DNA of 64,000 bases from Rhodocyclaceae bacterium (GTDB lineage Bacteria; Pseudomonadota; Gammaproteobacteria; Burkholderiales; Rhodocyclaceae), in assembly GCA_030681195.1 (NCBI GenBank), contig JAUXXJ010000047.1:19643-83642 (forward strand). The letters are read 5' to 3'. Below are positions 1 to 64,000 of this stretch, piece after piece. The translations under genes were made by a program, and so were the position numbers. The notes beneath the pieces were generated by a model. That model ran no database searches, was not told the origin of the DNA, and saw only the letters and a list, made by a program, of their open reading frames with translations. Each line of letters starts with the position of its first letter. Within the stretch, counting starts at the first letter, position 1.

Positions 1-1
1 G

Positions 2-1048
2 CTGGTTTCGGATCTGCAAAACGCCGTGATGAAGACGCGCATGCAGCCGGTTGGCCGGTTGTTCCAGAAGTATCCGCGCATCGCCCGCGATCTGGCACGC
101 AATCTTGGCAAGGATGTCGAACTGGCGCTGGTCGGCGAAGAAACCGAAATCGACAAGACCATGATCGAGGATCTTTCCGATCCGATCATCCATTTGATCC
201 GCAACGCGGTTGACCATGGCGTCGAAAGCCCGGAAGAGCGACGCGCCTGCGGCAAGCCTGAAAAATCCCAAGTACGTCTCGAAGCACGCCAGGAAGGTGA
301 TCACATTGTCCTGATCGTCGCCGACGACGGCAAGGGCATGAATCCGGAAAAATTGCGCGCCAAGGCAGTTGAAAAGGGTGTCATTACCGACGAAGAAGCC
401 AACACCATGGATGAGCGCCAGAGCCTGCAACTGGTGATGTTGCCTGGATTCTCGACCAAGGATGTCGCATCCGACGTTTCTGGGCGTGGCGTTGGCATGG
501 ACGTCGTCAAGACCAATATCCAAAAACTCAACGGCAACATCGAGATCAAGTCGGTGGTTGGCAAGGGCACCACCTTCGTCATTTCGTTGCCGCTGACGCT
601 GGCGATTCTGCCGGTGTTGCTGGTGCAGCTCGGCGACCAGCCCTTTGCCGTGCCGCTTTCGATGGTGCGCGAAATCCTCCCCATCGATATCGCTCAGGTA
701 CAGGAAGTCGGTGGCAACGCCACCATGGTGGTGCGCGGCGAAGTCATGCCGATCTACCCGATTGCGAACTTGCTGGGTTGGACGCCCGAAAGAATTCCTG
801 AGTATGGCGTGCTGATGCAAACGGCAGAGCACACCTTCATTCTCGCCATCGACGGCTTCATGGGTCGCGAGGATGCCGTCATCAAGTCGCTTGAGGATTT
901 CCGCCCCAAGGGTGTGGCGGGGGTGACGACACTCTCCAATGGTCAGATCGTGCTGATCCTCGACATGAAGGAACTGCTCGCCGATATGGGCGATCACCGT
1001 GGGGTGCCGCGCTCTTCCCTGATTCCGCTGGATCAGGCCGCTGCCTGA
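2..1048 (+). CDS. cheA: Chemotaxis histidine kinase CheA, C-terminal part (5' end lies outside the window)
   Basis: Reading frame is open to the window edge. HATPase-type motifs (DPIIHLIRNAVDHG, DDGKGM, GRGVGMDVV, GKGTTF) are followed by a CheW-like P5 domain. Confidence 0.9.
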   Translation: MVSDLQNAVMKTRMQPVGRLFQKYPRIARDLARNLGKDVELALVGEETEIDKTMIEDLSDPIIHLIRNAVDHGVESPEERRACGKPEKSQVRLEARQEGDHIVLIVADDGKGMNPEKLRAKAVEKGVITDEEANTMDERQSLQLVMLPGFSTKDVASDVSGRGVGMDVVKTNIQKLNGNIEIKSVVGKGTTFVISLPLTLAILPVLLVQLGDQPFAVPLSMVREILPIDIAQVQEVGGNATMVVRGEVMPIYPIANLLGWTPERIPEYGVLMQTAEHTFILAIDGFMGREDAVIKSLEDFRPKGVAGVTTLSNGQIVLILDMKELLADMGDHRGVPRSSLIPLDQAAA

Positions 1049-1067
1049 GTGTAGCGGCATGCATGGC

Positions 1068-1091
1068 GCCGTCCCACCGGCGCCGATTTTT
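1068..1091 (+). repeat. Dispersed 26-nt motif, degenerate copy 1
   Basis: gccgtcccaccggcgccgattttt, intergenic, 20 nt after the cheA stop. Confidence 0.6.
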
Positions 1092-1109
1092 CATGTTCCA
1101 TGAAAAGCC

Positions 1110-1622
1110 ATGCGCACGAATGCCGGCTTCACGATCGTTGAACTGATCGTCACCATGGTCATCATCGGCATCATGGCGGTGACTGTTGTGCCGCGCTTCA
1201 ACTTGATGAGTGGTTTCAGCGCGAGAGGCTATGCCGATCAGATCGAGTCTTACCTGCGTTTCACACAAAAGTCGGCGCTTGCCTCACGGCGCGTAACGCG
1301 ACTTGAGCTAAGCAACTGCACGCCCGCCAATGGGGCGTGCAACAGCGCACCGGCGTTGTGCGTGGCGGAAAATTACAGTGCCGCTCCTGCCTGCGGCACC
1401 GCATGTCCGGTGTCGGGCTGTAGCGCGGGATGGTGTGCCCTGCGCCTGCCCGGGCAGTTTGCCTCGCCGCAAAGCCGGGTCACCGTCAGTGATGCCACAA
1501 CCGTTTGCTTTGATGCAATGGGGCGGCCCATCAATGGCGGCCTGATGATCAGCGTCGGTGACGAGTCGGGCACGCTGGCCCGCACCGTTACCGTCGAGAA
1601 CGAAACCGGTTATGTGCATTAA
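1110..1622 (+). CDS. Prepilin-type N-terminal methylation domain protein, GspH/FimT-like minor pilin
   Basis: N-terminus MRTNAGFTIVELIVTMVIIGI carries the G|FTxxE prepilin cleavage/methylation motif plus a hydrophobic helix. Confidence 0.8.
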   Translation: MRTNAGFTIVELIVTMVIIGIMAVTVVPRFNLMSGFSARGYADQIESYLRFTQKSALASRRVTRLELSNCTPANGACNSAPALCVAENYSAAPACGTACPVSGCSAGWCALRLPGQFASPQSRVTVSDATTVCFDAMGRPINGGLMISVGDESGTLARTVTVENETGYVH

Positions 1623-2043
1623 GGGCCATCAGCAGGGCATGACCCTGATCGAGGTGATTGTCTTCATCGTGATTGTCGGTGTCGGATTGGCGGGTGTCCT
1701 GGCCTCGCTTAACCTGTCCGTGCGGCACAGTGCCGATCCTCTGCAACCGAAGCAGGCGCTGGTGATTGCTGAATCGGTGTTGTCGCAGGTGCTGGCGAAA
1801 AGCTACGCTAACCCCGCTGGCGGTTATGTAGCTGCCTGTCCGGCGACTTGTGATGTCAGCCAGTTCGATGATGTGGGCGATTTCCACAATTACACGACAA
1901 GCCCGCTGGCCGGCTATAGCGCTACGGTGACGATCAATCCTGGCGTGGCGCTCGCGGGGGTGAACACCATTCAGGTGGTGGTGAATGTTTCCACCCCCGC
2001 GAGCAGTCCGATCACGCTCGCCGGCTACCGGACCAGCTACTGA
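1612..2043 (+). CDS. Minor pilin (MshD/PilV-like)
   Basis: QQGMTLIEVIVFIVIVGV prepilin motif. ATG at 1612 overlaps the upstream stop, so the ORF-track start at 1558 is probably too long. Confidence 0.7.
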   Translation: MCIKGHQQGMTLIEVIVFIVIVGVGLAGVLASLNLSVRHSADPLQPKQALVIAESVLSQVLAKSYANPAGGYVAACPATCDVSQFDDVGDFHNYTTSPLAGYSATVTINPGVALAGVNTIQVVVNVSTPASSPITLAGYRTSY

Positions 2044-2855
2044 TGCGGCGCGCGGACGGCTTTACCCTGATTGAAATGATCATCGCGATGGTCGTGACCA
2101 GTATCGTCGGCAGCATGGTCGCCGTCTTCATAGCACGGCCGGTACAGGGTTATATGGATTCTGTGCGGCGTGCCGGCCTGTCCGATGTGGCTGATGGTGT
2201 GATCAAGCGTCTCTCGATGGAGTTGCGCACCGCCGTGCCCAACAGCGTGCGCATTGATGCCAGCGGGAAATTTATTGAGTTTATTCCCGCAGCAGAAAGC
2301 GCGCGCTATTGCACGGATACCGAGACTGGCTGCAGCAAGCTAAGCTTCATTGCCGGCGACCAGACTTTCGACGTGCTGGGGCCACCGCATACCGGTGCCA
2401 GCGGTGATTTCATCGTCGTCTTCAACACCGGTCAGGATGGCCTGAATGCCTATGCAGGCGACAACATCCGGCTGATCGCCAACCCGGGTACGACAACGAC
2501 CGCCATACATTTCAGCGGCAATCGCCTGCCTTTTCCCTCGCCCTCGAACCGTTTTCAGATCGTGCGGGCGAACGGGCCGGTCAGCTTTGCTTGCGAAAAT
2601 GTGGGCGGCACGGCGACGGGTACGGGTACGCTGCGACGCTACAGCGGCTATCGAACAAGTTTGCCCTTCGGTAACATCCAGCCCACTACCGGCCTGGGAA
2701 CGGGTGGTTTGATCGCTGATCGCATCGCCAGTTGCGGTTTTATCTACAACCCGATATCCCCTTCCGAAGGCATTGTGTCGGTCAATCTGACGATTCGTCA
2801 GGCGAATGAACCCGTCAGCATTGTGAGCCAGATCCATGTCGACAATCTGCCCTGA
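2043..2855 (+). CDS. Minor pilin-like protein (MshO-like)
   Basis: N-terminus MRRADGFTLIEMIIAMVVTSIV has the prepilin motif. Start overlaps the upstream stop (TGATG). Confidence 0.75.
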   Translation: MRRADGFTLIEMIIAMVVTSIVGSMVAVFIARPVQGYMDSVRRAGLSDVADGVIKRLSMELRTAVPNSVRIDASGKFIEFIPAAESARYCTDTETGCSKLSFIAGDQTFDVLGPPHTGASGDFIVVFNTGQDGLNAYAGDNIRLIANPGTTTTAIHFSGNRLPFPSPSNRFQIVRANGPVSFACENVGGTATGTGTLRRYSGYRTSLPFGNIQPTTGLGTGGLIADRIASCGFIYNPISPSEGIVSVNLTIRQANEPVSIVSQIHVDNLP

Positions 2856-3288
2856 TACCCGCCCGCAGCGCCCGCGCGGCTTTGCCATCGCTTCGGCAAT
2901 CTTTATCCTGGTGGTACTAGCGGCGTTGGCGGCCTTCATCGTCTCGGTTACCGCGACACAGAGCCTCACCTTTGCACAGGATATCCAAGGCGCCCGTGCC
3001 TACCAGGCAGCCCGCGCCGGGGCAGAATGGGGCATTGCCCGTTGGCTCGGTAATACGCCCAGCCTTCCCGCCAACTGCCCGGATACGATACCAACCGGCG
3101 CAACGGGAACACTGAACTTTGCCGAGCCGGGGCCATCCGGCTTCACCACCACGGTTCGTACGGCGCTGACGACGACGGCGGGCGTCCGTTTTTGTACGAT
3201 CGAGGCAACCGCGGTGGCGACCGGCGCGACAGTGGGCTCGCATAATTATGTCGAGCGCCAAGTGCGCGCCGTGGTTGAAGGCAACTGA
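2836..3288 (+). CDS. PilX/MshP-like pilus assembly protein
   Basis: N-terminal hydrophobic anchor RGFAIASAIFILVVLAALAAF, small size, and position between the MshO-like and MshQ-like genes. Confidence 0.55.
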   Translation: MSTICPDTRPQRPRGFAIASAIFILVVLAALAAFIVSVTATQSLTFAQDIQGARAYQAARAGAEWGIARWLGNTPSLPANCPDTIPTGATGTLNFAEPGPSGFTTTVRTALTTTAGVRFCTIEATAVATGATVGSHNYVERQVRAVVEGN

Positions 3289-3293
3289 TGCCA

Positions 3294-3318
3294 TGCCGTG
3301 TCCTCAGCGCCGACTTTT
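3294..3318 (+). repeat. Dispersed 26-nt motif, copy 2
   Basis: tgccgtgtcctcagcgccgactttt, intergenic, just after the MshP-like stop. Confidence 0.85.
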
Positions 3319-3328
3319 GGAATAAGCT

Positions 3329-6241
3329 TTGGCCATGAGACGACTTCTGCATCTGCTGCTGTCCCTGCTGCTCGCTGCACTGGCGGGTCAGGCTGTTGCG
3401 CTTTGTTCGCAATATGCGGGGAATACCTCGGGCCCGGTCAACGGCAAGGTGGTCATCAACGAATATAATTATGCTGCCGACTATATTGAGCTAAAGATCC
3501 TTGACCCCGCTTTCGCCGGCACAGCGGCCATGAACAACATGGTGCTGAGTTTTTACAGGAACGCCACGCCATCCAATTACATCGTCGGCAACTACTACAA
3601 CAATAACAGCGGCGCCTGCGGCAGCAGTTCTGCCTATATCAAGATTCCTATTAGTGGCAGTGTCGGCAATGATTCGGTCGTGGTGTTATGGGAAGACAGC
3701 TCCCTTACCCATGAGGTCGATTTCTTTCGGGTCGGCCAGAACAGCTATCCCAGTTTTCGAAGCTCAAGCTGCTTTGCGGCATCCGAATTTGCCGGTACCT
3801 CCTATACCCATCATCAGTCGGCGTTGACCGGTAGTGCGGCACGCAAGGATATCGCGCGCTCACCAGACGGCACGGGGGTATTTCTTGAAACACCCTACTC
3901 CGGGTCTGATCAGGGCACACCCTGTACGAGCAACGACGGCGTCCTGGCGATCACCAAGAACGTGACCAGCGGTGCCTCGATCGTCTGGCTGGGCGAAAAC
4001 ATCATGTTCCGCATCAGTGTCCGCCCCGATGCGCGTGCGGCCAACCAGACGAATGTGGCCGTCACCGACCAACCGGCAAGCACCGACTTCGGCTATGTCG
4101 GCCATACCGCCTCCACGCAGAGTGCTACCTATGTTCCTGGATCGGGCGACTACGTTTGGAACATTGGCAACTTGAGCGCCGGCAGCACAGCCACTCTCGA
4201 CCTCACGCTGAAGGCGAAGAAAATCGGCACCCTCTCGAATACCGCCACGGTACAGTCGGATGACTTCCCCATTGGTACGGTCGGCCCGGCGGTGGCCACC
4301 ATCAGCGTACTGGGCCCGACCATCAGCGTCACCGCCAATCCGACACTGGTTATCATCAACAGCAATACCACCTTCACGATTACGGTCACCAACCCCTCGG
4401 CCACGCTTACGGCACCGGCTTTCAGTGTTGGTAACGTGCTGACCAGCGGATTGAGCTATGTGTCTCATACGGCGGGAGCGGGCAGCTTCGACAGCGGCAC
4501 TGGGACCTGGTCGCTCACCGGTCTGGCACCCGGCGCGAGCGCCACGCTGACGGTGGTCGCCAAAGTCACGCAAATCGGTACATTCACCGACACAGCCACC
4601 ATCACCATGAATGGTTTTATCGGTGACTCGGCCTCTGCGACAGTGAGCGGCGCCGCACCAGTGGCATTTGATGCTTTTGTTGGCACACCGGGACGCTTGC
4701 CCACGCAGGTGGTGGGTGTGCCATTTGCCGTTGAGGTTGAGTCCTACGATGATAACGGCGCAGCTTCCCCCTATACCGGGAATCTGGCGCTGGCCCTGGA
4801 ATACTGCAGCAATGTTTCGCGACCAGCGGCGGGCAGCATTGCCTGCGGCGGCAGCTGGACGGCGGTTCCCGGTGCGACCGCGACAGCAAGCTTCAGTAAC
4901 GTGTCGCGCGTCAGCACGACGATTCCTGCCATTGGCAATGCCTACGAAATTGTGCGCATCAAACAGACGCCGCCCACCGGCAGCGCCGTGTATGCCATTG
5001 ATTATTTCGCAGTCCGCCCCGCCAGCCTGACGCTGGTGGCGAGCGACGCCAGCGATACGACCGCTGGTACATCCCGTCTATTGACCGCCGGCGGCAGCAA
5101 CTTGCACAAGGCGGGTTGGCCATTCACCCTGACCGCCAGTTCGACGGCCAGCAATTATCCGGGCAGTGTGCTGTTGGTGGCCGCCCCGGTGCTGGGCATT
5201 AATCTTGAGGGCAATATCGCGGCCGTCGGCTGGACAGCCACCAGTGGCGGCATGGTTAGCAGCAATGTGATTTACGACGATGTCGGCAACCTGACCCTGA
5301 CCCTGACCGACCAGCACTATGCCGACATCGATGTTGCCGATTCTTCGACGGCACTGCGTTATGTCACGGGTAGCGCCAACATCGGCCGCTTCGTCCCCGA
5401 CCACCTGACGACGGCGGTTACGCTGCCATGTGCCGGTTTTCACTATGCCGGCCAGCCCTTTACCGTGGTGGTGTCGGCCTATGCCAAGAACCAGACGGGC
5501 ACCAACACCCTGAAGAACTACGATGCTACGGCAGGATTTTCCAAAACCGTCATCCTGAGCAATGCCGGCGATACCAGTAATTTCAGCAACAATACGCTTG
5601 CGGCGGGCAGTTTCACCAGTAATGGTGTTGGGACAGCCACGGCAATCACTTACAGCTTTCCAGTCAAGGAAACCGCCGTAGCGACAGTGACGCTACGAGC
5701 CGTCGATGACGATGCTATCAGCTCGGCCGGGCAGACCGAAGGCACTGTCAGTATCCGCAGTGGCCGTGTGCGGCTAGCCAATGCCTTTGGCAGTGAGTTG
5801 CTGGCGCTGTCGATCCCGGTCTCTCTGGAATACTGGGATGGCATCGAATCGCGCTGGCGGCCGAATACGCTCGATACCTGCACCGCGATTCTCAGCAGCG
5901 ATCTGGCTTTTGCTTTCCCGGCGTCGACAAAGAATCAATTGGTGGCTTGCGAAACGGCCGTTACCAGTGTGAGCGGCACGGCACCCGCCTTCCGCGTCAA
6001 CCTGGCCGCTCCGGGAAGCGGCAACTACGGCTGGACCGATCTCACGCTCAATCTTGCGTTGAGCGCTAGTGGCAATCGCTGTACCAGTGTTGGCGCCAGC
6101 AGTCCTGTTGCCACTACGTCTAACAAGCCATGGCTGCAGTTCAACTGGGCGGGTAGCGGCGCAGCCAATCCGACCGCCCGCGCTGGCTTCGGACTTTACA
6201 ACCAGTCTGTACGAGTCATCGACCGCCGCGAAGTGCGCTGA
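3329..6241 (+). CDS. Large secreted MshQ-like pilus-associated protein/adhesin
   Basis: Signal peptide LLLSLLLAALAGQAVA. Possible lamin-tail-like N-domain (VVINEYNYAADYIELK). Two DUF11-type repeats (approx nt 3944-4619). Long beta-rich Ser/Thr/Ala C-terminal region. Last gene of the minor-pilin cluster, as mshQ is in MSHA operons. Confidence 0.6.
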   Translation: MAMRRLLHLLLSLLLAALAGQAVALCSQYAGNTSGPVNGKVVINEYNYAADYIELKILDPAFAGTAAMNNMVLSFYRNATPSNYIVGNYYNNNSGACGSSSAYIKIPISGSVGNDSVVVLWEDSSLTHEVDFFRVGQNSYPSFRSSSCFAASEFAGTSYTHHQSALTGSAARKDIARSPDGTGVFLETPYSGSDQGTPCTSNDGVLAITKNVTSGASIVWLGENIMFRISVRPDARAANQTNVAVTDQPASTDFGYVGHTASTQSATYVPGSGDYVWNIGNLSAGSTATLDLTLKAKKIGTLSNTATVQSDDFPIGTVGPAVATISVLGPTISVTANPTLVIINSNTTFTITVTNPSATLTAPAFSVGNVLTSGLSYVSHTAGAGSFDSGTGTWSLTGLAPGASATLTVVAKVTQIGTFTDTATITMNGFIGDSASATVSGAAPVAFDAFVGTPGRLPTQVVGVPFAVEVESYDDNGAASPYTGNLALALEYCSNVSRPAAGSIACGGSWTAVPGATATASFSNVSRVSTTIPAIGNAYEIVRIKQTPPTGSAVYAIDYFAVRPASLTLVASDASDTTAGTSRLLTAGGSNLHKAGWPFTLTASSTASNYPGSVLLVAAPVLGINLEGNIAAVGWTATSGGMVSSNVIYDDVGNLTLTLTDQHYADIDVADSSTALRYVTGSANIGRFVPDHLTTAVTLPCAGFHYAGQPFTVVVSAYAKNQTGTNTLKNYDATAGFSKTVILSNAGDTSNFSNNTLAAGSFTSNGVGTATAITYSFPVKETAVATVTLRAVDDDAISSAGQTEGTVSIRSGRVRLANAFGSELLALSIPVSLEYWDGIESRWRPNTLDTCTAILSSDLAFAFPASTKNQLVACETAVTSVSGTAPAFRVNLAAPGSGNYGWTDLTLNLALSASGNRCTSVGASSPVATTSNKPWLQFNWAGSGAANPTARAGFGLYNQSVRVIDRREVR

Positions 6242-6245
6242 GGCG

Positions 6246-6265
6246 AAAAGTCGGCGCCGGGAGGA
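6246..6265 (-). repeat. Dispersed 26-nt motif, copy 3 (5' part diverged)
   Basis: Complement reads tcctcccggcgccgactttt, intergenic, 4 nt after the MshQ-like stop. Confidence 0.75.
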
Positions 6266-6312
6266 TTAACCCCCCCAATTCCCGTTTATTCCCCGGTTCC
6301 TTCCCGACCCTA

Positions 6313-6329
6313 CCGGCAATAATTGCCGG
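6313..6329. promoter_or_regulatory. Palindrome CCGGCAAT-A-ATTGCCGG (GGCAA-N3-TTGCC class) upstream of flhB
   Basis: Perfect 8-bp arms, ending 21 nt before the flhB ATG. Confidence 0.4.
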
Positions 6330-6349
6330 CATGAGTGGAAGAACCGTCA

Positions 6350-7504
6350 ATGGCTGAAGGCAGCGATCTCGAAAAGACCGAACCGCCATCATCGCGACGT
6401 CTGGAACAGGCGCGCGAAGAGGGGCAGGTGGCGCAGTCGCGCGAGCTCATGGCGTTCATGGTCATGGCGGGGGGTGCCCTGGGCTTGTGGATGCTGTCCA
6501 GTTGGTTCGTGGAGCGCGGAGAGCACATGATGCGACTGGGCCTCACGCTTGATCGCCAGGAAGCCTTCGATACCAATGCCATCGGCTTGAATCTCCTGGT
6601 GCTCGGCAGCGAGGCGCTGGCGACACTCGCCCCCTTCTTCATTTTGACGATGGTCGCGGCACTGGTTACACCAGTGTTGCTGACGGGTGGCTGGTTGTTT
6701 TCGCCGAAGGCGCTCGAGTTCAAGGGCGAGCGCCTCGATCCGCTCAAGGGCGTCAAGCGCATGATCTCGTGGCAGAGCATTGCCGAGATGGTCAAGGGCA
6801 TTCTTAAAACCATCCTGATGGGCGGTATTGTCTGGTGGGTGGTGATGCATGAGCAGGACAAGCTGTTTGCCATGCTGTCGCAGCCGATCGAGTCGGCCCT
6901 GCCGGCGTTCGGACAGGTTCTCCTCTACGCCTTCATCGGCTTTGTGGCTGGTTTGATGGTGATTGCCTTGATCGACGTGCCCTTCCAGCTATGGCGTTAC
7001 TACGCCGGGCTGAAGATGACGCGTGAAGAGGTGCGTCAGGAAATGAAGGAACTCGAAGGCGATCCGCATCTGAAGGCGCGCATTCGCAGTCAGCAGCGCG
7101 AGATTTCTCGCAATCGGATGATGTCCGAAGTGCCCAAGGCCGATGTGGTGGTGACCAACCCGACCCATTTTGCCGTCGCCCTCAAATACGATCGGGAAAA
7201 AGGCGGCGCGCCGCAGGTGGTGGCCAAGGGCATGAATCTGGTGGCGCAGAAGATTCGCGATCTGGCCGGCGAGCACAAGGTGCCGATCGTCGAACTGCCA
7301 CCGCTGGCGCGTGCGCTGCACCGCCATGTCGAGATTGGCGAGGAGGTGCCCGCGGCGTTGTACACCGCCGTGGCTGAAGTGATGGCCTATGTGTATCAGC
7401 TCAGCGAATTCATGACACTGGGGCAGAAGAGCGGCATCTTCCCGCCCTCGCCACCCACGGCAGTGGCGGTACCCGAGGGTCTTGATCCAGGGACGGTTGA
7501 CTGA
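6350..7504 (+). CDS. flhB: Flagellar export apparatus protein FlhB
   Basis: MAEGSDLEKTEPPSSRRLEQAREEGQV N-terminus, four TM segments, NPTH autocleavage motif (VVVTNPTHFAVAL). The ORF-track GTG at 6335 is a possible alternative start. Confidence 0.95.
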   Translation: MAEGSDLEKTEPPSSRRLEQAREEGQVAQSRELMAFMVMAGGALGLWMLSSWFVERGEHMMRLGLTLDRQEAFDTNAIGLNLLVLGSEALATLAPFFILTMVAALVTPVLLTGGWLFSPKALEFKGERLDPLKGVKRMISWQSIAEMVKGILKTILMGGIVWWVVMHEQDKLFAMLSQPIESALPAFGQVLLYAFIGFVAGLMVIALIDVPFQLWRYYAGLKMTREEVRQEMKELEGDPHLKARIRSQQREISRNRMMSEVPKADVVVTNPTHFAVALKYDREKGGAPQVVAKGMNLVAQKIRDLAGEHKVPIVELPPLARALHRHVEIGEEVPAALYTAVAEVMAYVYQLSEFMTLGQKSGIFPPSPPTAVAVPEGLDPGTVD

Positions 7505-9600
7505 TGGCGACACAGACGATCAACTGGGCGCTGCTGACTCGCACGGATAACCTGAAGGCGTTGGCGGCGCCGATCCTCATCATCTTCATCCTGTCGATGA
7601 TGGTGTTGCCGCTGCCGCCGTTCATGCTTGACGTGTTCTTCACCTTCAACATTGCCTTGTCGGTGATGGTCATGCTGGTGGCGTTGAATACCCTCAAGCC
7701 GCTTGACTTCTCGATTTTTCCCACCGTGCTGCTGGTCACCACCTTGCTGCGCCTGTCGCTCAACGTCGCGTCGACGCGAATCATCCTGCTCGAAGGCCAT
7801 AACGGCCCGGATGCGGCCGGCAAGGTGATCGAGGCCTTCGGCCACTTCCTTGTCGGCGGTGACTACGCGGTGGGCATCATCGTCTTCATCATCCTGACCA
7901 TCATCAACTTCGTGGTCATTACCAAGGGTGCCGGGCGCATCGCCGAAGTGTCGGCACGCTTTACCCTCGATGCAATGCCTGGCAAACAGATGGCGATCGA
8001 TGCCGACTTGAATGCGGGTCTGATTGGCGAAGATGAAGCGCGTCGTCGCCGCAAGGAAATTTCGCAGGAAGCCGACTTCTTCGGTTCGATGGACGGTGCC
8101 TCAAAATTCGTACGGGGCGATGCGATTGCCGGCATTCTGATTCTGCTGATCAATCTGATCGGCGGCCTGATTGTCGGCATGCTCCAGCACGACATGGGCG
8201 CTGGTGAGTCGGCCAAGGTGTATACCCTGTTGACGATTGGCGATGGTCTGGTGGCACAGATTCCCGCGCTGGTTGTCTCGGTGGCGGCGGGTCTGGTGGT
8301 GTCGCGCGTCAATGACGAAAAGGACCTCACCACCTCTTTTACCGAGCAACTGTTTGGCAATCCGGTCGTGCTGGGTATGACCGGCGGCATTCTGGCCATC
8401 CTCGGCATGATCCCCGGCATGCCCAACTTTGTGTTCCTGCTGCTCGCTGCCGGACTGGGCTGGATGGCGTGGCACAAGACACAGTCAAAAGCAGTGGCGG
8501 AAGCCGCTGCCGCAGAGAAACCGGCCGCACCGATTGCCCCGCCGGAAGAATCCACCGAAGCCAGTTGGGCCGATGTGGCGCCCGTCGATGTGCTCGGGCT
8601 GGAAGTCGGCTATCGCCTGATCCCGCTTGTCGATCGTGGCCAGGATGGTGAGCTGTTGAAGCGCATTCGCGGGCTGCGCAAGAAGTTTGCGCAGGAGGTG
8701 GGTTTCCTCTCGGCGCCGGTGCATATTCGCGACAACCTCGAACTCAAGCCGAATGGCTATCGCATCACGCTCAAGGGTGTCGAGGTCGGTGCGGGCGAAG
8801 CTTTTCCGGGCATGTTTCTCGCCATCAACCCTGGTCGTGTGAGCGGGCCGTTGGGCGGCAACCCGACCAAGGACCCGGCCTTCGGCCTGCCGGCCGTCTG
8901 GATCGAGCCGTCCGTGCGTGATCAGGCCCACATCATGGGCTACACTGTCGTCGATGCCGGCACCGTGGTGGCGACGCACCTCAACCATCTGATCATGTCC
9001 CATGCTGCCGAATTGCTCGGCCGCCAGGAAACGCAGGCGCTGCTCGATCATCTGGCCAAGGATGCGCCCAAGCTCATTGAGGAGTTGGTGCCGAAGATCC
9101 TGCCGCTGTCGACCGTCCAGCGCGTGTTGCAGAACCTGCTCGAAGAAGGCGTCAATATTCGCGACATGCGTTCCATCATCGAAACGCTGGCCGAGAACGC
9201 CATGCGCGTGCAGGATCCGACGGAATTGACGGCGCTGGTGCGCGTGGCGCTGGGCCGCTCGATCGTGCAGCAGATTTTCCCGCAGGGCCAGGAACTACAA
9301 GTGATGGCCCTCGAACCGGGCCTCGAAAGATTGCTGACCCAGGCGCTGCAGGGGGCCGGTGCGGATGGCTCGGGCATCGAGCCGGGACTGGCCGATACCC
9401 TGCTGCGCGAAACAGCCATCGCTGCCAAGCGCCAGGAAGACATGGGCATGCCGTCGGTGCTGTTGGTGCCGAGCGGGCTGCGTTGGTTGCTGTCGCGCTT
9501 CCTGCGGCGTGCCTGGACGAATTTGAAGGTGTTGTCGAACAATGAAATTCCCGATGCCAAGACGATCAAGGTCACTGCGATCATCGGGGCAAAGGCATGA
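7504..9600 (+). CDS. flhA: Flagellar export apparatus protein FlhA
   Basis: 698 aa. Conserved FHIPEP region (GGDYAVGIIVFIILTIINFVVITKGAGRIAEVSARFTLDAMPGKQMAIDADL) and cytoplasmic C-domain. Confidence 0.97.
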   Translation: MATQTINWALLTRTDNLKALAAPILIIFILSMMVLPLPPFMLDVFFTFNIALSVMVMLVALNTLKPLDFSIFPTVLLVTTLLRLSLNVASTRIILLEGHNGPDAAGKVIEAFGHFLVGGDYAVGIIVFIILTIINFVVITKGAGRIAEVSARFTLDAMPGKQMAIDADLNAGLIGEDEARRRRKEISQEADFFGSMDGASKFVRGDAIAGILILLINLIGGLIVGMLQHDMGAGESAKVYTLLTIGDGLVAQIPALVVSVAAGLVVSRVNDEKDLTTSFTEQLFGNPVVLGMTGGILAILGMIPGMPNFVFLLLAAGLGWMAWHKTQSKAVAEAAAAEKPAAPIAPPEESTEASWADVAPVDVLGLEVGYRLIPLVDRGQDGELLKRIRGLRKKFAQEVGFLSAPVHIRDNLELKPNGYRITLKGVEVGAGEAFPGMFLAINPGRVSGPLGGNPTKDPAFGLPAVWIEPSVRDQAHIMGYTVVDAGTVVATHLNHLIMSHAAELLGRQETQALLDHLAKDAPKLIEELVPKILPLSTVQRVLQNLLEEGVNIRDMRSIIETLAENAMRVQDPTELTALVRVALGRSIVQQIFPQGQELQVMALEPGLERLLTQALQGAGADGSGIEPGLADTLLRETAIAAKRQEDMGMPSVLLVPSGLRWLLSRFLRRAWTNLKVLSNNEIPDAKTIKVTAIIGAKA

Positions 9601-9628
9601 ATACGCGAATGAATGAGAAGGAACTGAC

Positions 9629-11125
9629 ATGACGGTAAAACGCTTCTTCGGAGAAAGCGCCCGCGATGCGTTGCGCAAGGTGAAGGCGGCGCTTGGCCCA
9701 GAGGCCATCGTGATTTCCAATAAGCCCGTGCAAGGCGGCGTGGAGATCATGGCGATGTCGGCGGATAGCCTCGAAGCCTTGCAGGGCGCAGATCCGGCAG
9801 CGGCCAAGCCGGTAGCTGCCCGACAGGCAACGGGGAAACCGACTGCCGTCCCGCCAGCGCCGACTATGACGGACGATGAAAGCGACTATGCCGTGTCGCT
9901 CTCCGCCAAGGCACGCGCCCCAACGCCATTCCAGTCCTGGCAACCGTGGCAGCCTCCGCAGGCAGGTAGTGCCGCCAAGCCAGTTGCTGCCACCGAGCGC
10001 ACCGAGCGTCCGCGCCCGCGCCCCTTGCCGCCCAAGCAACAGAGTGCCGCGCCTGCTGTGTCTGCCAATCCGGCACGGCGTGAACCCCAGGGCTTCGGCA
10101 CCAGCTTTGATCCGTCTGCCTTCATGGAACCCGGCATGCTGGCGACGCCCGACAGCAACCCGCAAGTCCAGCAACTCATGTCGGAGATGCAGTCGATCAA
10201 GTCGATGCTGGAACGCCAGCTGGCCGGCTTTGCCTGGAACGACATGACGCGCCACGCCCCCACCAAGGCCCAGTTGCTCGGCGAAATGCTTGAATCCGGC
10301 TTCTCCGGCGTGCTGACACGCCGCCTGGTCGAGGACATGCCAGAAGACCTCGACCTGCAAGCGGGCCGCAAGTGGCTGGCGAGTGCCGTCAATCGCCGCC
10401 TGCGTACGCTAACGCGCGAGAATGATCTGATCGAGCGCGGCGGGGTCTTCGCACTGGTCGGACCGACTGGTGTGGGCAAGACCACGACGACGGCCAAGCT
10501 GGCGGCACGCTGTGTCGTCCGCTATGGCGCTGAAAAGCTTGCCCTGCTGACGACCGATGGTTATCGGATTGGCGCGCATGAACAACTGCGCATCTATGGG
10601 CGCATCCTGGGTGTGCCGGTGCATGTGGTGCGCGACAGTGAAGACTTGCGCCGCACGCTGGCTGATCTGCGTGGCAAGCACATGGTGCTGATCGATACGG
10701 TGGGCATGAGCCAGCGCGACCGTATGGTCGCCGAGCAGGCGGCAATGCTGATGCGCGCGGGCGATGTGCGTCGCCTGCTGCTGCTGAATGCCACCAGCCG
10801 TGGCGATACGCTCGATGATGTGATCCGCAGTTATGCGGGTGAAGACATTGCCGGCTGTATCCTGACTAAAGTGGACGAAACCGCATCGCTGGCCCCTGCT
10901 GTCGATGCCGTCGTGCGCCATGGTCTGCTGATGGCCTATGTGGCGAACGGTCAGCGCGTGCCGGAAGACCTGCATCTCCCCAATCGCAATTATCTGTTGC
11001 ATCGCGCCTTCAAGCAGCCGAGCGCCAATTCGGCGCATCACCTCAAGCAGGACGAAGTCGGTCTGGTGATGCCGTCGAGTCAGGCGGCCAGCCAATTGAG
11101 TCCGCAAGGCGTGGCGCTTGCCTGA
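9629..11125 (+). CDS. flhF: Flagellar biosynthesis GTPase FlhF (SRP-type)
   Basis: Pro/Ala-rich B-domain followed by NG domain with LVGPTGVGKTTT, DTVGMS and TKVDE motifs. Confidence 0.93.
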   Translation: MTVKRFFGESARDALRKVKAALGPEAIVISNKPVQGGVEIMAMSADSLEALQGADPAAAKPVAARQATGKPTAVPPAPTMTDDESDYAVSLSAKARAPTPFQSWQPWQPPQAGSAAKPVAATERTERPRPRPLPPKQQSAAPAVSANPARREPQGFGTSFDPSAFMEPGMLATPDSNPQVQQLMSEMQSIKSMLERQLAGFAWNDMTRHAPTKAQLLGEMLESGFSGVLTRRLVEDMPEDLDLQAGRKWLASAVNRRLRTLTRENDLIERGGVFALVGPTGVGKTTTTAKLAARCVVRYGAEKLALLTTDGYRIGAHEQLRIYGRILGVPVHVVRDSEDLRRTLADLRGKHMVLIDTVGMSQRDRMVAEQAAMLMRAGDVRRLLLLNATSRGDTLDDVIRSYAGEDIAGCILTKVDETASLAPAVDAVVRHGLLMAYVANGQRVPEDLHLPNRNYLLHRAFKQPSANSAHHLKQDEVGLVMPSSQAASQLSPQGVALA

Positions 11126-11144
11126 GCAGGATCGGATCGCACGC

Positions 11145-11462
11145 ATGCATCGCGATGATCAGGCCGCCGGGCTGCGGCGCATGTTCAGCATGCCGGCGGT
11201 GACGCTAGCGGTTGCTGCACGCGAGGAAGCGCTGATCGATGCCTATGGCCTGATGAAACGGGTCGTACAGGAGGAAGGCGGCGGCAGCTTTCGCATCACT
11301 ATCACGCATGCACGATCAGAAGAGGAGGCGCGCGCGGTGTTCGACAACCTGCGCCGTGTTGCCCATGAGTATCTGGGGGTTCGGCTGGAGTACCTGGGGT
11401 ATCTGGGTTTGTCCCCTACCGCGCCGGCGCTGCCCGGAATGCTGCGCAATTCGGTGATATAG
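11145..11462 (+). CDS. flhG: Truncated FlhG/FleN-like protein (MinD-family remnant without Walker A)
   Basis: In the flhG position between flhF and fliA. Keeps the N-terminal DQAAGLRRMF motif and a MinD-like C-proximal segment (LIDAYGLMKRV...FRITITHARSEEEARAVFDNLRRVAHEYLGVRLEYLGYL). Only about 105 aa, with no KGGxGK[ST] P-loop. ATG at 11145 is preferred over TTG at 11118. Confidence 0.6.
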   Translation: MHRDDQAAGLRRMFSMPAVTLAVAAREEALIDAYGLMKRVVQEEGGGSFRITITHARSEEEARAVFDNLRRVAHEYLGVRLEYLGYLGLSPTAPALPGMLRNSVI

Positions 11463-11467
11463 TCATT

Positions 11468-11483
11468 GGGCACGCTTCCTGCG
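11468..11483 (+). promoter_or_regulatory. Candidate sigma54 (-24/-12) promoter upstream of fliA
   Basis: gGGCACgcttccTGCg has the correct GG-N10-GC spacing, about 47 nt upstream of the fliA ATG. Confidence 0.4.
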
Positions 11484-11529
11484 TAGAGCGTCAACCAAGA
11501 TACGCACCAATCGTACCCATAAGCCCGAT

Positions 11530-12315
11530 ATGTACACTGCCCAGGGCACGCTCGAAAAAGAGCGGCTCGTCACCCAATATGCCCCGTTGGTCAAACGCAT
11601 CGCCTATCACCTGATGGCGAAGCTTCCGGCCAGCGTGCAGGTCGATGACCTGGTGCAGAACGGCATGATCGGCCTGCTGGATGCGCTGGGACGCTTCGAG
11701 GAGGGTATGGGCGCACAGTTCGAAACCTATGCGGTGCAGCGGATACGCGGCTCGATGCTTGATGGCCTGCGCGAAAACGATTGGCTGCCACGGGGTCTGC
11801 GCAAGGAAATGCGCCGCATCGAAACGGCGATCCTCAAACTCGAACACGAAAATGGCCGCCAGCCCAGCGAGGGCGAACTCGCGACGGCGCTTGACATGAC
11901 GCTGAGCGATTATCAGCGCCTGTTGCTCGATGCCCGTGGCCACCAGATGGTGTACCTCGAAGACCTGTCCGGCGATGATGATGATTATCTCGATCATCAT
12001 GCGAGTGGCGTGTCGCTTGATCCCTTGGCGATTCTCGAAGAAAGCAATATGCGCACGGCCCTGATTGGCGCGATTGCCAATCTCCCCGAGCGCGAAAAGA
12101 TGATGATGGCCCTGTATTACGAACAGGACCTCAACCTGCGCGAAATTGGCGCGGTGATGGGGGTGACCGAATCACGCGTCTGCCAGTTGCATAGTCAGGC
12201 GGTGGCGCGCTTGCGCGCCGAAGTGCTCGGTGAGTCCGGCAAAGTGCCGGCGGTGGCCAAGCGCCGTGGCCGCAAACCCAAGTCGGCCCCTGAACACCCT
12301 GCGGCGGCAGCATAA
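11530..12315 (+). CDS. fliA: Flagellar sigma factor FliA (sigma28)
   Basis: Sigma70 region 2 (VDDLVQNGMIGLLDALGRFE), region 3, and region 4 (LNLREIGAVMGVTESRVCQLHSQAV). Confidence 0.95.
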   Translation: MYTAQGTLEKERLVTQYAPLVKRIAYHLMAKLPASVQVDDLVQNGMIGLLDALGRFEEGMGAQFETYAVQRIRGSMLDGLRENDWLPRGLRKEMRRIETAILKLEHENGRQPSEGELATALDMTLSDYQRLLLDARGHQMVYLEDLSGDDDDYLDHHASGVSLDPLAILEESNMRTALIGAIANLPEREKMMMALYYEQDLNLREIGAVMGVTESRVCQLHSQAVARLRAEVLGESGKVPAVAKRRGRKPKSAPEHPAAAA

Positions 12316-12320
12316 GCCAC

Positions 12321-13061
12321 ATGGACAAGATCAGCATTGTTGGCCTGCTGCTGGGGATTGCCGCAATTCTCGTCGGTCAGGTACTTGAGGGCGGGCATAT
12401 CGCTTCGCTGGTCCAGCCGACGGCCTTCCTGATTGTGCTCGGTGGCACGGTGGGCGCCGTGATGCTGCAAAGCCCACTGCCGGTTTTTCTCAATGGCCTG
12501 AAGATGGTCAAGTGGGTGTTTGTCCCCCCGGCTTCGCGTCCGGACGAGTTGATTGAAAACGTGGGCAACTGGAGCCATGTCGCCCGCAAGGAAGGCTTGC
12601 TGGCCCTTGAGGCACAAATTCAGGCTGTCCCCGATCCCTTCATGCGCAAGGGCCTGCAGTTGTTGGTCGACGGCGCGGAGCCGGATCGCCTCCGCGATGT
12701 GCTGGAAGTCGAGATCGGTGCTTATGAAGACCAGATGAAGATGTCGGCCAAGATATGGGAGGCGGCTGGTGGTTACTCCCCAACCATCGGGATTCTTGGC
12801 GCGGTGATGGGCCTGATTCACGTGATGGAAAACCTTTCCGACCCCTCTAAACTCGGTGCAGGTATTGCCGTGGCTTTTGTGGCGACGATCTATGGGGTGG
12901 GTGCGGCGAACCTGATTTTCCTGCCGGTGGCCAAGAAGCTGTTGGCCAATATCGCGCGCCTGGTGACCATCCGTGAAATGTTCGTCGATGGATTGGTCGG
13001 TATCGCCAATGGCGATAATCCGCGCATCATCGAGAGCCGGATGCAAGGTTATATCGTGTAG
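12321..13061 (+). CDS. motA: Flagellar stator protein MotA/PomA family
   Basis: 246 aa with four TM segments. Conserved C-terminal region (PTIGILGAVMGLIHVM...AFVATIYGVGAANLIFLPVA). Confidence 0.9.
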   Translation: MDKISIVGLLLGIAAILVGQVLEGGHIASLVQPTAFLIVLGGTVGAVMLQSPLPVFLNGLKMVKWVFVPPASRPDELIENVGNWSHVARKEGLLALEAQIQAVPDPFMRKGLQLLVDGAEPDRLRDVLEVEIGAYEDQMKMSAKIWEAAGGYSPTIGILGAVMGLIHVMENLSDPSKLGAGIAVAFVATIYGVGAANLIFLPVAKKLLANIARLVTIREMFVDGLVGIANGDNPRIIESRMQGYIV

Positions 13062-13063
13062 CC

Positions 13064-13846
13064 ATGGCGCGGCGCAAGAAAGAGGAAGAGCACGAAAACC
13101 ACGAGCGCTGGCTTGTTTCCTATGCGGACTTCATCACCTTGTTGTTTGCCTTTTTCGTGGTGATGTACGCCATCTCATCGGTGAATGAGGGTAAGTATCG
13201 CGTACTCTCAGACGCGATTGCTTCAGCATTCAAAAATATCCCGGGCGATACAGCCGGGGCAATGGTGCAGGTCAATCCCAGTTCGCCGACGCCGGTAGCG
13301 ATTCCGTTCAAGAAGCCGCAGGTGGCCAATATCAAACAGGATGTGCAGCGTGAGCAGAATCGCGAGTTGCTGCGCAACAAGGCCAAGGAAATCATGGAGG
13401 CATTGGCACCCCTCGTCCAACAGGGGCATGTGCGCGTTACAGAAGGTGCGCTAGGCATTACCGTCGAGATCAATGCCAGTGTGCTGTTTGACTCTGGTGA
13501 GGCGCGCCTGCAGTTGCCTGCGATGCGGGCGTTGACGGCGGTAGGACAGATCCTGGCGACCACAGATTTTCCGATCACGGTTGAGGGACATACCGATAAT
13601 GCGCCGATCAACACGCCATTGTTTCCATCGAACTGGGAGCTCTCCGGGGCGCGGGCAGCCAGTGTGGTGCGCTTGTTTATTGAAAACGGTGTAGATGCTC
13701 GCCGTTTGACGGCGACCGGTTATGCCGAGCAGCGTCCGATGGCGGATAACGCAACCATTGAAGGCCGTCAGCGCAACCGTCGCGTGGCCATCAACATGGA
13801 ATCGCGCACGCCGGATGAGGTTAAGGAGCTGGCGCTCCCCGAGTAG
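13064..13846 (+). CDS. motB: Flagellar stator protein MotB (OmpA-like peptidoglycan-binding domain)
   Basis: N-terminus HERWLVSYADFITLLFAFFVVMYA with the conserved Asp, and an OmpA-like C-domain (GHTDNAPI...NWELSGARAASVVR...NRRV). Confidence 0.92.
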   Translation: MARRKKEEEHENHERWLVSYADFITLLFAFFVVMYAISSVNEGKYRVLSDAIASAFKNIPGDTAGAMVQVNPSSPTPVAIPFKKPQVANIKQDVQREQNRELLRNKAKEIMEALAPLVQQGHVRVTEGALGITVEINASVLFDSGEARLQLPAMRALTAVGQILATTDFPITVEGHTDNAPINTPLFPSNWELSGARAASVVRLFIENGVDARRLTATGYAEQRPMADNATIEGRQRNRRVAINMESRTPDEVKELALPE

Positions 13847-13862
13847 AAATTTTGGAAAAGGC

Positions 13863-14330
13863 TCACGCTTTACCAAGAATGCGGCCGCCACCGCCGGTGT
13901 GCTGTTGTCCGTCCGGCCCGTAAGTCATAGCGCGGTCGGTAGCACCCATCAGGGCATTGAAGGCTTGCTGGTTGTGGCTCATGTGCAGGCCAATCAGTTT
14001 GCCATTCAGGAGATTCAGTTCGCGTGCATCGCTGGCCAGGGTCAGCAGAGTTTGCCAGGCTTGCTGGTGAGGCGTTTGGCCGTGATGGTTAAGCCAGTCT
14101 TCCATGCCGCTACGCCCGGCGGGCAGGCCAAGCTGCTTTAGTGCGGTCTCGCGCGCAGCCGCGTAGCCGGCCAGGGTGTTCGAGAGGAGCGTTTTGGTAT
14201 CGATGAGGGGCAGGAGCGATGCAGTGTCACCTGCCTTGAGAAAGTCCTGTTCGCGCTTGAGCAGGACGATGAATTCCTTCAGCTTGCTGATTTCTGCGCC
14301 AAGCGTATCGCCAAGGGCTGGGGTGGCCAA
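13863..14330 (-). CDS. flgN: Flagellar chaperone FlgN
   Basis: 155 aa helical protein downstream of flgM. FlgN-like N-terminal region (LKEFIVLLKREQDFLKAGD). Confidence 0.8.
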   Translation of the reverse strand: MATPALGDTLGAEISKLKEFIVLLKREQDFLKAGDTASLLPLIDTKTLLSNTLAGYAAARETALKQLGLPAGRSGMEDWLNHHGQTPHQQAWQTLLTLASDARELNLLNGKLIGLHMSHNQQAFNALMGATDRAMTYGPDGQQHTGGGGRILGKA

Positions 14331-14360
14331 GAGCGGAGCTATCGATCAGGTAACAGGCAA

Positions 14361-14660
14361 TCAGGCAGTGGGCTTGGCGCGGCCAAGCATGTCGCGCACG
14401 CTGGCCAGCAGGCCATCGGCAATCCGCTCGGGGTTGATCTGGAAGCGGCCCTCGGAAATGGCCTGCTTGATTTCGGTCACGCGCGCTGAATTCATTGCCG
14501 TATCGCCAGCGCCGACTTCTTGCATACGGGCCGATAGCGATGAAATATCCACACGCTCACTTGAGCCGGCATCCGCCTTTTGGGCTGGTGCCTGTGGGCT
14601 GCGGGTGCGGCTGGGCTCGGGCGTGCTGCCGACACTGGGAACTGCGCTATTGATCTTCAC
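14361..14660 (-). CDS. flgM: Anti-sigma28 factor FlgM
   Basis: 99 aa. Conserved C-terminal segment (RVTEIKQAISEGRFQINPERIADGLL). GTG start with AGGA ribosome-binding site. Confidence 0.88.
   Translation of the reverse strand: MKINSAVPSVGSTPEPSRTRSPQAPAQKADAGSSERVDISSLSARMQEVGAGDTAMNSARVTEIKQAISEGRFQINPERIADGLLASVRDMLGRAKPTA
14497..14522 (+). repeat. Dispersed 26-nt motif, copy 4
   Basis: tgccgtatcgccagcgccgacttctt, inside flgM (antisense, read as QEVGAGDTA). Confidence 0.8.
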
Positions 14661-14782
14661 GGTTTTATCCTTTCCAGAACGGTACTCTGGTCTCTATGAC
14701 TCATTTACGGCAGCTCGGGCGAAAACCTGAGGTCATTATGACAATTACTGCATGCGCGAAACGGTTTGATTATAAATAGATT

Positions 14783-15463
14783 TCAGTACGAAATCTCGAC
14801 GATGCCACTAGCCTTTGCAATGCCGCTGACGACTTGTCCACTCCCTAGACGAACCTGGACGAGTTGTCCTTCCACGGCATTGTTGAGAGCACGACCTTCA
14901 TTGGCTACAGCAAAACCCGGGCCACGCGAGAGGGCACGAACGGTTTGCCCCTGACGAATAACCATCTGGGCCTTGACCATATCCGCCCGCAAGGGGCGAC
15001 CAGCCGGGATGCTGGACGAGGCGACCTTGCCGATGGCGCGTTCTGGCTCGGTGAGAATATTGGCAGGCAACTCCGACAGGTCGCCAATCTGGTTGGTCAA
15101 GTCATCCTCGACCACCACCTGGCCTTGGGCGATGGGGCGCGCAGCGATCAGGTAGGGCGCTTTGACCCGAATATGAACGGGGATATACACCCGCCAGTTG
15201 GCCTCGTCGAGGCAGCGCACCATGACATTCGTTCTGCCCCAGGTCCTGGCGCCCGGCGGGCGAGAAACATCAAAGGCCCTGCAGGGCGTTAATTGATTGC
15301 CTGAATCCAGCGGGCTAATCTCGATGCTGACCTGGCCTGGCAGTCCTCTATTCTGAATTTGTAACCAGTCCTCCACGGCCTTTTTGACCGGCGCATAGGT
15401 CTGCTGCGCTTGGGCGAGCGGGATTGCCAAATTTATCAGGAGGAGGAGAGCTAGAAATCGCAT
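14783..15463 (-). CDS. flgA: Flagellar P-ring assembly chaperone FlgA
   Basis: Signal peptide, SAF/FlgA C-terminal domain, and divergent position from flgB. Confidence 0.85.
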   Translation of the reverse strand: MRFLALLLLINLAIPLAQAQQTYAPVKKAVEDWLQIQNRGLPGQVSIEISPLDSGNQLTPCRAFDVSRPPGARTWGRTNVMVRCLDEANWRVYIPVHIRVKAPYLIAARPIAQGQVVVEDDLTNQIGDLSELPANILTEPERAIGKVASSSIPAGRPLRADMVKAQMVIRQGQTVRALSRGPGFAVANEGRALNNAVEGQLVQVRLGSGQVVSGIAKASGIVEISY

Positions 15464-15536
15464 GCCTACATTGGAGCATGAACTGGAGAGATGGTTCAGG
15501 GAGGTAACCGCAGAATAAGAGGGCTAATTCCGTCCA

Positions 15537-15549
15537 GGCAAGAATTGCC
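15537..15549. promoter_or_regulatory. Palindrome GGCAA-GAA-TTGCC in the flgA/flgB divergent region
   Basis: Centre lies about 96 nt upstream of the predicted flgB sigma54 transcription start, a typical enhancer distance. Confidence 0.45.
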
Positions 15550-15612
15550 GGCGTTTGCCGCTGCAAACAGCAATATGGCCGGCAGAAAAGGTGAATTGAG
15601 GCCAGAAAGAGT

Positions 15613-15628
15613 TGGCACGATTGGTGCA
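15613..15628 (+). promoter_or_regulatory. Candidate sigma54 promoter of the flgB operon
   Basis: TGGCACgattgGTGCA, with GG-N10-GC spacing, 42 nt upstream of the flgB ATG. Confidence 0.6.
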
Positions 15629-15669
15629 TTACGACACTGCCCATCATTACTTGAACCCAGTCATACGCC

Positions 15670-16089
15670 ATGTTTCTCGACCGCCTCGAAGAAAGCCTGA
15701 GCACCTACCGCAACGCCCTCGGCGTGCGGAGCCATCGTCAGGAATTGCTGGCCTCGAACATCGCCAATGCCGACACCCCCCATTTCAAGGCCCGCGACGT
15801 TGATTTCAAATCTGCACTGGCAACCGCAATGGGCAGCGCGGGTGCCGATATGTCCGGGCCACTGGACATGGCGCGCACGCAGCGTGGTCATCTGATCGGC
15901 GATGGTGCGAATCCCTACGGCGCGGGAGTCAAGTACCGTGCCGAATACCAGGGCGCCGTCGACGGCAACACGGTCAACATGGATGTGGAACGGGCTTCGC
16001 TGGCGGAAAACTCACTGCAGATCGAGGCACTGATCACCTTCATCAACAAGCGCTTTGAGGGCCTGCAGCGGGCCATCAGCGGACAGTGA
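15670..16089 (+). CDS. flgB: Proximal rod protein FlgB
   Basis: [16 protein letters not shown] motif, 139 aa. Confidence 0.93.
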
Positions 16090-16099
16090 GGATTGCGTC

Positions 16100-16501
16100 A
16101 TGAGTGATTTCAGGATCTTTGCCATCGCAGGTTCCGCACTGACTGCCCAGTCCGCTCGCCTGAACGCCGTATCGAGCAACCTCGCCAACGCGGACAGCGT
16201 GGCGGATGCAAATGGACAGCCTTATCGCGCCAAGCAGGTGGTGTTCAAGGCCACCCCGGTCGAAGGCGGCGGCATCGGCGTACGGGTGACCCAGGTGGTT
16301 GAAAGCGCCGCGCCGCTGCGCCAGGTCTATGAACCAAACAATCCGGCCGCGAACGAGCAGGGCTATGTGTCGATGCCGAATGTGAATGTGATCGAAGAGA
16401 TGGTGAACATGATCTCGGCCTCACGTGCCTACCAGACCAACGCCGAAGTGATGAGTACCGCCAAGGGCTTGATGATGAAGACCCTGGCGATCGGACAGTA
16501 A
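16100..16501 (+). CDS. flgC: Proximal rod protein FlgC
   Basis: [34 protein letters not shown]-terminus and [10 protein letters not shown]-terminus. GAGGA ribosome-binding site before ATG 16100, so the ORF-track start 16055 is too long. Confidence 0.93.
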
Positions 16502-16512
16502 AGGATAGAAAA

Positions 16513-17196
16513 ATGACTACCGCGACAGCTGCAACCACCACCAACAAGATGCCCTCTGATTTTCTGGCAGCAGTGAATCCGAGGACGAAAAGCACCTCAG
16601 ATATGCAACTGAGCGAGGATCGCTTCTTGAAGTTGCTGACGACGCAGCTACAGAATCAGGACCCGCTCAATCCGCTCGACAACGCACAGATGACCAGCCA
16701 GATGGCGCAAATCAGCACCGTGAATGGCATCGAGAAACTGAATGCCACACTCACCAAGCTGATGACCAATTCGTCCGATAGCCAGGTGATGCAGGCTGCG
16801 TCCTTGTTGGGACGCCATGTGCTGGTTGCCGGCAGTGGCATGACGCTGCCGGAAAACGGTCAGACCATGGCCGGGCTCGAACTGACCCAGCCGGTTGATA
16901 ACGCAACGGTCACCATTCGCGATGCCAATGGCCTGCAGATCCGCACCCTGCAGCTGGGCGAACAGTCCACCGGTCTCAATGCATTTCTCTGGGATGGCAA
17001 GAACGATGCGGGCGTACAGGCGGTCTCCGGGCGTTATACATTCTCGGTTACTGCGGAACAGGGCGGCAAGGATGTGACGGCGAAAGGCCTGGAACTTGCT
17101 CCGGTCACCGGCATCGTACGGGGCAGCAGCGGCGTTCAACTGGAGTTGAGCTATCTCGGTAATTTCAACATGGCCGATATTCGTCAGGTCTTTTGA
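16513..17196 (+). CDS. flgD: Hook capping/assembly protein FlgD
   Basis: FLKLLTTQLQNQDPLNPLDN motif plus FlgD Ig-like C-domain. Confidence 0.92.
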   Translation: MTTATAATTTNKMPSDFLAAVNPRTKSTSDMQLSEDRFLKLLTTQLQNQDPLNPLDNAQMTSQMAQISTVNGIEKLNATLTKLMTNSSDSQVMQAASLLGRHVLVAGSGMTLPENGQTMAGLELTQPVDNATVTIRDANGLQIRTLQLGEQSTGLNAFLWDGKNDAGVQAVSGRYTFSVTAEQGGKDVTAKGLELAPVTGIVRGSSGVQLELSYLGNFNMADIRQVF

Positions 17197-17223
17197 TCAG
17201 GCTTAGAAGAAGAGGAGTAAGTC

Positions 17224-18642
17224 ATGGCATTCCAACAAGGACTCAGCGGTTTGAACATGTCGGCCAAGGCACTCGATGCCGTTGGCAACAACATCGCCAA
17301 CGCGCAGACGGTCGGTTTCAAGTCCGCTGTGGCGCAATTTGCCGACGTCTACGCCGCAACCATCGGTGGAGCCAGCAGTGCCAACCTGATTGGCCAGGGT
17401 GGCTCAATCATGTCGGTATCTCAGCTATTTACCCAAGGCAATGTTACCAGCACGAATAATCCGCTGGATATCGCCATCAACGGTAATGGGTTCCTGCGTT
17501 TTCAGCCAACACTGAATGATCTCACCCCCCAGTACTCCCGGAACGGGCAGTTGCATCTCAATTCAGAAGGCTATCTCGTCAATGCCCTTGATCAATTTCT
17601 GTGCGTTTACCCGGCAACGGTGGGGGGGGACTCAATCAATACGAGTGCTGCTGTTCCCTTGCAATTGAGCAATGCGCAACTGGAACCCAAGCAGACCGGT
17701 TGGAGCAGTGTGGCTGGGGGTACCATCGGAGGCGTCTCAGTTGGCGCCAACCTGGATGTGCGGGATAAGCGGGCACTTGGTGCGACGGATACGGGTTGGA
17801 CGCCGGTGAGCGCATTTGCATTTAATCCGGCAACGGGTGAGCCGACCCCCGACATGTACAACTTCTCGACTTCGGCGACGATTTACGATCAGACCGGACA
17901 GCCGCATGTGATGACGATGTACTTTATTCGTCAAGGGGACCCGCTGACGGGGGCGACCCAGCGCCAGTGGGAACCCCGTTTCATTCTGGACAATAAATAC
18001 GAAATTCCTGCAACCGATTTGGATGCGACAGTCACAGACTCAAATCTAATGATGTTCACGCCGAGTGGTCAAATCTCAAACGATGCGCTTAACAATGCAG
18101 TGTCTGCAAAGCGTTTTACACTTGACCTGGCCAGTGCATTTGACGGTACGGGCACAGTTGATCTGACTAGCGACACAGGTGTCGCACTGTTCGATCCGGC
18201 GACACCACTTGAGTTCGATTTCTCAACCATGACGCAATATGGCTCGGCCTACGACGTCAATAAACTGACTCAGGACGGCTATGGTCCGGGGCGGCTGTCG
18301 GGCATCGCGATTGATGGCGAAGGCAAGATCACGGCACGTTACAGCAATGGCAAGACCAAGCTGCAAGGCCAGATCATGTTATCGACCTTCCAGAACCCGA
18401 ATGGCCTGGTGCCGCTGGGCAACAACTTGTGGGCGCCATCGTCCGCTTCGGGAGAGGCCTTGGACGGAACGCCGATGGCCGGTAGCCGTGGCTCCATTCA
18501 GGCCGGTGCTGTGGAAGATGCCAACGTCGATCTGACGCAGGAACTGGTGAACATGATTACGCTGCAGCGCAGCTACCAGGCGAATGCGCAGACAATCAAG
18601 ACGCAGGATCAGATTCTGCAAACCCTGGTCAACCTGCGCTGA
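17224..18642 (+). CDS. flgE: Flagellar hook protein FlgE
   Basis: MAFQQGLSGLNMSAKALDAVGNNIAN N-terminus, and C-terminus NVDLTQELVNMITLQRSYQANAQTIKTQDQILQTLVNLR. Confidence 0.95.
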   Translation: MAFQQGLSGLNMSAKALDAVGNNIANAQTVGFKSAVAQFADVYAATIGGASSANLIGQGGSIMSVSQLFTQGNVTSTNNPLDIAINGNGFLRFQPTLNDLTPQYSRNGQLHLNSEGYLVNALDQFLCVYPATVGGDSINTSAAVPLQLSNAQLEPKQTGWSSVAGGTIGGVSVGANLDVRDKRALGATDTGWTPVSAFAFNPATGEPTPDMYNFSTSATIYDQTGQPHVMTMYFIRQGDPLTGATQRQWEPRFILDNKYEIPATDLDATVTDSNLMMFTPSGQISNDALNNAVSAKRFTLDLASAFDGTGTVDLTSDTGVALFDPATPLEFDFSTMTQYGSAYDVNKLTQDGYGPGRLSGIAIDGEGKITARYSNGKTKLQGQIMLSTFQNPNGLVPLGNNLWAPSSASGEALDGTPMAGSRGSIQAGAVEDANVDLTQELVNMITLQRSYQANAQTIKTQDQILQTLVNLR

Positions 18643-18643
18643 T

Positions 18644-18669
18644 AAAAAGTCGGCGCTCACGGGACGGCA
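18644..18669 (-). repeat. Dispersed 26-nt motif, copy 5
   Basis: Complement reads tgccgtcccgtgagcgccgacttttt, intergenic, 2 nt after the flgE stop. Confidence 0.85.
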
Positions 18670-18677
18670 CATAAACC

Positions 18678-19433
18678 ATGGATCGCTTGCTCTACACCGC
18701 AATGTCCGGCGCCAGCGGCACCATGTCGCGGCAGGCGGCCGTGGCGCACAATCTGGCCAACGTCACGACACAGGGCTATCGCGCCGAAGAGCATCGGTTG
18801 CGTGCTGTGCAGGTACAAACGCACAACAACAATCCGGCGGCCTTGCCGACGCGTGCTTTCGCTGTCGATGCCAGCACCCATACCGACTTCAGTTCGGGCG
18901 CGCTGATGCATACCGGTAGCCAGTACGATGTCGCCTTGCGCGGCAAGGGCTGGCTGACGCTGGCCTTGCCGGATGGCACCGAGGCTTATACGCGGGCCGG
19001 TAGCTTCCAGGTTTCTGAAAACGGCATTCTGCAAACGCCGGCCGGCATTCCCGTGATGGGGGATGGTGGCCCGATTACGATCCCGCCGGATTCGCGCATT
19101 ACCATCGGCGAGGACGGTACGGTTTCCACGATCAATGAAAGCGGCGCGCAAAACGTTGTCAATGCGATCGGCCGCCTCAAACTGGTGAACCCGCCTGAAG
19201 CCGACATCGTGCGCGGACCGGATGGCCTGTTTCGGCTCAATACCGGTGAGCCGGCACCACAAGATGACTTGGTTCGGGTGGCCGGCGGCTTTCTCGAAAA
19301 CAGCAACGTCAACCCGGTCGAGCAGATGGTGTCGATGATTTCGCTGGCACGCCAGTTCGAGATGCAGATGCGCATGATCACCACCGCAGAAACGAATGAT
19401 CGTGCCGCCACGCAAGTGCTGGCTTCACGCTAA
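18678..19433 (+). CDS. flgF: Rod protein FlgF
   Basis: MDRLLYTAMSGA...NLANVTTQGYR N-terminus and rod-family C-terminus. Confidence 0.92.
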   Translation: MDRLLYTAMSGASGTMSRQAAVAHNLANVTTQGYRAEEHRLRAVQVQTHNNNPAALPTRAFAVDASTHTDFSSGALMHTGSQYDVALRGKGWLTLALPDGTEAYTRAGSFQVSENGILQTPAGIPVMGDGGPITIPPDSRITIGEDGTVSTINESGAQNVVNAIGRLKLVNPPEADIVRGPDGLFRLNTGEPAPQDDLVRVAGGFLENSNVNPVEQMVSMISLARQFEMQMRMITTAETNDRAATQVLASR

Positions 19434-19448
19434 TAAAGGAATAACGAG

Positions 19449-20231
19449 ATGATTCGCTCGCTCTGGATTGCCAAGACCGGCCTGGATGCCCAGCAGACCA
19501 ACCTGGATGTGATTTCGCACAACCTGGCCAACGTCAGCACCAATGGCTACAAACGCCAGCGTGCCGTATTCGAGGACCTGCTATATCAGAACATGCGCCA
19601 ACCGGGCGCGCAATCGACGCAACAGACGCAGATTCCATCGGGCTTGTTGCTGGGTACCGGGGTGCGCCCGGTGTCGACCGAGCATATGTTTACGCAGGGC
19701 AGTGTTCAGCGCACCGATAACGCGCTCGACATGGCGATCAATGGCAATGGTTTTTTCCAGATCCAGATGCCCGATGGCACGCTGGCCTACACCCGCGATG
19801 GTGCTTTCCAGCGCGACAATACCGGGCAGATCGTCACCTCCAGTGGCTATCCGCTGTCGCCTGCCATTACCATTCCGCAGGATGCCATCACCATTACCAT
19901 CAGTCGTGACGGCATTGTCTCCGTGTTGCAGGCCGGCCAGACGACCCCTACCGAAGTGGGCAATGTCCAGTTGGCGACCTTCATCAATAATGGTGGCCTG
20001 CAAAGTGTCGGTGAGAACCTTTATGTCGAAACGGCATCAAGTGGTGCACCGACACCGAACACGCCGGGAAACAATGGCACCGGCCTGATCAATCAGGGCA
20101 ACCTGGAAACTTCGAATGTGAATGTCGCCGAAGAACTGGTCACCATGATTCAGACCCAGCGCGCCTATGAAATGAACTCGAAGGTGGTGACGACATCGGA
20201 TGCGATGCTCGGCCGCCTGACGCAACTGTGA
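19449..20231 (+). CDS. flgG: Distal rod protein FlgG
   Basis: [35 protein letters not shown], and C-terminus [22 protein letters not shown]. Confidence 0.96.
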
Positions 20232-20236
20232 GGTGC

Positions 20237-20917
20237 ATGATGATCCTGATTGATCGCATTTTGATTGTGTTGTTACTCACCACGGCGGCCCTGCTGGCGG
20301 GCTGTGTAACCACCACCCCGGCGACGGCGGTGCATCAGCCGATGACGGTGCGTCCGGAAGCACGCAATGCGGCACCGGCTAATGGCAGTATCTATAGCGC
20401 TGCAACGGCCCGCCCGCTGTTTGAAGATCGCCGCGCTCGCCTGGTGGGCGATACGCTGACAATCAACATTGCCGAAAAGACGGCTGCAGCGAAGAAATCC
20501 GATACCAAGGCAGATCGAAGCCACTCCAGCCAGGCGTCGGTGCCTACGATTGTCGGTTTGCCCTTGAAGAGTTTCCAAGGCACGACACTGTCGGCAACCG
20601 GCAGCCATGCATTTGAAGGTTCGGGTGAAAACACCTCGTCAAACAACTTTACCGGTGTTCTGACGGTGACGGTCATCGAGGTCTATCCGAATGGCAACCT
20701 GCTGGTGTCTGGCGAAAAGCAGATCGGCCTGAAGGAAGGCGAGGAGTTCATTCGCTTCTCCGGTGTGGTGAATCCCACCACAATTACGGCTACCAACACC
20801 GTGCAATCGACCCTGGTGGCCGATGCGCGCATCGAATACAAAGCTAACGGCTTTATCGACACTGCCCAGGTCATGGGCTGGCTGGGCCGCTTCTTCCTGA
20901 CTTTCCTGCCTTTCTGA
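20237..20917 (+). CDS. flgH: L-ring lipoprotein FlgH
   Basis: Lipobox LLAGC and the conserved LFEDRRARLVGDTLTINI motif. Start is ATG 20237 or 20240; the ORF-track GTG is at 20228. Confidence 0.93.
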   Translation: MMILIDRILIVLLLTTAALLAGCVTTTPATAVHQPMTVRPEARNAAPANGSIYSAATARPLFEDRRARLVGDTLTINIAEKTAAAKKSDTKADRSHSSQASVPTIVGLPLKSFQGTTLSATGSHAFEGSGENTSSNNFTGVLTVTVIEVYPNGNLLVSGEKQIGLKEGEEFIRFSGVVNPTTITATNTVQSTLVADARIEYKANGFIDTAQVMGWLGRFFLTFLPF

Positions 20918-20928
20918 GAGCTTTCAAC

Positions 20929-22035
20929 ATGAACGCTGTGCATAAATTCCTGATTGGCCTGATGTGGCTGTTTGCCGCCCTGATGGTGAGCGATGCGGCC
21001 CGTGCCGAACGCATCAAGGAAATCGCCTCGATTGCCGGCGTGCGCAGCAACCAGCTGGTCGGCTACGGCATTGTGGTGGGGCTGGATGGCACCGGCGAGA
21101 ACATGCCTTTCACGACGCAAAGCATGGTGAATATGCTCTCGCGCATGGGGGTTTCCCTGCCGCCCGGGCAGACGATGCAGTTCAAGAATGCCGCTGCGGT
21201 GATGGTGACGGCCGACCTGCCGCCGTTTGCACGCTCAGGCCAGCCGCTGGATGTGACGGTATCCTCAATCGGCAGCGCCAAGTCCTTGCGCGGTGGCACG
21301 TTGATCATGACGCCGCTCAAGGGCGCGGATGGCAATGTCTATGCGATGGCGCAAGGCAATCTCGTGGTCAGCGGTGCGGGCGCCTCGGCGGCCGGTTCGA
21401 AGGCGACGGTGAATCATCTGGCGGTGGGGCGGATTGCCAATGGCGCGACGGTGGAACGCGAAGTGCCGATGAATATCGGCGATGGCGAGATGGCACATTT
21501 TGAGTTGCGACGCACGGACTTTGGTACTGCCCAGCGCGTGGTGGACGCCATCAACAAGGCGATGGGCAAGGGCACGGCCACGGCGATGGATGCGCGTCAG
21601 ATTCAGGTGCGGTTGCCGCAAGACCCGACGCAGCGCGTGGCCTTCTTGGGTGCAGTGGAAAACCTCAATGTCACGCCCATGCAGATGCCGGCCAAGGTGA
21701 TTGTGAATGCGCGAACCGGCTCTGTCGTGATGACGAAGGCCGTGATGCTTGACGAATGCGCGATTGCGCATGGCAACCTGTCTGTTTCGGTCACGGCGGA
21801 TAATCAGGTGGTTCAACCGGGCGCACTGGCGGGGGGGCAGACCGCCGCAGCAACCAATGCCACGATCGACATCAAGCAAGAGGGTGGCGCCTTGATGACC
21901 CTGAAGGCGGGCGCTAACCTGGCCGATGTCGTCAAGGCATTGAACGCCATCGGCGCGAACCCTCAGGATCTCATCGCCATCTTGCAGGCGATGAAAATGG
22001 CGGGCTCGCTGCGTGCCGAGCTGGAAATCATATAA
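20929..22035 (+). CDS. flgI: P-ring protein FlgI
   Basis: Signal peptide followed by RIKEIASIAGVRSNQLVGYGIVVGLDGTGE. Confidence 0.96.
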   Translation: MNAVHKFLIGLMWLFAALMVSDAARAERIKEIASIAGVRSNQLVGYGIVVGLDGTGENMPFTTQSMVNMLSRMGVSLPPGQTMQFKNAAAVMVTADLPPFARSGQPLDVTVSSIGSAKSLRGGTLIMTPLKGADGNVYAMAQGNLVVSGAGASAAGSKATVNHLAVGRIANGATVEREVPMNIGDGEMAHFELRRTDFGTAQRVVDAINKAMGKGTATAMDARQIQVRLPQDPTQRVAFLGAVENLNVTPMQMPAKVIVNARTGSVVMTKAVMLDECAIAHGNLSVSVTADNQVVQPGALAGGQTAAATNATIDIKQEGGALMTLKAGANLADVVKALNAIGANPQDLIAILQAMKMAGSLRAELEII

Positions 22036-22062
22036 GCAGGGAGCTCGGCAGGTTTTGCCGGC

Positions 22063-23076
22063 ATGATTGAGCGATTGCCGGCCAACGGAGCAGGCAATCT
22101 TGACACCATGAATAGCGCAACCCCGCTGCCCTCGATTTTTGATACCCAGTCGCTTGCCGGCCTGAAAAATGGCTTGCGCAAGGATGACCCGCAGGCCTTG
22201 AAGGCAGCGGCCCAGCAGTTTGAGGCGATCTTCCTGCAGATGATGATGAAGTCGATGCGTGCCGCCTCGCCGCAAGACAGCGTTTTCGACAGCGATCAGT
22301 CGCGTTTCTATCAGGAACTGCTTGACTCCCAGTTATCCCAGGTGATGTCTGCCAAGGGCGGGACGGGGTTGGCGGCCGTGATTGAGCGGCAGCTTGCCGG
22401 GGCCGGTTTGGGGACGGCGACCGAGTACCCGGATGGTTTGCCTTTGATACCCCTGCCACGTGATTTTCCGCTGGGCACGGGGCAGCGGGGTTTGCCATTG
22501 CCCAAGGATGGCGTCCCCCGCCCCTTGCCCCTCGAAAACAGCCCGGTTCGCCCCATTATGCCCATTGCGCCGACAATATCCGGCGCGGCGCCGGGTGCGG
22601 CCACGCCGGAGAACCAGGCGCAGGCCTTTGCCAGCCATATGTGGCCACAGGCCGTCATGGCCAGCCAGACAACCGGTATCCCCCCGCAATTTCTGATCGC
22701 CCACGCCGCGCTGGAAAGTGGCTGGGGCAAGAGCGAGCCGCGTTTTGCCGATGGACGGCAAAGCCATAATCTTTTTGGAATCAAGGCGGGCAGCAACTGG
22801 CCCGGAGAAACCGTCGAGTCGGTGACGACCGAGTATGTGAATGGCGTGGCCGAGCGGCGCGTCGAGCGCTTCCGCGCCTATGGTTCCTATGCCGAGTCCT
22901 TTGAAGACTATGCCCGGCTCCTCGCCCAGTCACCGCGCTACGCTGCTGTGGTGGGCAGTCAGGATGCCTCAAGTTTTGCACGCGGCCTGCAACGGGCCGG
23001 CTATGCGACCGATCCGGCCTACGCCAATAAGCTCATGCGGGTAATCGGCAACCTGGAACAGAAGCTCACCGGGTAA
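22063..23076 (+). CDS. flgJ: Rod-binding peptidoglycan hydrolase FlgJ
   Basis: N-terminal rod-binding motif (AAQQFEAIFLQMMMKSMR) and a C-terminal glucosaminidase domain (FLIAHAALESGWGKS...NLFGIK...YATDPAYANKL). Confidence 0.92.
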   Translation: MIERLPANGAGNLDTMNSATPLPSIFDTQSLAGLKNGLRKDDPQALKAAAQQFEAIFLQMMMKSMRAASPQDSVFDSDQSRFYQELLDSQLSQVMSAKGGTGLAAVIERQLAGAGLGTATEYPDGLPLIPLPRDFPLGTGQRGLPLPKDGVPRPLPLENSPVRPIMPIAPTISGAAPGAATPENQAQAFASHMWPQAVMASQTTGIPPQFLIAHAALESGWGKSEPRFADGRQSHNLFGIKAGSNWPGETVESVTTEYVNGVAERRVERFRAYGSYAESFEDYARLLAQSPRYAAVVGSQDASSFARGLQRAGYATDPAYANKLMRVIGNLEQKLTG

Positions 23077-23089
23077 AGGACTGGGTAGC

Positions 23090-23105
23090 TGGCATGTAGT
23101 GTGCT
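23090..23105 (+). promoter_or_regulatory. Candidate sigma54 promoter upstream of flgK
   Basis: TGGCATgtagtGTGCT in the flgJ-flgK intergenic region. Confidence 0.45.
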
Positions 23106-23130
23106 TGTTATCGGGTGGAGGGAGCGTGAC

Positions 23131-23157
23131 TCAAGCGCCCTCTGGCTGAACCGATAA
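23131..23157 (+). promoter_or_regulatory. Candidate sigma28 (FliA) promoter upstream of flgK
   Basis: TCAAG-N14-ACCGATAA compared with the consensus TAAAGTTT-N11-GCCGATAA, with matching spacing. Confidence 0.4.
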
Positions 23158-23176
23158 TCAAGCAAGGTGAAAAATC

Positions 23177-25366
23177 ATGAGTGTTCTGAATATTGGCATT
23201 ACAGGCTTGCGCGTTGCGCAGGCAGGCTTGATGACAACCAGCCACAACATCGCCAATTCCTCGACGGTGGGTTACAACCGTCAGGTCAACATTCAGGCCT
23301 CGTCGCTACCCAATTACACCGGATATGGTTTCGTCGGGCAGGGCGCCAATGTGTCGTCCGTGCAGCGGGTTTACAGTGAATACCTGACCACCCAGATTCT
23401 CGGAGCTGAAGCCAATGTGGGTGAGTTGGACATGTACCTGATGCAGGCGCGGCAGATCGATAATTTGTTGGCCGATCCGAATGCCGGCCTGTCTCCTGCA
23501 CTTTCAGAATTTTTTAGGGCAACTCAGCAGGTGGCTGCGGATCCCGGTTCGATTCCGGCGCGCCAGTCGATGCTCTCATCGGGGCAGGCGCTGGTGGCGC
23601 GCTTCCAGTCGCTCGACCAGCGTATGAGCGAGATTCGCCAAGGCGTCAACACCCAGTTGATCAACGAGGTGTCAGTAATCAATGCGTACGCCAATCAGAT
23701 TGCCGAACTGAATGATCGCATCGTGCGCGCCACGGCGATAGCCCAAGGTCAGCCGCCCAACGATCTACTGGATCAACGCGATCAGTTGATTCGCCAGATC
23801 AACAAGGAAATCCGTGTGTCGGTGGTGCCCGAAACGACGGGTAGTTACAACGTGTTTATCGGGACGGGGCAGCCGCTGGTAGTTGGCACGACAGCTTTCC
23901 AGTTTGAAGCGGGCGGGGTATCAACAGAGGATCCCGAGCGCATTACCGTGAGCATGGTGTCGCCCAATGGCGCAAGAATCCTGATTCCTGAATCTCTGCT
24001 TCAAGGCGGCCAACTGGGTGGCCTGCTGAATTTCCGCAGCCAGACGCTGGATGTGGCCCAAAATGCGCTGGGCAAGGTCGCCATGGCCGTTGGCATGACC
24101 TTCAACTCGCAGCATCGACTGGGCATTGATCTGCAAGGCATGGCGGGGCTGGATATGTTCGTTGTGCCTCAACCCCAGGTGCTGGCCAATGCCAAGAACA
24201 CCAGTGGTGCAAATATTACGGCACAGATTATTGATAGCGACTATAAGATTGATTTTGGCGCTGGCACGATTACCCGCCTGTCGGATGGTCTGGTGGGTGC
24301 GATTGGTGCGACGCCCCCCTTTGATGGTCTTACCATCAATCTGACCTCCGGTGCTCCCGGCGGAACCGACGTGTTCATCATCAAGCCGGGTAACCCGCCG
24401 GCGCAGCGCGTGTTTGGGCAATCCGATAACACGGGTAATGCGGTCTATAACGTCGTGGGCACCAACCTGCAGAGTTTGCCCACGATTGCCAGCGATTATC
24501 GTTTGTCAGTATTGGATGGCGCAGGAACCCTGAGCCTGGTCCGGCTGGCCGATAACAAGGTTTGGACGGCGACGGATATGGCTGATTTGCAAACCAAGCT
24601 TGCCCAGGATCCACAGGGATTTCTGATCGACTGGTTTGGAACGCCCCCCGTTCCTCCTTCGCCCCCCGTGCCTGGCGAGTCCTTCCTCATTATGCCGACG
24701 CGCAATGCTGCAAAGAACATGAGCGTTGCGATTTCGGATGCGGTTAAAGTTGCTGCTGCAGCTCCCTTCCGTACCGAATCCAGCCTCACCAATAAGGGGT
24801 CGGGCAAGATTGATACAGGTAGTCTGCTGGCATTGGACCCCACTCGTGTTCCCGTGATTGGCGCGGTGACCATTACCTATGATGCGACGGCTAACAGCCT
24901 GGAATTGACTGGCGGGATTACCACGACGATCCCCAATTTTGTTCCCGGGCAGCCGAATGTGCTGGTGATCAACGGGATGCGTTTTACTATTTCAGGTACG
25001 CCTGCCGATGGCGATACTTTCCTGATTGAGGCCAACCTTAATGGGGTTTCGGACAACCGCAATGTCATTGCACTAGGCAATTTGCAGGGCAAGGCGGTGT
25101 TGGGCAATGGATCGGCAACCTATCAGTCAGCTTATGGGCAAATCGTCAGTTTCGTTGGCAACAAGACGCGTGAAGCTGAAGTGACCGGCATGGCACAGCA
25201 AACCCTGGCCGATCAGGGGGAGATGGCACGCCAGCAACTCTCCGGAGTGAATCTTGATGAAGAGGCAGCGAACCTGCTGAAGTTCCAACAGGCCTATCAG
25301 GCGTCTGCCAAGATCATGGAAATTGCCGGACGCATGTTTGATGAACTGCTCGCGCTAGGCCGCTAA
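23177..25366 (+). CDS. flgK: Hook-filament junction protein FlgK (HAP1)
   Basis: MSVLNIGITGLRVAQAGLMTTSHNIAN N-terminus, and C-terminus GVNLDEEAANLLKFQQAYQASAKIM. Confidence 0.94.
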   Translation: MSVLNIGITGLRVAQAGLMTTSHNIANSSTVGYNRQVNIQASSLPNYTGYGFVGQGANVSSVQRVYSEYLTTQILGAEANVGELDMYLMQARQIDNLLADPNAGLSPALSEFFRATQQVAADPGSIPARQSMLSSGQALVARFQSLDQRMSEIRQGVNTQLINEVSVINAYANQIAELNDRIVRATAIAQGQPPNDLLDQRDQLIRQINKEIRVSVVPETTGSYNVFIGTGQPLVVGTTAFQFEAGGVSTEDPERITVSMVSPNGARILIPESLLQGGQLGGLLNFRSQTLDVAQNALGKVAMAVGMTFNSQHRLGIDLQGMAGLDMFVVPQPQVLANAKNTSGANITAQIIDSDYKIDFGAGTITRLSDGLVGAIGATPPFDGLTINLTSGAPGGTDVFIIKPGNPPAQRVFGQSDNTGNAVYNVVGTNLQSLPTIASDYRLSVLDGAGTLSLVRLADNKVWTATDMADLQTKLAQDPQGFLIDWFGTPPVPPSPPVPGESFLIMPTRNAAKNMSVAISDAVKVAAAAPFRTESSLTNKGSGKIDTGSLLALDPTRVPVIGAVTITYDATANSLELTGGITTTIPNFVPGQPNVLVINGMRFTISGTPADGDTFLIEANLNGVSDNRNVIALGNLQGKAVLGNGSATYQSAYGQIVSFVGNKTREAEVTGMAQQTLADQGEMARQQLSGVNLDEEAANLLKFQQAYQASAKIMEIAGRMFDELLALGR

Positions 25367-25383
25367 GGATTGAGGAGACTGTC

Positions 25384-26745
25384 ATGAGAGTCAGCACCAG
25401 TATGGTTTTTGATGCCGGCGTGCGTACCATTAATGCGCAAACCAGCAAGCTTTTGCACCTGCAGCAGCAAGTGGCAACGGGCCGCCGTATTGTGACGCCC
25501 GCCGATGATCCTGTGGCTGCGGCCCGCGTCCTTGAGTTGACTCAGGCGAGTGATGTTGTTACGCAATTTGCGCGCAATCGAGAAAGTGCCCAAGGCTCAC
25601 TGGCCATGGAAGAAAGCCAACTGACCGGGGTTGGCGAACTGGTGACGCGGGTGCGCGAGTTGGCCGTGCAAGGCGGGAATGGCTCCCTGACAAGAGAAAA
25701 CCGACGCGCTATCACGGCCGAGTTGCGGGCGCGTTTTGAAGAGTTGATGGGGTATGCGAATGCCCGCGACGGTAATGGCAAATACATGTTTTCCGGCTAT
25801 ATGGGGGATACCCGGCCGTTTAGCGGGGCGGTCGAAACGGCAGTGCAGGGAGGCGTTACCTATCAGGGCGATGACGGGCAGCGCCTGTTGCAGGTTTCTC
25901 CTTCGCGCGTGCTCGAGATCAGTGACTCTGGCAAGGATATCTTTCAGCGTATCAAGAACGGTAACGGGACCTTTGTTACGGATGTGAATATCGCTAACAC
26001 CGGTACAGCAGTAATTGACGGGGGTGCAGTGACCGACCCCACTCGGTGGAATGCTTCTCCGACGCATCAGGCCCAGATCAATTTTTATGTGGACTCCACG
26101 GTCCAGCCACCGGTCACCTACTACGATCTGATCGATACCGATCCGGCCAGTCCCGGCAATGGCACTTCGCTGCTGACTGGGCCAGGTCCTCTGGTTGCCC
26201 CAAGCACCAATCCGGGTCCCCCGCCGGTATTTTCAGGCGCGCCGGGATTACGCACCTATACCAGCGGGCAGGCCATTCAGTTCAAGTCATCGCCTACGGA
26301 ACCCAATACATTCGACCTTGGATCGAATGTATTGATTAACGGTGCCCCCGGGGATGGGGATTCGTTCACGATTGAACCCTCAACGACTCAGGATTTGTTC
26401 AAGACTCTGGCAACGCTGATTGTCGATCTTGAAGATGCCACCTCGAATGACGCCCAGCATGCGTTGCTGACGAACCGCATCGGCTTTGCGCTGACCAACC
26501 TGGATCAGGCCGAGCAAAACATCCTGCGCGTACGTGCCCAGGTGGGATCACGTCTGCAGGAGGTCGACAGCTTGCAGGCCATCAACGAGGATATTCAGAT
26601 TCAGTATCAGCAGTCAATTTCAAACCTGCAGGATCTTGACTATGCAAAGACAATCAGCGATCTGACCCGTAAGCAGACTGACTTGCAGGCCGCCCAGCAG
26701 TCGTTTGTGCAGGTCTCCCGGCTTTCCCTGTTCAACTATTTGTGA
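25384..26745 (+). CDS. flgL: Hook-filament junction protein FlgL (HAP3)
   Basis: MRVSTSMVFD...ATGRRIVTPADDPVAA flagellin-like N-terminus, and C-terminus QSFVQVSRLSLFNYL. Confidence 0.92.
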   Translation: MRVSTSMVFDAGVRTINAQTSKLLHLQQQVATGRRIVTPADDPVAAARVLELTQASDVVTQFARNRESAQGSLAMEESQLTGVGELVTRVRELAVQGGNGSLTRENRRAITAELRARFEELMGYANARDGNGKYMFSGYMGDTRPFSGAVETAVQGGVTYQGDDGQRLLQVSPSRVLEISDSGKDIFQRIKNGNGTFVTDVNIANTGTAVIDGGAVTDPTRWNASPTHQAQINFYVDSTVQPPVTYYDLIDTDPASPGNGTSLLTGPGPLVAPSTNPGPPPVFSGAPGLRTYTSGQAIQFKSSPTEPNTFDLGSNVLINGAPGDGDSFTIEPSTTQDLFKTLATLIVDLEDATSNDAQHALLTNRIGFALTNLDQAEQNILRVRAQVGSRLQEVDSLQAINEDIQIQYQQSISNLQDLDYAKTISDLTRKQTDLQAAQQSFVQVSRLSLFNYL

Positions 26746-26747
26746 GG

Positions 26748-27284
26748 ATGCCGATCGTGATGCCGTCTCGCCAGCGCCGACTTTTTTCCTCCGCCTTGAT
26801 GGCGTCACTCCTGATCGCTGGTTGTTCAAGTACCCCACAAAATGAAAATGTCCGTGGTGCGAGTAGCCAGGTGACGAATGCGGCGGCGGATGTGGTCGCT
26901 GAAGTTCTTGGCGCGCCACTGATTCCCGATATCCCGGTCGTCATCGGGCCTTCTGTCACATACCCGCTCGAAAAGCTGGTGTATTGGGGCATGTGGGCGG
27001 GTGCTGCTTATCTGATCCTCGACCCGCTATCCCCCAACTGGCAGATTGAAGAGGCGCGTTTTCCCGAGAACCATGTCCGTTTCCAGCTGGCCATGAAGCG
27101 CTATTACACAGGTGGAGCAGGTGAGGCGCGAGTGATCTTCCACCGTCGTGCCAAGGAGTTGATGCGTGCAGGCGGGTTTGGCAGCTACGAGGTGGTCGAG
27201 TATTCGGAAGGGATGGAGTCATCCGTGCTCGGTTCGCAGCGCGTTGCCGAGGGGGTGGTGCGCTTCAAGAAGTCGGCCGGCTGA
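26748..27284 (+). CDS. Putative lipoprotein of unknown function
   Basis: Signal peptide with lipobox (MPSRQRRLFSSALMASLLIAGC). Start is ambiguous (ATG 26748, 26760 or 26799). The charged n-region is encoded by a copy of the dispersed 26-nt motif. Confidence 0.55.
   Translation: MPIVMPSRQRRLFSSALMASLLIAGCSSTPQNENVRGASSQVTNAAADVVAEVLGAPLIPDIPVVIGPSVTYPLEKLVYWGMWAGAAYLILDPLSPNWQIEEARFPENHVRFQLAMKRYYTGGAGEARVIFHRRAKELMRAGGFGSYEVVEYSEGMESSVLGSQRVAEGVVRFKKSAG
26761..26787 (+). repeat. Dispersed 26-nt motif, copy 6
   Basis: tgccgtctcgccagcgccgactttttt, after the flgL stop. Encodes PSRQRRLF at the start of the lipoprotein ORF. Confidence 0.9.
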
Positions 27285-28073
27285 TCAGGCTCCACCCGCT
27301 GCGCGCATGACCTGCGCCATGGCGCGAAATGCCTGGTCGAAGAGTGTTTCCATGGCTGCCCCGAAGTAGGGGATCGAAAACATCAGTACGATAAAGCCCG
27401 AGAACAGCGTGACCGGGAAACCCACCGCGAAGATGTTGAGTTGCGGCGCGACGCGTGCCAGTACGCCCATGGCCAGGTTCGTGATCAGCAGCGCGGTAAT
27501 CAGGGGCAGGGCGAGCAGCAGGCCGGATGAGAACATCATGGAGGACCAGAGCAGCAGCGCCGAGAAGCTGCCGGCACTGAAAGGCGTGACGGAAACCGGC
27601 AGCAAGCGGAAAGTCTCGGCCAGCACCGATAGCGTCAGCAAGTGCCCGTTCATGGCGAGAAAGATCAGCGTGGTGAGCAGGCCGAGAAATTCGGAGAGTA
27701 CGGGTGTCTGGCCGCCATTCTGCGGGTCATAGGAAACGGCAAAAGACAGACTCATCTGCATGCCGATCAGCGTGCCGGCGACATCAATGGCGGCAAAGGC
27801 GATGCGCAGCGTGAAGCCGAGCAACACGCCGATCATGATTTGTTGGGCGATGATGATCAGACCAATCCACGACCCTGGCGAGACCGGCGGCATGGGCGGC
27901 AATACCGGGATCAGTGCGACCGTGATGACGAGGCCGACACCCAGCCGGACACGTGCCGGTTGTGCGACGTTATTGAAGACCGGGGCGCTGGCGAGTAGTG
28001 CGAGAATCCGCGTCAGCGGGAAGATAAAGGCGACCAGCCAGGCGTCCAGTTGTGCGCTGGTGAAGCTGATCAT
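27285..28073 (-). CDS. fliR: Flagellar export gate protein FliR
   Basis: 262 aa polytopic membrane protein downstream of fliQ, with a typical FliR N-terminus (LDAWLVAFIFPLTRILALLASAPVF). Confidence 0.93.
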   Translation of the reverse strand: MISFTSAQLDAWLVAFIFPLTRILALLASAPVFNNVAQPARVRLGVGLVITVALIPVLPPMPPVSPGSWIGLIIIAQQIMIGVLLGFTLRIAFAAIDVAGTLIGMQMSLSFAVSYDPQNGGQTPVLSEFLGLLTTLIFLAMNGHLLTLSVLAETFRLLPVSVTPFSAGSFSALLLWSSMMFSSGLLLALPLITALLITNLAMGVLARVAPQLNIFAVGFPVTLFSGFIVLMFSIPYFGAAMETLFDQAFRAMAQVMRAAGGA

Positions 28074-28085
28074 CCGCTTTGCTCG

Positions 28086-28355
28086 CTAGCCGATCAGTGA
28101 AGGAATCGATCCATACAGGCGCCGCATGAAATCGGTCAGTGTGGTGATCATCCAGGGGCCGGCCACCACCATGGTGGTAAAGACAACGATCAACTTTGGT
28201 ACGAAGGACAGGGTGGCCTCGTTGATCTGGGTGGCGGCCTGAAAAATCGAGATCAGCAGGCCGGTCACCAGGGCAGCGATGAACAGCGGCGCGGAGATCA
28301 TCAACGTGACTTCGACAGCCTGACGGCCAATATCAATGACGGTGGTGGGGGTCAT
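28086..28355 (-). CDS. fliQ: Flagellar export gate protein FliQ
   Basis: 89 aa with two TM segments, between fliP and fliR. Confidence 0.93.
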   Translation of the reverse strand: MTPTTVIDIGRQAVEVTLMISAPLFIAALVTGLLISIFQAATQINEATLSFVPKLIVVFTTMVVAGPWMITTLTDFMRRLYGSIPSLIG

Positions 28356-28367
28356 GGCAAATTTCCT

Positions 28368-29123
28368 TTAACCGAAGCTGGCGACCAGTGAGCCAATCAC
28401 AAGCTGCCAGCCATCAACCAGCACGAACAGCATGATCTTGAACGGCAGAGCAACAATGACCGGTGACATCATCATCATGCCCATCGACATCAGTACCGAT
28501 GCAACGACCATGTCGATGATAAGAAAGGGAATGAAGATGATGAATCCGATCTGGAAGGCGGTTTTGAGTTCGGAGGTGACAAAGGCCGGGATCAGGACGC
28601 GCATCGGCACGTCATCGACCGTAGCCGGTGTCGGGCTTTGCGAAATTTTGGTGAACAGGGCAAGGTCGGCATCGCGGGTCTGCTTGAGCATGAAGGCACG
28701 CAACGGTACGGCGCCGCGTTCGAGTGCCTGCATGAAGGTGATCTTGTTTTCGGACAAGGGCTGGTAGGCGTCGACGTAAATCTTTTCACCCACCGGGGCC
28801 ATGATGAAGAAGGTGAGGAATAGGGCGAGACCGACCAGCACCTGATTGGGCGGCGAAGTCTGCGTGCCGAGCGCGTGGCGCAGCAGGGAGAACACGATGA
28901 TGATGCGCGTGAAGCTGGTCATCATCAGGATCATGGCCGGCAGGAAGCTGAGACCGGTGATGAGCAACAGCGTCTGGATCGAAAGCGACCACTGGGTACC
29001 TCCCCCTGCGCTCGGCGTGCTGGTGATGGCGGGTAACGCTTGTGCGTGGGCCAGCGCCGGCAGCAGCGCCAGCGTGGCAATCAGCGCTAGACCCAGCCAG
29101 CGCGGCAACTCAGCCCTTGCCAC
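28368..29123 (-). CDS. fliP: Flagellar export gate protein FliP
   Basis: Signal peptide plus conserved [39 protein letters not shown]. Confidence 0.96.
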
Positions 29124-29535
29124 GGTGTTGTACTACCTGTTTAAGCCAGGATGAAAAATCACCACCTGCCAGTGTTTGGGGAGAAGTGGGTACTTCCTGT
29201 CGGGGGATTTCGGCCAGCGTTGAAACTTGTCCCGGGGACACCCCCAGCACCAGCCAACTGTTGCCCAGTTCAAGAATGACCACCCGTTCGCGCGGACCGA
29301 CGGAGACGCCGGCAACAACCCGCATCAATCCGGCAATGGCGCCGCGCGGCTGACTGATACGCTTGAGCAGCCACAAAGTGCCCACCAGCAGCCCGAGGAC
29401 GACGAGCAGGCCAAACACCATTTGCAGCGCGCTGGCGCCCAGATCGGGAGGGGTATTTGATGCGGTCTCTGCGGCAAGTGCGCAGGGCGCAGCCAACAGC
29501 AGGACAAGCGATAACAGACGTGACGACATGGCCAC
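29110..29535 (-). CDS. fliO: Flagellar export protein FliO
   Basis: Small single-TM protein overlapping the fliP start. FliO-like segment ([28 protein letters not shown]). Confidence 0.75.
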
Positions 29536-29590
29536 GAAGCTTATGCTTCGCCCACTGTCGCGATGACAGAATTAGAGGGGAAAAGTCCGG

Positions 29591-30061
29591 CTACTTGTTG
29601 AGCTTGCGCAGGCGCTCCTGCGGCGTGATGATGTCTGTCAGGCGAATGCCGAACTTGTCATTCACGACAACGACCTCGCCTTGGGCAATCAGGGTGCCAT
29701 TCACCAGCACATCCATCGGTTCGCCGGCCAGGCCATCCAGTTCGACAACGGAGCCATGCGCCAGTTGCAACAGATTGCGGATCGAGATCTTGGTGCGACC
29801 CAACTCCACCGTCAGGCTGACCGGAATGTCGAGGATCAGCTCGAAGCCATGATTGGCATTCGGCTGGCCGCCCCCCGAGAGCGGATTGAAGATATCGGCC
29901 GGCTTGATAGTGGTTTTTTCCACCACAGCCTGTTCGCCCATGGCGGCGGCCCAATCATCCTCAGCCGAGCTTTCACCTTCAGCGGTCGTTTGTTCGCCCA
30001 TGGCGGCGGCCCAATCGTCTTCGCTGACTGCTTCTTCATCCGGTTTGACTTCGTCACTCAT
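29591..30061 (-). CDS. fliN: C-ring protein FliN
   Basis: SpoA C-terminal domain (ILDIPVSLTVELGRTKISIRNLLQLAHGSVVELD...GEVVVVNDKFGIRLTDI). The N-terminus contains a duplicated EDDWAAAMGEQ motif. Confidence 0.95.
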   Translation of the reverse strand: MSDEVKPDEEAVSEDDWAAAMGEQTTAEGESSAEDDWAAAMGEQAVVEKTTIKPADIFNPLSGGGQPNANHGFELILDIPVSLTVELGRTKISIRNLLQLAHGSVVELDGLAGEPMDVLVNGTLIAQGEVVVVNDKFGIRLTDIITPQERLRKLNK

Positions 30062-30073
30062 GAGAAACCTCTA

Positions 30074-31060
30074 CTAGTGTGCATCTGCGCTTTCTTCGGG
30101 GGCGATAAACTGGCCGACCTTGAGCGCGTATTGACCATTGTTGATACCGTACTGGCAATCCATCAATGGAATGCCATCGACGGTCACGGTGACGAGATCG
30201 GTGATGCTGATCGGCACGACATCGCCGGTTTTCAGCTTTGCCACATCGCCGATGGTGATCATCGATTCGCCCAGGCGGGCCACCAATTCGACTTCCGCCA
30301 ATCCAAGCTGCTTGCGCAACAGACCGCTCCAGCGCACGTCGCTGCCGGCCTGTTCGCTGTGCATGGTGCTGTAGAGCACATCGCGAATCGGCTCGATCAT
30401 CGAGTAGGGCAGGCACAGGTGCATTTCTGCCGAGTTGCCCGAGAGTTCGATGGTAAACGTGAACGCCACAACGATTTCGGATGGGGTGGCGATGTTCGCG
30501 AACTGGGTATTCATCTCCGAGCGGACGTACTCAAATTCCACTTCGTAGACTGGCTTCCAGGCCTTTTCGTATTCCGCGAAAACGACGTTCAGCAGGCCCT
30601 GGATGATGCGCTGCTCGGTCGGCGTGAAATCGCGCCCCTCGACCCGGGTATGAAAACGCCCGTCGCTGCCGAACATGTTGTCGACCACAAGGAATACCAG
30701 ATTCGGATCGAACACCACCAGCCCGGTGCCGCGCAGCGGTTTCATCTGAATCAGGTTGAGGTTGGTCGGCACCACCAGATTGCGGATGAAATCGCTGTAT
30801 TTCTGCACACGCACCGGGCCGACGGAAATCTCCGTGCTGCGGTGCATGTAGTTGAAAAGGCCGATGCGGAAGTAACGGGCGAAACGCTCGTTGATGAGCT
30901 CCATCGTCGGCATGCGGCCCCGCACGATGCGCTCCTGGCGCCCGAGGTCATAGTTCTTGACCCCCCCCGCCTCCTCTTCCTGATGCTCCTCGTCAGTATC
31001 TCCCGTGACACCCTTCAAGAGGGCATCTACTTCTTCCTGGGAGAGAAAATCCTGGCTCAT
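30074..31060 (-). CDS. fliM: C-ring protein FliM
   Basis: N-terminal CheY-P binding motif LSQEEVDALL, 328 aa, upstream of fliN. Confidence 0.96.
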   Translation of the reverse strand: MSQDFLSQEEVDALLKGVTGDTDEEHQEEEAGGVKNYDLGRQERIVRGRMPTMELINERFARYFRIGLFNYMHRSTEISVGPVRVQKYSDFIRNLVVPTNLNLIQMKPLRGTGLVVFDPNLVFLVVDNMFGSDGRFHTRVEGRDFTPTEQRIIQGLLNVVFAEYEKAWKPVYEVEFEYVRSEMNTQFANIATPSEIVVAFTFTIELSGNSAEMHLCLPYSMIEPIRDVLYSTMHSEQAGSDVRWSGLLRKQLGLAEVELVARLGESMITIGDVAKLKTGDVVPISITDLVTVTVDGIPLMDCQYGINNGQYALKVGQFIAPEESADAH

Positions 31061-31073
31061 TGTCGATGGACGC

Positions 31074-31658
31074 TTACTGGACGATCAGCGAAGAGAAAAA
31101 TACCGCAACGACGGGGCCATCTTCATTTACGTCCTGCTTTTCCATGGCAGCATCCGGTTTTTCGCCTGTCAGGGTGGCATTGATCGACTCACGCAACTGA
31201 TTGGCGAGTTGCTGCATGCCTTCGGGGTTAGAAAGATCGGCCGCTTTCTTGGCCGCCATAATCAACAGGAATTTATGACGAATTTCCGGCATGAACTGCT
31301 TGACCTGATCAGCCATGGGTGCTTCGAGCAACTTGAGCTCAGGCGTCGCTTGGGCGTAATTTTCCTGGCCATCGGCCTGTAGCTTGACGACAAAAGGATC
31401 GAGCTTGACGAAAGCAGGGGGAGCCCCCGGGTTCCCTTTCTTTTTCTTGGTTTTAGCCTTGGCGACCTTGGCGGGCGGGGCATCCAGATCTTCCTCATCC
31501 CCATCTTCGGCAGGCTTTTTCTTCATCAACATGAAGGCCGCACCCCCTCCGCCCAGCACCAATACCAGCACGGCAATGATGATGATCAGCAACAGCTTGC
31601 TTTTTTTCTTGGGGGCTTCGCCTTCGGCGGGCGCCCCGGTCTTCTTGGCATCAGCCAT
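31074..31658 (-). CDS. fliL: Flagellar basal-body-associated protein FliL
   Basis: Lys-rich N-terminus, single TM segment, FliL core (FVKLDPFVVKLQ...). Confidence 0.88.
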   Translation of the reverse strand: MADAKKTGAPAEGEAPKKKSKLLLIIIIAVLVLVLGGGGAAFMLMKKKPAEDGDEEDLDAPPAKVAKAKTKKKKGNPGAPPAFVKLDPFVVKLQADGQENYAQATPELKLLEAPMADQVKQFMPEIRHKFLLIMAAKKAADLSNPEGMQQLANQLRESINATLTGEKPDAAMEKQDVNEDGPVVAVFFSSLIVQ

Positions 31659-31692
31659 TCTCTACTCCTGTACGGTCAGCCTGAAATCATGC

Positions 31693-32745
31693 TTAAGCGA
31701 ATACATCGACAAGACCACGCCCGACCTTGAGGGCTGAAGTGGCTGAATCGTGATCTGAAGATGCCATGATGGACGACTTTCCAGCAGAAGTCTCAGGATG
31801 AGCAGCGAATTTATCCGGGTTTTTCTCTTGTTGAGCGGAGTGGCGTGCGTTTTCGGCGCCTACCTGCGCCTGCCCGAGTTGGATGCCTGCTTCGGCAAGC
31901 GCTTCACGCAAGCGCGGCAGGGCCGATTCGAGGGCTTCACGAACAACCGGGTTGGCCGAGGCAAACGAAGCGGTCGCCTGATCACCCGAAACCGTCAGGC
32001 TGACTTCCACACGGCCCATTTGCGGTGGGTTCAACACCAGTTCAGCCCGACCTTCAGAGCGATTCGCCATCCAGACGATGCGTTGGCCGACTTCCTGGCC
32101 CCAGCCTGCCGCCCCAACGGGTTGGCTGACGGTCATGGTCGCGGGTGCATTGGATGGGCTGGCGGTGGCAATGACTTGTTGAACAACATTGGACATGTTG
32201 GTCGGTTGGCCGGATTGTTTGTTGCTGTCGATGGCGGCGGTGAGTTTGGCAGCGAATTCACGGCCGCTACCCACCTCATCTTTGCCTTCACCAAGCCCGA
32301 CGCCGATGCCCCGAGAGGTCTTTGCTTGCCCGAGGGGGGGCTCGATTTCGCCTCTCAATCCGGCAAGGGGTTTGTTGCCAAATTCAATGGCATCCTCACC
32401 GGCAGTAATTGCCGGCATAATCGGTGCCGCTTCTGGCGTGAGAGACTGGGCTAGCCCCATGGCTTCCATGAAAGGCAGCAGGGCATCAAGCTCTCCTGCC
32501 GTCTCGCCAGCGCCGACTTTTTGGGTGAGTTCCGTCGCTGCGTCGAGTAAACCTGTCTTGATCCCGGGCGGCGGTTGCTTGCCCATCAGTTGCTGGAACA
32601 GCGCGCCAAACGAGTTCGCTGCAGCCCCCGCGCTGCCCGGATCGGCCGCATCGGTGGATGAAGCGCCTTGCGCACTGCTGCCTTTTGTCTGGGCAATGGC
32701 GGCATTCGCCTGAAGGTTGGCTGGAGTAAAAGTGGTTGCCGTCAT
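31693..32745 (-). CDS. fliK: Hook-length control protein FliK
   Basis: Ala/Gly/Pro-rich N-terminal half and Flg_hook-type C-terminus (AELVLNPPQMGRVEVSLTVSGDQATASF). Start taken at MTATTF; the ORF-track start is 32799. Confidence 0.82.
   Translation of the reverse strand: MTATTFTPANLQANAAIAQTKGSSAQGASSTDAADPGSAGAAANSFGALFQQLMGKQPPPGIKTGLLDAATELTQKVGAGETAGELDALLPFMEAMGLAQSLTPEAAPIMPAITAGEDAIEFGNKPLAGLRGEIEPPLGQAKTSRGIGVGLGEGKDEVGSGREFAAKLTAAIDSNKQSGQPTNMSNVVQQVIATASPSNAPATMTVSQPVGAAGWGQEVGQRIVWMANRSEGRAELVLNPPQMGRVEVSLTVSGDQATASFASANPVVREALESALPRLREALAEAGIQLGQAQVGAENARHSAQQEKNPDKFAAHPETSAGKSSIMASSDHDSATSALKVGRGLVDVFA
32497..32522 (+). repeat. Dispersed 26-nt motif, copy 7
   Basis: tgccgtctcgccagcgccgacttttt, inside fliK (antisense, read as QKVGAGETA). 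Confidence 0.9.
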
Positions 32746-32820
32746 GGAGGCTGTCCTTGCATGAAATGTCCTGCACCACTTACGCAAGGACCATGCCACT
32801 GGCTGTGAGGCAGCGGAAGC

Positions 32821-33270
32821 TTATTCCTCTTCGCGATCCTGTCCGTAGCGACGGGCGGCGTGTTCGTCCGACTGCCTTTGCGCCTGACGTGCCTCGGCCA
32901 TCAGCACACGAGTCTGATGGCGCTGCGACAGGGTATCGAACGCCTTCACCTTGCCACGCTTGTCCAGCCAGTTGCGCTGGCCGATGGCGGTACGCTGCTT
33001 GGAGGCGGTCACCATGGTACGGGCCTGTTCAATGGCCTGATCGAGGCGGCCAAGGAAGTGCTGGAAGTTGCGCCACGCATCCGGGCCGATCCCATTGCCA
33101 GCGCTGGCAAGAAAACGTGCGTGATACTCGTCACGATACTCGACCAGCATCGCCAAGCGCTGGCTGGACTCCTGTTCGCCCGCGATCAGCTTGCCCAACT
33201 GACGCGAGGCCTCATCCAGACGCAGGTTCGACAGATCCAGCAGCGGTTGCAGTTGAAACGGTTTACTCAT
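32821..33270 (-). CDS. fliJ: Flagellar export chaperone FliJ
   Basis: 149 aa coiled-coil protein between fliI and fliK. Confidence 0.82.
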   Translation of the reverse strand: MSKPFQLQPLLDLSNLRLDEASRQLGKLIAGEQESSQRLAMLVEYRDEYHARFLASAGNGIGPDAWRNFQHFLGRLDQAIEQARTMVTASKQRTAIGQRNWLDKRGKVKAFDTLSQRHQTRVLMAEARQAQRQSDEHAARRYGQDREEE

Positions 33271-33309
33271 GGTTCAAGTATAGCGGCCCCGGGCGAAACG
33301 TCAGGCCTA

Positions 33310-34704
33310 TCAGACCGCTGGCAGCAGGGCATTCAGCGCAGCCTGGCTTTGCTGCGCATCGGCACACTCCTCGATGGACTGCTGCAGGAAGGCTTCCAGC
33401 TGGGGATACAAGGCGATGGCGCGGTCCAGCAGGGGGTCGGAGCCTGGTGCGTAGGCGCCCACGGCGAGGAGGTCGCGTGCCCGCTGATAGCGCGAATACA
33501 GTTGCTTGAACCCTCTGACGCGTTCGAGATGATCGGGCGGAATCAGGTTGGTCATGGCGCGCGAAATCGATTGTTCGATATCGATTTCGGGGTAGTGGCC
33601 GCTATCGGCCAAGGTGCGACTCAGCACGATGTGGCCATCGAGGATGGCACGGGCGGCGTCGGCAATCGGATCCTGCTGGTCATCGCCTTCGGCCAGCACG
33701 GTGTAGAAGGCGGTGATGGAACCGCCGCCGCTCGGGCCATTGCCGGCGCGCTCAACGAGTTGGGGCAGGCGGGCAAAAACGGAGGGTGGATAACCGCGAG
33801 TCACCGGCGGTTCGCCAATCGCCAGCGCGATTTCGCGCTGCGCCATGGCGTAGCGGGTCAGCGAATCCATGATCAGCAGTACCTGCTTGCCCTCATCGCG
33901 GAACTGTTCGGCAATCGCTGTGGCATAGGACGCGCCTTGCAACCGCATTAGCGGGCTGACGTCGGCGGGTGCGGCGACGACGACGGAACGCTTGCGCCCG
34001 GCCTCCCCCAGGTTCTGCTCGATGAATTCCTTGACTTCACGGCCGCGTTCGCCGATCAGGCCGACGACAATCACGTCGGCGGCGGTATAGCGTGCCATCA
34101 TGCCGAGCAGTACGCTCTTGCCGACGCCCGAACCGGCAAACAGACCCAGCCGCTGGCCGCGCCCGACCGTCAGCAGGGCATTGATGGCGCGGATACCGAC
34201 ATCGAGCGACTGCGCGATAGGCGCCCGTAGCAGCGGATTAATGGGCCGTGCGATGAGTGAGCGCACCGCTTTGCTGTCAAGGGGACCGAGGCCATCCAAC
34301 GGGCGCCCATTGCCATCGACCACGCGACCGAGCAACTGCGCACCGACCGGCAGATGCTTGGCCCGGTCGAGAGACCGGCGCAGGGGCAAGCTGGAAGCGC
34401 CTAGTTTCGGCGGGGGTTGCAGGCTTTCCATGGGTAGTACGTGCGAGCCAGGGGCGAGGCCATAGACATCCTCGGTGGGCATCATGTAGAGCTTCTCGCC
34501 AGAGAAGCCGACGACTTCCGCTTCGACCGTGCCGTCGCCGGGAATCTCGATGCGGCAGCCCGATCCGAGTGGCAGTTTGAGGCCCGCCGCTTCCATCACC
34601 AGACCGTTGATGCGCGTCAGTCGGCCGGCGATCCGATAGGGCGTGGCGGCGCCGGTGCGTAGTCGGCAATCGCGCAGAAAGTCACTCAGGCGCTGCGGGT
34701 TCAT
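33310..34704 (-). CDS. fliI: Flagellum-specific ATPase FliI
   Basis: Walker A GSGVGKS, Walker [11 protein letters not shown]1/T3SS ATPase fold. Confidence 0.97.
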
Positions 34705-35407
34705 CGTCTTTCAGCACAGATGCGCCAGCTTCGGCGCGATCTTCCCAAGCTGCCGTGATGCCGAGTCCCTCCAGCACCCGCTGCCAGCGCATGGCGACGG
34801 TGGCATCGACCTGCGTTCCGCCCGCTTCCAGCAGACAATCGCCGCGCTTGAGCTTGAAGTCTTCGTGGATACGGTGGCCGGCGTGACTCAACTGATCGCC
34901 GGCATAGGAGCGTAGCAGCGAGGCATCGTCCGGGTGCAGATAGATGGCGGCATGTTGATGGGGCAGCTGCCCGAGCGCTTCACGCACCACGACGAGCAGT
35001 GTTTCGGGATGGGCGGTGAGCTCCTGGCGGATCACATCACGGGCCAGGGCAATCGAGAGCGACAGCAGTTCGTCCGCGACGGCAGATTCCATTTCCGCCA
35101 GTCCCTTGTCGAGTTTTGCCGCGATTTGCGCAAAGCGCTTGGCTTCCCCGCGGGCCTTGGCCTGGCCTTCCTCGTAGCCGGCCTTGTGGCCCTCCTCATG
35201 CCCCTGGCGCTGTCCTTCCTCACGCGCCTGCTGATAAATTTGCTCGATCTCTTCGGCGGTGGGCAAGTGAACCTCGGGTGCCGGCACCTCGACTTCCTCG
35301 GGGGGGGGCGGCGGCGGCTCCATTGCTTTCTTGGCCGCTTCGTCAAAGCTGGCGAGTTCCCAGCGCTCCCAGGCTGTCTGGTTGGATGATGGCTCGGCCA
35401 TGATCAA
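34682..35407 (-). CDS. fliH: Flagellar export protein FliH
   Basis: Glu/Ala-rich coiled coil plus FliH C-domain, between fliG and fliI. Confidence 0.88.
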
Positions 35408-36408
35408 ACCATCTGGTCGTCACCGCCCTTGCCGCCCAACTGGATTTGCCCTTCGTCGGCGAGGCGGCGTGCGATCTTGAGAATTTCCTTCTGTTCGGCT
35501 TCCACTTCCGAAAGGCGCACGGGGCCTTTCGATTCGAGGTCTTCCTTGAGCATTTCGGCAGCGCGCTGCGACATGTTCTTGAATACCTTGTCGCGCAACT
35601 CGGGTGACGAGCCTTTGAGGGCAAGGATCAGCGAATCGGACTGAATTTCGCGCAACAGCAACTGGATGCCGCGGTCGTCGACATCGAGCAGGTTTTCGAA
35701 CACGAACATCTCGTCGAGAATCTTCTGGGCGAGATCCGGGTCGTATTCACGCACGTTGTCGACAATGGCGGTTTCCGCAGCCTGGCCGACGAAGTTGAGA
35801 ATCTCGGCAGCATGGCGGATGCCACCCATCGCCGCTTTTTTGACGTTGGAAGCGGCACCGGCGAGCAAGCGGGTGAGGGCGTCGTTCAGTTCGCGCAAGG
35901 CGGTCGGCTGGACGCCATCCAGCGTGGCGATGCGCAGCAGGACATCGTTGCGTAGACGCTCGGTAAACATTTTCAGGATTTCGCCGGCGTGGTCGAATTC
36001 CAGATGCACGAGGATGGTGGCGATGATTTGCGGATGTTCGTTCTTGATCAGGTCGGCCACCGTGCCCGCGTCCATCCACTTCAGGCTCTCGATGCCGGCC
36101 GTGTCACCGCCTTGCAGGATGCGGCCGATCAGGTTGGCGGCCTTGTCATCGCCGAGTGCCTTGGTCAGCATCGAGCGGATCATCTCCTCGTCAGCCGACA
36201 GGGGTGCTCCCTTGGCCGAGTGACCGACCAGTTCGTCCAGCAGCGGTTCGACCTTGTCGCGCGGGATGGTCTTGAGCGCGGCCATGGCATGGCCGAGCTT
36301 CTGGACCTCCTTCGGCCCGAGCTGTTTCAATACCTCGGCGGCGGCATCCGAACCGAGGGTAAGGAGCAGCATCGCGCTCTTTTCAATTCCCTCTTCAGGC
36401 CCCGGCAC
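35404..36408 (-). CDS. fliG: Rotor/switch protein FliG
   Basis: 334 aa. Conserved MFVFENL and the C-terminal torque helix region. Confidence 0.96.
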   Translation of the reverse strand: MPGPEEGIEKSAMLLLTLGSDAAAEVLKQLGPKEVQKLGHAMAALKTIPRDKVEPLLDELVGHSAKGAPLSADEEMIRSMLTKALGDDKAANLIGRILQGGDTAGIESLKWMDAGTVADLIKNEHPQIIATILVHLEFDHAGEILKMFTERLRNDVLLRIATLDGVQPTALRELNDALTRLLAGAASNVKKAAMGGIRHAAEILNFVGQAAETAIVDNVREYDPDLAQKILDEMFVFENLLDVDDRGIQLLLREIQSDSLILALKGSSPELRDKVFKNMSQRAAEMLKEDLESKGPVRLSEVEAEQKEILKIARRLADEGQIQLGGKGGDDQMV

Positions 36409-38032
36409 CCATCCACTCCTTGATCAGTTGAGCGACGAGCTTCGGGTTCTGGTGCGCGAGGTCCTGCGCGGCCTTCACCCGATCCTCGAAGGTCGGCCCC
36501 AGATGCGCATGTCCTTCAGCACCTTCTTCTGCTGCTTCTTCGGCGGCCTGCTCTTCGGCCTCGACCCGGCGGGTCGTGGCGGCGACCATTTCGAAAATCG
36601 GCTTGAGCAGCTTGCTCCAGACCAGGAAGGCGATGATGGCGAAGATCAGGTACTGACCAAATTCCCGGGCGAAGGCGATGGCATCCGGGTCTTTCCAGAG
36701 CGGCAGGTCAGGAATCAGGTCGGGCGAGGGTGGCACGAAGTCGGCCGAGGCGACACTGATCGAATCGCCGCGTCCCTGGTTGAAGCCCACGGCTTCGCGT
36801 ACGAGGTCATTAATGCGCTTGAGATCTTCCGCTGTCGGCGGCGTGGCCTTGCCCGGCTTGCCATCCTTCTCCGGCCCTTTCTTGTGATTGACCGCCACCG
36901 CAACGGAAAGCCGCTTGACCACGCCCGGCGTACCCCGTGTGTGCTTGACGGTCTTGTCCAGTTCATAGTTGATCGTGGCGTTGCGGCTGTAATTGTTGTT
37001 GGCGTTGGCGCCGCCACCGGCACCACCGACCTGCGGGTTGGTGATCGGTGCCGTGGCAGGGACAGGGGGCTGGTTGGTCAGTGCGCCGGGCACCCCCATG
37101 GCGGGCGGCGTTCCTGATCCCGTCTCGGCGGTTTGCTGGCTGCGCACGGCGGTGTCTGGCGCCGGATTGGGTAGATAGGATTCCTCGACCTGGTCGATAT
37201 GCGAGAAATCGACGTCGGCGGCGATCTGGGCGCGAAAGTTACCCTTGCCGACCAAGGGTTCGAGAATTGCCTCGACGCGTGCCAGATAACGCGCCTCGAT
37301 TTCCTTGAGGTACTTGAGTTGGTTCGGATCAAGGCCGGCGGTTTTGAGCGGATCGTTCGGTTGCGAAATCAGCTTGCCATCCTGATCAATCACACTGACG
37401 TTGGCGGGATTCAGTTGCGGCACCGAAGAGGAGATCAGATGCAAGATGCCGGCGATCTGCGCGCCATCCAGCGCACGGCCTGGTTGCAGGCTGACCAGCA
37501 CCGACGCGGAGGGCTTCATCTCATCGCGCAAGAAGGCGGTCTGCTTCGGAATGGCCAGATGCACGCGGGCGGCGCGTACCGCAGCGAGCGTCTGGATCGA
37601 ACGGGCCAGTTCGCCTTCGAGGCCACGCTGATAATTGATTTGCTCGGCAAACTGGCTAACGCCCAGCTTCTGGTTTTCCATCACCTCGAAGCCGACCAGT
37701 CCGCCTCTGGGCAGGCCTTGGGAGGCCAGTCGCAGGCGCACGTCGTGCACCATGCTGGCGGGAATCTTGATTGCGCCGCCGCTTTCCAGCTTGTACGGCA
37801 CGTTTTGCTGCTGCAGGGTGGTAACAATCTGGCCGCCATCCTGATCGGTCAGATTGGCGAACAGGATGCCGTAGGGCGGTTCCTTGGTCCATAGCCAGGC
37901 ACCCACCAGGAGCGCGATCGCCAAGGCGACAGCAGCCATCGCCCCAAGCTTTTGGCGCTGGCTCAGTTGAGAGAGCGCCTCAAGGTTGAGAGGGAAGGAC
38001 GGCAAGGTGGGGGCGGCGGCCTGATCTGCCAT
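36395..38032 (-). CDS. fliF: MS-ring protein FliF
   Basis: Conserved YGILFANL...QIVTTLQQQNVPYKL N-terminal region. The MADQAAA start at 38032 lies downstream of the predicted sigma54 transcription start, whereas the ORF-track TTG at 38083 lies inside that promoter. Confidence 0.93.
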   Translation of the reverse strand: MADQAAAPTLPSFPLNLEALSQLSQRQKLGAMAAVALAIALLVGAWLWTKEPPYGILFANLTDQDGGQIVTTLQQQNVPYKLESGGAIKIPASMVHDVRLRLASQGLPRGGLVGFEVMENQKLGVSQFAEQINYQRGLEGELARSIQTLAAVRAARVHLAIPKQTAFLRDEMKPSASVLVSLQPGRALDGAQIAGILHLISSSVPQLNPANVSVIDQDGKLISQPNDPLKTAGLDPNQLKYLKEIEARYLARVEAILEPLVGKGNFRAQIAADVDFSHIDQVEESYLPNPAPDTAVRSQQTAETGSGTPPAMGVPGALTNQPPVPATAPITNPQVGGAGGGANANNNYSRNATINYELDKTVKHTRGTPGVVKRLSVAVAVNHKKGPEKDGKPGKATPPTAEDLKRINDLVREAVGFNQGRGDSISVASADFVPPSPDLIPDLPLWKDPDAIAFAREFGQYLIFAIIAFLVWSKLLKPIFEMVAATTRRVEAEEQAAEEAAEEGAEGHAHLGPTFEDRVKAAQDLAHQNPKLVAQLIKEWMGAGA

Positions 38033-38082
38033 ATTGCGGGAACGAGTCTCCAGAAAAACGCTGACGGATTTTGACTTGACCA

Positions 38083-38098
38083 AGCAAGTGAGGTTCCA
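38083..38098 (-). promoter_or_regulatory. Candidate sigma54 promoter of the fliF operon
   Basis: The minus strand reads TGGAACctcacTTGCT, about 50 nt upstream of the fliF ATG at 38032. Confidence 0.55.
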
Positions 38099-38104
38099 GC
38101 AAGC

Positions 38105-38123
38105 AGCGGCAAAAATTGCCGCT
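38105..38123. promoter_or_regulatory. Palindrome AGCGGCAA-AAA-TTGCCGCT in the fliF/fleS divergent region
   Basis: Perfect 8-bp arms, immediately upstream of the fliF sigma54 element. Confidence 0.45.
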
Positions 38124-38164
38124 AATTCGGTTATTGTTCTCCCAACGCGTAATTCCCTTTTATT

Positions 38165-38190
38165 CGCCGTATCGCCAGCACCGACTTTTT
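38165..38190 (+). repeat. Dispersed 26-nt motif, copy 8
   Basis: cgccgtatcgccagcaccgacttttt, in the fliF/fleS intergenic region. Confidence 0.8.
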
Positions 38191-38206
38191 GCGAAGATCA
38201 GCCGCG

Positions 38207-39130
38207 ATGAATGTTGCCGAATCTCCCCCGACCGGAATGCCTCAGCTTGATGGCAGCGACGCTGCCGTGGACCCGGCACGTCTCGCCGAGGCTTTTCGCC
38301 TGTTCAACCAGGTATCGGAGGAGCTCACCACCTCCTATCAGGCGCTGGAGCGCCAGGTGGTGGGCCTGACCGCCCAACTGGCCGAGGCCAATGCCGAGAC
38401 GCAACGTTTGCGCGAAGAGGCGGAGCGCAATCGACGGCTGACGGCCATGGGCGAAATGGCCGCCCAGTTGGCCCATCAATTGCGTACCCCGATTGCCGCG
38501 GCGCTGCTCTATGCGGGCAATCTGGAAAACCCGGATATTCCGACGGGCACCCGGATCAGCATTGCGCAAAAAACGGTTGGCCGCCTCAAGCATCTCGAAC
38601 GTTTGATTCAGGACATGCTGTTGTTTGCGCGCGGCGAAGTTTTGGGGCGCGATACGTTTCCGGTCGACGATCTGTTTGCCGAACTGGCCCACACCTTCGA
38701 GCCACTGGCGCAGCAGCGCGGGGTGTCGTTCCAGATGGCCAGGGTGCCACCGGGGCTGATGCTCACCGGCAATCGCAAGGCATTGACCGGGGCGCTCACC
38801 AATCTGCTGGAAAATGCGCTGCAGGTCGTCGCGCAGGGCGGCGGTCAGGTCGGCTTGGGGGTTGATGTCACTGAAGAACGGCTGGCCTTTACCGTTAAAG
38901 ACAATGGGCCGGGCATGCCGCCGGATGTGGTGACGCGCCTCTTCGAGCCGTTCTTTACCACCCGCGCCGAGGGGACGGGGCTCGGCCTGGCGATTGCGCG
39001 TGGCGTGGCACGGGCGCATGGCGGGGGGATCGACGTGGTTTCCGAACCGGGTCAGGGTACCGAATTTGTACTGACGGTCAGCCGAGGGGCGGGCAGTGAG
39101 CCAACACTAACACTGATGGAGTCAAGTTGA
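38207..39130 (+). CDS. fleS: Cytoplasmic sensor histidine kinase, FleS/FlrB-like
   Basis: H-box MGEMAAQLAHQLRTP, HATPase motifs (NLLENAL, DNGPGM, GTGLGLAI), no TM segment, directly upstream of a sigma54 activator gene. Confidence 0.75.
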   Translation: MNVAESPPTGMPQLDGSDAAVDPARLAEAFRLFNQVSEELTTSYQALERQVVGLTAQLAEANAETQRLREEAERNRRLTAMGEMAAQLAHQLRTPIAAALLYAGNLENPDIPTGTRISIAQKTVGRLKHLERLIQDMLLFARGEVLGRDTFPVDDLFAELAHTFEPLAQQRGVSFQMARVPPGLMLTGNRKALTGALTNLLENALQVVAQGGGQVGLGVDVTEERLAFTVKDNGPGMPPDVVTRLFEPFFTTRAEGTGLGLAIARGVARAHGGGIDVVSEPGQGTEFVLTVSRGAGSEPTLTLMESS

Positions 39131-39131
39131 G

Positions 39132-40568
39132 ATGGCCAAAGCGCCCATGAACATTCTGGTGGTGGAAGACGACGAAGCCCTGCGCGATGCCCTGCTGATC
39201 ACGCTCGAAGCGGCCGGGCATCAGGCCACCGGCGCCGATGGCGGCCCGGCGGCACTGGCGATGCTGGATCGGAAAGCCTTTCACATGGTGGTTTCCGATC
39301 TGCGCATGGCGCCGATGGATGGCCTGCAGTTGCTGGGCGAAATTCGTACGAAGAAGCCCGGGCTGCCGGTAATGCTGATGACGGCCTTTGGCGATGTCGA
39401 CAAGGCCGTTGCCGCGATGCGTGGCGGTGCTTGTGACTTCATGCTGAAGCCTTTTGAACCCAAGGCGCTGCTGGATCAGATCGAACGCTATGCCATTCCG
39501 CCGTCGGCCGAAGGCGTGATCGCCGCCGATCCGCGGACGCGCGCAGTGCTGTTGCTGGCCGCCCGGGTGGCGAAGACGGATGCCACGATTATGCTCACCG
39601 GCGAATCGGGTACCGGCAAGGAAGTTTTTGCCCGCTACATCCATGACCAGTCGCTACGCAGCAAGGGGCCATTTGTGGCCATCAACTGCGCGGCGATTCC
39701 CGACAATCTGCTTGAGGCCACGCTGTTTGGCCACGAGAAGGGCGCCTTTACTGGCGCACAGACGGCGCAGCCGGGCAAGTTCGAACAATCCGACAAGGGC
39801 ACCCTGCTGCTCGACGAAATTTCGGAAATGCCGCTGGCCCTGCAAGCCAAACTGCTGCGGGTATTGCAAGAGCGCGAAGTGGAACGCGTTGGTGGCAAGA
39901 AGCCGGTGCCGGTGGATATCCGCGTTGTGGCTACCTCGAACCGCAATATGGCGGGGGAAGTCGCGGCCGGCCGCTTCCGCGAAGACCTTTTTTATCGACT
40001 GAACGTTTTCCCCCTGGAGATTCCCGGCCTGCGCGAACGTCCTAGCGACATCGTCCCGCTTGCCAAGCACTTCCTCGCTATGCACGGCGCACGCCTTGGG
40101 CGGGTGGGACACGTCTCCGCGTCCGCTGCGGCAAAACTTGCCGCCCATGCCTGGCCGGGCAATGTGCGTGAGCTGGAAAACGTCATCCAGCGGGCGCTCA
40201 TCCTCGCGCCCGGCGACAGTATCGAGGCTGAACACCTGCTCCTGCCGGATACTGCGCCCGGCGCGGTAGTGCCTGTGCCAAGCAGTTATGAGCAGCCTGC
40301 CGTACCCCATGCGGGGCATTCCATCCCGCCAGCGCCGACTTTTGCCGCAGCAGCGCCCCAGCCTGCCCCAGCGGGAATCCCGGCGACTCCAGTGGGGCCG
40401 GCCAACATGCGTGATCTGGAGCGCCAGCACATTCTGGATACCCTGGCCAAAGTCGGTGGCTCACGCAAGAAGGCCATTGATTTGCTGGGCATTTCCGAGC
40501 GAACGCTGCGCTATAAACTGGCGCAGTATCGCGAAGAGGGCTACTATAAGACCGACGAGCTTGATTGA
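39132..40568 (+). CDS. fleR: Sigma54-dependent response regulator, FleR/FlrC-like
   Basis: REC domain (VVSDLRMAPMDG), AAA+ sigma54 interaction domain (GESGTGKE, GAFTGA, ...RVGG), Pro/Ala-rich linker, C-terminal Fis-type HTH. Confidence 0.85.
   Translation: MAKAPMNILVVEDDEALRDALLITLEAAGHQATGADGGPAALAMLDRKAFHMVVSDLRMAPMDGLQLLGEIRTKKPGLPVMLMTAFGDVDKAVAAMRGGACDFMLKPFEPKALLDQIERYAIPPSAEGVIAADPRTRAVLLLAARVAKTDATIMLTGESGTGKEVFARYIHDQSLRSKGPFVAINCAAIPDNLLEATLFGHEKGAFTGAQTAQPGKFEQSDKGTLLLDEISEMPLALQAKLLRVLQEREVERVGGKKPVPVDIRVVATSNRNMAGEVAAGRFREDLFYRLNVFPLEIPGLRERPSDIVPLAKHFLAMHGARLGRVGHVSASAAAKLAAHAWPGNVRELENVIQRALILAPGDSIEAEHLLLPDTAPGAVVPVPSSYEQPAVPHAGHSIPPAPTFAAAAPQPAPAGIPATPVGPANMRDLERQHILDTLAKVGGSRKKAIDLLGISERTLRYKLAQYREEGYYKTDELD
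40319..40343 (+). repeat. Dispersed 26-nt motif, copy 9
   Basis: ttccatcccgccagcgccgactttt, inside the fleR linker (read as IPPAPTF). Confidence 0.85.
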
Positions 40569-40600
40569 ACCGACGCGTGAGCTGCAAATGACTTTTCAGG

Positions 40601-40616
40601 CGGCACGGAGTTTGCT
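40601..40616 (+). promoter_or_regulatory. Sigma54-like -24/-12 element upstream of fliE
   Basis: cGGCACggagtTTGCT is a strong sequence match. However, the predicted transcription start (about 40627) leaves almost no leader before the ATG at 40630, so function is doubtful. Confidence 0.35.
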
Positions 40617-40629
40617 ATAAAGGGACATC

Positions 40630-40956
40630 ATGGCAATCGATACCCGTAACCTCGAACAAATGCTTTCCGAACTGCGTGCGGCCAGTGCCGTTGCAGGCGG
40701 TAAGCCTGCGGCTGCCGCTCAGGATGCCTCCGGTGCCGATTTCGGCTTGGCCCTCAAGTCCGCTATCGATCAGGTGAGCAACGCACAGCAGCAGGCGCAG
40801 CAGATGGCGCAGGGCTTGGCCAGCGGCGATGAAAGCGTCCAAGTGCAGGACGTGATGATCAACCTGCAAAAGGCCAGCCTGTCATTCCAGCAAATGGTGC
40901 AGGTGAGAAACAAGCTTGTCTCGGCCTATCAGGACGTGATGAACATGCCGGTCTGA
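40630..40956 (+). CDS. fliE: Hook-basal body protein FliE
   Basis: 108 aa. C-terminus VMINLQKASLSFQQMVQVRNKLVSAYQDVMNMPV. Confidence 0.93.
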   Translation: MAIDTRNLEQMLSELRAASAVAGGKPAAAAQDASGADFGLALKSAIDQVSNAQQQAQQMAQGLASGDESVQVQDVMINLQKASLSFQQMVQVRNKLVSAYQDVMNMPV

Positions 40957-41012
40957 CGAGCTTGGTCTTGGGGTGCTAGCATTAGTGCCATCAACTGGTC
41001 TCGGAGAGAGCC

Positions 41013-41261
41013 ATGGCTCATCAGATTTTTTCGGAAACTACTGCAAGCGTATCGGAGTTGAAGCGTAATCCGATGGCGACGGTTGCGGCTGGAGAGGGGG
41101 CACCAGTAGTCATCCTCAACCGCAACGCGCCGGCTTTCTACTGCGTGCCGGCCGATGTTTATGAGGCGATGATCGAGCGACTCGACGACATCGAGCTCAA
41201 CAAGATTGCCGATGCCCGTGCCGGGCAGCGCATTGTCAAAGTCAAGCTCGGTGAGCTATGA
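41013..41261 (+). CDS. Type II antitoxin, Phd/YefM-StbD (RelB-like) family
   Basis: 82 aa, with ASVSELKRNPMATV...PVVILNRNAPAFYCVPADVYEAMIERLDDIEL typical of Phd/YefM antitoxins. Overlaps the toxin start. Confidence 0.8.
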   Translation: MAHQIFSETTASVSELKRNPMATVAAGEGAPVVILNRNAPAFYCVPADVYEAMIERLDDIELNKIADARAGQRIVKVKLGEL

Positions 41262-41539
41262 GCTTGGGTTTCTTGAGGATGCGCTAAGGGAGTGGCGCAA
41301 GCTCGACAATGTCGTCCGGACACAGCTCAAGAAAAAGCTCGCCGAGCGCCTGGAAAATCCTCGCGTCGCATCAGCAAAGCTTGCCGGCCACCGGCCACCC
41401 TGACAGATACAAGATCAAGTTACGTTCAATTGGCTACCGCCTCGTCTATGAAGTGCGAGACAGTCGGTTGATCGTTGTGGTGGTCGCCGTCGGTAAGCGC
41501 GAGGGTGGGGACGTCTATAAAGTGGCTGCCAATCGGTAG
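41251..41539 (+). pseudogene. RelE/StbE-family toxin gene disrupted by a 7-bp tandem duplication
   Basis: GTG 41251 gives MSYELGFLEDALREWRKLD...AKLAGH, then a stop at 41401. The C-terminal half (PDRYKIKLRSIGYRLVYEVRDSRLIVVVVAVGKREGGDVY) continues in another frame. GGCCACC is repeated at 41386-41392 and 41393-41399, and deleting one copy restores a single RelE-length ORF. Confidence 0.8.
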
Positions 41540-41573
41540 TGCCGCGTTACGATGTGGGCAAGCATGAGGGTTG

Positions 41574-42350
41574 TTAGCCCAGCCCGCTTTCGCGGGCTTT
41601 TCTTTCGCGTTCGACCTTGATGATGTAGCGCTGGATCAGTGTGGCCATCGGGCCGGGCAGATCAATGAATTCGCAGCCGGCACGCCGCATGTGCGCACCG
41701 CTTTTCAGGGCGACGTTGAAGACGCTTCTGACGCACAAAGTTCCGACCACAAACCCTACTTCGGGCAGTTCGATGCGACAACCGGGCAACACCATATCGC
41801 GCCCGAAAGGAATGCCCTTGTCGGCGGGTACAGAGACGCCCAGTCCTCCCACACTGATATCGAAGATGCCGGCTTCATGGAGTTGCATGCGGCCGTCTGC
41901 CAGATGAATCGGCATCGTGCATTTGAGCGGGCGCATGATGGGCGTGACCATGCGATAGAACTCGCGTCGCTGTAGCCGTAGCACCTCGTCGGGCAGGGCA
42001 CAGCGAAATGCGGGGCGTCCTTCGTGTTCGACCTTGCTGAAGCCGCGCAGGATGAACTGCACGCGCACCTTGTCGAGCATCGAGACACAAAAGTGCTTTT
42101 CCACCGCTAGCGACCGATGATTGATTTCGTTGCTCGGCCCATAGTCAAGAATCAGATGGTCATCGCCGACCTCGGCCAGCGTGGTGAGCAGCATGTCCTC
42201 GCCTTCATTGAAAAACACCGTGATTTGCGAGACACGGTCACACAAGCCGCGCAATACCACCTGGATTTCGGCATGGGTGCGCAGCATGTACTGGCCAAGC
42301 TCACCGGGCTCAATCACAGTCTGCGGGGATTTCGGCGTATCGCTCGTCAT
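41574..42350 (-). CDS. ycgR: Flagellar brake protein YcgR (c-di-GMP-binding PilZ domain)
   Basis: YcgR-type N-domain plus PilZ motifs RREFYR (RxxxR) and DISVGGLG (DxSxxG). Confidence 0.85.
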   Translation of the reverse strand: MTSDTPKSPQTVIEPGELGQYMLRTHAEIQVVLRGLCDRVSQITVFFNEGEDMLLTTLAEVGDDHLILDYGPSNEINHRSLAVEKHFCVSMLDKVRVQFILRGFSKVEHEGRPAFRCALPDEVLRLQRREFYRMVTPIMRPLKCTMPIHLADGRMQLHEAGIFDISVGGLGVSVPADKGIPFGRDMVLPGCRIELPEVGFVVGTLCVRSVFNVALKSGAHMRRAGCEFIDLPGPMATLIQRYIIKVERERKARESGLG

Positions 42351-42679
42351 GGTTCAACTTGACTTGGCGTCATAGGTAGGTTGAGCTCGGGCGGCGGCGT
42401 GCTGACGCCTTTCTGTTCAACCTGATAAAGCCAGGCCAACAGTTCGGCGACGGCGATATACAGGATCGGCGGGATGTGATCATCCAGATCCACCTGAGAG
42501 AGCAGGGTGACGAGTTCCGGGGACTCATGGACATAGACGCCATGCTCTTTCGCGCGGGCGATAATTTCATCCGCAATCAAGCCACGTCCCTTCGCCACCA
42601 CTTTCGGGGCACTGTCGCCCGGCGCGTATTTCAACGCAACGGCCAATGAGCGCTCATCCTTGCCTGGCAGCGTGCTCAT
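42347..42679 (-). CDS. Soluble FlhB C-terminal-domain paralog (FhlB/YlqH-like)
   Basis: 110 aa. Aligns by eye with the FlhB cytoplasmic subdomain of this window starting right after the NPTH site (SLAVALKYAPGDSAPKVVAKGRGLIADEII...). No TM region and no NPTH motif. Confidence 0.8.
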   Translation of the reverse strand: MSTLPGKDERSLAVALKYAPGDSAPKVVAKGRGLIADEIIARAKEHGVYVHESPELVTLLSQVDLDDHIPPILYIAVAELLAWLYQVEQKGVSTPPPELNLPMTPSQVEP

Positions 42680-43794
42680 GGGCGGGCAGGTTCTGCTTCA
42701 TGTTTTACTTGCAGGGCAATCAGCGGCACGCCGGCAGCTTCCATCGCCTTGGCCAGTGCCGGCGCTTCATCAAGCAAGTCGGCGGCACTGGCACCATAGG
42801 GCGTGGCCAGTGTGATGCGCATGCCTTGTGCGGTCAGTTGAAGCTTGGCATCGACGCGCCCCAGGCGCGGTGTGGTCAGGGATAACGTGGTACTCCAAAG
42901 GGGTGATTCGTCCTCGCTGCCATCTGTTTCCCGTTCGTTTTCGAGTTCAATCGTCAAGTCCATCGCCTGCTGTGGCCAGACTTCGCCATGCCACGTCATG
43001 CGTTGGGTAGCCAGCGTTTCGAGCTGTTGCTGGACGAGCGGCCGCAGATCATCCGGCACGGGCGATGCGGCTTGCGCAGCCTGGGCAATTTGAGCAGCGG
43101 GTGCCGTCCCACCAGCGCCGACTTTTTCTGCGCCGCCTGCTGGCAGCATGCCCGGCAGCGCGGCGCGGTCTGCCAGGATGCCTGTCCTGGTCGTGCCATC
43201 CGCGCGGGCGTGCTGGCCCTGCGGTTCTTGGAACAGTTGTGCGAGCGGTCGCTGACCATTCACCCACTGTGCCTGATGAGACTCATAAAACAGCCCGCTT
43301 TGAGCCACCGATTTCGCCAGTATGGGGGCCAATTGCGCGGCGGCATTTTGTCCGCTGGGCGGGGCTGGCAGAAGCGGCTCGCCGCGGTTTAGTCGGGCCG
43401 GTACGCTGGCGTTACCTTCGTCAGGGAGCAGGTTACTGATCATGCGGCCGGCCGTGCTGAACCTGGCGAATTCATAGGGGGCGCTGCTGCCGGTCTGCCC
43501 CGTCTCGACCTGCTTGGCCATGATGGTCCTGCCCGCGCGGTCGACCACCACCAGTTCGAGTTCATCTCCCGTCTTTGCACCTTCCGGGAGTTGCAGCGTG
43601 AGCTGCTTGCCGGCAACCAGCGCCTTGTAGGAGTTGTCCGGCAGAACCTCCTGAATGCGTGCCGTGAAAGTCTGCCCCTGGCGTAATTCCGGCAGATCGC
43701 TGCCAATATCGTGCGCCGGACGCACCGGTTGCAACAAGTTGGCATCCGTCTGCATGCGCATACGGATGCCGACATCGGGGGGAATCAGCGCCAT
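42676..43794 (-). CDS. FliK-like protein (second Flg_hook-type C-terminal domain)
   Basis: C-terminus LSLTTPRLGRVDAKLQLTAQGMRITLATP...AMEAAGVPLIALQV parallels the FliK C-terminus at 31693-32745. Translationally coupled to the FlhB paralog. Confidence 0.6.
   Translation of the reverse strand: MALIPPDVGIRMRMQTDANLLQPVRPAHDIGSDLPELRQGQTFTARIQEVLPDNSYKALVAGKQLTLQLPEGAKTGDELELVVVDRAGRTIMAKQVETGQTGSSAPYEFARFSTAGRMISNLLPDEGNASVPARLNRGEPLLPAPPSGQNAAAQLAPILAKSVAQSGLFYESHQAQWVNGQRPLAQLFQEPQGQHARADGTTRTGILADRAALPGMLPAGGAEKVGAGGTAPAAQIAQAAQAASPVPDDLRPLVQQQLETLATQRMTWHGEVWPQQAMDLTIELENERETDGSEDESPLWSTTLSLTTPRLGRVDAKLQLTAQGMRITLATPYGASAADLLDEAPALAKAMEAAGVPLIALQVKHEAEPARP
43102..43127 (+). repeat. Dispersed 26-nt motif, copy 10
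   Basis: tgccgtcccaccagcgccgacttttt, inside the fliK-like gene (antisense, read as EKVGAGGTA). Confidence 0.9.
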
Positions 43795-43838
43795 ACTTGG
43801 TTGCTCAGCAAGGCGAGCGCAGACGCGATCAGTGGAAC

Positions 43839-44183
43839 TTAACTACCAGCACCGTAAGCTTGATCAACCTGGCGCTTACGAGTGTCACCTGACAGAAAGC
43901 GCCGCACCTCCTCCATCCAAGGCTCGGTATGGCGCCGCACCTCGGCATCGTCTTGCAGGATGCGCTGGATCAGGGTGCGTTTTTTCTCTGCCTCTTGAGG
44001 CGTTGGCATTGCGTTGCCCGCCTCACTCATCAGGGATTTTCTAAGGCTGACGACAGACTGCTCCAAGTCGATCAGGCGATCCCAGTCGTTGTCACGGGCC
44101 GCCTCCACCATGCGGGCGGAAAGGGCGCTCATTTGTTCGTAGATTTCAATCTGTGCAGGCATCATGGCAATGTTAAGCATCAT
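43839..44183 (-). CDS. fliT: Flagellar chaperone FliT (probable)
   Basis: Small helical protein directly after fliS, with a WDRLIDLEQ motif typical of FliT. Start uncertain (ORF track gives 44237). Confidence 0.6.
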   Translation of the reverse strand: MMLNIAMMPAQIEIYEQMSALSARMVEAARDNDWDRLIDLEQSVVSLRKSLMSEAGNAMPTPQEAEKKRTLIQRILQDDAEVRRHTEPWMEEVRRFLSGDTRKRQVDQAYGAGS

Positions 44184-44605
44184 TGGCCTTTCGGGGTCGC
44201 GGAAAGAACTGCGGGATCGTCCGTTATTTTTTCCCATGCCGACCGGAGTTCCTGCAAAAGGTTGCTTACTTCGCGAAGTGCGGCCGGATCGTTCTTCAGA
44301 TTGGCGTATAGCAGGCGTTGTCCCATGTATTCGTAAAGGGCTTCAAGTCGCTCGGCGATCTCGCCACCACTTTGCAAGTCGAGACTTGCCTGCAGGCCGT
44401 TGGCAATGATATCGATGGCCTTGGAAATCGCACCACCCTTGGCGGCAATTTCCTTGTTTTCCATGTGGCGTTGTGCATTGGCGATGGAAATCAGGGCGCC
44501 ATCGAACAGCATGACGACGAGCTTATGCGGCGAAGCGCCGTCAAGCTGGGTTTCCAGACCGACCTTGCGGTAGGCGGCGGCGGGATCGGACGAGGATGCA
44601 AACAT
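44180..44605 (-). CDS. fliS: Flagellin chaperone FliS
   Basis: 141 aa. AYRKVGLETQLDGASPHKLVVMLFDGAL four-helix-bundle signature. Confidence 0.92.
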   Translation of the reverse strand: MFASSSDPAAAYRKVGLETQLDGASPHKLVVMLFDGALISIANAQRHMENKEIAAKGGAISKAIDIIANGLQASLDLQSGGEIAERLEALYEYMGQRLLYANLKNDPAALREVSNLLQELRSAWEKITDDPAVLSATPKGQ

Positions 44606-44619
44606 GGTGAGCCTTGTGG

Positions 44620-47600
44620 TTAGTTGCGGCTATTGCCAATCTTCGAAATGTTGGCCAGTTGCTGTGACAAATAGTTGGAGGTCTGGTTCATGCTTGCGAT
44701 CATCGTATCGAGTGACGAGAACTGGCGCTTGTAGCGGGCCTCGATCTGCACGAGGCGGCGCGACATGACCTCCCGTCGCTGCTCCAGCCCCTTGATTGAT
44801 GTCTCCAAACCGCTGCTGGCGGAAGTAATACTCCCTTTTGTACCCAGCATGCTGTCAGTGAGTGCCTTCGCCGTCTTGCCAAAAGATGCCGCGAGCAAAG
44901 CAACCGCATCGTAATCGCTGTTGGCTGCCGAGCTGAGTTTCCCGGCATTGAAGATCAGAGAGCCATCTTTCTGGAACTCCAGACCAATATCGGAAAGCCG
45001 TTTGATGGTTGTGCTGGAGAGTCCGGATGGCGATGATTGAAGCGCATTGCGAACAGACGACGAAACCTGCCGCAAGGTTGAGTTGCCCAGAAGTGCCCCC
45101 CCCGACTTGGTGGTTGCATCATATTTACCCAGATCACCGACAGTTTTGTTGAGGTCGTTGTAGGCTTTGACGATGGCAGCCAGGGTGGCATTCAGGCTGC
45201 TGGTCTTTTCCTGGCTGACGCTGAGTGTGGTCTGGTTGGTGGAGACGGTGGTCAGGTTGAGGGTAACCCCTTGCAGCGCGCCCGTGACGGTATTCGAGTT
45301 ACTGTTGATGGCAACGCCATTGATCTTGATGATCGCGCCTTGTGCGGCTTGCCCGCCGTCGACTTCGCTCTGTGAAAAGTCCCCCGCTCCGCTGCCAGGG
45401 TCGAAATTCAGACCGTCAATACCTGAAAGCGAAATTTGTCCATCCATACCGATGGTGTTGCTGGTCAGAATAAGCCGAACATCTGAGCCACTCACCGTCA
45501 CAAGCGAAGCGGTTACGCCATAGGAACCACTGTTGATCGCATTCTTGACGCCTTCCAACGTGTTGTTCGAGCTGTCGATCGTGATATTGCGTGGAGAGCC
45601 ATCACCCAGCGTTAGCTTGAGGGTGCCGGTGCCGACACTGGCATTGGCACTGGCATAGCCTTGAGCGGCCAAGCCACCATCGGCTGCTGCATCGGAAAGT
45701 GTTTTTGTTGTTGAATTGAACTCGAAGCCATCCAGTCCGGAAAGCGTCAATGCCCCATCTCGCCCTGCCGTGTTGCTTTTCAGTACCAGCCGCATCCCCA
45801 ATCCATCGCTGACAATGCTGGCGGTAACCCCTGAAACGTTGCTGTTGATCGCATCGCGCAAGCCAGCCAGGGTATTGTTACTACCATCAATGGTGATGTT
45901 GGTGGCGGCACCATTGCCGATGGTTAGCGATAGCGTTCCGGTCGCGATGGTGTCGGCACTGCTTGAATAACCTTGGGCTCCCTGGGATTCGAACAGGCTG
46001 CCGGTGTTGGTGGTGGCGTCGTAGTCAAGACCAGTCAGACCCCCGGTATTGGTGAGCGATATCTTGCCCTGAGCCCCGGCGGTGTTACTGGCAAGGGTCA
46101 GCTGGCCATCAACAATACTGGCGGTGACGCCCGTGTTTCCCGCATTGCTGTTGATTAAAGCGCGGAGTTCGGCCAGCGTGGTGCCAGCGGGCACATCGAC
46201 AGTAAATTCCGGCATGCTGCCAACCGTGATGTTCAGCGTACCGTCATTTTCACCATCCGTGACATCAGCCCCCTCGCCGGCGTAGGCGGCGGAGCGCAAT
46301 ATTTGCGCCTTGGGTGCGGCTGTGGTGATTTGATGGGCTTGCGCACCGGGGGTGGAGATTCGATGTGTGGTGGCAAGCTGCATCACCTGAAACGAATAAC
46401 TTCCCTGCACGGCTGACGCGGTGACACTGGCGGTGGCAGAGCTATCGCCCACCGAGCCCTTGAAGCTGCGGAACTTGGCGGCAGCTTGCTCCGCCAGCGT
46501 GCTGCCTTCGCTGCGGGCAATCGTGACCGTGGTCGCCGTCGTGGTTGTTCCCGTCAGCCGGAGCGTGACATCGTTGATGGCAGTGGTGATGGTGTTCGAA
46601 CTGTAGTTGGACGTAACGCCATCCAACTTGATGATGGCGTCCTTGGCGAGTTGCCCCCCGTTGATGGCAGATTGCGAAAGACTGCCCGTGCCGGAGCCTC
46701 CATCGAAATCAAAGCCAGCAAGGCCGCTGGTCGTGATGGTGGCGTTTTCCCCCATGCTGTTGGCAGTCAGGACCAGGCGAATGTTGTTGCTGCTGACCGT
46801 GACCAACTCCGCAGTGACCCCTGCATTGGCACTGTTAATGGCATTCTTCAGGCCGAGCAGGGTGTTGTTGCTGTTGTCGATCACCACCTGCTTGGCCGTG
46901 TTACTGCCAATCTGAATGCTGAGCGTGCCGGTCGCAACCGAGTCGCTCGCGCTGCCGTAGCCGGAAGCAATGCGTCCGCCATCGTCCGGATCTTCGGACA
47001 AGCTGCCGGTGGTGCCGTTGTAGGTGAAGCCGGTCAGGCCGCTCGTGGTGATTTTTCCGGCACTACCGATCTTGTTGCTGGTGATCGTCAGCCGGTACTC
47101 GCCATTGCTGTCGCGCATGATGTCTGCAGTGACATCCGCACTGGAACTATTGATGGCATTCTTCAGACCAGTCAACGTGGCATTGCCGGGGCCGATGGTG
47201 ATGGCAACGGATGCGCCGCCGCCCACGGAAAGATTCATCGTGCCTTGGTTAATCGATGAAAAGGCACTGGCGTAGGCGGCAGAAGCGAGGCGTTGCGATT
47301 GGGCGACCGTGGCGATCTTGTGCGGCGTGGCCAGTTGATTGACCTCAAGACTGTAACTGCCGGTTGTGGCTTTACTCTCTGCCGTGACAAATGCTGCGGC
47401 GCTGTTGCCGATTTTTGCCGTGATGGCTGGCGTGGCGGACTGGCCGGGGATAAGACCGGCCAGTGCGGTGTTCAGGGATGACACGGCCCCCTTTAGGGTG
47501 CCGAAAGCAGAAATCTTTGACTGGTAACTGGCTTCCTGAAAATTCAGTTTGGACAGGGGCTGTGCCTCAACGGACATCAACTTGTTAATGATGCCGTTGA

Positions 47601-47640
47601 TGTCGAGTCCGGAGCCGATACCGGGGGATGAAATGGCCAT
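44620..47640 (-). CDS. fliD: Filament cap protein FliD (HAP2), unusually long with an internally duplicated head region
   Basis: N-terminus MAISSPGIGSGLDINGIINKLMSVEAQPL and C-terminal coiled coil (RYKRQFSSLDTMIASMNQTSNYLSQQL). 1006 aa. Confidence 0.93.
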   Translation of the reverse strand: MAISSPGIGSGLDINGIINKLMSVEAQPLSKLNFQEASYQSKISAFGTLKGAVSSLNTALAGLIPGQSATPAITAKIGNSAAAFVTAESKATTGSYSLEVNQLATPHKIATVAQSQRLASAAYASAFSSINQGTMNLSVGGGASVAITIGPGNATLTGLKNAINSSSADVTADIMRDSNGEYRLTITSNKIGSAGKITTSGLTGFTYNGTTGSLSEDPDDGGRIASGYGSASDSVATGTLSIQIGSNTAKQVVIDNSNNTLLGLKNAINSANAGVTAELVTVSSNNIRLVLTANSMGENATITTSGLAGFDFDGGSGTGSLSQSAINGGQLAKDAIIKLDGVTSNYSSNTITTAINDVTLRLTGTTTTATTVTIARSEGSTLAEQAAAKFRSFKGSVGDSSATASVTASAVQGSYSFQVMQLATTHRISTPGAQAHQITTAAPKAQILRSAAYAGEGADVTDGENDGTLNITVGSMPEFTVDVPAGTTLAELRALINSNAGNTGVTASIVDGQLTLASNTAGAQGKISLTNTGGLTGLDYDATTNTGSLFESQGAQGYSSSADTIATGTLSLTIGNGAATNITIDGSNNTLAGLRDAINSNVSGVTASIVSDGLGMRLVLKSNTAGRDGALTLSGLDGFEFNSTTKTLSDAAADGGLAAQGYASANASVGTGTLKLTLGDGSPRNITIDSSNNTLEGVKNAINSGSYGVTASLVTVSGSDVRLILTSNTIGMDGQISLSGIDGLNFDPGSGAGDFSQSEVDGGQAAQGAIIKINGVAINSNSNTVTGALQGVTLNLTTVSTNQTTLSVSQEKTSSLNATLAAIVKAYNDLNKTVGDLGKYDATTKSGGALLGNSTLRQVSSSVRNALQSSPSGLSSTTIKRLSDIGLEFQKDGSLIFNAGKLSSAANSDYDAVALLAASFGKTAKALTDSMLGTKGSITSASSGLETSIKGLEQRREVMSRRLVQIEARYKRQFSSLDTMIASMNQTSNYLSQQLANISKIGNSRN

Positions 47641-47713
47641 GCTCAGTTACCTCCAAGTACCTCCAAAAAGCGGGAGCCGATGACTATTCTACGGCTTCGA
47701 TCAGTAATGCTTT

Positions 47714-47729
47714 AGCAAAAGCCAGGCCA
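47714..47729 (-). promoter_or_regulatory. Candidate sigma54 promoter of fliD
   Basis: The minus strand reads TGGCCTggcttTTGCT in the flaG-fliD intergenic region. Confidence 0.5.
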
Positions 47730-47754
47730 GAAAACCCGTGGCACAAAGGACAAG

Positions 47755-47780
47755 GGCCGGTGACTCATAAATCACCGGCC
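47755..47780 (-). terminator. Hairpin (possible terminator/attenuator) after flaG
   Basis: 9-bp perfect stem GGCCGGTGA / TCACCGGCC with an 8-nt loop, followed on the minus strand by CTTGTCCTTTGTG, a weak U-tract. Confidence 0.45.
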
Positions 47781-47805
47781 CCAGTATGGTTTCTAAATTG
47801 CAGTT

Positions 47806-48180
47806 TTAGACTTGCTGCCTTAGCAACATTCCCTGCATGCGATCCAGCGACTTCGCCAGTTCAACCAGTTCTTCAGATGGAATCTGACGAATCAGTTCGC
47901 CGGTTTGCTGGTCGGTGACACGGACGATGGTTTGTCCGGTTTCGTCATCGATACTGAACTGCAGATTGTTTGCAGCCGTTTGGCTCATCGACTTGCGCAT
48001 TTGCTCTACGGCTTCCTTGATCTGCTCACGGGACGGTTGCTCAGGCGGCGGACTGGCTTTTTGGGGTGCCTCAGCGGGTACGGCATCCCGCTGCGGCGCC
48101 ACCGGCCGGGGCGTACTGCCCTGGACGGGGGCCGGCTGGGGTGCTGTCCCGCCGAGGTTCCCTAGATTTTGAACGGCCAT
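47806..48180 (-). CDS. flaG: FlaG family protein
   Basis: 124 aa. C-terminal LQFSIDDETGQTIVRVTDQQTGELIRQIPSEE signature. Confidence 0.82.
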   Translation of the reverse strand: MAVQNLGNLGGTAPQPAPVQGSTPRPVAPQRDAVPAEAPQKASPPPEQPSREQIKEAVEQMRKSMSQTAANNLQFSIDDETGQTIVRVTDQQTGELIRQIPSEELVELAKSLDRMQGMLLRQQV

Positions 48181-48250
48181 TTTCTGCTCCTTGCCTGAAC
48201 CGCCGGACCTTGTGGGCCCGACGGCTTGCTTGACTTACAACCTTACCCGA

Positions 48251-50011
48251 TTAACCGCGCAGCAGCGTCAGCACTTGCTGGGGCAGCGCATTTGCCTGCG
48301 AGAGCATTGCGATACCAGCCTGTTGCAGGATCTGCGAACGGGTCAGCTTGGCCGTTTCTTCCGCGAAGTCAGCGTCCCTGATGCGCGAACGTGAAGCCGA
48401 GAGGTTTTCCGAGGTGACCTGCAGGTTCTGGATCGTGTTCTCAAAGCGGGACTGCAAGGCGCCGTAACGAGCGCGCTGGTTGTTGATCGAGGCCAGCGCC
48501 GAGTCGATGATCGCCAGTGTGCGCAGGGAAGAATCCACCGTGCCGACATCAACGACATCAACCTTCTGCAGGGCACCTGAGGTGATCGCGTTGCCCCCCT
48601 CATCAGTAAAGAAGTCATTCGTGTTGCCACCGAGGGTGCTGTCGATGCTAAAGGCCTTGTCAGAGTCAAGCGTTAGCTGACCAGTAATCCAGTCGCCATC
48701 ACCATCAGCCCAGCCATCAGCTGCAGCGTTAATTTGGGAGATCATGCCTGCGCTCGTGCTGGTTGCGTCTGCACCGTCGCCCAAAGTATTGGTGAAATCA
48801 CCGTCGAGCACACCAATATCTTCAAAAGAGATGTTTTCATCCGTCTCGCCAGATGCGATACGCAGATCACTGCCATTTTCGTTAGTGAGCCGGATTGCGT
48901 AGGAGGCGCCAGTGGTACCGTCCTCGCTCTCTGTCTTGACGATCTTGGCCACGAAACCAGTTTTCCCCGAGACGTCGTTGAAGGCCTGTGCCGCAGAGTT
49001 GAGCTGCTCCGCAGATAGCACATCCTGTTCTGTGCCATCTGCTGTTGGTGCGCCGCCGACGGTGAAGCTGACTGTAGTGTAAGAATTTGGCTTGGTGTCA
49101 CCACTGGTATCAGTCGTGTCGTTTGACAGATAGAAGGTGTAGGTTTTGCCCTGCCAGAAGCGGCCATCCGTACCTCCGTTGGCTGCTTCAGGCGCTGCCT
49201 CCGCTGTGGCACCGCCAAGGACGAAAGTTGTAACTGCCGAGGCGCGCACACCGCTGTCAGACTGATTGATCGCGGTCGCGATTTCGCGGGCACTGGCGCC
49301 GACACCATAGCGAATGGTATTTGTGCCAGTTGCCGTGTTCAATGCAAATGAACCGGCTTGGTCAATAATTGAACCGCCGCCAACGCTAATGCGCGTTGCG
49401 CGAGCGCGTTCGGTAATGTTGCCATCGGCATTGATTGAGCCCTTGGCCATATCGCCGATACCGCCCTCGGTATAGGCAACAAAGGCGCCGACGCGATAGT
49501 TGCCATAGGCAGCGGTCTGATAGTTGCCGGACGTCGCGGTAATTGTCTGGTTGGCATTGGCACCGACCTGGAATGAAGCGGCGGAGAAGCTGCCATCGAG
49601 CAGGCGCTGGCCGTTGAATTCGGTGGTGGTGGCGATGCGCTGGAGTTCCTGGCTGAGCGACTGAACTTCAGAGTTCAGTGCGGCACGGTCGCCGGCGCTG
49701 TTGGTGGCGTTGGCTGATTGCACGGCCAGTTCACGCATCCGTTGCAGGATGTCGCCGGAGGACTGAAGCGCGCCTTCGGCAACCTGCGCCAGCGAGATAC
49801 CATCGTTGGCGTTACGGCGGGCTTGGTCAAGACCGCGAATCTGTGCGGTGAAGCGTTCCGAGATCGACAGGCCGGCAGCGTCATCCTTGGCGCTGTTGAT
49901 GCGCAGGCCGGACGACAGGCGCTGCAGGGAGACAGCCAGAGCGTTCTGGGAGTTATTGAGGTTCCGCTGGGCACCCAGTGACGGGACGTTGGTGTTGATG
50001 ACTTGGGGCAT
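48251..50011 (-). CDS. fliC: Flagellin (586 aa)
   Basis: Conserved N-terminus ([19 protein letters not shown]...[17 protein letters not shown]) and C-terminus ([41 protein letters not shown]). Confidence 0.97.
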
Positions 50012-50083
50012 GACGATCTCCTGAAGGAATTTCTCAACGCCTGGGGTTTATTCAGGCTCCGAGCGTTTGTGCTCTTGGATCAT

Positions 50084-50111
50084 TTATCGACCCCGGTTCA
50101 TCTTTCTTTAG
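50084..50111 (-). promoter_or_regulatory. Candidate sigma28 (FliA) promoter of the downstream flagellin gene (48251-50011)
   Basis: The minus strand reads CTAAAGaaagatgaaccgggGTCGATAAat. This is TAAAG with consensus spacing and one mismatch in GCCGATAA. Confidence 0.6.
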
Positions 50112-50123
50112 GAAGAAAACATC

Positions 50124-50148
50124 AAAAGTCGGCGCTGGCGAGACGGCA
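50124..50148 (-). repeat. Dispersed 26-nt motif, copy 11
   Basis: Complement reads tgccgtctcgccagcgccgactttt, between the two flagellin genes. Confidence 0.9.
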
Positions 50149-50160
50149 TAACTGCTTGAA

Positions 50161-50198
50161 GTACCAATAAAAAACGGCCACCTTTTAAGGGTGGCCGT
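50161..50198 (-). terminator. Rho-independent terminator after the upstream flagellin gene
   Basis: 10-bp perfect stem AACGGCCACC / GGTGGCCGTT with a 6-nt loop, followed on the minus strand by TTTTATT. Confidence 0.7.
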
Positions 50199-50225
50199 TC
50201 ATTAACGGCGGGATTCTTGAGAACT

Positions 50226-51968
50226 TTACTGACGTAGCAAAGAAAGTACGTTTTGCGGGATGGTGTTGGCCTGTGCCAGCATTGCGGTGCCTGCCTGTTG
50301 CAGGATTTGCGCACGTGTCAGCATGGCGGTTTCCTGGGCGAAATCGGCGTCGCGAATGCGTGAGCGCGAGGCGGAAAGGTTCTCGGCGGTGGTTTCCAGA
50401 TTGGAGATCGTGCTCTCGAAGCGCGCCTGTAAGGCGCCATAGCGAGCGCGCTGGTTGCTGACGGCAGCCAGTGCCGAGTCAACCAGCGACAGGCTACGCA
50501 ATGCGGCATCCACCGTGCTGATGTCGAGCGCCTCGACTTTTTGCAACTGACCGGAAACAACGGTGGTTCCTGCATCTGAGGTGAAAAAGTCGACACCGCC
50601 GTTGCCATCGTTTGCACTGTCAATGCTGTAGGCCCGCTCTGAATCGAGCAGGATTTCGCCAGTGATCCAGCTTCCCTCACCGGTATCCCAGCCAACTGCA
50701 TTGTCGCCGATGTTGGCAACGGTGATAGTTGCGGGAGCGCCTGTTGCGCCGCTGCCTGTCGAGTTAACCGTGTCGCCGTCGAGTACCCCAAAATCTTCGA
50801 TCAACACAGGGGGCTCGCCAGCCCCTGCTGCCATGCGCAAGTCGGCCCCCGTTTCATTCTTCATGGCGATTGCCCAGACATTGCCGTTGGTGCCATCGCT
50901 TTCGACTTTGACCAGCTTTGCCGTGAAGCCGGTTTTTCCTGAAACATCGTTGAAAGCCTGAACGGCGGCATTCAACTGGTCTTGTGAGGTAACGTCGTCC
51001 CCGGGAGAACTGCCACCGACCGTAAAGCTGATGGTGGTGTAAGACGCAGGCGGGTTCGAGGCATCGACGCTCGACACATCCGAAGACATGAAGAACGTAT
51101 AGGTTTGCCCTTGCTGGAAGCGACCTGGCTGCGATACGCCAGCAGCCGGAGAAGCTTCCGATGCGGCACCGCCCAGGACGAACTGGGTGACGGCAGATGC
51201 ACGTACGCCGCTGTCGGAGGCATTGACCTCGTTTGCAATGTCACGGGCGCTTGCACCGGCGTTGTAACGAATGTTTGTTGAGCCGCTGGCGGTGCTCAGT
51301 AGCAAGGAGCCCGGGTTGTTGATGATCGAGCCGGCAGTGGGAGAGGGGCGTGTGGGTTGGGCCCGGTTGGTGACGTTACCATCACCATTGATTGAACCAG
51401 CAACCATGTCCCCAGAGCCGGTCACCGTACTGGCGACAAAGGCACCTACGCGGAAATTGCCATAGGCATTGGTCTGATAGTTGGCGGAGGTCGCGGTGAT
51501 GGACTGGTTGGCATTGGCGCCGACCTGGAACTGGGCTGAGGTGAAAGAGCCATCCAGCAGCTTCTGCCCGTTGAATTCGGTGCTGGTAGAAATACGCTGG
51601 AGTTCCTGCGTGAGCTGCTGGACTTCCGAGTTCAGCGCAGCGCGGTCACCGGCGCTGTTCGTGGCGTTTGCTGATTGAACTGCTAGCTCACGAATGCGTT
51701 GCAGGATGTCTCCCGTCGATTGCAGGGCGCCTTCAGCTACCTGGGCGAGCGAGATGCCATCGTTGGCATTGCGGCGGGCTTGATTCAGGCCGCGAATCTG
51801 CGTGGTGAAGCGTTCCGAAATCGCCAGACCGGCGGCATCGTCCTTCGCACTGTTGATACGCAAACCCGACGACAGGCGCTGGAGAGCAATACCGAGATCT
51901 GCCTGCGAGCGATTCAGGTTACGCTGTGAATTCAGCGAGGCTACGTTGGTGTTGATGATTTGCGGCAT
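50226..51968 (-). CDS. fliC: Flagellin paralog (580 aa)
   Basis: Same conserved termini as the neighbouring flagellin, with a related but diverged central domain. Confidence 0.97.
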
Positions 51969-52051
51969 GTGACTTCTCCTAGTCTGACGGCTGCAATCGA
52001 GGAGATCGAGTGGGTGAAGCGCATTCGGTCTGCTCTGCTTGAACGATCATC

Positions 52052-52067
52052 AGCATGAAGTGTGCCA
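52052..52067 (-). promoter_or_regulatory. Candidate sigma54 promoter of the upstream flagellin gene (50226-51968)
   Basis: The minus strand reads TGGCACacttcATGCT. No TAAA-N15-GCCGATAA-like element was seen in this region. Confidence 0.55.
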
Positions 52068-52150
52068 AGTTATCTGCAGAGCCGATTTGCCCGCATCACG
52101 GGGTGGTCTGCATGGTTCACTGCAGCGCTTGCCGGCAGCTTGTGCGTGGG

Positions 52151-52167
52151 GCGGCAAGCTTTGCCGC
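52151..52167. promoter_or_regulatory. Palindrome GCGGCAA-GCT-TTGCCGC upstream of the sigma54-type flagellin promoter
   Basis: Perfect 7-bp arms. Centre lies about 118 nt upstream of the predicted transcription start. It also lies just after the MFP stop codon but has no U-tract. Confidence 0.45.
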
Positions 52168-52176
52168 AAGGTGCGA

Positions 52177-53568
52177 TCAGTTTTCCCTGAAGGCGCTAAA
52201 CATGCGCTGGGTGATTGGCTTGAACAGATAAGCCAGGAAGCTTCGTTCGCCCGTCTTGATGATTGCTTCGACCGGCATGCCCGGTCGAAGTTGGCGCGAA
52301 CCTAAGGTGGCCAGGCCTTCTGGGGTGATTTCGATGCGTGCCAGGTAATAGGCTTGTCCGCTCGATGGCTGGCGCATCTGATCGCGCGCGAGCGAGCGTA
52401 CCTGCCCGGCAACGATCAGTTGTGGTTCGTCCGGGAAGGCGTTGATGCGCACGTCGGCAGTCAGGCCGGGATGGATGCGGTCGATGAGGTGGGGTGCGAC
52501 CTGTACGTCTACCAGAAGACGATCCCCTTCCGGAATAATGTCCATCAGGGCGCTGCCTTGCGTGACGGCGCTGCCAGGTGCCAAACCCTGTAAGGAAACG
52601 ACCTGCCCGTCGATGGGTGCTTTTAGAACCGTCCGTTCAAATTCGTCTTTGGCGACGTTGGTTCTTTCCTGTAGCGTCGCTCGCTCGCGGCTTGCTTCGA
52701 TGATGCTGGCCTCGATGTCGCGCTGGATTTCTCTGCGGCGCTGCGCTTGTTGTAGGCGCAACTCGGCCGAGTTATTGGTCGCGATGTTGATGGTGGTCTC
52801 CAGTTCGCTCGCCAGCCGCACCACTTCAACCTGCACACGCTGTGTTTCCAACAGTTGATTGCGCGGCGTGTGGCCGGCATCGACGAGTTTCTTCAAGCCG
52901 CGAATTTGCTCGTCGAGCAGATCGATTTGCTGACGCCGTGAATTGAGCTGCTGGCGCGCCCCCTGCGCGCGGTTCTCGCTCGCGGCGATGCGTTCGCGCA
53001 AAATTCCCAGTTCGTGCGTATGGGAATCATTGCGACTCTCCAGCAGACGCGTTTCGGACATCAGTAGTTCGCGGGCCCATGGCTCGTTGTCTAACAGGGC
53101 AAGATCGGCGGGCATTTCCAGCGCGGGGTTCCCGGCCAGTTCGGCCTGGAGCCGGGCCAACCGTGCCGTGACGGCAAAATACTGCTGCAACGCACTGTTA
53201 AGCGTGGCTTTTTGCTGGGCGTCGTCCAGCGTCAGCAAAACTTCGCCGGATTTGACCGACTGGTTTTCGCTGATATTGAGCTGAGCGATCAGGCCGGATA
53301 CCAGTGGGGTAATGGTCTTGCGCCCCGATTCCACCACGATGCTGCCACTGGCCACCGCCCCTTCGTCGATCGGCGCCAGGCTTGCCCAGGCAAGAAACCC
53401 CACCACGCCATAAAGAATGATGCGCTGGCCAAAGGCGATTGCCCGCTCAAGACTCTTCTCGTTATCCAGGTCGGTTGTGTTGTGGTCTGTAGGCGGGTGT
53501 TTGGTTTGCGATGCTCGGGCGAACAATCGCCGCCAGCCGGTGGAGACTTTATCCGGCATGGGCGGCAT
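52177..53568 (-). CDS. Type I secretion membrane fusion protein (HlyD/AprE family)
   Basis: N-terminal TM segment, long coiled-coil region, lipoyl/beta-barrel segments, and C-terminal PGMPVEAIIKTGERSFLAYLFKP. Confidence 0.9.
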   Translation of the reverse strand: MPPMPDKVSTGWRRLFARASQTKHPPTDHNTTDLDNEKSLERAIAFGQRIILYGVVGFLAWASLAPIDEGAVASGSIVVESGRKTITPLVSGLIAQLNISENQSVKSGEVLLTLDDAQQKATLNSALQQYFAVTARLARLQAELAGNPALEMPADLALLDNEPWARELLMSETRLLESRNDSHTHELGILRERIAASENRAQGARQQLNSRRQQIDLLDEQIRGLKKLVDAGHTPRNQLLETQRVQVEVVRLASELETTINIATNNSAELRLQQAQRRREIQRDIEASIIEASRERATLQERTNVAKDEFERTVLKAPIDGQVVSLQGLAPGSAVTQGSALMDIIPEGDRLLVDVQVAPHLIDRIHPGLTADVRINAFPDEPQLIVAGQVRSLARDQMRQPSSGQAYYLARIEITPEGLATLGSRQLRPGMPVEAIIKTGERSFLAYLFKPITQRMFSAFREN

Positions 53569-55381
53569 CCGCTACGGCAGTGGGAGGGGCGGCGCCGGGC
53601 GACGCAACCGCAGCTGCCGATGGCACTGGTTGGGGCGCAGGTGGGGCAGCCTGAGTGGTTGGCGAAGCGCCGGAAAAAACTTTTGCCAGCACTTGATCGC
53701 GCGGGCCGAATATGACCACTTGACCTGCCTGCATCACGGCGATGGCGTCGCAATGACGAATAGCGGCGGGCCGGTGGCTGACCACAACCACTGTCTGTTT
53801 TTTCTGACGGGCTGAGGCGAGCGCTTTGTCCAGGGCGAGTTCGCCGGCTTCGTCCAGGTTGGCGTTCGGTTCGTCGAGAAAAAGCAGGGGTGGGTTGCCA
53901 TACAGCGCGCGTGCCAGGGCGATGCGCTGACGCTGGCCGCCAGAGAGATAGGCACCGCCGACGCCGACTTGCGTGTCGTAACCCTTGGGCAGTTGCAACA
54001 CCATTTCATGCACGCCGGCCGCCTGGGCAGCCTCAATCACCTTGGTATTGTCGATGTCGCCATGGCGGGCGATGTTTTCCGCCACCGAGCCTTCGAGCAG
54101 TTCGACATCCTGAGGCAAATAGCCGATGTAGGGGCCGATAGCCTGCCGGCGCCATTGCTGCATGTCGGCGCCGTCGATACGCACCACGCCGCCGCGTGGT
54201 AGCCATACGCCAGCCATCAGGCGCATCAGCGTGGATTTCCCCGAGGCACTGGCGCCGATAATCGCGACGCTCAAGCCAGCCGGCACTTTGAGATTGATGC
54301 CACGGATTAACGGCGGATCGACGCCTGGGGCGCCGCCGACCAAGCCCTCCAGTGAAATTTCTCCCTTGGGCGGGGGTAGGGCGACGCTCGAGTAATGACG
54401 CGGTGGCATGCGCAGCACCTTATCGATGCGTTGCCAGGCATCTTGGGCGCCGCCCCATTGTTTCCAGGTTTGAATCAGCTGTTCGATTGGCGCGAGCATG
54501 CGTCCGGAAAGAATTGAGGCGGCAATCATGGCCCCGGGGGAAAGTTCGCCTTGCAGGTATAGATAGGCGCCCACACCGAGGATGATCGATTGCTGGGCGG
54601 CGCGCAAAAAGCGCGTGAGTGCGCCGATCGCCCCTGCGCGCTCGCTGGCGCGTGCCTGTTCCGTGAGGTGTTCGTCCTGTCGATCTTGCCAGCGACGGGT
54701 CATCGAATCGAGCATGCCCATGGCTTCGATGACTTCACTGTTGCGCAGGTTCAGTGTGGCGAAACGCGTGGCTTCGTTGGCGCGCTCGTTGGCGCGCTTG
54801 AGCGGCTCGCGGGTCATGGATTCGGTCAGCCAGGTCAAAAACAATAACAAGCACCCAGCGACCAGTCCCACCATGCCGAGTACCGGGTGGAGCATCATGA
54901 TGACGATGAAGTAAATCGGGACCCAAGGCACGTCAGCGAGGGCGTACACCGCCTGTCCGGTGATGAACTGCCGAACATTGGTCAGATCCACCATCAGCTG
55001 CTTGTTCGAGCCGCCATTCTGTTCGAGGCTGAGGCGGTGCGAGGCATCGAGCAGGCGCTTGCCCAGGGCGTGATCGAAGGCAACGCTGACCGGCACGGCA
55101 ATGCGTGTGCGTGCCCATTCCAGGGCGCCCATCGCTAAATAGGCAAGAATAACCACCAGGCTCATCATGACCAGCGTGGTCAAGTTACGGCTGGTGAGGA
55201 TGCGGTCGTAGATCTGCATCATGAAGATCGACGGCGTGAGCATCAACAGATTGATGACCAGGCTGAAGAACAGCAAGGCGCCCCACGCGGTGGGCATGCC
55301 CAGCAACGTGGTCAAGAGCGGCGATGGCGCGGCGGCTCCGCCGCCCGGTGCCGAAGATGGGTCTGCCGACAATAAGCGCAT
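53549..55381 (-). CDS. Type I secretion ABC transporter permease/ATPase (PrtD/AprD type, no C39 peptidase domain)
   Basis: Six-TM region, Walker A GASASGKST, ABC signature LSGGQRQR, Walker B LLFLDEP. Confidence 0.93.
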   Translation of the reverse strand: MRLLSADPSSAPGGGAAAPSPLLTTLLGMPTAWGALLFFSLVINLLMLTPSIFMMQIYDRILTSRNLTTLVMMSLVVILAYLAMGALEWARTRIAVPVSVAFDHALGKRLLDASHRLSLEQNGGSNKQLMVDLTNVRQFITGQAVYALADVPWVPIYFIVIMMLHPVLGMVGLVAGCLLLFLTWLTESMTREPLKRANERANEATRFATLNLRNSEVIEAMGMLDSMTRRWQDRQDEHLTEQARASERAGAIGALTRFLRAAQQSIILGVGAYLYLQGELSPGAMIAASILSGRMLAPIEQLIQTWKQWGGAQDAWQRIDKVLRMPPRHYSSVALPPPKGEISLEGLVGGAPGVDPPLIRGINLKVPAGLSVAIIGASASGKSTLMRLMAGVWLPRGGVVRIDGADMQQWRRQAIGPYIGYLPQDVELLEGSVAENIARHGDIDNTKVIEAAQAAGVHEMVLQLPKGYDTQVGVGGAYLSGGQRQRIALARALYGNPPLLFLDEPNANLDEAGELALDKALASARQKKQTVVVVSHRPAAIRHCDAIAVMQAGQVVIFGPRDQVLAKVFSGASPTTQAAPPAPQPVPSAAAVASPGAAPPTAVADAAHAG

Positions 55382-55520
55382 CCGAGCATCCTAGTGGAGT
55401 CAGGCTGGCGCAACTCATTGAGTAAAGGGATGATCAGCCGCCTTTCGCAGCAATCGTCCGAGGCTCAGTTGCGTCACACTGCGTTGGTCTATCGGTGTCG
55501 ATATCTTCTTTGGGGTTGCC

Positions 55521-56429
55521 ATGGGCTTGTTATGGATTCCCACCGCGGTCGGAGTCCAATTCGTCATGCTGTACACCTTTCTCGGCGGGCCGGGGGGCTT
55601 GCTGGCGCGGGTGTTCGGTCATTCCCTGTTCGTCACGACAGCGGGATGGGAGCGAGTCCATTTCGGCTTGCCGATGGCCTTGGTGCTGGCCTTTCCTTCC
55701 CTGATGGTGCTGGCGATAATCGAAAAATGGCTGCATCCTGTTGGATTGCTTGACATTGCCGTCGTCCAAGGCGTGGGCCTTGTCATGATCCTGGCGTGGC
55801 TCAAGCACCATCGCGTCCCCAAGCGCATCGCCACTGTGGGCGAGGCAGAAGGTTTGGCGATACCTTCGCCCTGCCCGGTGAGTGATGTTTTGGCCGTTCC
55901 GCCAGCGCCGACTTTTTTTACTAGGCTTGAGCCACCCGTTCAGATGGCCCTGCCCCAACCGGCGGTGGTCGCGGTTTCTCCGAACGAATGTTTGCTGAGA
56001 TGGTTAAACCGGCGCTATCAATGGGATTGCATCGGTTCTGCGCGTACATTTGAGGAACTGCGTCAAGCGCCGCCCGCCGCACAATTGATGCCGCACCATC
56101 TCGCTTTCTGGGGCGCGCAGCGCTACGCGAGTCTGCGTGGTGTGCTTGAGGCCAGTCTGACGGCGCTGCGGGCCAACAAGGGTGTGCCTGAATTGCAGTC
56201 ATCGGCTGAAGATTTCTTTCCCGATGAGGAAGACTACCTGGATGACGTCCTGCGCCGCTTGGTGTGTTCGGTGTATTTCTCGCATGAACCGTTATTCCTC
56301 GACCAAAATGATCTCGAATTGTGCGGCATGGAGAATGTGCGCATCATGTATCGCCTGGCACTGTGGGCGGTGCGGAACGGACCAGAGAATCTGCCGTTGC
56401 CGCAGGCGCACGCGCAGCAACTGCATTGA
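55521..56429 (+). CDS. Hypothetical membrane protein (three predicted TM segments plus a soluble C-domain)
   Basis: The only long ORF in the roughly 960-bp gap between the T1SS ABC and TolC genes, and on the opposite strand. Its 3' end overlaps the tolC-like ORF end by about 86 nt. No recognisable motifs. Confidence 0.4.
   Translation: MGLLWIPTAVGVQFVMLYTFLGGPGGLLARVFGHSLFVTTAGWERVHFGLPMALVLAFPSLMVLAIIEKWLHPVGLLDIAVVQGVGLVMILAWLKHHRVPKRIATVGEAEGLAIPSPCPVSDVLAVPPAPTFFTRLEPPVQMALPQPAVVAVSPNECLLRWLNRRYQWDCIGSARTFEELRQAPPAAQLMPHHLAFWGAQRYASLRGVLEASLTALRANKGVPELQSSAEDFFPDEEDYLDDVLRRLVCSVYFSHEPLFLDQNDLELCGMENVRIMYRLALWAVRNGPENLPLPQAHAQQLH
55892..55919 (+). repeat. Dispersed 26-nt motif, copy 12
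   Basis: ggccgttccgccagcgccgacttttttt, inside the 302-aa hypothetical ORF (read as VPPAPTFF). Confidence 0.9.
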
Positions 56430-57822
56430 CGCCTGCAAGCAGTTCGCCGCCGCCGAGGGCCTTGTACAACTGGGCCGCATTCTCCAGTTGCGCGCGCCGA
56501 ACCTGCAGCGAAAATTGTTGCGTAGCGAGCCATTCGCGGCGCGCATCCAACACATTCAGCATGCTTGCGACGCCGGCCTCGCGGCGTGCTTCGACAATCT
56601 GCAAGCGTTGGTCGTTGATGTTTAGCTGCCTTGCGACGGTGTGAAACTGATCCAGCAGGCTGCTCCTCACCGCCAGCAAATCGGCCACTTCGCGAAATGC
56701 CTCCTGCAAGGTTTTTTCGTAGGCGGCAATCGCCTCCGTGCGCCGCGCGACGTTAACATCCACCTGCCCCTGGGTGCGACCGCCGTCGAGCAAGGGTAAT
56801 GTCAGGCTTGGCTGGAAATTCCAGGCGGCATTGCCGGCGCCTAACAGGCGCGACAGGGAGCCACTGGCCAAGCCGAGGGCGGCTGTGAGCATGATCTTCG
56901 GCAAAAAGGCGGCGCGCGCCGCATCGACACTGGCATAGGCTGCCTTCAGGCGTTCTTCCGCCACCACGACATCGGGACGCGCCAGCAAGACCTCGGCAGG
57001 CAGTCCAGCCGCAAGGTTGTTCACCACCTCTTGGTCGCCAAGAGGGTTGCCCGGCGGCAGTTCATCGGGCATGCGTCCTACCAGCAGCGCCAATTTGTTG
57101 CGTGCCTGCGCCTGTTGCCGTTCGAGGGTGGCCACTTCCGACTTGGCGCCTTCGAACGTGCCTTCGGCCGTCAGTGTCTCCATGTCCGAGGCGAAGCCGG
57201 TCGTTTGCGCCAGCCGGATCAAGTCCAGCGTGCGCTGGCGCAACTGCACTGTCTCGCGCAGCAGTCCGAGGCGCTCTTCGGCATCGAGCAGAGAGAAATA
57301 AGTGTTGGCGACTTCGCCGATCAGGCTGAGGCGAACCCCGCGTTGGGCTGCCGCATTGGCCAGATATTGGGCGCGCTGAGCCGCCGAAAGGCTGCCCAGA
57401 CGGTTCCATAAATCGATTTCGAACGATACGACGCCCACGGACAAATCGGTACGCCGCGAGATGCGATCATTGCCCTCGCCGGCAAGTTCTGCCGACATGC
57501 CGGTAATATTTTGACTGCCGGTGGCCTTGAGGGCAGGCCAGCGTTCGGCTTCGGCAAGACCGTACTCGGCACGGGCAGCTTCGAGGCGCGCAGCGGCGAT
57601 GTGCAGATCCCGGTTATGGGTCAGCGCTGTGTCAATCAGGGCTTGCAGGCGTGGATCAGGGAAAAACTCCTGCCAGCGGGTGAGTCGGGCGTCGCGTTCT
57701 AGGGCCGATGGGGCTGGCGCAGACCAGCGGCTTTCGATTGGCGGGGCAGGGCGCACGAACTCCTCGGCGCCGAAACAGCCGGACAGCAGGAAGGGAAGGA
57801 TGGCAAGGCGGATACGGTGCAT
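56344..57822 (-). CDS. TolC/NodT-family outer membrane channel lipoprotein
   Basis: Lipobox LLSGC, two OEP repeats, LYKALGGG near the C-terminus. Start at MHRIRLAIL; the ORF-track start is 57849. Confidence 0.9.
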   Translation of the reverse strand: MHRIRLAILPFLLSGCFGAEEFVRPAPPIESRWSAPAPSALERDARLTRWQEFFPDPRLQALIDTALTHNRDLHIAAARLEAARAEYGLAEAERWPALKATGSQNITGMSAELAGEGNDRISRRTDLSVGVVSFEIDLWNRLGSLSAAQRAQYLANAAAQRGVRLSLIGEVANTYFSLLDAEERLGLLRETVQLRQRTLDLIRLAQTTGFASDMETLTAEGTFEGAKSEVATLERQQAQARNKLALLVGRMPDELPPGNPLGDQEVVNNLAAGLPAEVLLARPDVVVAEERLKAAYASVDAARAAFLPKIMLTAALGLASGSLSRLLGAGNAAWNFQPSLTLPLLDGGRTQGQVDVNVARRTEAIAAYEKTLQEAFREVADLLAVRSSLLDQFHTVARQLNINDQRLQIVEARREAGVASMLNVLDARREWLATQQFSLQVRRAQLENAAQLYKALGGGELLAGVNAVAARAPAATADSLVRSAPPTVPGDT

Positions 57823-57880
57823 GTCCCGGTAGACACGCAAAAATCGCACCAGACTAGCGGCAGCTATTTTGCCGTGAGGT

Positions 57881-59137
57881 TTAGCCGCGCTTTTTCAGCA
57901 CGAATTCAATACTGCATTCCGCCATCGGCGTGCGCGTCTGGTCGACGCCGCGCGGCAGGGTGGCCGCGCGGTAGCCCTGGTCGATCAGCTGGAGTGACAG
58001 GATTTCTACCTGCGCGCGGAATTCGCCAAGCAGGTCGAGCAGGTTGACCGATACCGGCGACCATGAGGAAGGCTTGGCGATGGTGAAGCTGATCTTGTGG
58101 TCGCTATTGAAGCGGCTTGGCCACTGGCCCTGTTCGTAGAGGTCCTCGTCCGGTACAGCGATGACAAGATGGCCACCGGGTTTGACCACGCGCAGCCAGT
58201 TGGCCAGCGCGTCGCGTGCGTCGCGCATGTGTTCGAGGCAATGCGAGGAATAGAGGAAGTCAAAGCTGTCGTCGAGGATGTTGGCCAGCGTTTGCGCGTC
58301 GCCGTGCGGTTGGTCATAGACGAAAATGTTGCGCGCCAGCGGAAAAAACTCCTTGTAGAGCGACAGTGAATCGATACCACCGCCTACATCGATACCATTG
58401 CCCTTGAAGTAGCGGGTGGCGAAGCGGCTGTCGGCCAGGCGGCGCTGCATCGAGATGGCGGTCACGCCCGGCACCACGTCCGCGCGGTATTGCAGGGGGC
58501 CGGAAGCATCTTGCGGGCGGATGTTGATCCAGGTTTTGCGGTCGAGCGCAACGGTTTTCGGCGCAAGGATCAGGTAACCCTCGTCGTCTCGCAGCAGGTA
58601 GGAAGCATGGGTTTCTTTCAGCCGCTCGATGCGTGCCATGAGGGCGGGCTTTTCGTTCCAGCGGCGGGCGAATTCGGGACATTCGCCATTTTGGAACGCG
58701 CCATCGAAATACATGCGCACGTCGTCCATGACAATCACGCTGCGCGAGAGGTCGCCAGCCAGCAGGATGTCGAACTCCTCGATCAGCGGAAAGCTGCCGG
58801 GGTCGCGTGCCGACTCGACATAAGTAGTTAGCCCAAAATCGGCGCCACCGAGAAAATGCGCGTCGAGGAAGTAAAAGCTTGCCGTCCCGCCAGCGCCGAC
58901 TTTTTGCAGAAACGCCTTGCTTTCCCCCTGTTCCAGATGCACCTGCGGAAACGCGGCAAAGCGCTTCTGGCAGGCTTGGTAAAGCGGTTCGGCCAGTTCG
59001 ACGGAATGCAGCTCCGGGAAACCGCAGCGTACCGCCCAGGCGAGCGAATCGCCGCGACCGGTGCCGGTTTCGATCAGGCGCTCAAGCCTGAATGTTTCGC
59101 GCAAGTGGCGCAGGTTAAAGCGCAGCAGACTGCCCAT
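57881..59137 (-). CDS. Two-domain class I SAM-dependent methyltransferase
   Basis: N-domain has motif I-like IETGTGRGDS. C-domain has IDVGGG ... FDFLYSSHCLEHM ... VKPGGHLVIAVP (Methyltransf_11/23-like). Confidence 0.7.
   Translation of the reverse strand: MGSLLRFNLRHLRETFRLERLIETGTGRGDSLAWAVRCGFPELHSVELAEPLYQACQKRFAAFPQVHLEQGESKAFLQKVGAGGTASFYFLDAHFLGGADFGLTTYVESARDPGSFPLIEEFDILLAGDLSRSVIVMDDVRMYFDGAFQNGECPEFARRWNEKPALMARIERLKETHASYLLRDDEGYLILAPKTVALDRKTWINIRPQDASGPLQYRADVVPGVTAISMQRRLADSRFATRYFKGNGIDVGGGIDSLSLYKEFFPLARNIFVYDQPHGDAQTLANILDDSFDFLYSSHCLEHMRDARDALANWLRVVKPGGHLVIAVPDEDLYEQGQWPSRFNSDHKISFTIAKPSSWSPVSVNLLDLLGEFRAQVEILSLQLIDQGYRAATLPRGVDQTRTPMAECSIEFVLKKRG
58880..58905 (+). repeat. 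Dispersed 26-nt motif, copy 13
   Basis: tgccgtcccgccagcgccgacttttt, inside the methyltransferase gene (antisense, read as QKVGAGGTA). Confidence 0.9.
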
Positions 59138-59141
59138 GATG

Positions 59142-62100
59142 TCATTTTCCTTTCTTCTTCTTGGCGGCGGCGCGCAAATCCTTTGCCAGGCGCACCAGCG
59201 GCGCCGACCAGTCCTTGCGCTTGTCTTGACGGTACAAGGTCAGGGTCGGATACCAGGGGGAGTCTGCCCGATCCCACAGCCAGCGCCAGTCCGGAAGACG
59301 GGGCAAAAGTACCCGTGTTTTCACGCCAAGCGCGCCGGCCAGATGCGCCACCGAGGTATCCACGGTCAGCAGTTCGTCCAGTTCGCCGAGAATCGCGGCG
59401 GTATCCTCGAAATCCACAATTTCCGGGTCGAGATTGAGCAATCTTGTCTTTGACGACAAGGTGGCTATCTGGCTGACGGGCTCGCCCTTTTGCACCGAGA
59501 CGAAATCGAAACGTGGGTCGGACAGCAGAGCGGTGAATTGTTCGAGCACGATTGAGCGATTGGCGTCGTTGCCGTGTGTCGGCCGGCCGGCCCAGACAAT
59601 GCCGACGCGATAGTTTTTCAAGTCGGCCAGGCGCGCGTGCCAGTGCGCCTGCTTTTCCGGCAGGGCTTGCAGATAGGGCACCGCAGCGGGAATGCTGGCT
59701 AGCCTGGTGTTCAAGGCACGCGGCAAGCTCAAGAGCGGGCAGTGCAGGTCGCAGGCCGGCAGCGACTCGCCGCCTTTGACCAGGAACGTCACCCCGGGAA
59801 TGCGCGCCGCGAAACTTTCCAGGCTGGGCTGGACGACCAGCACCACCTCGGCACCGCGCGCCGCAACCAGCGGGATGTAGCGCAAAAACTGAAATGTGTC
59901 GCCAAAACCCTGCTCGGCATGAATCAGGATGCGCTTGCCCGCAATATCCTCGCCCAGCCATTGTGGGCGGTTGAAGTGGCGCACTTCCTTGCAATCCGGT
60001 TGCAGCCAGCGGCATTCGTAATGCCCCCAGCCAGCGTCCAGATCGCCCAGCATTAATTCGAGCAGCGATTCATGCAACTGCGCGCGCACATGCTGTGGGT
60101 CGATGGCCAGCGCCTGCCGAAATGCCGCCAGTGCGCCGGGAAAATCCTCGATTTCGCGCAGTACCACACCGAGGTTGTACTGGTACTCGGCCATCGTCGG
60201 TGCCAGGCTGACGGCACGGCGTGCCGCAGCAATGGCTTCCTCCCAGCGACCGAGAGCCCCCAGCGTGTTACCGAGATTCGATTGTGCGCCAGCATTGTTT
60301 GGGTCAATCTGTACCGCACGCTGCTGGTGAATGACCGCCTCATCCAGCCGGCCCAGCGCCTTGAGGAAGGCGCCCAGATTCGACCAATTGGCCGGGTCGC
60401 CAGCGTTAAAGCGTGCCGCCCGAGCTCCGAACAGCGCGGCCGGATAGTGCTGCTGGTCGCGCCAGGCGCCCACGGCCAGCAAATTCCAGGCATGGGCATG
60501 AAACGGGTGTTGCCGCAAGCCAGCCCAGGCGAGGGTTGTGGCCGTGTCCGCTTCGCTACGTTCCAGCGCTGTTCTGGTTTGCTCAAACAAAAAGTCGGCG
60601 CTGGCGGGACGGCGCTCGCTGCCGGGGATGAGGTCGTCCAGCGCGGTATGTGCCGCGCTGACCACGCCGGCCCAATCGCCGGGGCGGATCTGGCGAAACA
60701 GCCTAAGACTTGGGTACCACGGGCTGTCGTCGCGCGCCAGACGCCAGCGCCAGTCGGGCATGTAGGGCAGCAGTAACCAGGTCGGCACACCCAGCGCACC
60801 TGCCAGGTGGGCGACCGAGGTGTCGACGCACACGAGCAGATCCATCTGCGTCAATGCGGCGGCGGTGTCGGCGAAGTCCTTGAGATGGGGCGCGAGGTCG
60901 ATGATCTGTTGCCCCAGACCGAGGGCCGCAATATCGGCCGCCCTTGCACCGAACTGCAGTGAAAAGAACGTGCAGTTGGCGGCATTCAGCAAGGGCTGCA
61001 GGGCGGCCAGCGGCATTGAACGATTGGCGTCGTTGCTGTGCGCCGGGTTGCCCGCCCACACCAACGCGATACGCAGGCGTGTGACATGCGTGCTCATGCG
61101 CTGCTGCCAGGCAAGGGTGCGTTCGGTGCCGACCTCCAGGTAGGGCACCGGTGCCGGCACGCTCAGGCGGTCGATGCCCAGCACATGCGGTAGCGAGAGC
61201 AGGGGACAGACCGCCTCCACCTTGGGCATGACGGCGCCCGTGGTGACGACCGTTATCTGGGGATGCTTGGGAATGAGTGTTTCCAGCCCGCTCTGCACGG
61301 CGAAGACAATCCGGCCTTCCGGACCAATGCGTGTTGCTACCTGGGGCAGGTAACGGAGGAATTGCACGCTGTCGCCGGCACCCTGCTCGGAATGAAGGAA
61401 CAGCGTTTTGCCCGGCAACACCTCGCCGCGCCAGAGTGGATGGGTTTCCGCCATGCGCCGGCCGGGAAAGCCCAGTACGTCGAAGCGGTGCTCATAGTCG
61501 GCAAAGCCGCCCGTCAGGTCACCGGCCAGCAGACGCGCCAGGCCACGGTTGTAGATTACCGCCGGATAGTCTGGCTGGAGCGCCAGCCCGTGATCAAAGC
61601 AGTCGATGGCCTCGGCCGGGCAGTGACGTTCGGACCAGATGCGCGCCAGCAATCCCCAGGCATCCGCCTTGACGGTGGGTGTCGCTTCCCGGGCGAGCGT
61701 GGCGTGAAACTCGGCCTCGGCAGCGGCGGGGTGACCCAGTTCCAGCAGCGTTTTGCCCAGCATCAGGCGGTAGCCGGCATGGGCCGGCTGCAGGCGCACG
61801 GCGCTGGCGTAGTGGGTTAGTGCCTCGGCGTAGCGCCTGCGATCGAACAGCAGGTTGCCCAGGTTGCCGTGTGCGCCGTCGTTGTCCGGTTCGATTGCCA
61901 GGCTGCGTTGGTAGGCGGTAATCGCTTCATCGCTACGGCCCAGCGTCTTGAGGGCGACGCCCCGGTTGGCATGGCCGCGCGCCACACCGGGCTCCAGCGC
62001 AACCAGCCGGTCGAAACAGTCCACCGCCTCCTCGCCACGCCCGGCGCGTTGCAGCAGGACGCCGAGGTTATTCCAGGCATCGGCAAAACCGGGGTCGTGT

Positions 62101-62231
62101 TCGAGTACCTGGCGATAAAGCGGCTCGGCTGCTGCCGCATCGTCGGCCTGCTGCTTTTCCAAGGCGGCAGAAAAAACCCCCGCGCCGGAGCGCAGGGGTG
62201 CGGGTGGGGGGGCAGATACAGCCAAGGTCAC
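59142..62231 (-). CDS. Tandem-duplicated TPR + GT9-like glycosyltransferase protein
   Basis: Two successive modules of TPR repeats followed by ...EQG(A/F)GD(S/T)xQFLRY...(V/I)VWAG(N/R)PxHxNDANRS...DTSVAHLAGALG...DWRW...SPWYP..(L)(F/Y)RQ. 1029 aa. Confidence 0.75.
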   Translation of the reverse strand: MTLAVSAPPPAPLRSGAGVFSAALEKQQADDAAAAEPLYRQVLEHDPGFADAWNNLGVLLQRAGRGEEAVDCFDRLVALEPGVARGHANRGVALKTLGRSDEAITAYQRSLAIEPDNDGAHGNLGNLLFDRRRYAEALTHYASAVRLQPAHAGYRLMLGKTLLELGHPAAAEAEFHATLAREATPTVKADAWGLLARIWSERHCPAEAIDCFDHGLALQPDYPAVIYNRGLARLLAGDLTGGFADYEHRFDVLGFPGRRMAETHPLWRGEVLPGKTLFLHSEQGAGDSVQFLRYLPQVATRIGPEGRIVFAVQSGLETLIPKHPQITVVTTGAVMPKVEAVCPLLSLPHVLGIDRLSVPAPVPYLEVGTERTLAWQQRMSTHVTRLRIALVWAGNPAHSNDANRSMPLAALQPLLNAANCTFFSLQFGARAADIAALGLGQQIIDLAPHLKDFADTAAALTQMDLLVCVDTSVAHLAGALGVPTWLLLPYMPDWRWRLARDDSPWYPSLRLFRQIRPGDWAGVVSAAHTALDDLIPGSERRPASADFLFEQTRTALERSEADTATTLAWAGLRQHPFHAHAWNLLAVGAWRDQQHYPAALFGARAARFNAGDPANWSNLGAFLKALGRLDEAVIHQQRAVQIDPNNAGAQSNLGNTLGALGRWEEAIAAARRAVSLAPTMAEYQYNLGVVLREIEDFPGALAAFRQALAIDPQHVRAQLHESLLELMLGDLDAGWGHYECRWLQPDCKEVRHFNRPQWLGEDIAGKRILIHAEQGFGDTFQFLRYIPLVAARGAEVVLVVQPSLESFAARIPGVTFLVKGGESLPACDLHCPLLSLPRALNTRLASIPAAVPYLQALPEKQAHWHARLADLKNYRVGIVWAGRPTHGNDANRSIVLEQFTALLSDPRFDFVSVQKGEPVSQIATLSSKTRLLNLDPEIVDFEDTAAILGELDELLTVDTSVAHLAGALGVKTRVLLPRLPDWRWLWDRADSPWYPTLTLYRQDKRKDWSAPLVRLAKDLRAAAKKKKGK
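60589..60614 (-). repeat. Dispersed 26-nt motif, copy 14
   Basis: Complement reads cgccgtcccgccagcgccgacttttt, inside the TPR-glycosyltransferase gene at the junction of its two modules (read as RRPASADFLF). Confidence 0.9.
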
Positions 62232-62250
62232 GCCGACCTGCGTCTGTGCA

Positions 62251-64000
62251 TCAGTTCGACCAGGCGAAGTCGGTCTCGCTTACAGCTGGGGCATCAAGCA
62301 GACGAATCCTCATGTCGGCCACGCCATCGCCATTGGCATCGACCATCAGATCGGAATAGGTTTTACCACCGACCTCATACGCCGCAGTTTGATAGGCTTG
62401 GCTGTTGCCCGTGTTGGTAAAACTGGTGGCGTCGTTGAGGAACGTGAAGCTGCCGTTTTGCATGCCCTGGAAGACGAGTTTATCCTCGCCACCACTGAAG
62501 TCCTCGATGGTATCGAAGACGGTCAGCGAAGACTGTGTCGTTGCGGTGTACTTGAACTGGTCCTCACCGGCACCGCCCGTCAGGGTGTCGGCGCCCACGC
62601 CGCCGACCAGCACGTCGTTGCCGTTGCCGCCGATCAGGGTGTCGGCGCCGCTGTTGCCGACCAGGGTGTCGTTGCCGTCGCCGCCTTCGAGGCGGGCGGC
62701 AGCTGTGGTCAAGACCATGATGGTGTCGTCGGATAGTCCGCCGATGACGGTTTCGACGTTCTGCACCGACACCCAGTTGTTGCCACCGTTAGCCAGCGTC
62801 AGGCTGTCGATGCCGCCACCGAGGTTGTAGGTATGGCCCGACACGGCCTCAAGCAGCTTGACATGGTCGTTGGCGCTGCCGGCGACGAGCGTTTCCACTC
62901 CCTTGATCTCGACGTAGTTGGTACCGCTGCCGAGCAGGGTCAGCCGGTCGCTGAAGCTGCCATCCCCGAGGTCGATATGACCGTAGGTGATGTTGTCGCC
63001 GTCCTTGCTGCCGATCGTCGAGGTGAGCGTGATGTTGTCGGAGAAATTGCTGCCGATGATCGTCTCCGCATTGGCGACGCTGAGCGTACTTGCTCCCTGG
63101 GCCTGTGTGAGATTGAGCGTGTCGTTGCCGGCCCCGAGGTTATAGTTGCCCGAAGCTTGGGCCACCGTGATCTTGACGTAGTCGTCACCCGTGCCGCCCA
63201 CTACCGTTTCGATCCCGGAAACCGACACGGTGTTGTTGCCCGCACTCGACAGGATCAGGCGATCGGTACCGGCGCCGAGGTTATAGATCGTGCCACTGAC
63301 GGCTTCACTCAGCGTGATGGTATCGGCGCTGGTACCGCCGGTGACGGTATGCACGCTGGCGCCAAGGGTCAGGTTGTTGGTGGCATTGGCGAGGCTGATG
63401 CGGTTGTCGGTCCCGCCACCCAGGTTGTAATTGCTGCCGGCTTGCGCCGTTGTGAAGGTGATGTGGTCATTCCCTGAGCCACCGACGATGGTTTCGACGC
63501 TGCTGACCGAAAGGGTGTTGCCACCATCCGCGAGCAGGATCTTGTCGTTGCCGCCGCCCAGGTTGAGCACCATTCCGGAGACGCTGCCACCGGTGAGATC
63601 GATGGTGTCCACGCCGCTGTTGCCAACCACGGTCGTGACGTTCTTGACGCTCACGCTGTTGGTGCCGCTGCCCAGGTTGAGGCGGTTGGTACCACCGCCC
63701 AGATCCACCTCGGCACCGGTGATGGCGGCCCCGAAGGTGATGACGTCATTGCCGGCGCCACCGACCACTGTTTCGACATTGGAGACCGTGAGGGTGTAGT
63801 GCTTGGTGTCGTCGCCGGTAAGCTCCAGTTTGTCGTCGCCGGCGCCCAGGTTGATCTGTCCACCGTTCTGTCCGCCAGTCAGGGTGACATGGTCGTCGGC
63901 AGCGATGGTGGCATGACCGGTGATGGTCTCGACCCCCGAAGCGCTGATGGTGTTTGCCGCCGGGGTCTCGGTCGTGCCACCAAAGAGCACGATGCGGTCG
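62251..64000 (-). CDS. RTX-type repeat protein, probable T1SS substrate (N-terminus outside the window)
   Basis: The frame stays open to the window edge. Degenerate ~45-aa repeats (VETIVGGxGNDxIT...YNLGxGxD.L.L). C-terminal nonapeptide Ca-binding repeats (GGDGNDTLVGNSGADTLIGGNGNDVLVGGVGADTLTGGAGED) and a DTIEDFSGGEDKLVF-type T1SS C-terminal target domain. Confidence 0.85.
   Translation of the reverse strand, partial: DRIVLFGGTTETPAANTISASGVETITGHATIAADDHVTLTGGQNGGQINLGAGDDKLELTGDDTKHYTLTVSNVETVVGGAGNDVITFGAAITGAEVDLGGGTNRLNLGSGTNSVSVKNVTTVVGNSGVDTIDLTGGSVSGMVLNLGGGNDKILLADGGNTLSVSSVETIVGGSGNDHITFTTAQAGSNYNLGGGTDNRISLANATNNLTLGASVHTVTGGTSADTITLSEAVSGTIYNLGAGTDRLILSSAGNNTVSVSGIETVVGGTGDDYVKITVAQASGNYNLGAGNDTLNLTQAQGASTLSVANAETIIGSNFSDNITLTSTIGSKDGDNITYGHIDLGDGSFSDRLTLLGSGTNYVEIKGVETLVAGSANDHVKLLEAVSGHTYNLGGGIDSLTLANGGNNWVSVQNVETVIGGLSDDTIMVLTTAAARLEGGDGNDTLVGNSGADTLIGGNGNDVLVGGVGADTLTGGAGEDQFKYTATTQSSLTVFDTIEDFSGGEDKLVFQGMQNGSFTFLNDATSFTNTGNSQAYQTAAYEVGGKTYSDLMVDANGDGVADMRIRLLDAPAVSETDFAWSN

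Follow-up and report, generated by a model that had tools for sequence, protein, structure and literature searches.

The asymmetric word YGCCGT-NN-CGCCAGCGCCGACTTTT appears to be a genome-wide self-identification word of one clade of Betaproteobacteria, comprising Sulfuritalea, Sulfurisoma, Rugosibacter and related Rhodocyclaceae/Sterolibacteriaceae, and its most probable mode of action is that of the DNA uptake sequences found in Neisseriaceae (DUS) and Pasteurellaceae (USS). Its over-representation, clade specificity, non-polarity, placement, origin by substitution, long-term maintenance of single copies and presence in phages were shown in this analysis. No description of the motif was found in the literature that we searched, and it had no match in Rfam.

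Definition and abundance of the motif

In the window, the whole 64,000-nt stretch of DNA that was analysed, the consensus has 15 strong and 2 weak copies against 0 expected. A PWM scan of the window gave 15 copies of at least 27 bits and 2 of 13–15 bits, compared to 0–0.25 in shuffled sequences; GCGCCGACTTTT at up to 1 mismatch matched 17 times (0.53 expected; 12 of 17 exact), and the 26-mer at up to 3 mismatches matched 12 times (0 expected). In 244 kb chosen without regard to the motif, 65 copies were found at up to 5 mismatches, or approximately 1 per 3.8 kb, compared to 0.5 expected. The logo of 225 copies showed that the conserved unit is 25 nt long, not 26 nt as originally proposed, with sharp edges and two free central positions. 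At the 23 specified positions, 0, 1 and 2 mismatches were found in 11, 14 and 21 copies, respectively, indicating a strong consensus. The spacing of copies within the window was more even than random (CV 0.55 vs 0.94, P = 0.011).

The window is a flagellar/MSHA region, and its copies are summarized in Table 1. All 14 copies listed in the preliminary description were recovered within 1 nt, whereas two strong copies, 1267–1291(−) and 9844–9868(+), and the weak one at 21471(−) had been overlooked. The 6246(−) copy is present but not full-length. The copy at 55892 is not intergenic, lying in a linker of ORF 55521–56429, and that at 26761 does follow flgL as described but also makes up the opening 25 nt of a lipoprotein ORF.

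Table 1. Copies of the motif in the window, with their PWM scores and local contexts
Position	Strand	Score (bits)	Match	Location and encoded peptide	Further observations
1067–1091	+	29.5	copy CGCCGTCCCACCGGCGCCGATTTTT	intergenic, 19 nt past cheA-like stop, upstream of minor-pilin gene	
1267–1291	−	28.0	copy with degenerate 5′ half	antisense within GspH-type minor-pilin ORF 1110–1622	
3294–3318	+	32.7	copy	operon spacer of 40 nt, largely filled by the copy	6 nt past stop codon, 11 nt ahead of MshQ-like (DUF6701) gene
6246–6270	−	13.1	3′ half only, exact GCGCCGACTTTT	5 nt past stop of gene 3329–6241	
9844–9868	+	27.4	copy without T-run	sense, FlhF variable N-terminal region, TAVPPAPTM	
14496–14520	+	34.6	copy	antisense in flgM, QEVGAGDTA	
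18645–18669	−	33.7	copy	25 of the 35 nt between flgE stop and flgF start	
21471–21495	−	14.9	weak degenerate match	inside flgI	decay, a nascent copy or chance may explain it
26761–26785	+	41.9	near-consensus copy	16 nt past flgL stop; codons 1–9 of lipoprotein ORF, MPSRQRRLF	position kept in L122, L125, L127
32497–32521	+	41.9	near-consensus copy	antisense in FliK, QKVGAGETA	
38165–38189	+	36.4	copy	divergent fliF/sensor-kinase intergenic region	site kept in most relatives at a FliF identity of 70% or more, decayed in some
40319–40343	+	35.6	copy	disordered linker of sigma54 activator (FleR), SIPPAPTF	
43102–43126	+	38.8	copy	antisense in second FliK-like gene, EKVGAGGTA	
50124–50148	−	41.9	near-consensus copy	between two flagellin genes	terminator-like hairpin upstream, sigma28-type promoter downstream
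55892–55916	+	36.4	copy	sense, hypervariable linker of membrane-protein ORF 55521–56429, AVPPAPTF	missing in L294 and L295 orthologs, whose linkers are longer
58880–58904	+	41.8	copy	antisense in SAM methyltransferase, loop QKVGAGGTA	orthologous copy in L295 and L297
60590–60614	−	42.5	consensus copy	sense, inter-domain linker of TPR/glycosyltransferase protein, RRPASADFL	orthologous copy in L295 and L297

Clade limits and strand orientation

The exact 17-mer matched 117 or more genome blocks belonging to approximately 63 Rhodocyclaceae/Sterolibacteriaceae assemblies, including the cultured Sulfurisoma sediminicola BSN1 (copies in locus L027). All but three of the blocks are labelled Betaproteobacteria (mostly Rhodocyclaceae) or bear broader or other proteobacterial labels, and the three matches assigned to other phyla are without the 5′ half of the motif. 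Orthologous loci anchored on FliF, which were retrieved via this flagellar protein independently of the motif, carried approximately 1 copy per 4 kb when FliF was at least 70% identical and zero copies at 63% or less. Loci L295 and L297 are motif-positive, in contrast to the motif-free L294, L298 and L299. Position 1 varies between genomes as a 'dialect', with T in the organism of the window and C in most other genomes.

The excess of plus copies in the window, given earlier as 10:4 and recounted as 11:4, is not significant and was gone in 259 copies of other loci (132 plus vs 127 minus). Relative to local GC skew, whose sign is reliable in this genome (positive in 29 of 31 4-kb windows), the 259 copies were divided 138:121 (p = 0.32), and 47:45 in blocks with |skew| above 0.04. 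Chi (RecBCD/AddAB) and KOPS (FtsK) resemble the motif in being short over-represented chromosomal words that mark 'self' and that phages can gain by carrying, but they are 5–8 nt long and strongly co-oriented with replication. Both types are ruled out because they depend on polarity and the motif is unpolarised. The octamer GCTGGCGG in its complement, a single mismatch away from E. coli Chi, had been mentioned earlier as a detail that may be coincidence; outside the motif it showed no strand skew (11:9).

Placement, origin and persistence of copies

Non-coding or gene-edge positions hold 41% of copies vs 14% of the DNA (p = 4e-26), a three-fold intergenic enrichment, and 59% lie in ORFs even though a length of 25 nt is not divisible by three. 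None of the six frames of the motif contains a stop codon; coding copies are placed in hypervariable loops and cluster in two benign reading frames, giving AVPPAPTF (47 copies) and KVGAGGTA (50 copies).

The motif is conserved at orthologous sites while its neighbourhood is scrambled, and copies sit in local conservation troughs: identity across clade members was 76% in the motif, 57% in the adjacent ±40 nt and 76% in distal flanks (55% and 56% in the same comparison with outgroups). The FleR copy is kept in approximately 10 of 12 lineages within a linker that otherwise cannot be aligned, and its four-fold degenerate (synonymous) sites are conserved although the surrounding linker is scrambled. 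Individual copies are thus maintained long-term, so each copy either matters or is driven.

A local flagellar/pilus regulon operator, or a conserved peptide motif, in place of a genome-wide DNA signal would suit the flagellar/MSHA content of the window, the several copies that adjoin gene starts or stops and the positional conservation of the fliF-upstream and FleR-linker copies. We find this scarcely credible, since copies lie in unrelated gene contexts in blocks of those approximately 63 assemblies, point both with and against transcription, occupy five to six reading frames that give differing peptides, and are enriched in intergenic DNA, conserved at synonymous positions and present in phage methyltransferase and PAPS-reductase genes; clade-wide spread, frame variety and the phage gene copies effectively refute it.

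At least five clean gains occurred by in-place substitution with zero length change. For the gain at L124/L127 2321, 13–17 orthologs carry a graded precursor sequence of unchanged length, and the gains at L004 3109 and L102 5459 were likewise without length change. The methyltransferase loop has the same or greater length in all 27 homologs without the motif, and the TPR linker of L294 has an equal-length segment without it. Several other presence/absence differences are accompanied by in-frame length differences of 24–27 nt (L042 3990, L122 13286, L127 11854), and one hypervariable site carries opposite orientations by lineage (L127 11854 (+) vs L120 11853 and L122 18634 (−)).

These length differences and the switched orientation would be explained by a selfish micro-repeat, a unit of approximately 24–27 nt that spreads by insertion or by templated conversion of sites already resembling it in part and has no host function; copies in phages of differing base composition also speak for it, as do the very strong consensus and sharp edges, which are typical of elements multiplying by copying (PMC1626085). 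It is nevertheless quite improbable, because neither a target-site duplication nor a flanking inverted repeat was found in 364 copies, the motif forms no hairpin (folding z-scores 0 to +2), 59% of copies lie in ORFs despite a length that is not divisible by three, the substitution gains include one with graded precursors, old copies lack the decay of their neutral surroundings, and there is no evident transposase or RAYT-like partner. REP/BIME elements, MITEs and Rickettsia palindromic elements (RPEs) share its high copy number and strong consensus, and RPEs its occasional in-frame presence in ORFs, but the motif has no palindrome, hairpin, terminal inverted repeat or target-site duplication, is only 25 nt long, was mostly gained without insertion where gains are well resolved, and its copies are maintained rather than decaying. 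The preliminary description had already reported unrelated flanks with neither inverted repeats nor target-site duplications, which we confirmed.

Motif-bearing contigs with RecT/RecE, DNA methyltransferases, primase and terminase are bona fide phage. They had 0.040 extra copies per kb vs 0.105 in genome blocks (approximately 40% of host density), and copies were found in their methyltransferase and PAPS-reductase genes. Near-perfect copies in phage contigs of 46–53% G+C are poorly explained by slow point-mutation drive and hint at direct selection in phages or spread by recombination. They suggest a benefit to the phage, which would agree with a word read inside the cell rather than at its surface, namely a 'self' tag spread through the genome and recognised by a protein that processes DNA or organises the chromosome (for instance, one attenuating a nuclease or loading a recombination or condensation factor) and copied by phages of these hosts to pass as self. 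The even spacing in the window, the long-lived individual copies and the Chi-like GCTGGCGG also fit such a tag. We regard it as rather unlikely, since orientation is unbiased relative to GC skew, GCTGGCGG is unskewed outside the motif, and host selection must hold several hundred sites one by one, which is harder than drive; moreover, among nucleoid, Chi and KOPS signals none is known that is 25 nt long and non-palindromic. Cyanobacterial HIP1 (GCGATCGC) is comparable as a phylum- or clade-wide hyper-abundant word of still debated function, conserved at orthologous sites in coding and non-coding DNA, but it is an 8-bp palindrome tied to methyltransferases.

The motif as a candidate uptake signal

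The USS of Pasteurellaceae consists of the Hin-type AAGTGCGGT and two AT-rich flanking segments, approximately 29 bp in total. Like it, the motif is a non-palindromic, hugely over-represented and unpolarised word in both orientations, shared across the family with small dialect differences, concentrated in non-coding DNA yet common in ORFs in preferred frames and at poorly conserved residues, derived by substitution and not insertion, anomalously strong in consensus, and modular (core plus flanking segments) with a T-run at its end. However, its sequence is unrelated, with the GCGG inner core at no equivalent position; it has approximately 23 strongly specified positions vs a 9-nt core with weak flanks, occurs approximately once per 4–10 kb vs once per 1.2 kb, and belongs to an environmental betaproteobacterial clade without known competence, in which uptake is putative.

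The DUS of Neisseriaceae is AT-GCCGTCTGAA with seven other dialects, and its receptor is the minor pilin ComP. Here the likeness lies in the shared class (Betaproteobacteria) and population-genomic signature, position-1 dialects and the DUS hexamer GCCGTC in the 5′ module, whereas the motif is longer (25 vs 10–12 nt) and less dense, has no dyad-symmetric terminator pairs and comes with no identified ComP homolog. All DUS dialects have an essential CTG core that does not vary, at positions +6 to +8 (PMC3630211). The motif has C-Y-C there, and it is not a DUS dialect because this core is missing; the likeness of ATGCCGTCT to the Neisseria DUS, pointed out earlier, therefore reflects no functional homology, and the leading A is found in 2 of 15 copies.

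USS and DUS share over-representation, clade limitation, non-polarity, lower density in mobile DNA, non-coding enrichment, reading-frame bias, poorly conserved residues, substitution origin, strong consensus and even spacing (PMC1626085, PMC2817400). The motif matches these properties, even spacing being seen in this window. Our preferred reading, to which we give about an even chance, is that it serves as a signal for uptake or self-recognition and is kept up by molecular drive. The preliminary description had proposed an uptake signal, and this proposal is supported in part, without its DUS and Chi details. None of the three results named there as refuting it was obtained: copies extend well beyond this locus, they do not form cores of longer mobile elements, and they show no strand polarity. 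The function is put forward as a hypothesis.

Several observations count against the uptake reading. The 25 specified or nearly specified positions make the motif 2–3 times longer than the 9–12-nt USS/DUS cores, and its density is 4–10 times below theirs (approximately 1 per kb). In the literature searched there was no paper on natural competence or sequence-biased uptake in the clade, no ComP-, ComN- or FimT-like receptor was identified, and inverted pairs lying close together as terminators were not observed. The near-perfect phage copies and the in-frame length differences were also counted against it. The minor pilins in the window resemble known pilins in the N-terminal helix only.

As a mechanism, we infer natural competence with biased DNA uptake as the force. 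A DNA receptor that is exposed on the cell surface as part of the transformation machinery, and that probably belongs to the type IV pilus, would bind double-stranded DNA with the word in either orientation, and fragments carrying it would therefore be taken up and recombined more often. This molecular drive would give rise to copies through point substitutions in any sequence that can vary freely, and would then keep every copy near consensus. The motif may thus add a third uptake sequence, independent and unusually long, to those of Neisseria and Haemophilus.

A 25-nt motif in the window and in one clade of Rhodocyclaceae relatives

The window covers a flagellar, MSHA-pilus and type I secretion region, in which the preliminary description had reported a dispersed, over-represented 26-mer at 14 positions. 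The over-representation was reproduced: GCGCCGACTTTT occurs 17 times in the window with at most one mismatch, 12 of these being exact, against 0.53 expected from dinucleotide shuffles, and the 26-mer itself occurs 12 times with up to three mismatches against an expectation of 0. All 14 positions were found again, while two further copies proved to have been overlooked (see Table). When the window was scanned with a position weight matrix derived from 225 copies, 15 copies scored at least 27 bits and two more were weak, no site scored between 8 and 13 bits, and shuffled sequences gave at most 0.25 hits. The length of 26 nt had to be corrected, because the logo gives a 25-nt unit, YGCCGT-NN-CGCCAGCGCCGACTTTT, in which the two central positions are unconstrained and about 23 positions are specified, with background reached one base beyond either end (−14 and +12). 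Spacing of the copies in the window was evener than random (CV 0.55 versus 0.94, P = 0.011).

Several known identities were rejected for this unit. Six copies folded as DNA on both strands gave z-scores of 0 to +2, in agreement with the claimed absence of an internal inverted repeat, and a hairpin, a terminator or a REP element was rejected on these values. Neither a target-site duplication (TSD) nor a flanking terminal inverted repeat (TIR) was found among 364 copies; together with the sharp edges of the logo, this means that the copies are not cores of a longer mobile element or MITE; had they been such cores, the uptake-signal reading would have been refuted according to the preliminary description. 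REP elements and MITEs have a palindrome or TIR, a TSD and an extragenic location, whereas the motif has no stable fold, TIR or TSD, lies inside ORFs in 59% of copies and belongs to no Rfam family (nothing in the window matched Rfam at the gathering threshold). A CRISPR identity was likewise rejected.

The motif is not confined to this locus. Species-representative genomes were scanned with the exact 17-mer CGCCAGCGCCGACTTTT, matches being returned as 8-kb blocks, and it was present in at least 117 blocks, representing about 63 assemblies among the matches listed. Most of the listed blocks are labelled Sulfuritalea, Sulfurisoma, Rugosibacter, Methyloversatilis, Propionivibrio, Rhodocyclaceae, Sterolibacteriaceae or Betaproteobacteria, and a few bear broader or other proteobacterial labels. 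Matches in three other phyla (Acidobacteriota, Pirellulales and Prosthecobacter) lacked the 5′ half of the motif, on which they had not been ascertained, and so appear to be chance matches.

An unbiased sample was obtained from metagenome loci fetched via their FliF protein and not via the motif. Loci with FliF at least 70% identical to that of the window (ingroup) carried about one copy per 3–5 kb (for instance, 6 copies in 21.6 kb, 8 in 21.4 kb and 4 in 21.7 kb for L122, L125 and L154, respectively; L-numbers are handles of fetched DNA pieces). Every locus with FliF at most 63% identical (outgroup), a few hundred kb in total, contained zero copies, and k-mer counts in these outgroup loci revealed no alternative over-represented word, that is, no different ‘dialect’. 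Such presence in a family-level clade and absence from outgroups is also a property of the uptake signal sequence (USS) of Pasteurellaceae and the DNA uptake sequence (DUS) of Neisseriaceae. Among contigs fetched via methyltransferase homologs, L295 and L297 had copies, and L294 (15.5 kb), L298 (9.6 kb) and L299 (15.7 kb) had zero. These last three, as well as L165 (7.2 kb) and L123 (4.9 kb), bear no copy or a decayed copy only, and their proteins are as close to those of the window as the proteins of motif-bearing relatives are; the existence of equally similar relatives without an intact motif points to an organism-level trait that is patchily distributed or was lost in some lineages.

In 244 kb of clade DNA fetched without using the motif, we counted 65 copies with at most five mismatches over the 23 specified positions, against about 0.5 expected, and the mismatch spectrum from 0 to 5 (11, 14, 21, 10, 5 and 4 copies) reveals a very strong consensus. 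Blocks ascertained on a single copy contained additional copies at 0.105 per kb. Both figures together give a density of about one copy per 4–10 kb (3.8–9.5). Over-representation beyond one locus, as known for USS and DUS, is thereby seen in the 244 kb and in the listed blocks.

Orientation and placement of the copies

The 259 strong copies were divided almost equally between the strands (132 plus, 127 minus). A leading-strand bias, which according to the preliminary description would favour a Chi- or KOPS-type signal over an uptake signal, was absent (138:121 relative to the sign of local GC skew, p = 0.32; 47:45 for blocks with |skew| above 0.04). The sign of GC skew can be relied on for the replication strand, since 29 of the 31 four-kb windows along the 64 kb were positive. 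These balanced splits indicate that the motif is not polarised, and a polar signal of the Chi or KOPS type was rejected for want of leading-strand co-orientation; the 11:4 split in the window is chance combined with shared ancestry of the copies. The Chi-like octamer GCTGGCGG pointed out earlier on the complement had no skew (11:9 in the window), and neither did GCTGGTGG. Copies in ORFs were sense in 85 cases and antisense in 68, and, as with USS and DUS, both orientations occur with no replication or transcription bias.

Non-coding DNA was enriched three-fold in copies (41% intergenic or at gene edges versus 14% of sequence, p = 4e-26), with 59% inside ORFs. About one third of the intergenic copies follow a stop codon by no more than 25 nt, with 16 copies in either orientation; in short operon spacers the motif makes up most of the spacer. 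All six of its reading frames are devoid of stop codons, and copies were distributed among them as 50, 47, 23, 16, 15 and 2, the dominant ones being antisense phase 2 (KVGAGGTA, 50 copies) and sense phase 2 (AVPPAPTF, 47 copies) and the Arg-rich ones rarer (2–23 copies each). Coding copies in the window fall in the N-terminal region of FlhF, in FlgM, in two FliK-like proteins, in linkers of a sigma54 activator and a membrane protein, in the inter-domain linker of a TPR protein and in a methyltransferase loop. Non-coding enrichment, frame bias and location at poorly conserved positions are again what USS and DUS exhibit. A local role as a flagellar operator or a peptide motif is highly improbable and effectively refuted by the occurrence of the motif in unrelated genes, unrelated frames and phages.

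Some other features of the region are listed in the Table. The palindrome GCGGCAATTTTTGCCGC is kept in all FliF-anchored relatives, motif-free outgroups included, and probably serves a dimeric flagellar regulator as its operator. The gene neighbourhood around the type I secretion set was found again in L294, L295 and L297, and a fusion of the methyltransferase with a second, TylF-type methyltransferase domain exists in several relatives.

Table. Positions of individual motif copies and of other features (window coordinates unless a handle is given)
Feature	Position	Strand	Remark
GspH/FimT-type minor pilin gene	1110-1622	+	MSHA-like cluster; eight cysteines; one motif copy before it, another inside
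Motif copy	1267-1291	-	Overlooked earlier
Weak motif copy	6246	-	3′ half only
Motif copy	9844-9868	+	Overlooked earlier
Weak motif copy	21471	-	
FliK-like (PF02120) hook-length control gene	31693-32799	-	First of two in one flagellar region; antisense motif copy in variable N-terminal part
Perfect palindrome GCGGCAATTTTTGCCGC	38106-38122		Directly upstream of fliF
One-mismatch copy of the palindrome	40128-40144		Within the sigma54-activator gene
Motif copy in the sigma54 activator	40292-40343		5′ hexamer TGCCGT 21 nt upstream of the 3′ 19-mer, compared with L119
FliK-like (PF02120) hook-length control gene	42676-43794	-	Second of the two; antisense motif copy in variable N-terminal part
Downstream flagellin gene	48251-50011		
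Sigma28-type promoter TAAAG-N14-GTCGATAA	50084-50110	-	Upstream of the downstream flagellin gene, between it and a motif copy
Type I secretion set (HlyD-like, ABC, TolC-like)	52177-63999		Adjoins SAM methyltransferase, TPR/glycosyltransferase protein and large ORF with apparently RTX-type GG-x-G-x-D repeat DNA
Gained motif copy	L124/L127 2321		
Gained motif copy	L004 3109		
Gained motif copy	L102 5459		

Maintenance, turnover and gain of copies

Orthologous sites often share copies between lineages whose FliF proteins are only 70–78% identical. About 10 of 12 lineages have kept the copy in the linker of the sigma54 activator, with GCG, CCG and CCA unchanged at four-fold degenerate positions in a linker that is otherwise unalignable. 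Across 237 ingroup ortholog pairs, in which only the query was conditioned on having the motif, identity was 76% for the motif and for the distal flanks alike and dropped to 57% in the ±40 nt bordering the motif, whereas against outgroups the motif columns (55%) were no better than their neighbours (56%), indicating that individual copies are actively maintained, and only inside the clade. Turnover was also evident from lineage-specific copies in L122, L124/L127, L125 and L154, and from decayed copies at the fliF-upstream site in L122, L123 and L124.

The mode of gain was evaluated by a gap test taken from work on USS (PMC1626085), in which length change at gained copies is scored. Five clean gains had zero length change. 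The copy gained in L124/L127 faces 13–17 orthologs with a graded precursor (tCGCCGtCACGCCcAGgCtGAC...), and those in L004 and L102 each face an 80%-identical ortholog, all without length change. The motif-bearing methyltransferase loop has 9–10 residues, as short as or shorter than in 27 motif-free homologs, and the motif-bearing TPR linker has the same length as in motif-free L294. On the five clean cases, copies originate by substitution and not by insertion, as USS and DUS do. A minority of differences, situated in hypervariable DNA, coincide with in-frame length changes of 24–27 nt and are ambiguous, and at one hypervariable site the motif has opposite orientations in different lineages. 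It is on account of these ambiguous and flipped cases that a copying micro-repeat stays as a minority rival, which we consider decidedly unlikely.

In its sigma54-activator and fliF-upstream copies the motif acts as two modules. The fliF-upstream copy in L119 and L121 is split by a 12–14-nt insertion at the same module junction at which the two parts of the window's sigma54-activator copy are separated.

Phage copies and the uptake hypothesis

The exact 17-mer was also found in at least 120 IMG/VR contigs, and among the matches listed 111 had the full 25-nt motif. Three of these contigs were checked and are bona fide phages (RecT/RecE, DNA methyltransferases, PAPS reductase, primase-helicase and terminase genes). 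Additional copies in phage contigs amounted to 0.040 per kb, which is about 40% of the density that the same procedure gave for hosts. Some phage contigs are only 46–53% G+C yet contain near-perfect copies, which again are located at the ends of genes and read as KVGAGxTA and AVPPAPTF. A recurrent site is the C-terminal tail of the DNA methyltransferase family phrog_67, ...KVGAG(E/D)TAVQGDMLLPAN*, of which the first eight residues are motif-encoded (IMG/VR contigs L178, L196, L222, L230, L231, L239, L260, L269, L284 and L288), and a phage PAPS-reductase-like gene has another copy, WWQKVGAGETAAKA. Among cultured phages and plasmids (INPHARED and PLSDB, blastn of a 30-mer) only chance-level partial matches were obtained (E ≥ 0.1).

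Properties published as common to USS and DUS are over-representation, lack of orientation bias, evener-than-random spacing, non-coding preference, coding copies in preferred frames and where residues are poorly conserved, copies arising by substitution, a consensus of anomalous strength and depletion in recently acquired genes (PMC1626085, PMC2817400), and all of them are reproduced by the motif. No simpler force is known that both creates and holds hundreds of locally functionless consensus copies than biased uptake with subsequent homologous recombination. On these two grounds an uptake or self-recognition signal ranks as the best explanation, one that we hold with about even confidence. 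The motif differs from both known systems in that their cores are 9–12 nt long and occur about once per kb, whereas this 25-nt unit at one copy per 3.8–9.5 kb is two to three times longer and 4–10 times sparser. Another difference is that USS and DUS frequently form inverted pairs serving as transcription terminators, whereas no closely spaced inverted pair exists in the window and neighbouring copies in other loci are at least 120–200 nt apart. All eight DUS dialects contain a transformation-essential 5′-CTG-3′ inner core at +6 to +8 of GCCGTCTGAA (PMC3630211). The motif was rejected as a Neisseria DUS dialect, the CTG being replaced by C-Y-C (aligned positions C/A/G with C at 53%, C/T, and C at 88%), and the likeness to DUS mentioned as a possible coincidence in the preliminary description comes down to identity over ATGCCGTCT in two copies only.

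Minor pilins can be receptors of uptake sequences, ComP being known in Neisseriaceae and ComN/PpdA predicted in Pasteurellaceae. Among the genes of the window are three for prepilin-type minor pilins, one of them GspH/FimT-type and Cys-rich. Matches of the window's pilins to solved pilins cover the N-terminal helix only, and the GspH/FimT-type protein is for this reason a lead and not evidence.

The uptake reading is not proven, owing to the greater length and sparseness of the motif, the failure to find terminator pairs or to identify a receptor, and the copies in low-G+C phages. Perfect copies in such phages are easier to explain if the phages benefit directly. An intracellular, non-polar self tag is conceivable but improbable, and we regard as unlikely a categorically new genome-wide 25-bp identity tag that would be read inside the cell by sequence-specific machinery, would not be an uptake signal and would be mimicked by phages; an example of such machinery would be a non-polar system for nuclease control or DNA repair/conversion by which the word is also written or restored. 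Even if the motif is not an uptake signal, a 25-bp word that is kept up at hundreds of sites and that phages have copied requires a new explanation.

The uptake hypothesis is directly testable, since one carrier of the motif, Sulfurisoma sediminicola BSN1, is in culture. In the literature searched, the motif string appeared in no relevant context, uptake sequences were not linked to Rhodocyclaceae or Sulfuritalea, and no report of competence was found for this clade; provided that it functions in this way, an uptake sequence would be new to Rhodocyclaceae. As a tag for metagenomic binning of this clade the 25-mer is nearly diagnostic; it could help to assign phages to these hosts and, when added to DNA, might render these hard-to-manipulate organisms transformable. 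Members of the clade are free-living Betaproteobacteria, sulfur-oxidising and denitrifying. Only two families, Neisseriaceae and Pasteurellaceae, both of them host-associated, are known to take up DNA in a sequence-specific way (bioRxiv 10.1101/2025.06.16.659825). If the uptake reading is true, the motif would be a third, independently evolved uptake signal, much longer and more information-rich for dissecting receptor specificity; in environmental communities it would be the mark of a barrier to gene flow at the level of this clade, and self-biased transformation would not be peculiar to mucosal pathogens.

Follow-up and report, generated by a model that had tools for sequence, protein, structure and literature searches.

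A TPR-glycosyltransferase and a methyltransferase encoded between a giant RTX gene and type I secretion genes: a candidate system for modifying the RTX protein, and possibly flagellin, before export

In Gram-positive bacteria, the loci of serine-rich-repeat adhesins combine a giant repetitive adhesin with the cytoplasmic O-glycosyltransferases GtfA and GtfB and accessory SecA2/SecY2 export. The bacterial autotransporter heptosyltransferases (BAHT) TibC and AAH O-glycosylate Ser/Thr and are encoded beside their adhesins, TibC acting in the cytoplasm to hyper-glycosylate a long adhesin of beta-helical repeats; their ADP-heptose comes from the housekeeping pathway, so dedicated sugar genes are unnecessary (PMC4358343). 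HMW1C/NGT, a GT41 enzyme, N-glycosylates at N-x-S/T, and HMW1 is an adhesin of the two-partner-secretion (TPS) type (PMC3012730). FlmG of Caulobacter crescentus and Brevundimonas is a flagellin O-glycosyltransferase, the TPR domain of which binds flagellin (PMC7591256; bioRxiv 10.1101/2022.03.25.485807). On the type I secretion (T1SS) route, cytoplasmic HlyC-type acyltransferases encoded in RTX/T1SS operons modify RTX toxins before export; the same review describes SwmA and oscillin, calcium-binding RTX surface glycoproteins of cyanobacteria linked to motility, and names no enzyme that glycosylates them (PMC3034196). In the portion used here, a large review of T1SSs makes no mention of glycosylation of a T1SS substrate.

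On the minus strand of the window (the whole 64,000-nucleotide stretch of DNA analysed here), we found the 3′ end of an RTX-type gene followed by genes for a TPR-glycosyltransferase (GT), a methyltransferase (MT), a NodT-family outer membrane factor (OMF), an ABC transporter, an adaptor, two flagellins and FliD, in that order (Table 1). All the genes of an earlier note on this DNA lay on the strand and at the positions where it had placed them, and its gaps of 4-31 nt with one interruption before the ABC transporter and adaptor were borne out: the RTX-GT, GT-MT and MT-OMF gaps measure 19, 4 and 31 nt, and the OMF-ABC gap of 962 nt is occupied by an ORF on the opposite strand. The ABC and adaptor ORFs overlap by 20 nt, and the adaptor-flagellin gap is 208 nt. 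The arrangement recurs at ten orthologous loci and we therefore reject chance juxtaposition. The sequence was found only in DNA runs from groundwater metagenomes.

Table 1. Features of the locus in window coordinates
Feature	Position	Strand	Basis or remark
RTX-type repeat protein, 3′ end (583 codons)	62251..64000	-	Pfam HemolysinCabind, Peptidase_M10_C
Terminator-like G+C-rich hairpin and T-run	62176..62199	-	within annotated 5′ end of GT ORF
Two-module TPR-glycosyltransferase (P0001), 1,029 aa	59142..62231	-	TPR, GT9-like, TPR, GT9-like
TPR domain 1, residues 16-251	61479..62186	-	Pfam TPR families; helical repeats in model
GT9-like GT-B domain 1, residues 254-540	60612..61472	-	partial PF01075 match, residues 437-484
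TPR domain 2, residues 543-743	60003..60605	-	Pfam TPR, PDB sequence matches and model
GT9-like GT-B domain 2, residues 745-1029	59145..59999	-	AlphaFold2 pLDDT 91 and Foldseek
Methyltransferase, 418 aa	57881..59137	-	PF13489 49 bits, PF08241 46 bits
Outer membrane factor, NodT family	56344..57849	-	PF02321; TIGR01845 344 bits (cut-off 210)
Opposite-strand ORF, 302 aa	55521..56429	+	in OMF-ABC gap
PrtD/AprD-type T1SS ABC transporter, 610 aa	53549..55381	-	TIGR01842 695 bits (cut-off 510)
HlyD-family periplasmic T1SS adaptor	52177..53568	-	TIGR01843 318 bits (cut-off 209)
Sigma-54-type promoter motif TGGCACACTTCATGCT, 5′ of first flagellin	52052..52067	-	consensus match alone
Flagellin 1, 580 aa	50226..51968	-	Flagellin_N and Flagellin_C
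Sigma-28-type promoter motif TAAAG-N14-GTCGATAA, 5′ of second flagellin	50084..50110	-	one mismatch; consensus match alone
Flagellin 2, 586 aa	48251..50011	-	profile search
FliD	44620..47640	-	

Our best reading, to which gene content and neighbourhoods lead us to give a probability of about one half, is that the RTX protein would be O-glycosylated and methylated in the cytoplasm before export, possibly together with flagellin. The full RTX gene, on the parent contig JAXMKW010000032.1, encodes 3,670 aa, with profile matches to HemolysinCabind (E 4e-11) and Peptidase_M10_C (E 1.5e-15). Its repeats of ~47 aa are rich in Gly, Thr, Asn and Asp and carry one GGxGxD motif apiece, and in its C-terminal part the RTX block is followed by a conserved tail, which recurs in orthologues at nine further loci. 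We presume this protein to be the T1SS substrate and the candidate acceptor. It is very Thr-rich (14%), and five Ser/Thr columns of the 47-aa repeat are conserved at 60-86%; both features favor the RTX reading, as does the GT9/TibC-like fold described below. The earlier note had also regarded the repeats as rich in N-x-S/T sequons, but the 65 observed compare with 60.6 +/- 6.2 in shuffles and are thus explained by composition alone. A terminator-like hairpin, which counts against the RTX reading in that it stands between the RTX gene and the GT, begins 52 nt past the RTX stop codon, and a similar hairpin and T-run lies 3′ of the RTX gene in the related loci L003, L086 and L088; in the window locus (L001) and L003, the T-run codes for a conserved Phe of the GT N-terminus. 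The hairpin is possibly an attenuator that sets the substrate gene apart from the accessory genes. A terminator likewise lies between the hlyA substrate gene and the downstream export genes, and the locus differs from such operons in the absence of an HlyC-like gene, HlyC-type enzymes belonging to an unrelated family that acylates Lys rather than glycosylating or methylating.

The AlphaFold2 model of the full-length GT has a mean pLDDT of 89. Its TPRs are of the OGT type, with the Asn in an NLG motif, and their PDB sequence matches are to the TPR regions of OGT and SPINDLY (E 4.6e-43). In Foldseek searches of the PDB, GT domain 2 matched the GT9 structure 3tov (E 2.6e-8, TM 0.63), WaaF (1psw), WaaC (2h1h) and TibC (4rb4/4rap; E 5e-5, TM 0.55). 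The profile and structure classification that the earlier note had proposed thus yields a GT9-like GT domain and a class I SAM domain at the C-terminus of the MT; the GT domain folds like the GT9 heptosyltransferases, TibC among them, and unlike GT41, and the overall architecture is FlmG/OGT-like. The HMW1C-type N-glycosylation at which the earlier note had hinted finds no support, given this non-GT41 fold and the unenriched sequons. In 26 homologues, both modules keep the motifs HAEQGxGD, DTSxAHLAGALG and PDWRW...SPWYP without variation, and this invariance favors catalysis. Filamentous cyanobacteria also have relatives of the window GT, SwmA and oscillin likewise being RTX repeat proteins of cyanobacteria.

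Set beside the described systems, the window GT shares its architecture with FlmG, which is likewise cytoplasmic and joins an N-terminal TPR region to a C-terminal GT-B domain of ~285 aa; the FlmG acceptor is exported unfolded through a narrow channel, as we propose for the RTX substrate, and many relatives of the window GT adjoin flagellin and flaF, as flmG does. Unlike FlmG, the window GT duplicates the module in one polypeptide (triplicated in some relatives), its clade has an RTX/T1SS substrate gene as constant neighbor and nearly always an MT, and genes for pseudaminic or legionaminic acid (Pse/Leg) biosynthesis were not found in the window. With TibC it has the GT9-related GT-B catalytic fold in common, with no detectable sequence similarity; it has neither the beta-barrel at the N-terminus nor the iron finger of four Cys that TibC has, carries TPR domains instead and shows no sign of a dodecamer, and its candidate substrate would use a T1SS for exit, not Sec and an autotransporter. 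The locus resembles that of HMW1C in combining a cytoplasmic glycosyltransferase, a giant secreted adhesin and a dedicated secretion partner, and relatives of the window GT also lie beside TpsA or TpsB genes; fold and sequons set the two apart. Serine-rich-repeat loci similarly bring together adhesin, glycosyltransferases and a dedicated export machine, but with other GT families, an accessory Sec system rather than a T1SS, and a Gram-positive envelope.

The earlier note's two-domain SAM methyltransferase holds for its C-terminal half, where residues about 245-350 (58088-58405) match class I models, whereas the N-terminal 215 residues matched nothing in Pfam, NCBIfam or the PDB. Its family comprises 471 homologues, part of them with an extra TylF domain. 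FkbM and TylF-type methyltransferases typically modify sugars, and both occur in related loci. Among the T1SS components, the TIGR01842 match of the ABC transporter spans residues 36-568 and leaves no space for an N-terminal C39-like domain. The 302-aa opposite-strand ORF has three hydrophobic helices at its N-terminus and no assigned family; it is kept at the same position in L003.

Across ten RTX-GT loci (window/L001, L003, L004, L005, L082-L086, L088) from Rhodocyclales, Comamonadaceae, Chitinilyticum and metagenomes, the gene immediately upstream of the orthologous GT, and co-directional with it, is a giant RTX gene (10/10; gaps 0-166 nt), and throughout the set the first GT modules are orthologous to one another, as are the last. 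An MT is present in nine, and a T1SS is adjacent in seven of the nine informative loci. Around the fixed pair the T1SS varies in position and orientation, and so do the type of MT and the flagellar neighbors, which favors the RTX reading, although all ten loci belong to one clade, so that the count is inflated by gene order inherited from a common ancestor. At the Chitinilyticum piscinae locus, the gene for the giant protein is followed by those for the GT and a two-domain MT, and then by purEK and further genes without relation to these. RTX, GT and MT are kept there, and the 10 kb downstream contains neither flagellar genes nor ABC/adaptor genes; an OEP gene just begins where the locus ends. 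In Limnohabitans and Curvibacter, genes for the ABC transporter, adaptor, OMF, a second, single-module GT and an MT either overlap or are spaced by 1-12 nt, so that GT and MT look operonic with secretion genes.

We regard it as unlikely, but worth serious weight, that flagellin is the only acceptor, GT and MT forming an FlmG-like system of the flagellar cluster with RTX and T1SS as unmodified neighbors, e.g., for an adhesin co-regulated with the flagellum. FlmG, the characterized enzyme of such architecture, glycosylates flagellin via its TPR domain (PMC7591256), and the commonest non-GT neighbors across the GT family are flagellin, FlaF and FlgK; genes for these or FliD adjoin 25 of its 78 genome loci, with the GT immediately 5′ of flagellin in Geobacteraceae and a Ralstonia TPR-GT ~3.5 kb from fliE-fliK. 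At the RTX-GT loci themselves, flagellar genes lie within 10 kb in 7/8 informative cases, so that in constancy the flagellar link almost equals the RTX link, yet the neighbor that the clade always has is the giant RTX gene rather than flagellin. In L086 a PseA/WbuX-type amidotransferase sits between GT genes beside flgE/flgK, and a Citrobacter koseri flagellar cluster without an RTX gene holds an MT homologue (41% identity) with GT9, GT2 and FliB-like genes. Of the ORFs scanned across the 64-kb flagellar region, the TPR-GT is the sole glycosyltransferase gene, but four to five genes intervene between it and the flagellins (the MT, three of the T1SS, the opposite-strand ORF), and the flagellins carry their own promoter motifs, the sigma-54-type one with one mismatch to TGGCAC-N5-TTGCW. 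Same-family GT9-like domains, with or without TPRs, also occur at four TPS loci where the stretches examined contained no flagellar genes: L077 (Paraburkholderia) has three TPR-GT genes, then a TPS-domain protein of >2,538 aa; L170 has an MT of the same two-domain family (57% identical to that of the window), then a TPR-GT and a 3,680-aa TpsA; in L171 (a Caballeronia replicon) the GT9-like match lies in the last part of an 817-aa gene annotated TpsB, downstream of a filamentous-hemagglutinin-type gene; and L172 (also a Caballeronia replicon) has an MT-GT9-like fusion after a TpsB gene, with no TpsA listed. An MT thus accompanies the GT9-like domain at two of them, and L029 has a GT-MT fusion with an RTX-like ORF after it. 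Between the two acceptors that the earlier note had weighed, this survey favors the RTX protein, with flagellin still supported as an alternative or additional candidate.

Rather improbable is a non-protein acceptor (lipid-linked or polysaccharide, e.g., an RTX-binding LPS-core-like or surface glycan) or a TPR protein acting mainly as chaperone or scaffold for an unfolded substrate. Most solved GT9 structures recovered by Foldseek are indeed LPS-core heptosyltransferases, but the GT scores far under the cut-offs of those families, and an OGT-like TPR array on each GT domain points to a protein partner. At 53 of the 78 family loci, genes for flagellin, FlaF, FlgK and FliD are absent within 10 kb, only a minority of the family has a giant exoprotein gene nearby, the two-domain MT also stands alone amid housekeeping genes, and sugar-modifying methyltransferases occur in related loci; against such readings, the block contains no membrane segments or genes for polysaccharide export or polymerization, and the motif invariance speaks against a non-catalytic role. 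Least probable by our estimate is a linkage without functional meaning, a mosaic of neighbors inherited within one betaproteobacterial clade, as the single orthologous clade and the breaks at the hairpin and the 962-nt gap might suggest, since the RTX-GT pair outlasts inversions and replacements around it in three orders, TPS loci recruited the family independently, GT-MT fusions exist, and the Comamonadaceae gene overlaps suggest translational coupling.

The observed gene content, fold class and conserved neighborhoods, together with the existence of glycosylated RTX proteins (SwmA and oscillin; PMC3034196), suggest a scheme in which acceptor, donor, order of steps and co-transcription are predicted. 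If the RTX protein is the acceptor, the block would make up a complete assembly line of its own for a giant repeat protein, whether surface-bound or secreted. RTX repeats are unfolded in the cytoplasm owing to its low free calcium; after synthesis there, the extended chain would be held by the TPR superhelices of the two-module GT, and the two GT-B domains would transfer a nucleotide-sugar-derived sugar to the recurring Ser/Thr of the repeats. No sugar-synthesis genes occur at the locus, so a housekeeping sugar may be used, the donor possibly being, e.g., ADP-heptose. The MT would next methylate the sugar, or possibly the protein, and the modified chain would leave through the PrtD-type ABC transporter, adaptor and NodT channel for calcium-dependent folding outside, the flagellins just downstream being a possible second acceptor. 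If true, glycosylation before export would be a modification not yet described for the T1SS route.

The window holds the 3' end of the gene for a giant Thr-rich RTX-type protein, which amounts to 3,670 aa on the parent contig and which we consider the prime candidate for modification by the enzymes encoded next to it. The 3,326 residues available for analysis display a repeat period of 47 aa (approximate consensus LxLAxGxNxLTVSNVETIxGGTGNDxVTLGxAVxGxxIxLGG) and 47 GGxGxD motifs, with a composition of 17.6% Gly, 14% Thr, 9% Asn and 9% Asp, in which Pro, Cys and Trp are nearly absent; at five columns of the repeat, Ser or Thr occurs in 60-86% of the copies. The C-terminus matches the serralysin-type RTX block (PF00353, PF08548) and features a tail, DxDGNGxADMKxxLxG...S.SDFxW, that is kept among orthologues. 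The GGxGxD repeats and this tail are those of RTX substrates of type I secretion systems (T1SS), and we accordingly predict that the protein is exported. A homologue search with a C-terminal fragment returned only proteins of at most 1,019 aa, the giant orthologues being absent from its matches. The richness in N-x-S/T sequons remarked on in the earlier note is explained by composition alone, since their number (65) is not enriched over the shuffle mean (60.6 +/- 6.2).

Family scans of the ORFs show that the window is an extensive flagellar region from a betaproteobacterium, represented by a groundwater metagenome MAG (GCA_034371265.1), with a cheA fragment, flhBAF, fliA, motAB, flgA, fliR, fliP, fliK, fliIHGF, a histidine kinase and sigma-54 activator pair (fleSR-like), ycgR, fliT, fliS and fliD; other plus-strand ORFs occupy positions expected for the flg operon, as judged by placement. 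Within this region, the RTX gene is followed by genes for a TPR-glycosyltransferase (GT), a methyltransferase (MT) and the T1SS components, and the short intergenic gaps reported earlier hold, the first three being 19, 4 and 31 nt. The ABC transporter, HlyD-type adaptor and outer membrane factor (OMF) all exceed their family cut-offs and constitute a T1SS of the PrtD/AprD type, with the OMF scoring 97.7 against the TolC T1SS model TIGR01844, below its cut-off of 225. No HlyC-family acyltransferase was matched among the principal ORFs scanned in 52177-64000. The flagellin genes lie 7-10 kb downstream of the GT gene, beyond the MT and T1SS genes.

Features of the RTX-GT-MT-T1SS block and its flagellar surroundings in the window
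Feature	Coordinates	Strand	Remarks
RTX-type gene, last 583 codons	62251 to window end	-	high-coordinate edge; first in transcription order
Hairpin and T-run	62199-62176		52 nt past the RTX stop codon
TPR-glycosyltransferase, 1,029 aa	59142-62231	-	second in order
Methyltransferase, 418 aa	57881-59137	-	third in order
NodT-family outer membrane factor	56344-57849	-	TIGR01845, 344.3 vs cut-off 210
302-aa opposite-strand ORF	55521-56429	+	in the 962-nt gap between OMF and ABC genes
PrtD-type ABC transporter	53549-55381	-	TIGR01842, 694.7 vs cut-off 510
HlyD-type adaptor	52177-53568	-	TIGR01843, 317.7 vs cut-off 208.65
Sigma-54-type motif	52052-52067	-	before first flagellin gene
Sigma-28-type motif	50084-50110	-	before second flagellin gene
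Two flagellin genes, then fliD	after adaptor	-	end of transcription order
FliD, 1,006 aa	44620-47640	-
FliK (Flg_hook) gene	42676-43794	-
FliK (Flg_hook) gene	31693-32799	-
Pilin-like and DUF6701/DUF11 genes	2043-6241	+	between cheA fragment and flhB

Several other features of the region are of note in their own right. The 302-aa opposite-strand ORF overlaps the 3' end of the OMF gene by 86 nt, encodes three N-terminal hydrophobic helices, belongs to no Pfam/NCBIfam family and is kept at the equivalent place in a Rhodocyclaceae MAG (L003; 140 bits). FliD is more than twice as long as its best NCBIfam model (PRK08032, 465 aa) and carries three Flagellin_IN motifs within an expanded central region, and both flagellins are long too (580 and 586 aa). 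The region has two separate genes for FliK hook-length control, and a pilin-like protein with an N-terminal methylation motif is encoded beside a 970-aa DUF6701/DUF11 protein, possibly as an MSHA-type pilus gene pair.

The AlphaFold2 model of the GT (mean pLDDT 89) displays two successive modules, each made up of a TPR superhelix and, after it, a Rossmann-type domain; Pfam, AlphaFold2 and Foldseek together recover the FlmG-type architecture of N-terminal TPRs and a C-terminal GT-B domain of ~285 aa, with this module occurring twice. The TPRs are of the OGT type, their PDB sequence matches to the TPR regions of OGT/SPINDLY (SPY) reaching E 4.6e-43, and most of their NLG motifs contain Asn. Fold searching with the complete model brought up mainly TPR proteins (OGT, SPY, APC, Ski3), which is uninformative on the catalytic domain, and was redone with a GT-domain-only model (pLDDT 91), for which the best structural match is the Veillonella GT9 enzyme 3tov (E 2.6e-8, TM 0.63), with further matches to WaaF (1psw), WaaC (2h1h) and TibC (4rb4/4rap; E 5e-5, TM 0.55). 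The structure-based classification that the earlier note had called for is, therefore, a GT9/WaaC-like GT-B fold. Both modules look catalytically competent, as identical invariant motifs are found in the two across 26 homologues.

This enzyme falls outside some of the established classes that it resembles in part. We reject membership of GT41 (OGT, SPINDLY, HMW1C/NGT) given the GT9-like fold, the lack of a GT41 domain and the unenriched sequons: the 50 best GT-domain fold matches listed include no GT41 structure, Glyco_transf_41 is not among the Pfam families listed for the GT, and its matches to OGT and SPY extend through the TPRs. The HMW1C-like N-glycosylation hinted at earlier falls with the same fold and sequon statistics. 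Among GT9 LPS heptosyltransferase models, neither PF01075 (34.6 bits but 48 of 247 positions, at the DTSxAHLAGALG nucleotide-sugar motif) nor TIGR02193 (28.9 bits vs a cut-off of 185.3) yields a full-length match above cut-off. [quoted passage not shown] The window GT is like FlmG and OGT at the level of architecture and like GT9 enzymes and TibC in catalytic fold, and the locus shares its logic with HMW1C/HMW1 and with Gram-positive serine-rich-repeat adhesin loci. The likeness to FlmG (CCNA_01524), the flagellin O-glycosyltransferase of Caulobacter, with a flagellin-binding TPR domain and a GT-B domain that acts as the pseudaminic or legionaminic acid transferase (PMC7591256; bioRxiv 10.1101/2022.03.25.485807), is one of architecture, there being no NCBIfam model and no named match for it; the paper on Burkholderia FlmQ is without domain information (PMC4462625). 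The donor of FlmG is CMP-pseudaminic or CMP-legionaminic acid, and neither matching genes nor other Pse/Leg/Neu-type biosynthesis genes are among the window ORFs scanned. That the block has no sugar-synthesis genes would fit a housekeeping donor, for instance ADP-heptose, which the enzyme might use by analogy to TibC.

The description of the MT in the earlier note as a two-domain SAM methyltransferase is borne out for its C-terminal half, a class I SAM domain (PF13489, 49.1 vs 27; PF08241, 45.8 vs 21.2); the N-terminal 215 residues have no family match and no PDB match by sequence/profile search. We detected 471 homologues of the MT, some of the close ones with an additional domain of the TylF type, the TylF enzymes being sugar O-methyltransferases; members of the family are also found alone among housekeeping genes. 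A flagellar cluster of Citrobacter koseri (L168, 10001-15846) contains an MT homologue (41% identity) whose neighbors are a pair of GT2 genes, a GT9 gene that stands alone and another gene for which a FliB_C match is on record, and looks like a flagellin modification island.

Across genomes, a giant RTX orthologue is found directly upstream of an orthologous GT at ten loci: the window (L001), the Rhodocyclaceae MAG (L003), Comamonadaceae and Rhodoferax (L004, L005), Limnohabitans (L083), Curvibacter (L084), Chitinilyticum piscinae (L082) and metagenome contigs (L085, L086, L088), the metagenome scan having added at least one further close locus (L088). The first GT module is orthologous throughout, as is the last. 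Nine of the ten have an MT, belonging to Methyltransf_23/11, to FkbM or to both types. A T1SS is adjacent in 7/9 informative loci; in the window, L003 and L085 it follows the GT and MT in the same direction, and in Comamonadaceae it is convergent. The Limnohabitans locus has the co-directional order fliC, fliD, fliS, fliT, ABC, adaptor, OMF, second single-module GT and MT, the last five of which overlap or are 1-12 nt apart, and this order is repeated, as far as sequenced, in four other Comamonadaceae loci; judging from this spacing, that family has a GT gene and an MT gene in one operon with its T1SS genes. The survey of the arrangement, hence, finds the RTX-GT pair constant in otherwise variable surroundings, but flagellar genes are also nearby, within 10 kb in seven of the eight informative loci. 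These are not always filament genes: the neighbors are DUF2802, fliK and a flhB-like gene in L085, and a flgE-like gene and flgK in L086. In Chitinilyticum piscinae, purEK, a GGDEF protein gene and further unrelated genes come after the GT and MT, and the downstream 10 kb, the sole stretch covered, has no flagellar genes. The near-constant embedding of the RTX-GT-MT-T1SS module in flagellar clusters may reflect co-regulation with the flagellum or a related function. Separately, L086 contains genes for a WbuX/PseA-type N-acetyl-sugar amidotransferase and a formyltransferase (13644-15523) between its TPR-GT genes, downstream of the giant RTX orthologue and upstream of the flgE-like gene and flgK, a possible sign that this lineage makes a modified amino sugar.

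A strong hairpin with a T-run follows the RTX stop codon in the window, and comparable structures come after the giant gene in L003, L086 and L088; in the window and L003 the T-run encodes a conserved Phe of the GT N-terminus. This element could be an attenuator that keeps expression of the accessory genes below that of the structural gene, and the terminator between hlyA and hlyB acts as such an attenuator. Scans for sigma-54 and sigma-28 motifs gave plausible sites only before the flagellin genes, one of each type, and none at one mismatch or fewer on the coding strand of the RTX-T1SS block, while a sigma-70 promoter scan of 47.5-64 kb gave no sites. With their own promoter motifs the flagellins need not depend on the upstream block, and the differing promoter types recall the differential flagellin control of Vibrio, Campylobacter and Helicobacter. 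A search of RNA runs located the sequence only in groundwater metagenome DNA.

The wider GT family is very large and spans many phyla, with more than 560 relatives in each collection scan. Flagellin, FlaF, FlgK or FliD genes lie within 10 kb in 25 of 78 family genome loci, and in Geobacteraceae and several Alphaproteobacteria the GT is directly upstream of flagellin and flaF, which fits the FlmG paradigm; the flagellins are a serious alternative or additional acceptor. Other members are linked to two-partner secretion (TPS): in Paraburkholderia sediminicola three TPR-GT genes are followed by the gene of a protein that has a TPS domain and exceeds 2,538 aa; on a metagenome contig an MT 57% identical to that of the window is followed by a single-module TPR-GT and a 3,680-aa TpsA; and in two Caballeronia replicons a GT9-like domain lies inside TPS gene clusters, as a match at the end of an annotated TpsB gene downstream of a filamentous-hemagglutinin-type gene (L171) or fused to a methyltransferase domain after a TpsB gene (L172). 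None of these four stretches contains flagellar genes. The overall frequency of ORFs longer than 1,300 aa near family loci is not clearly above the random-neighborhood expectation, and an enrichment of giant neighbors across the whole family is suggestive only.

Further variants of these loci were also encountered. A Rhodospirillaceae MAG (L029; 4272-9245, 15611-16429) has an array of TPR-GT genes, one of them fused to a methyltransferase domain homologous to the MT C-domain of the window, followed by an RTX repeat protein homologue at the contig end. In a Rhodocyclales MAG (L087, 8284-10026), a three-module TPR-GT is immediately followed by a TPR-GT9-like protein with a fused GNAT acetyltransferase domain, another enzyme-module combination on the TPR-GT scaffold. 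In planctomycete and alphaproteobacterial loci (L046, L062, L065), giant Ser/Thr/Gly-rich repeat ORFs of 1,890 to more than 3,261 aa without a Pfam family adjoin TPR-GT genes.

Going beyond gene content, fold and synteny, which stand as observed, we infer that the RTX protein is the most likely acceptor (probability about 0.5), because members of the GT family adjoin genes of long proteins exported unfolded (flagellin or TpsA, depending on the lineage), the neighbor in the clade of the window is always a giant RTX protein, and a GT and an MT share an operon with the T1SS in Comamonadaceae. That the flagellins are the only acceptors appears unlikely to us. For the RTX protein as acceptor, we posit that its repeats would acquire sugars on Ser/Thr while the chain is still unfolded in a cytoplasm low in calcium, that methylation of the sugar or the protein would come next, and that the modified protein would then be exported. 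More speculatively, and with the odds somewhat against it, the TPR-GT9-like enzyme, usually with an MT, could be a general and widespread cytoplasmic cassette for any giant or repetitive protein that is exported unfolded: flagellins by the flagellar T3SS, TpsA by two-partner secretion and here the giant RTX protein. It would then be the first dedicated glycosylation system for T1SS substrates, and the location of the module within betaproteobacterial flagellar clusters would point to a glycosylated RTX fiber coupled to motility or to a switch from swimming to attachment.

The well-characterized pre-export modification of T1SS substrates is acylation of the HlyC type. What would be new here is the coupling of cytoplasmic protein glycosylation to a secretion route where none is described: the literature searched has no TPR-GT in connection with a T1SS substrate, and the accessible part of a large T1SS review makes no mention of substrate glycosylation. 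Glycosylated RTX proteins are on record, namely SwmA and oscillin, with no enzyme named for them in the portion of the source consulted (PMC3034196), and the proposed system might explain the sugars of such glycoproteins. If true, a sugar-and-methyl line for a giant RTX protein would represent a new class of T1SS accessory enzyme, and heavily glycosylated chains would be able to pass through an ABC/adaptor/TolC-type conduit. The idea is directly testable, as the module is carried by cultured isolates (Chitinilyticum piscinae, Rhodoferax mekongensis and Curvibacter sp. APW13). The comparison further suggests that a single architecture, a TPR reader with a small GT9-like transferase, has been reused for three secretion routes, which would make it a natural test bed for how TPR domains encode acceptor specificity.
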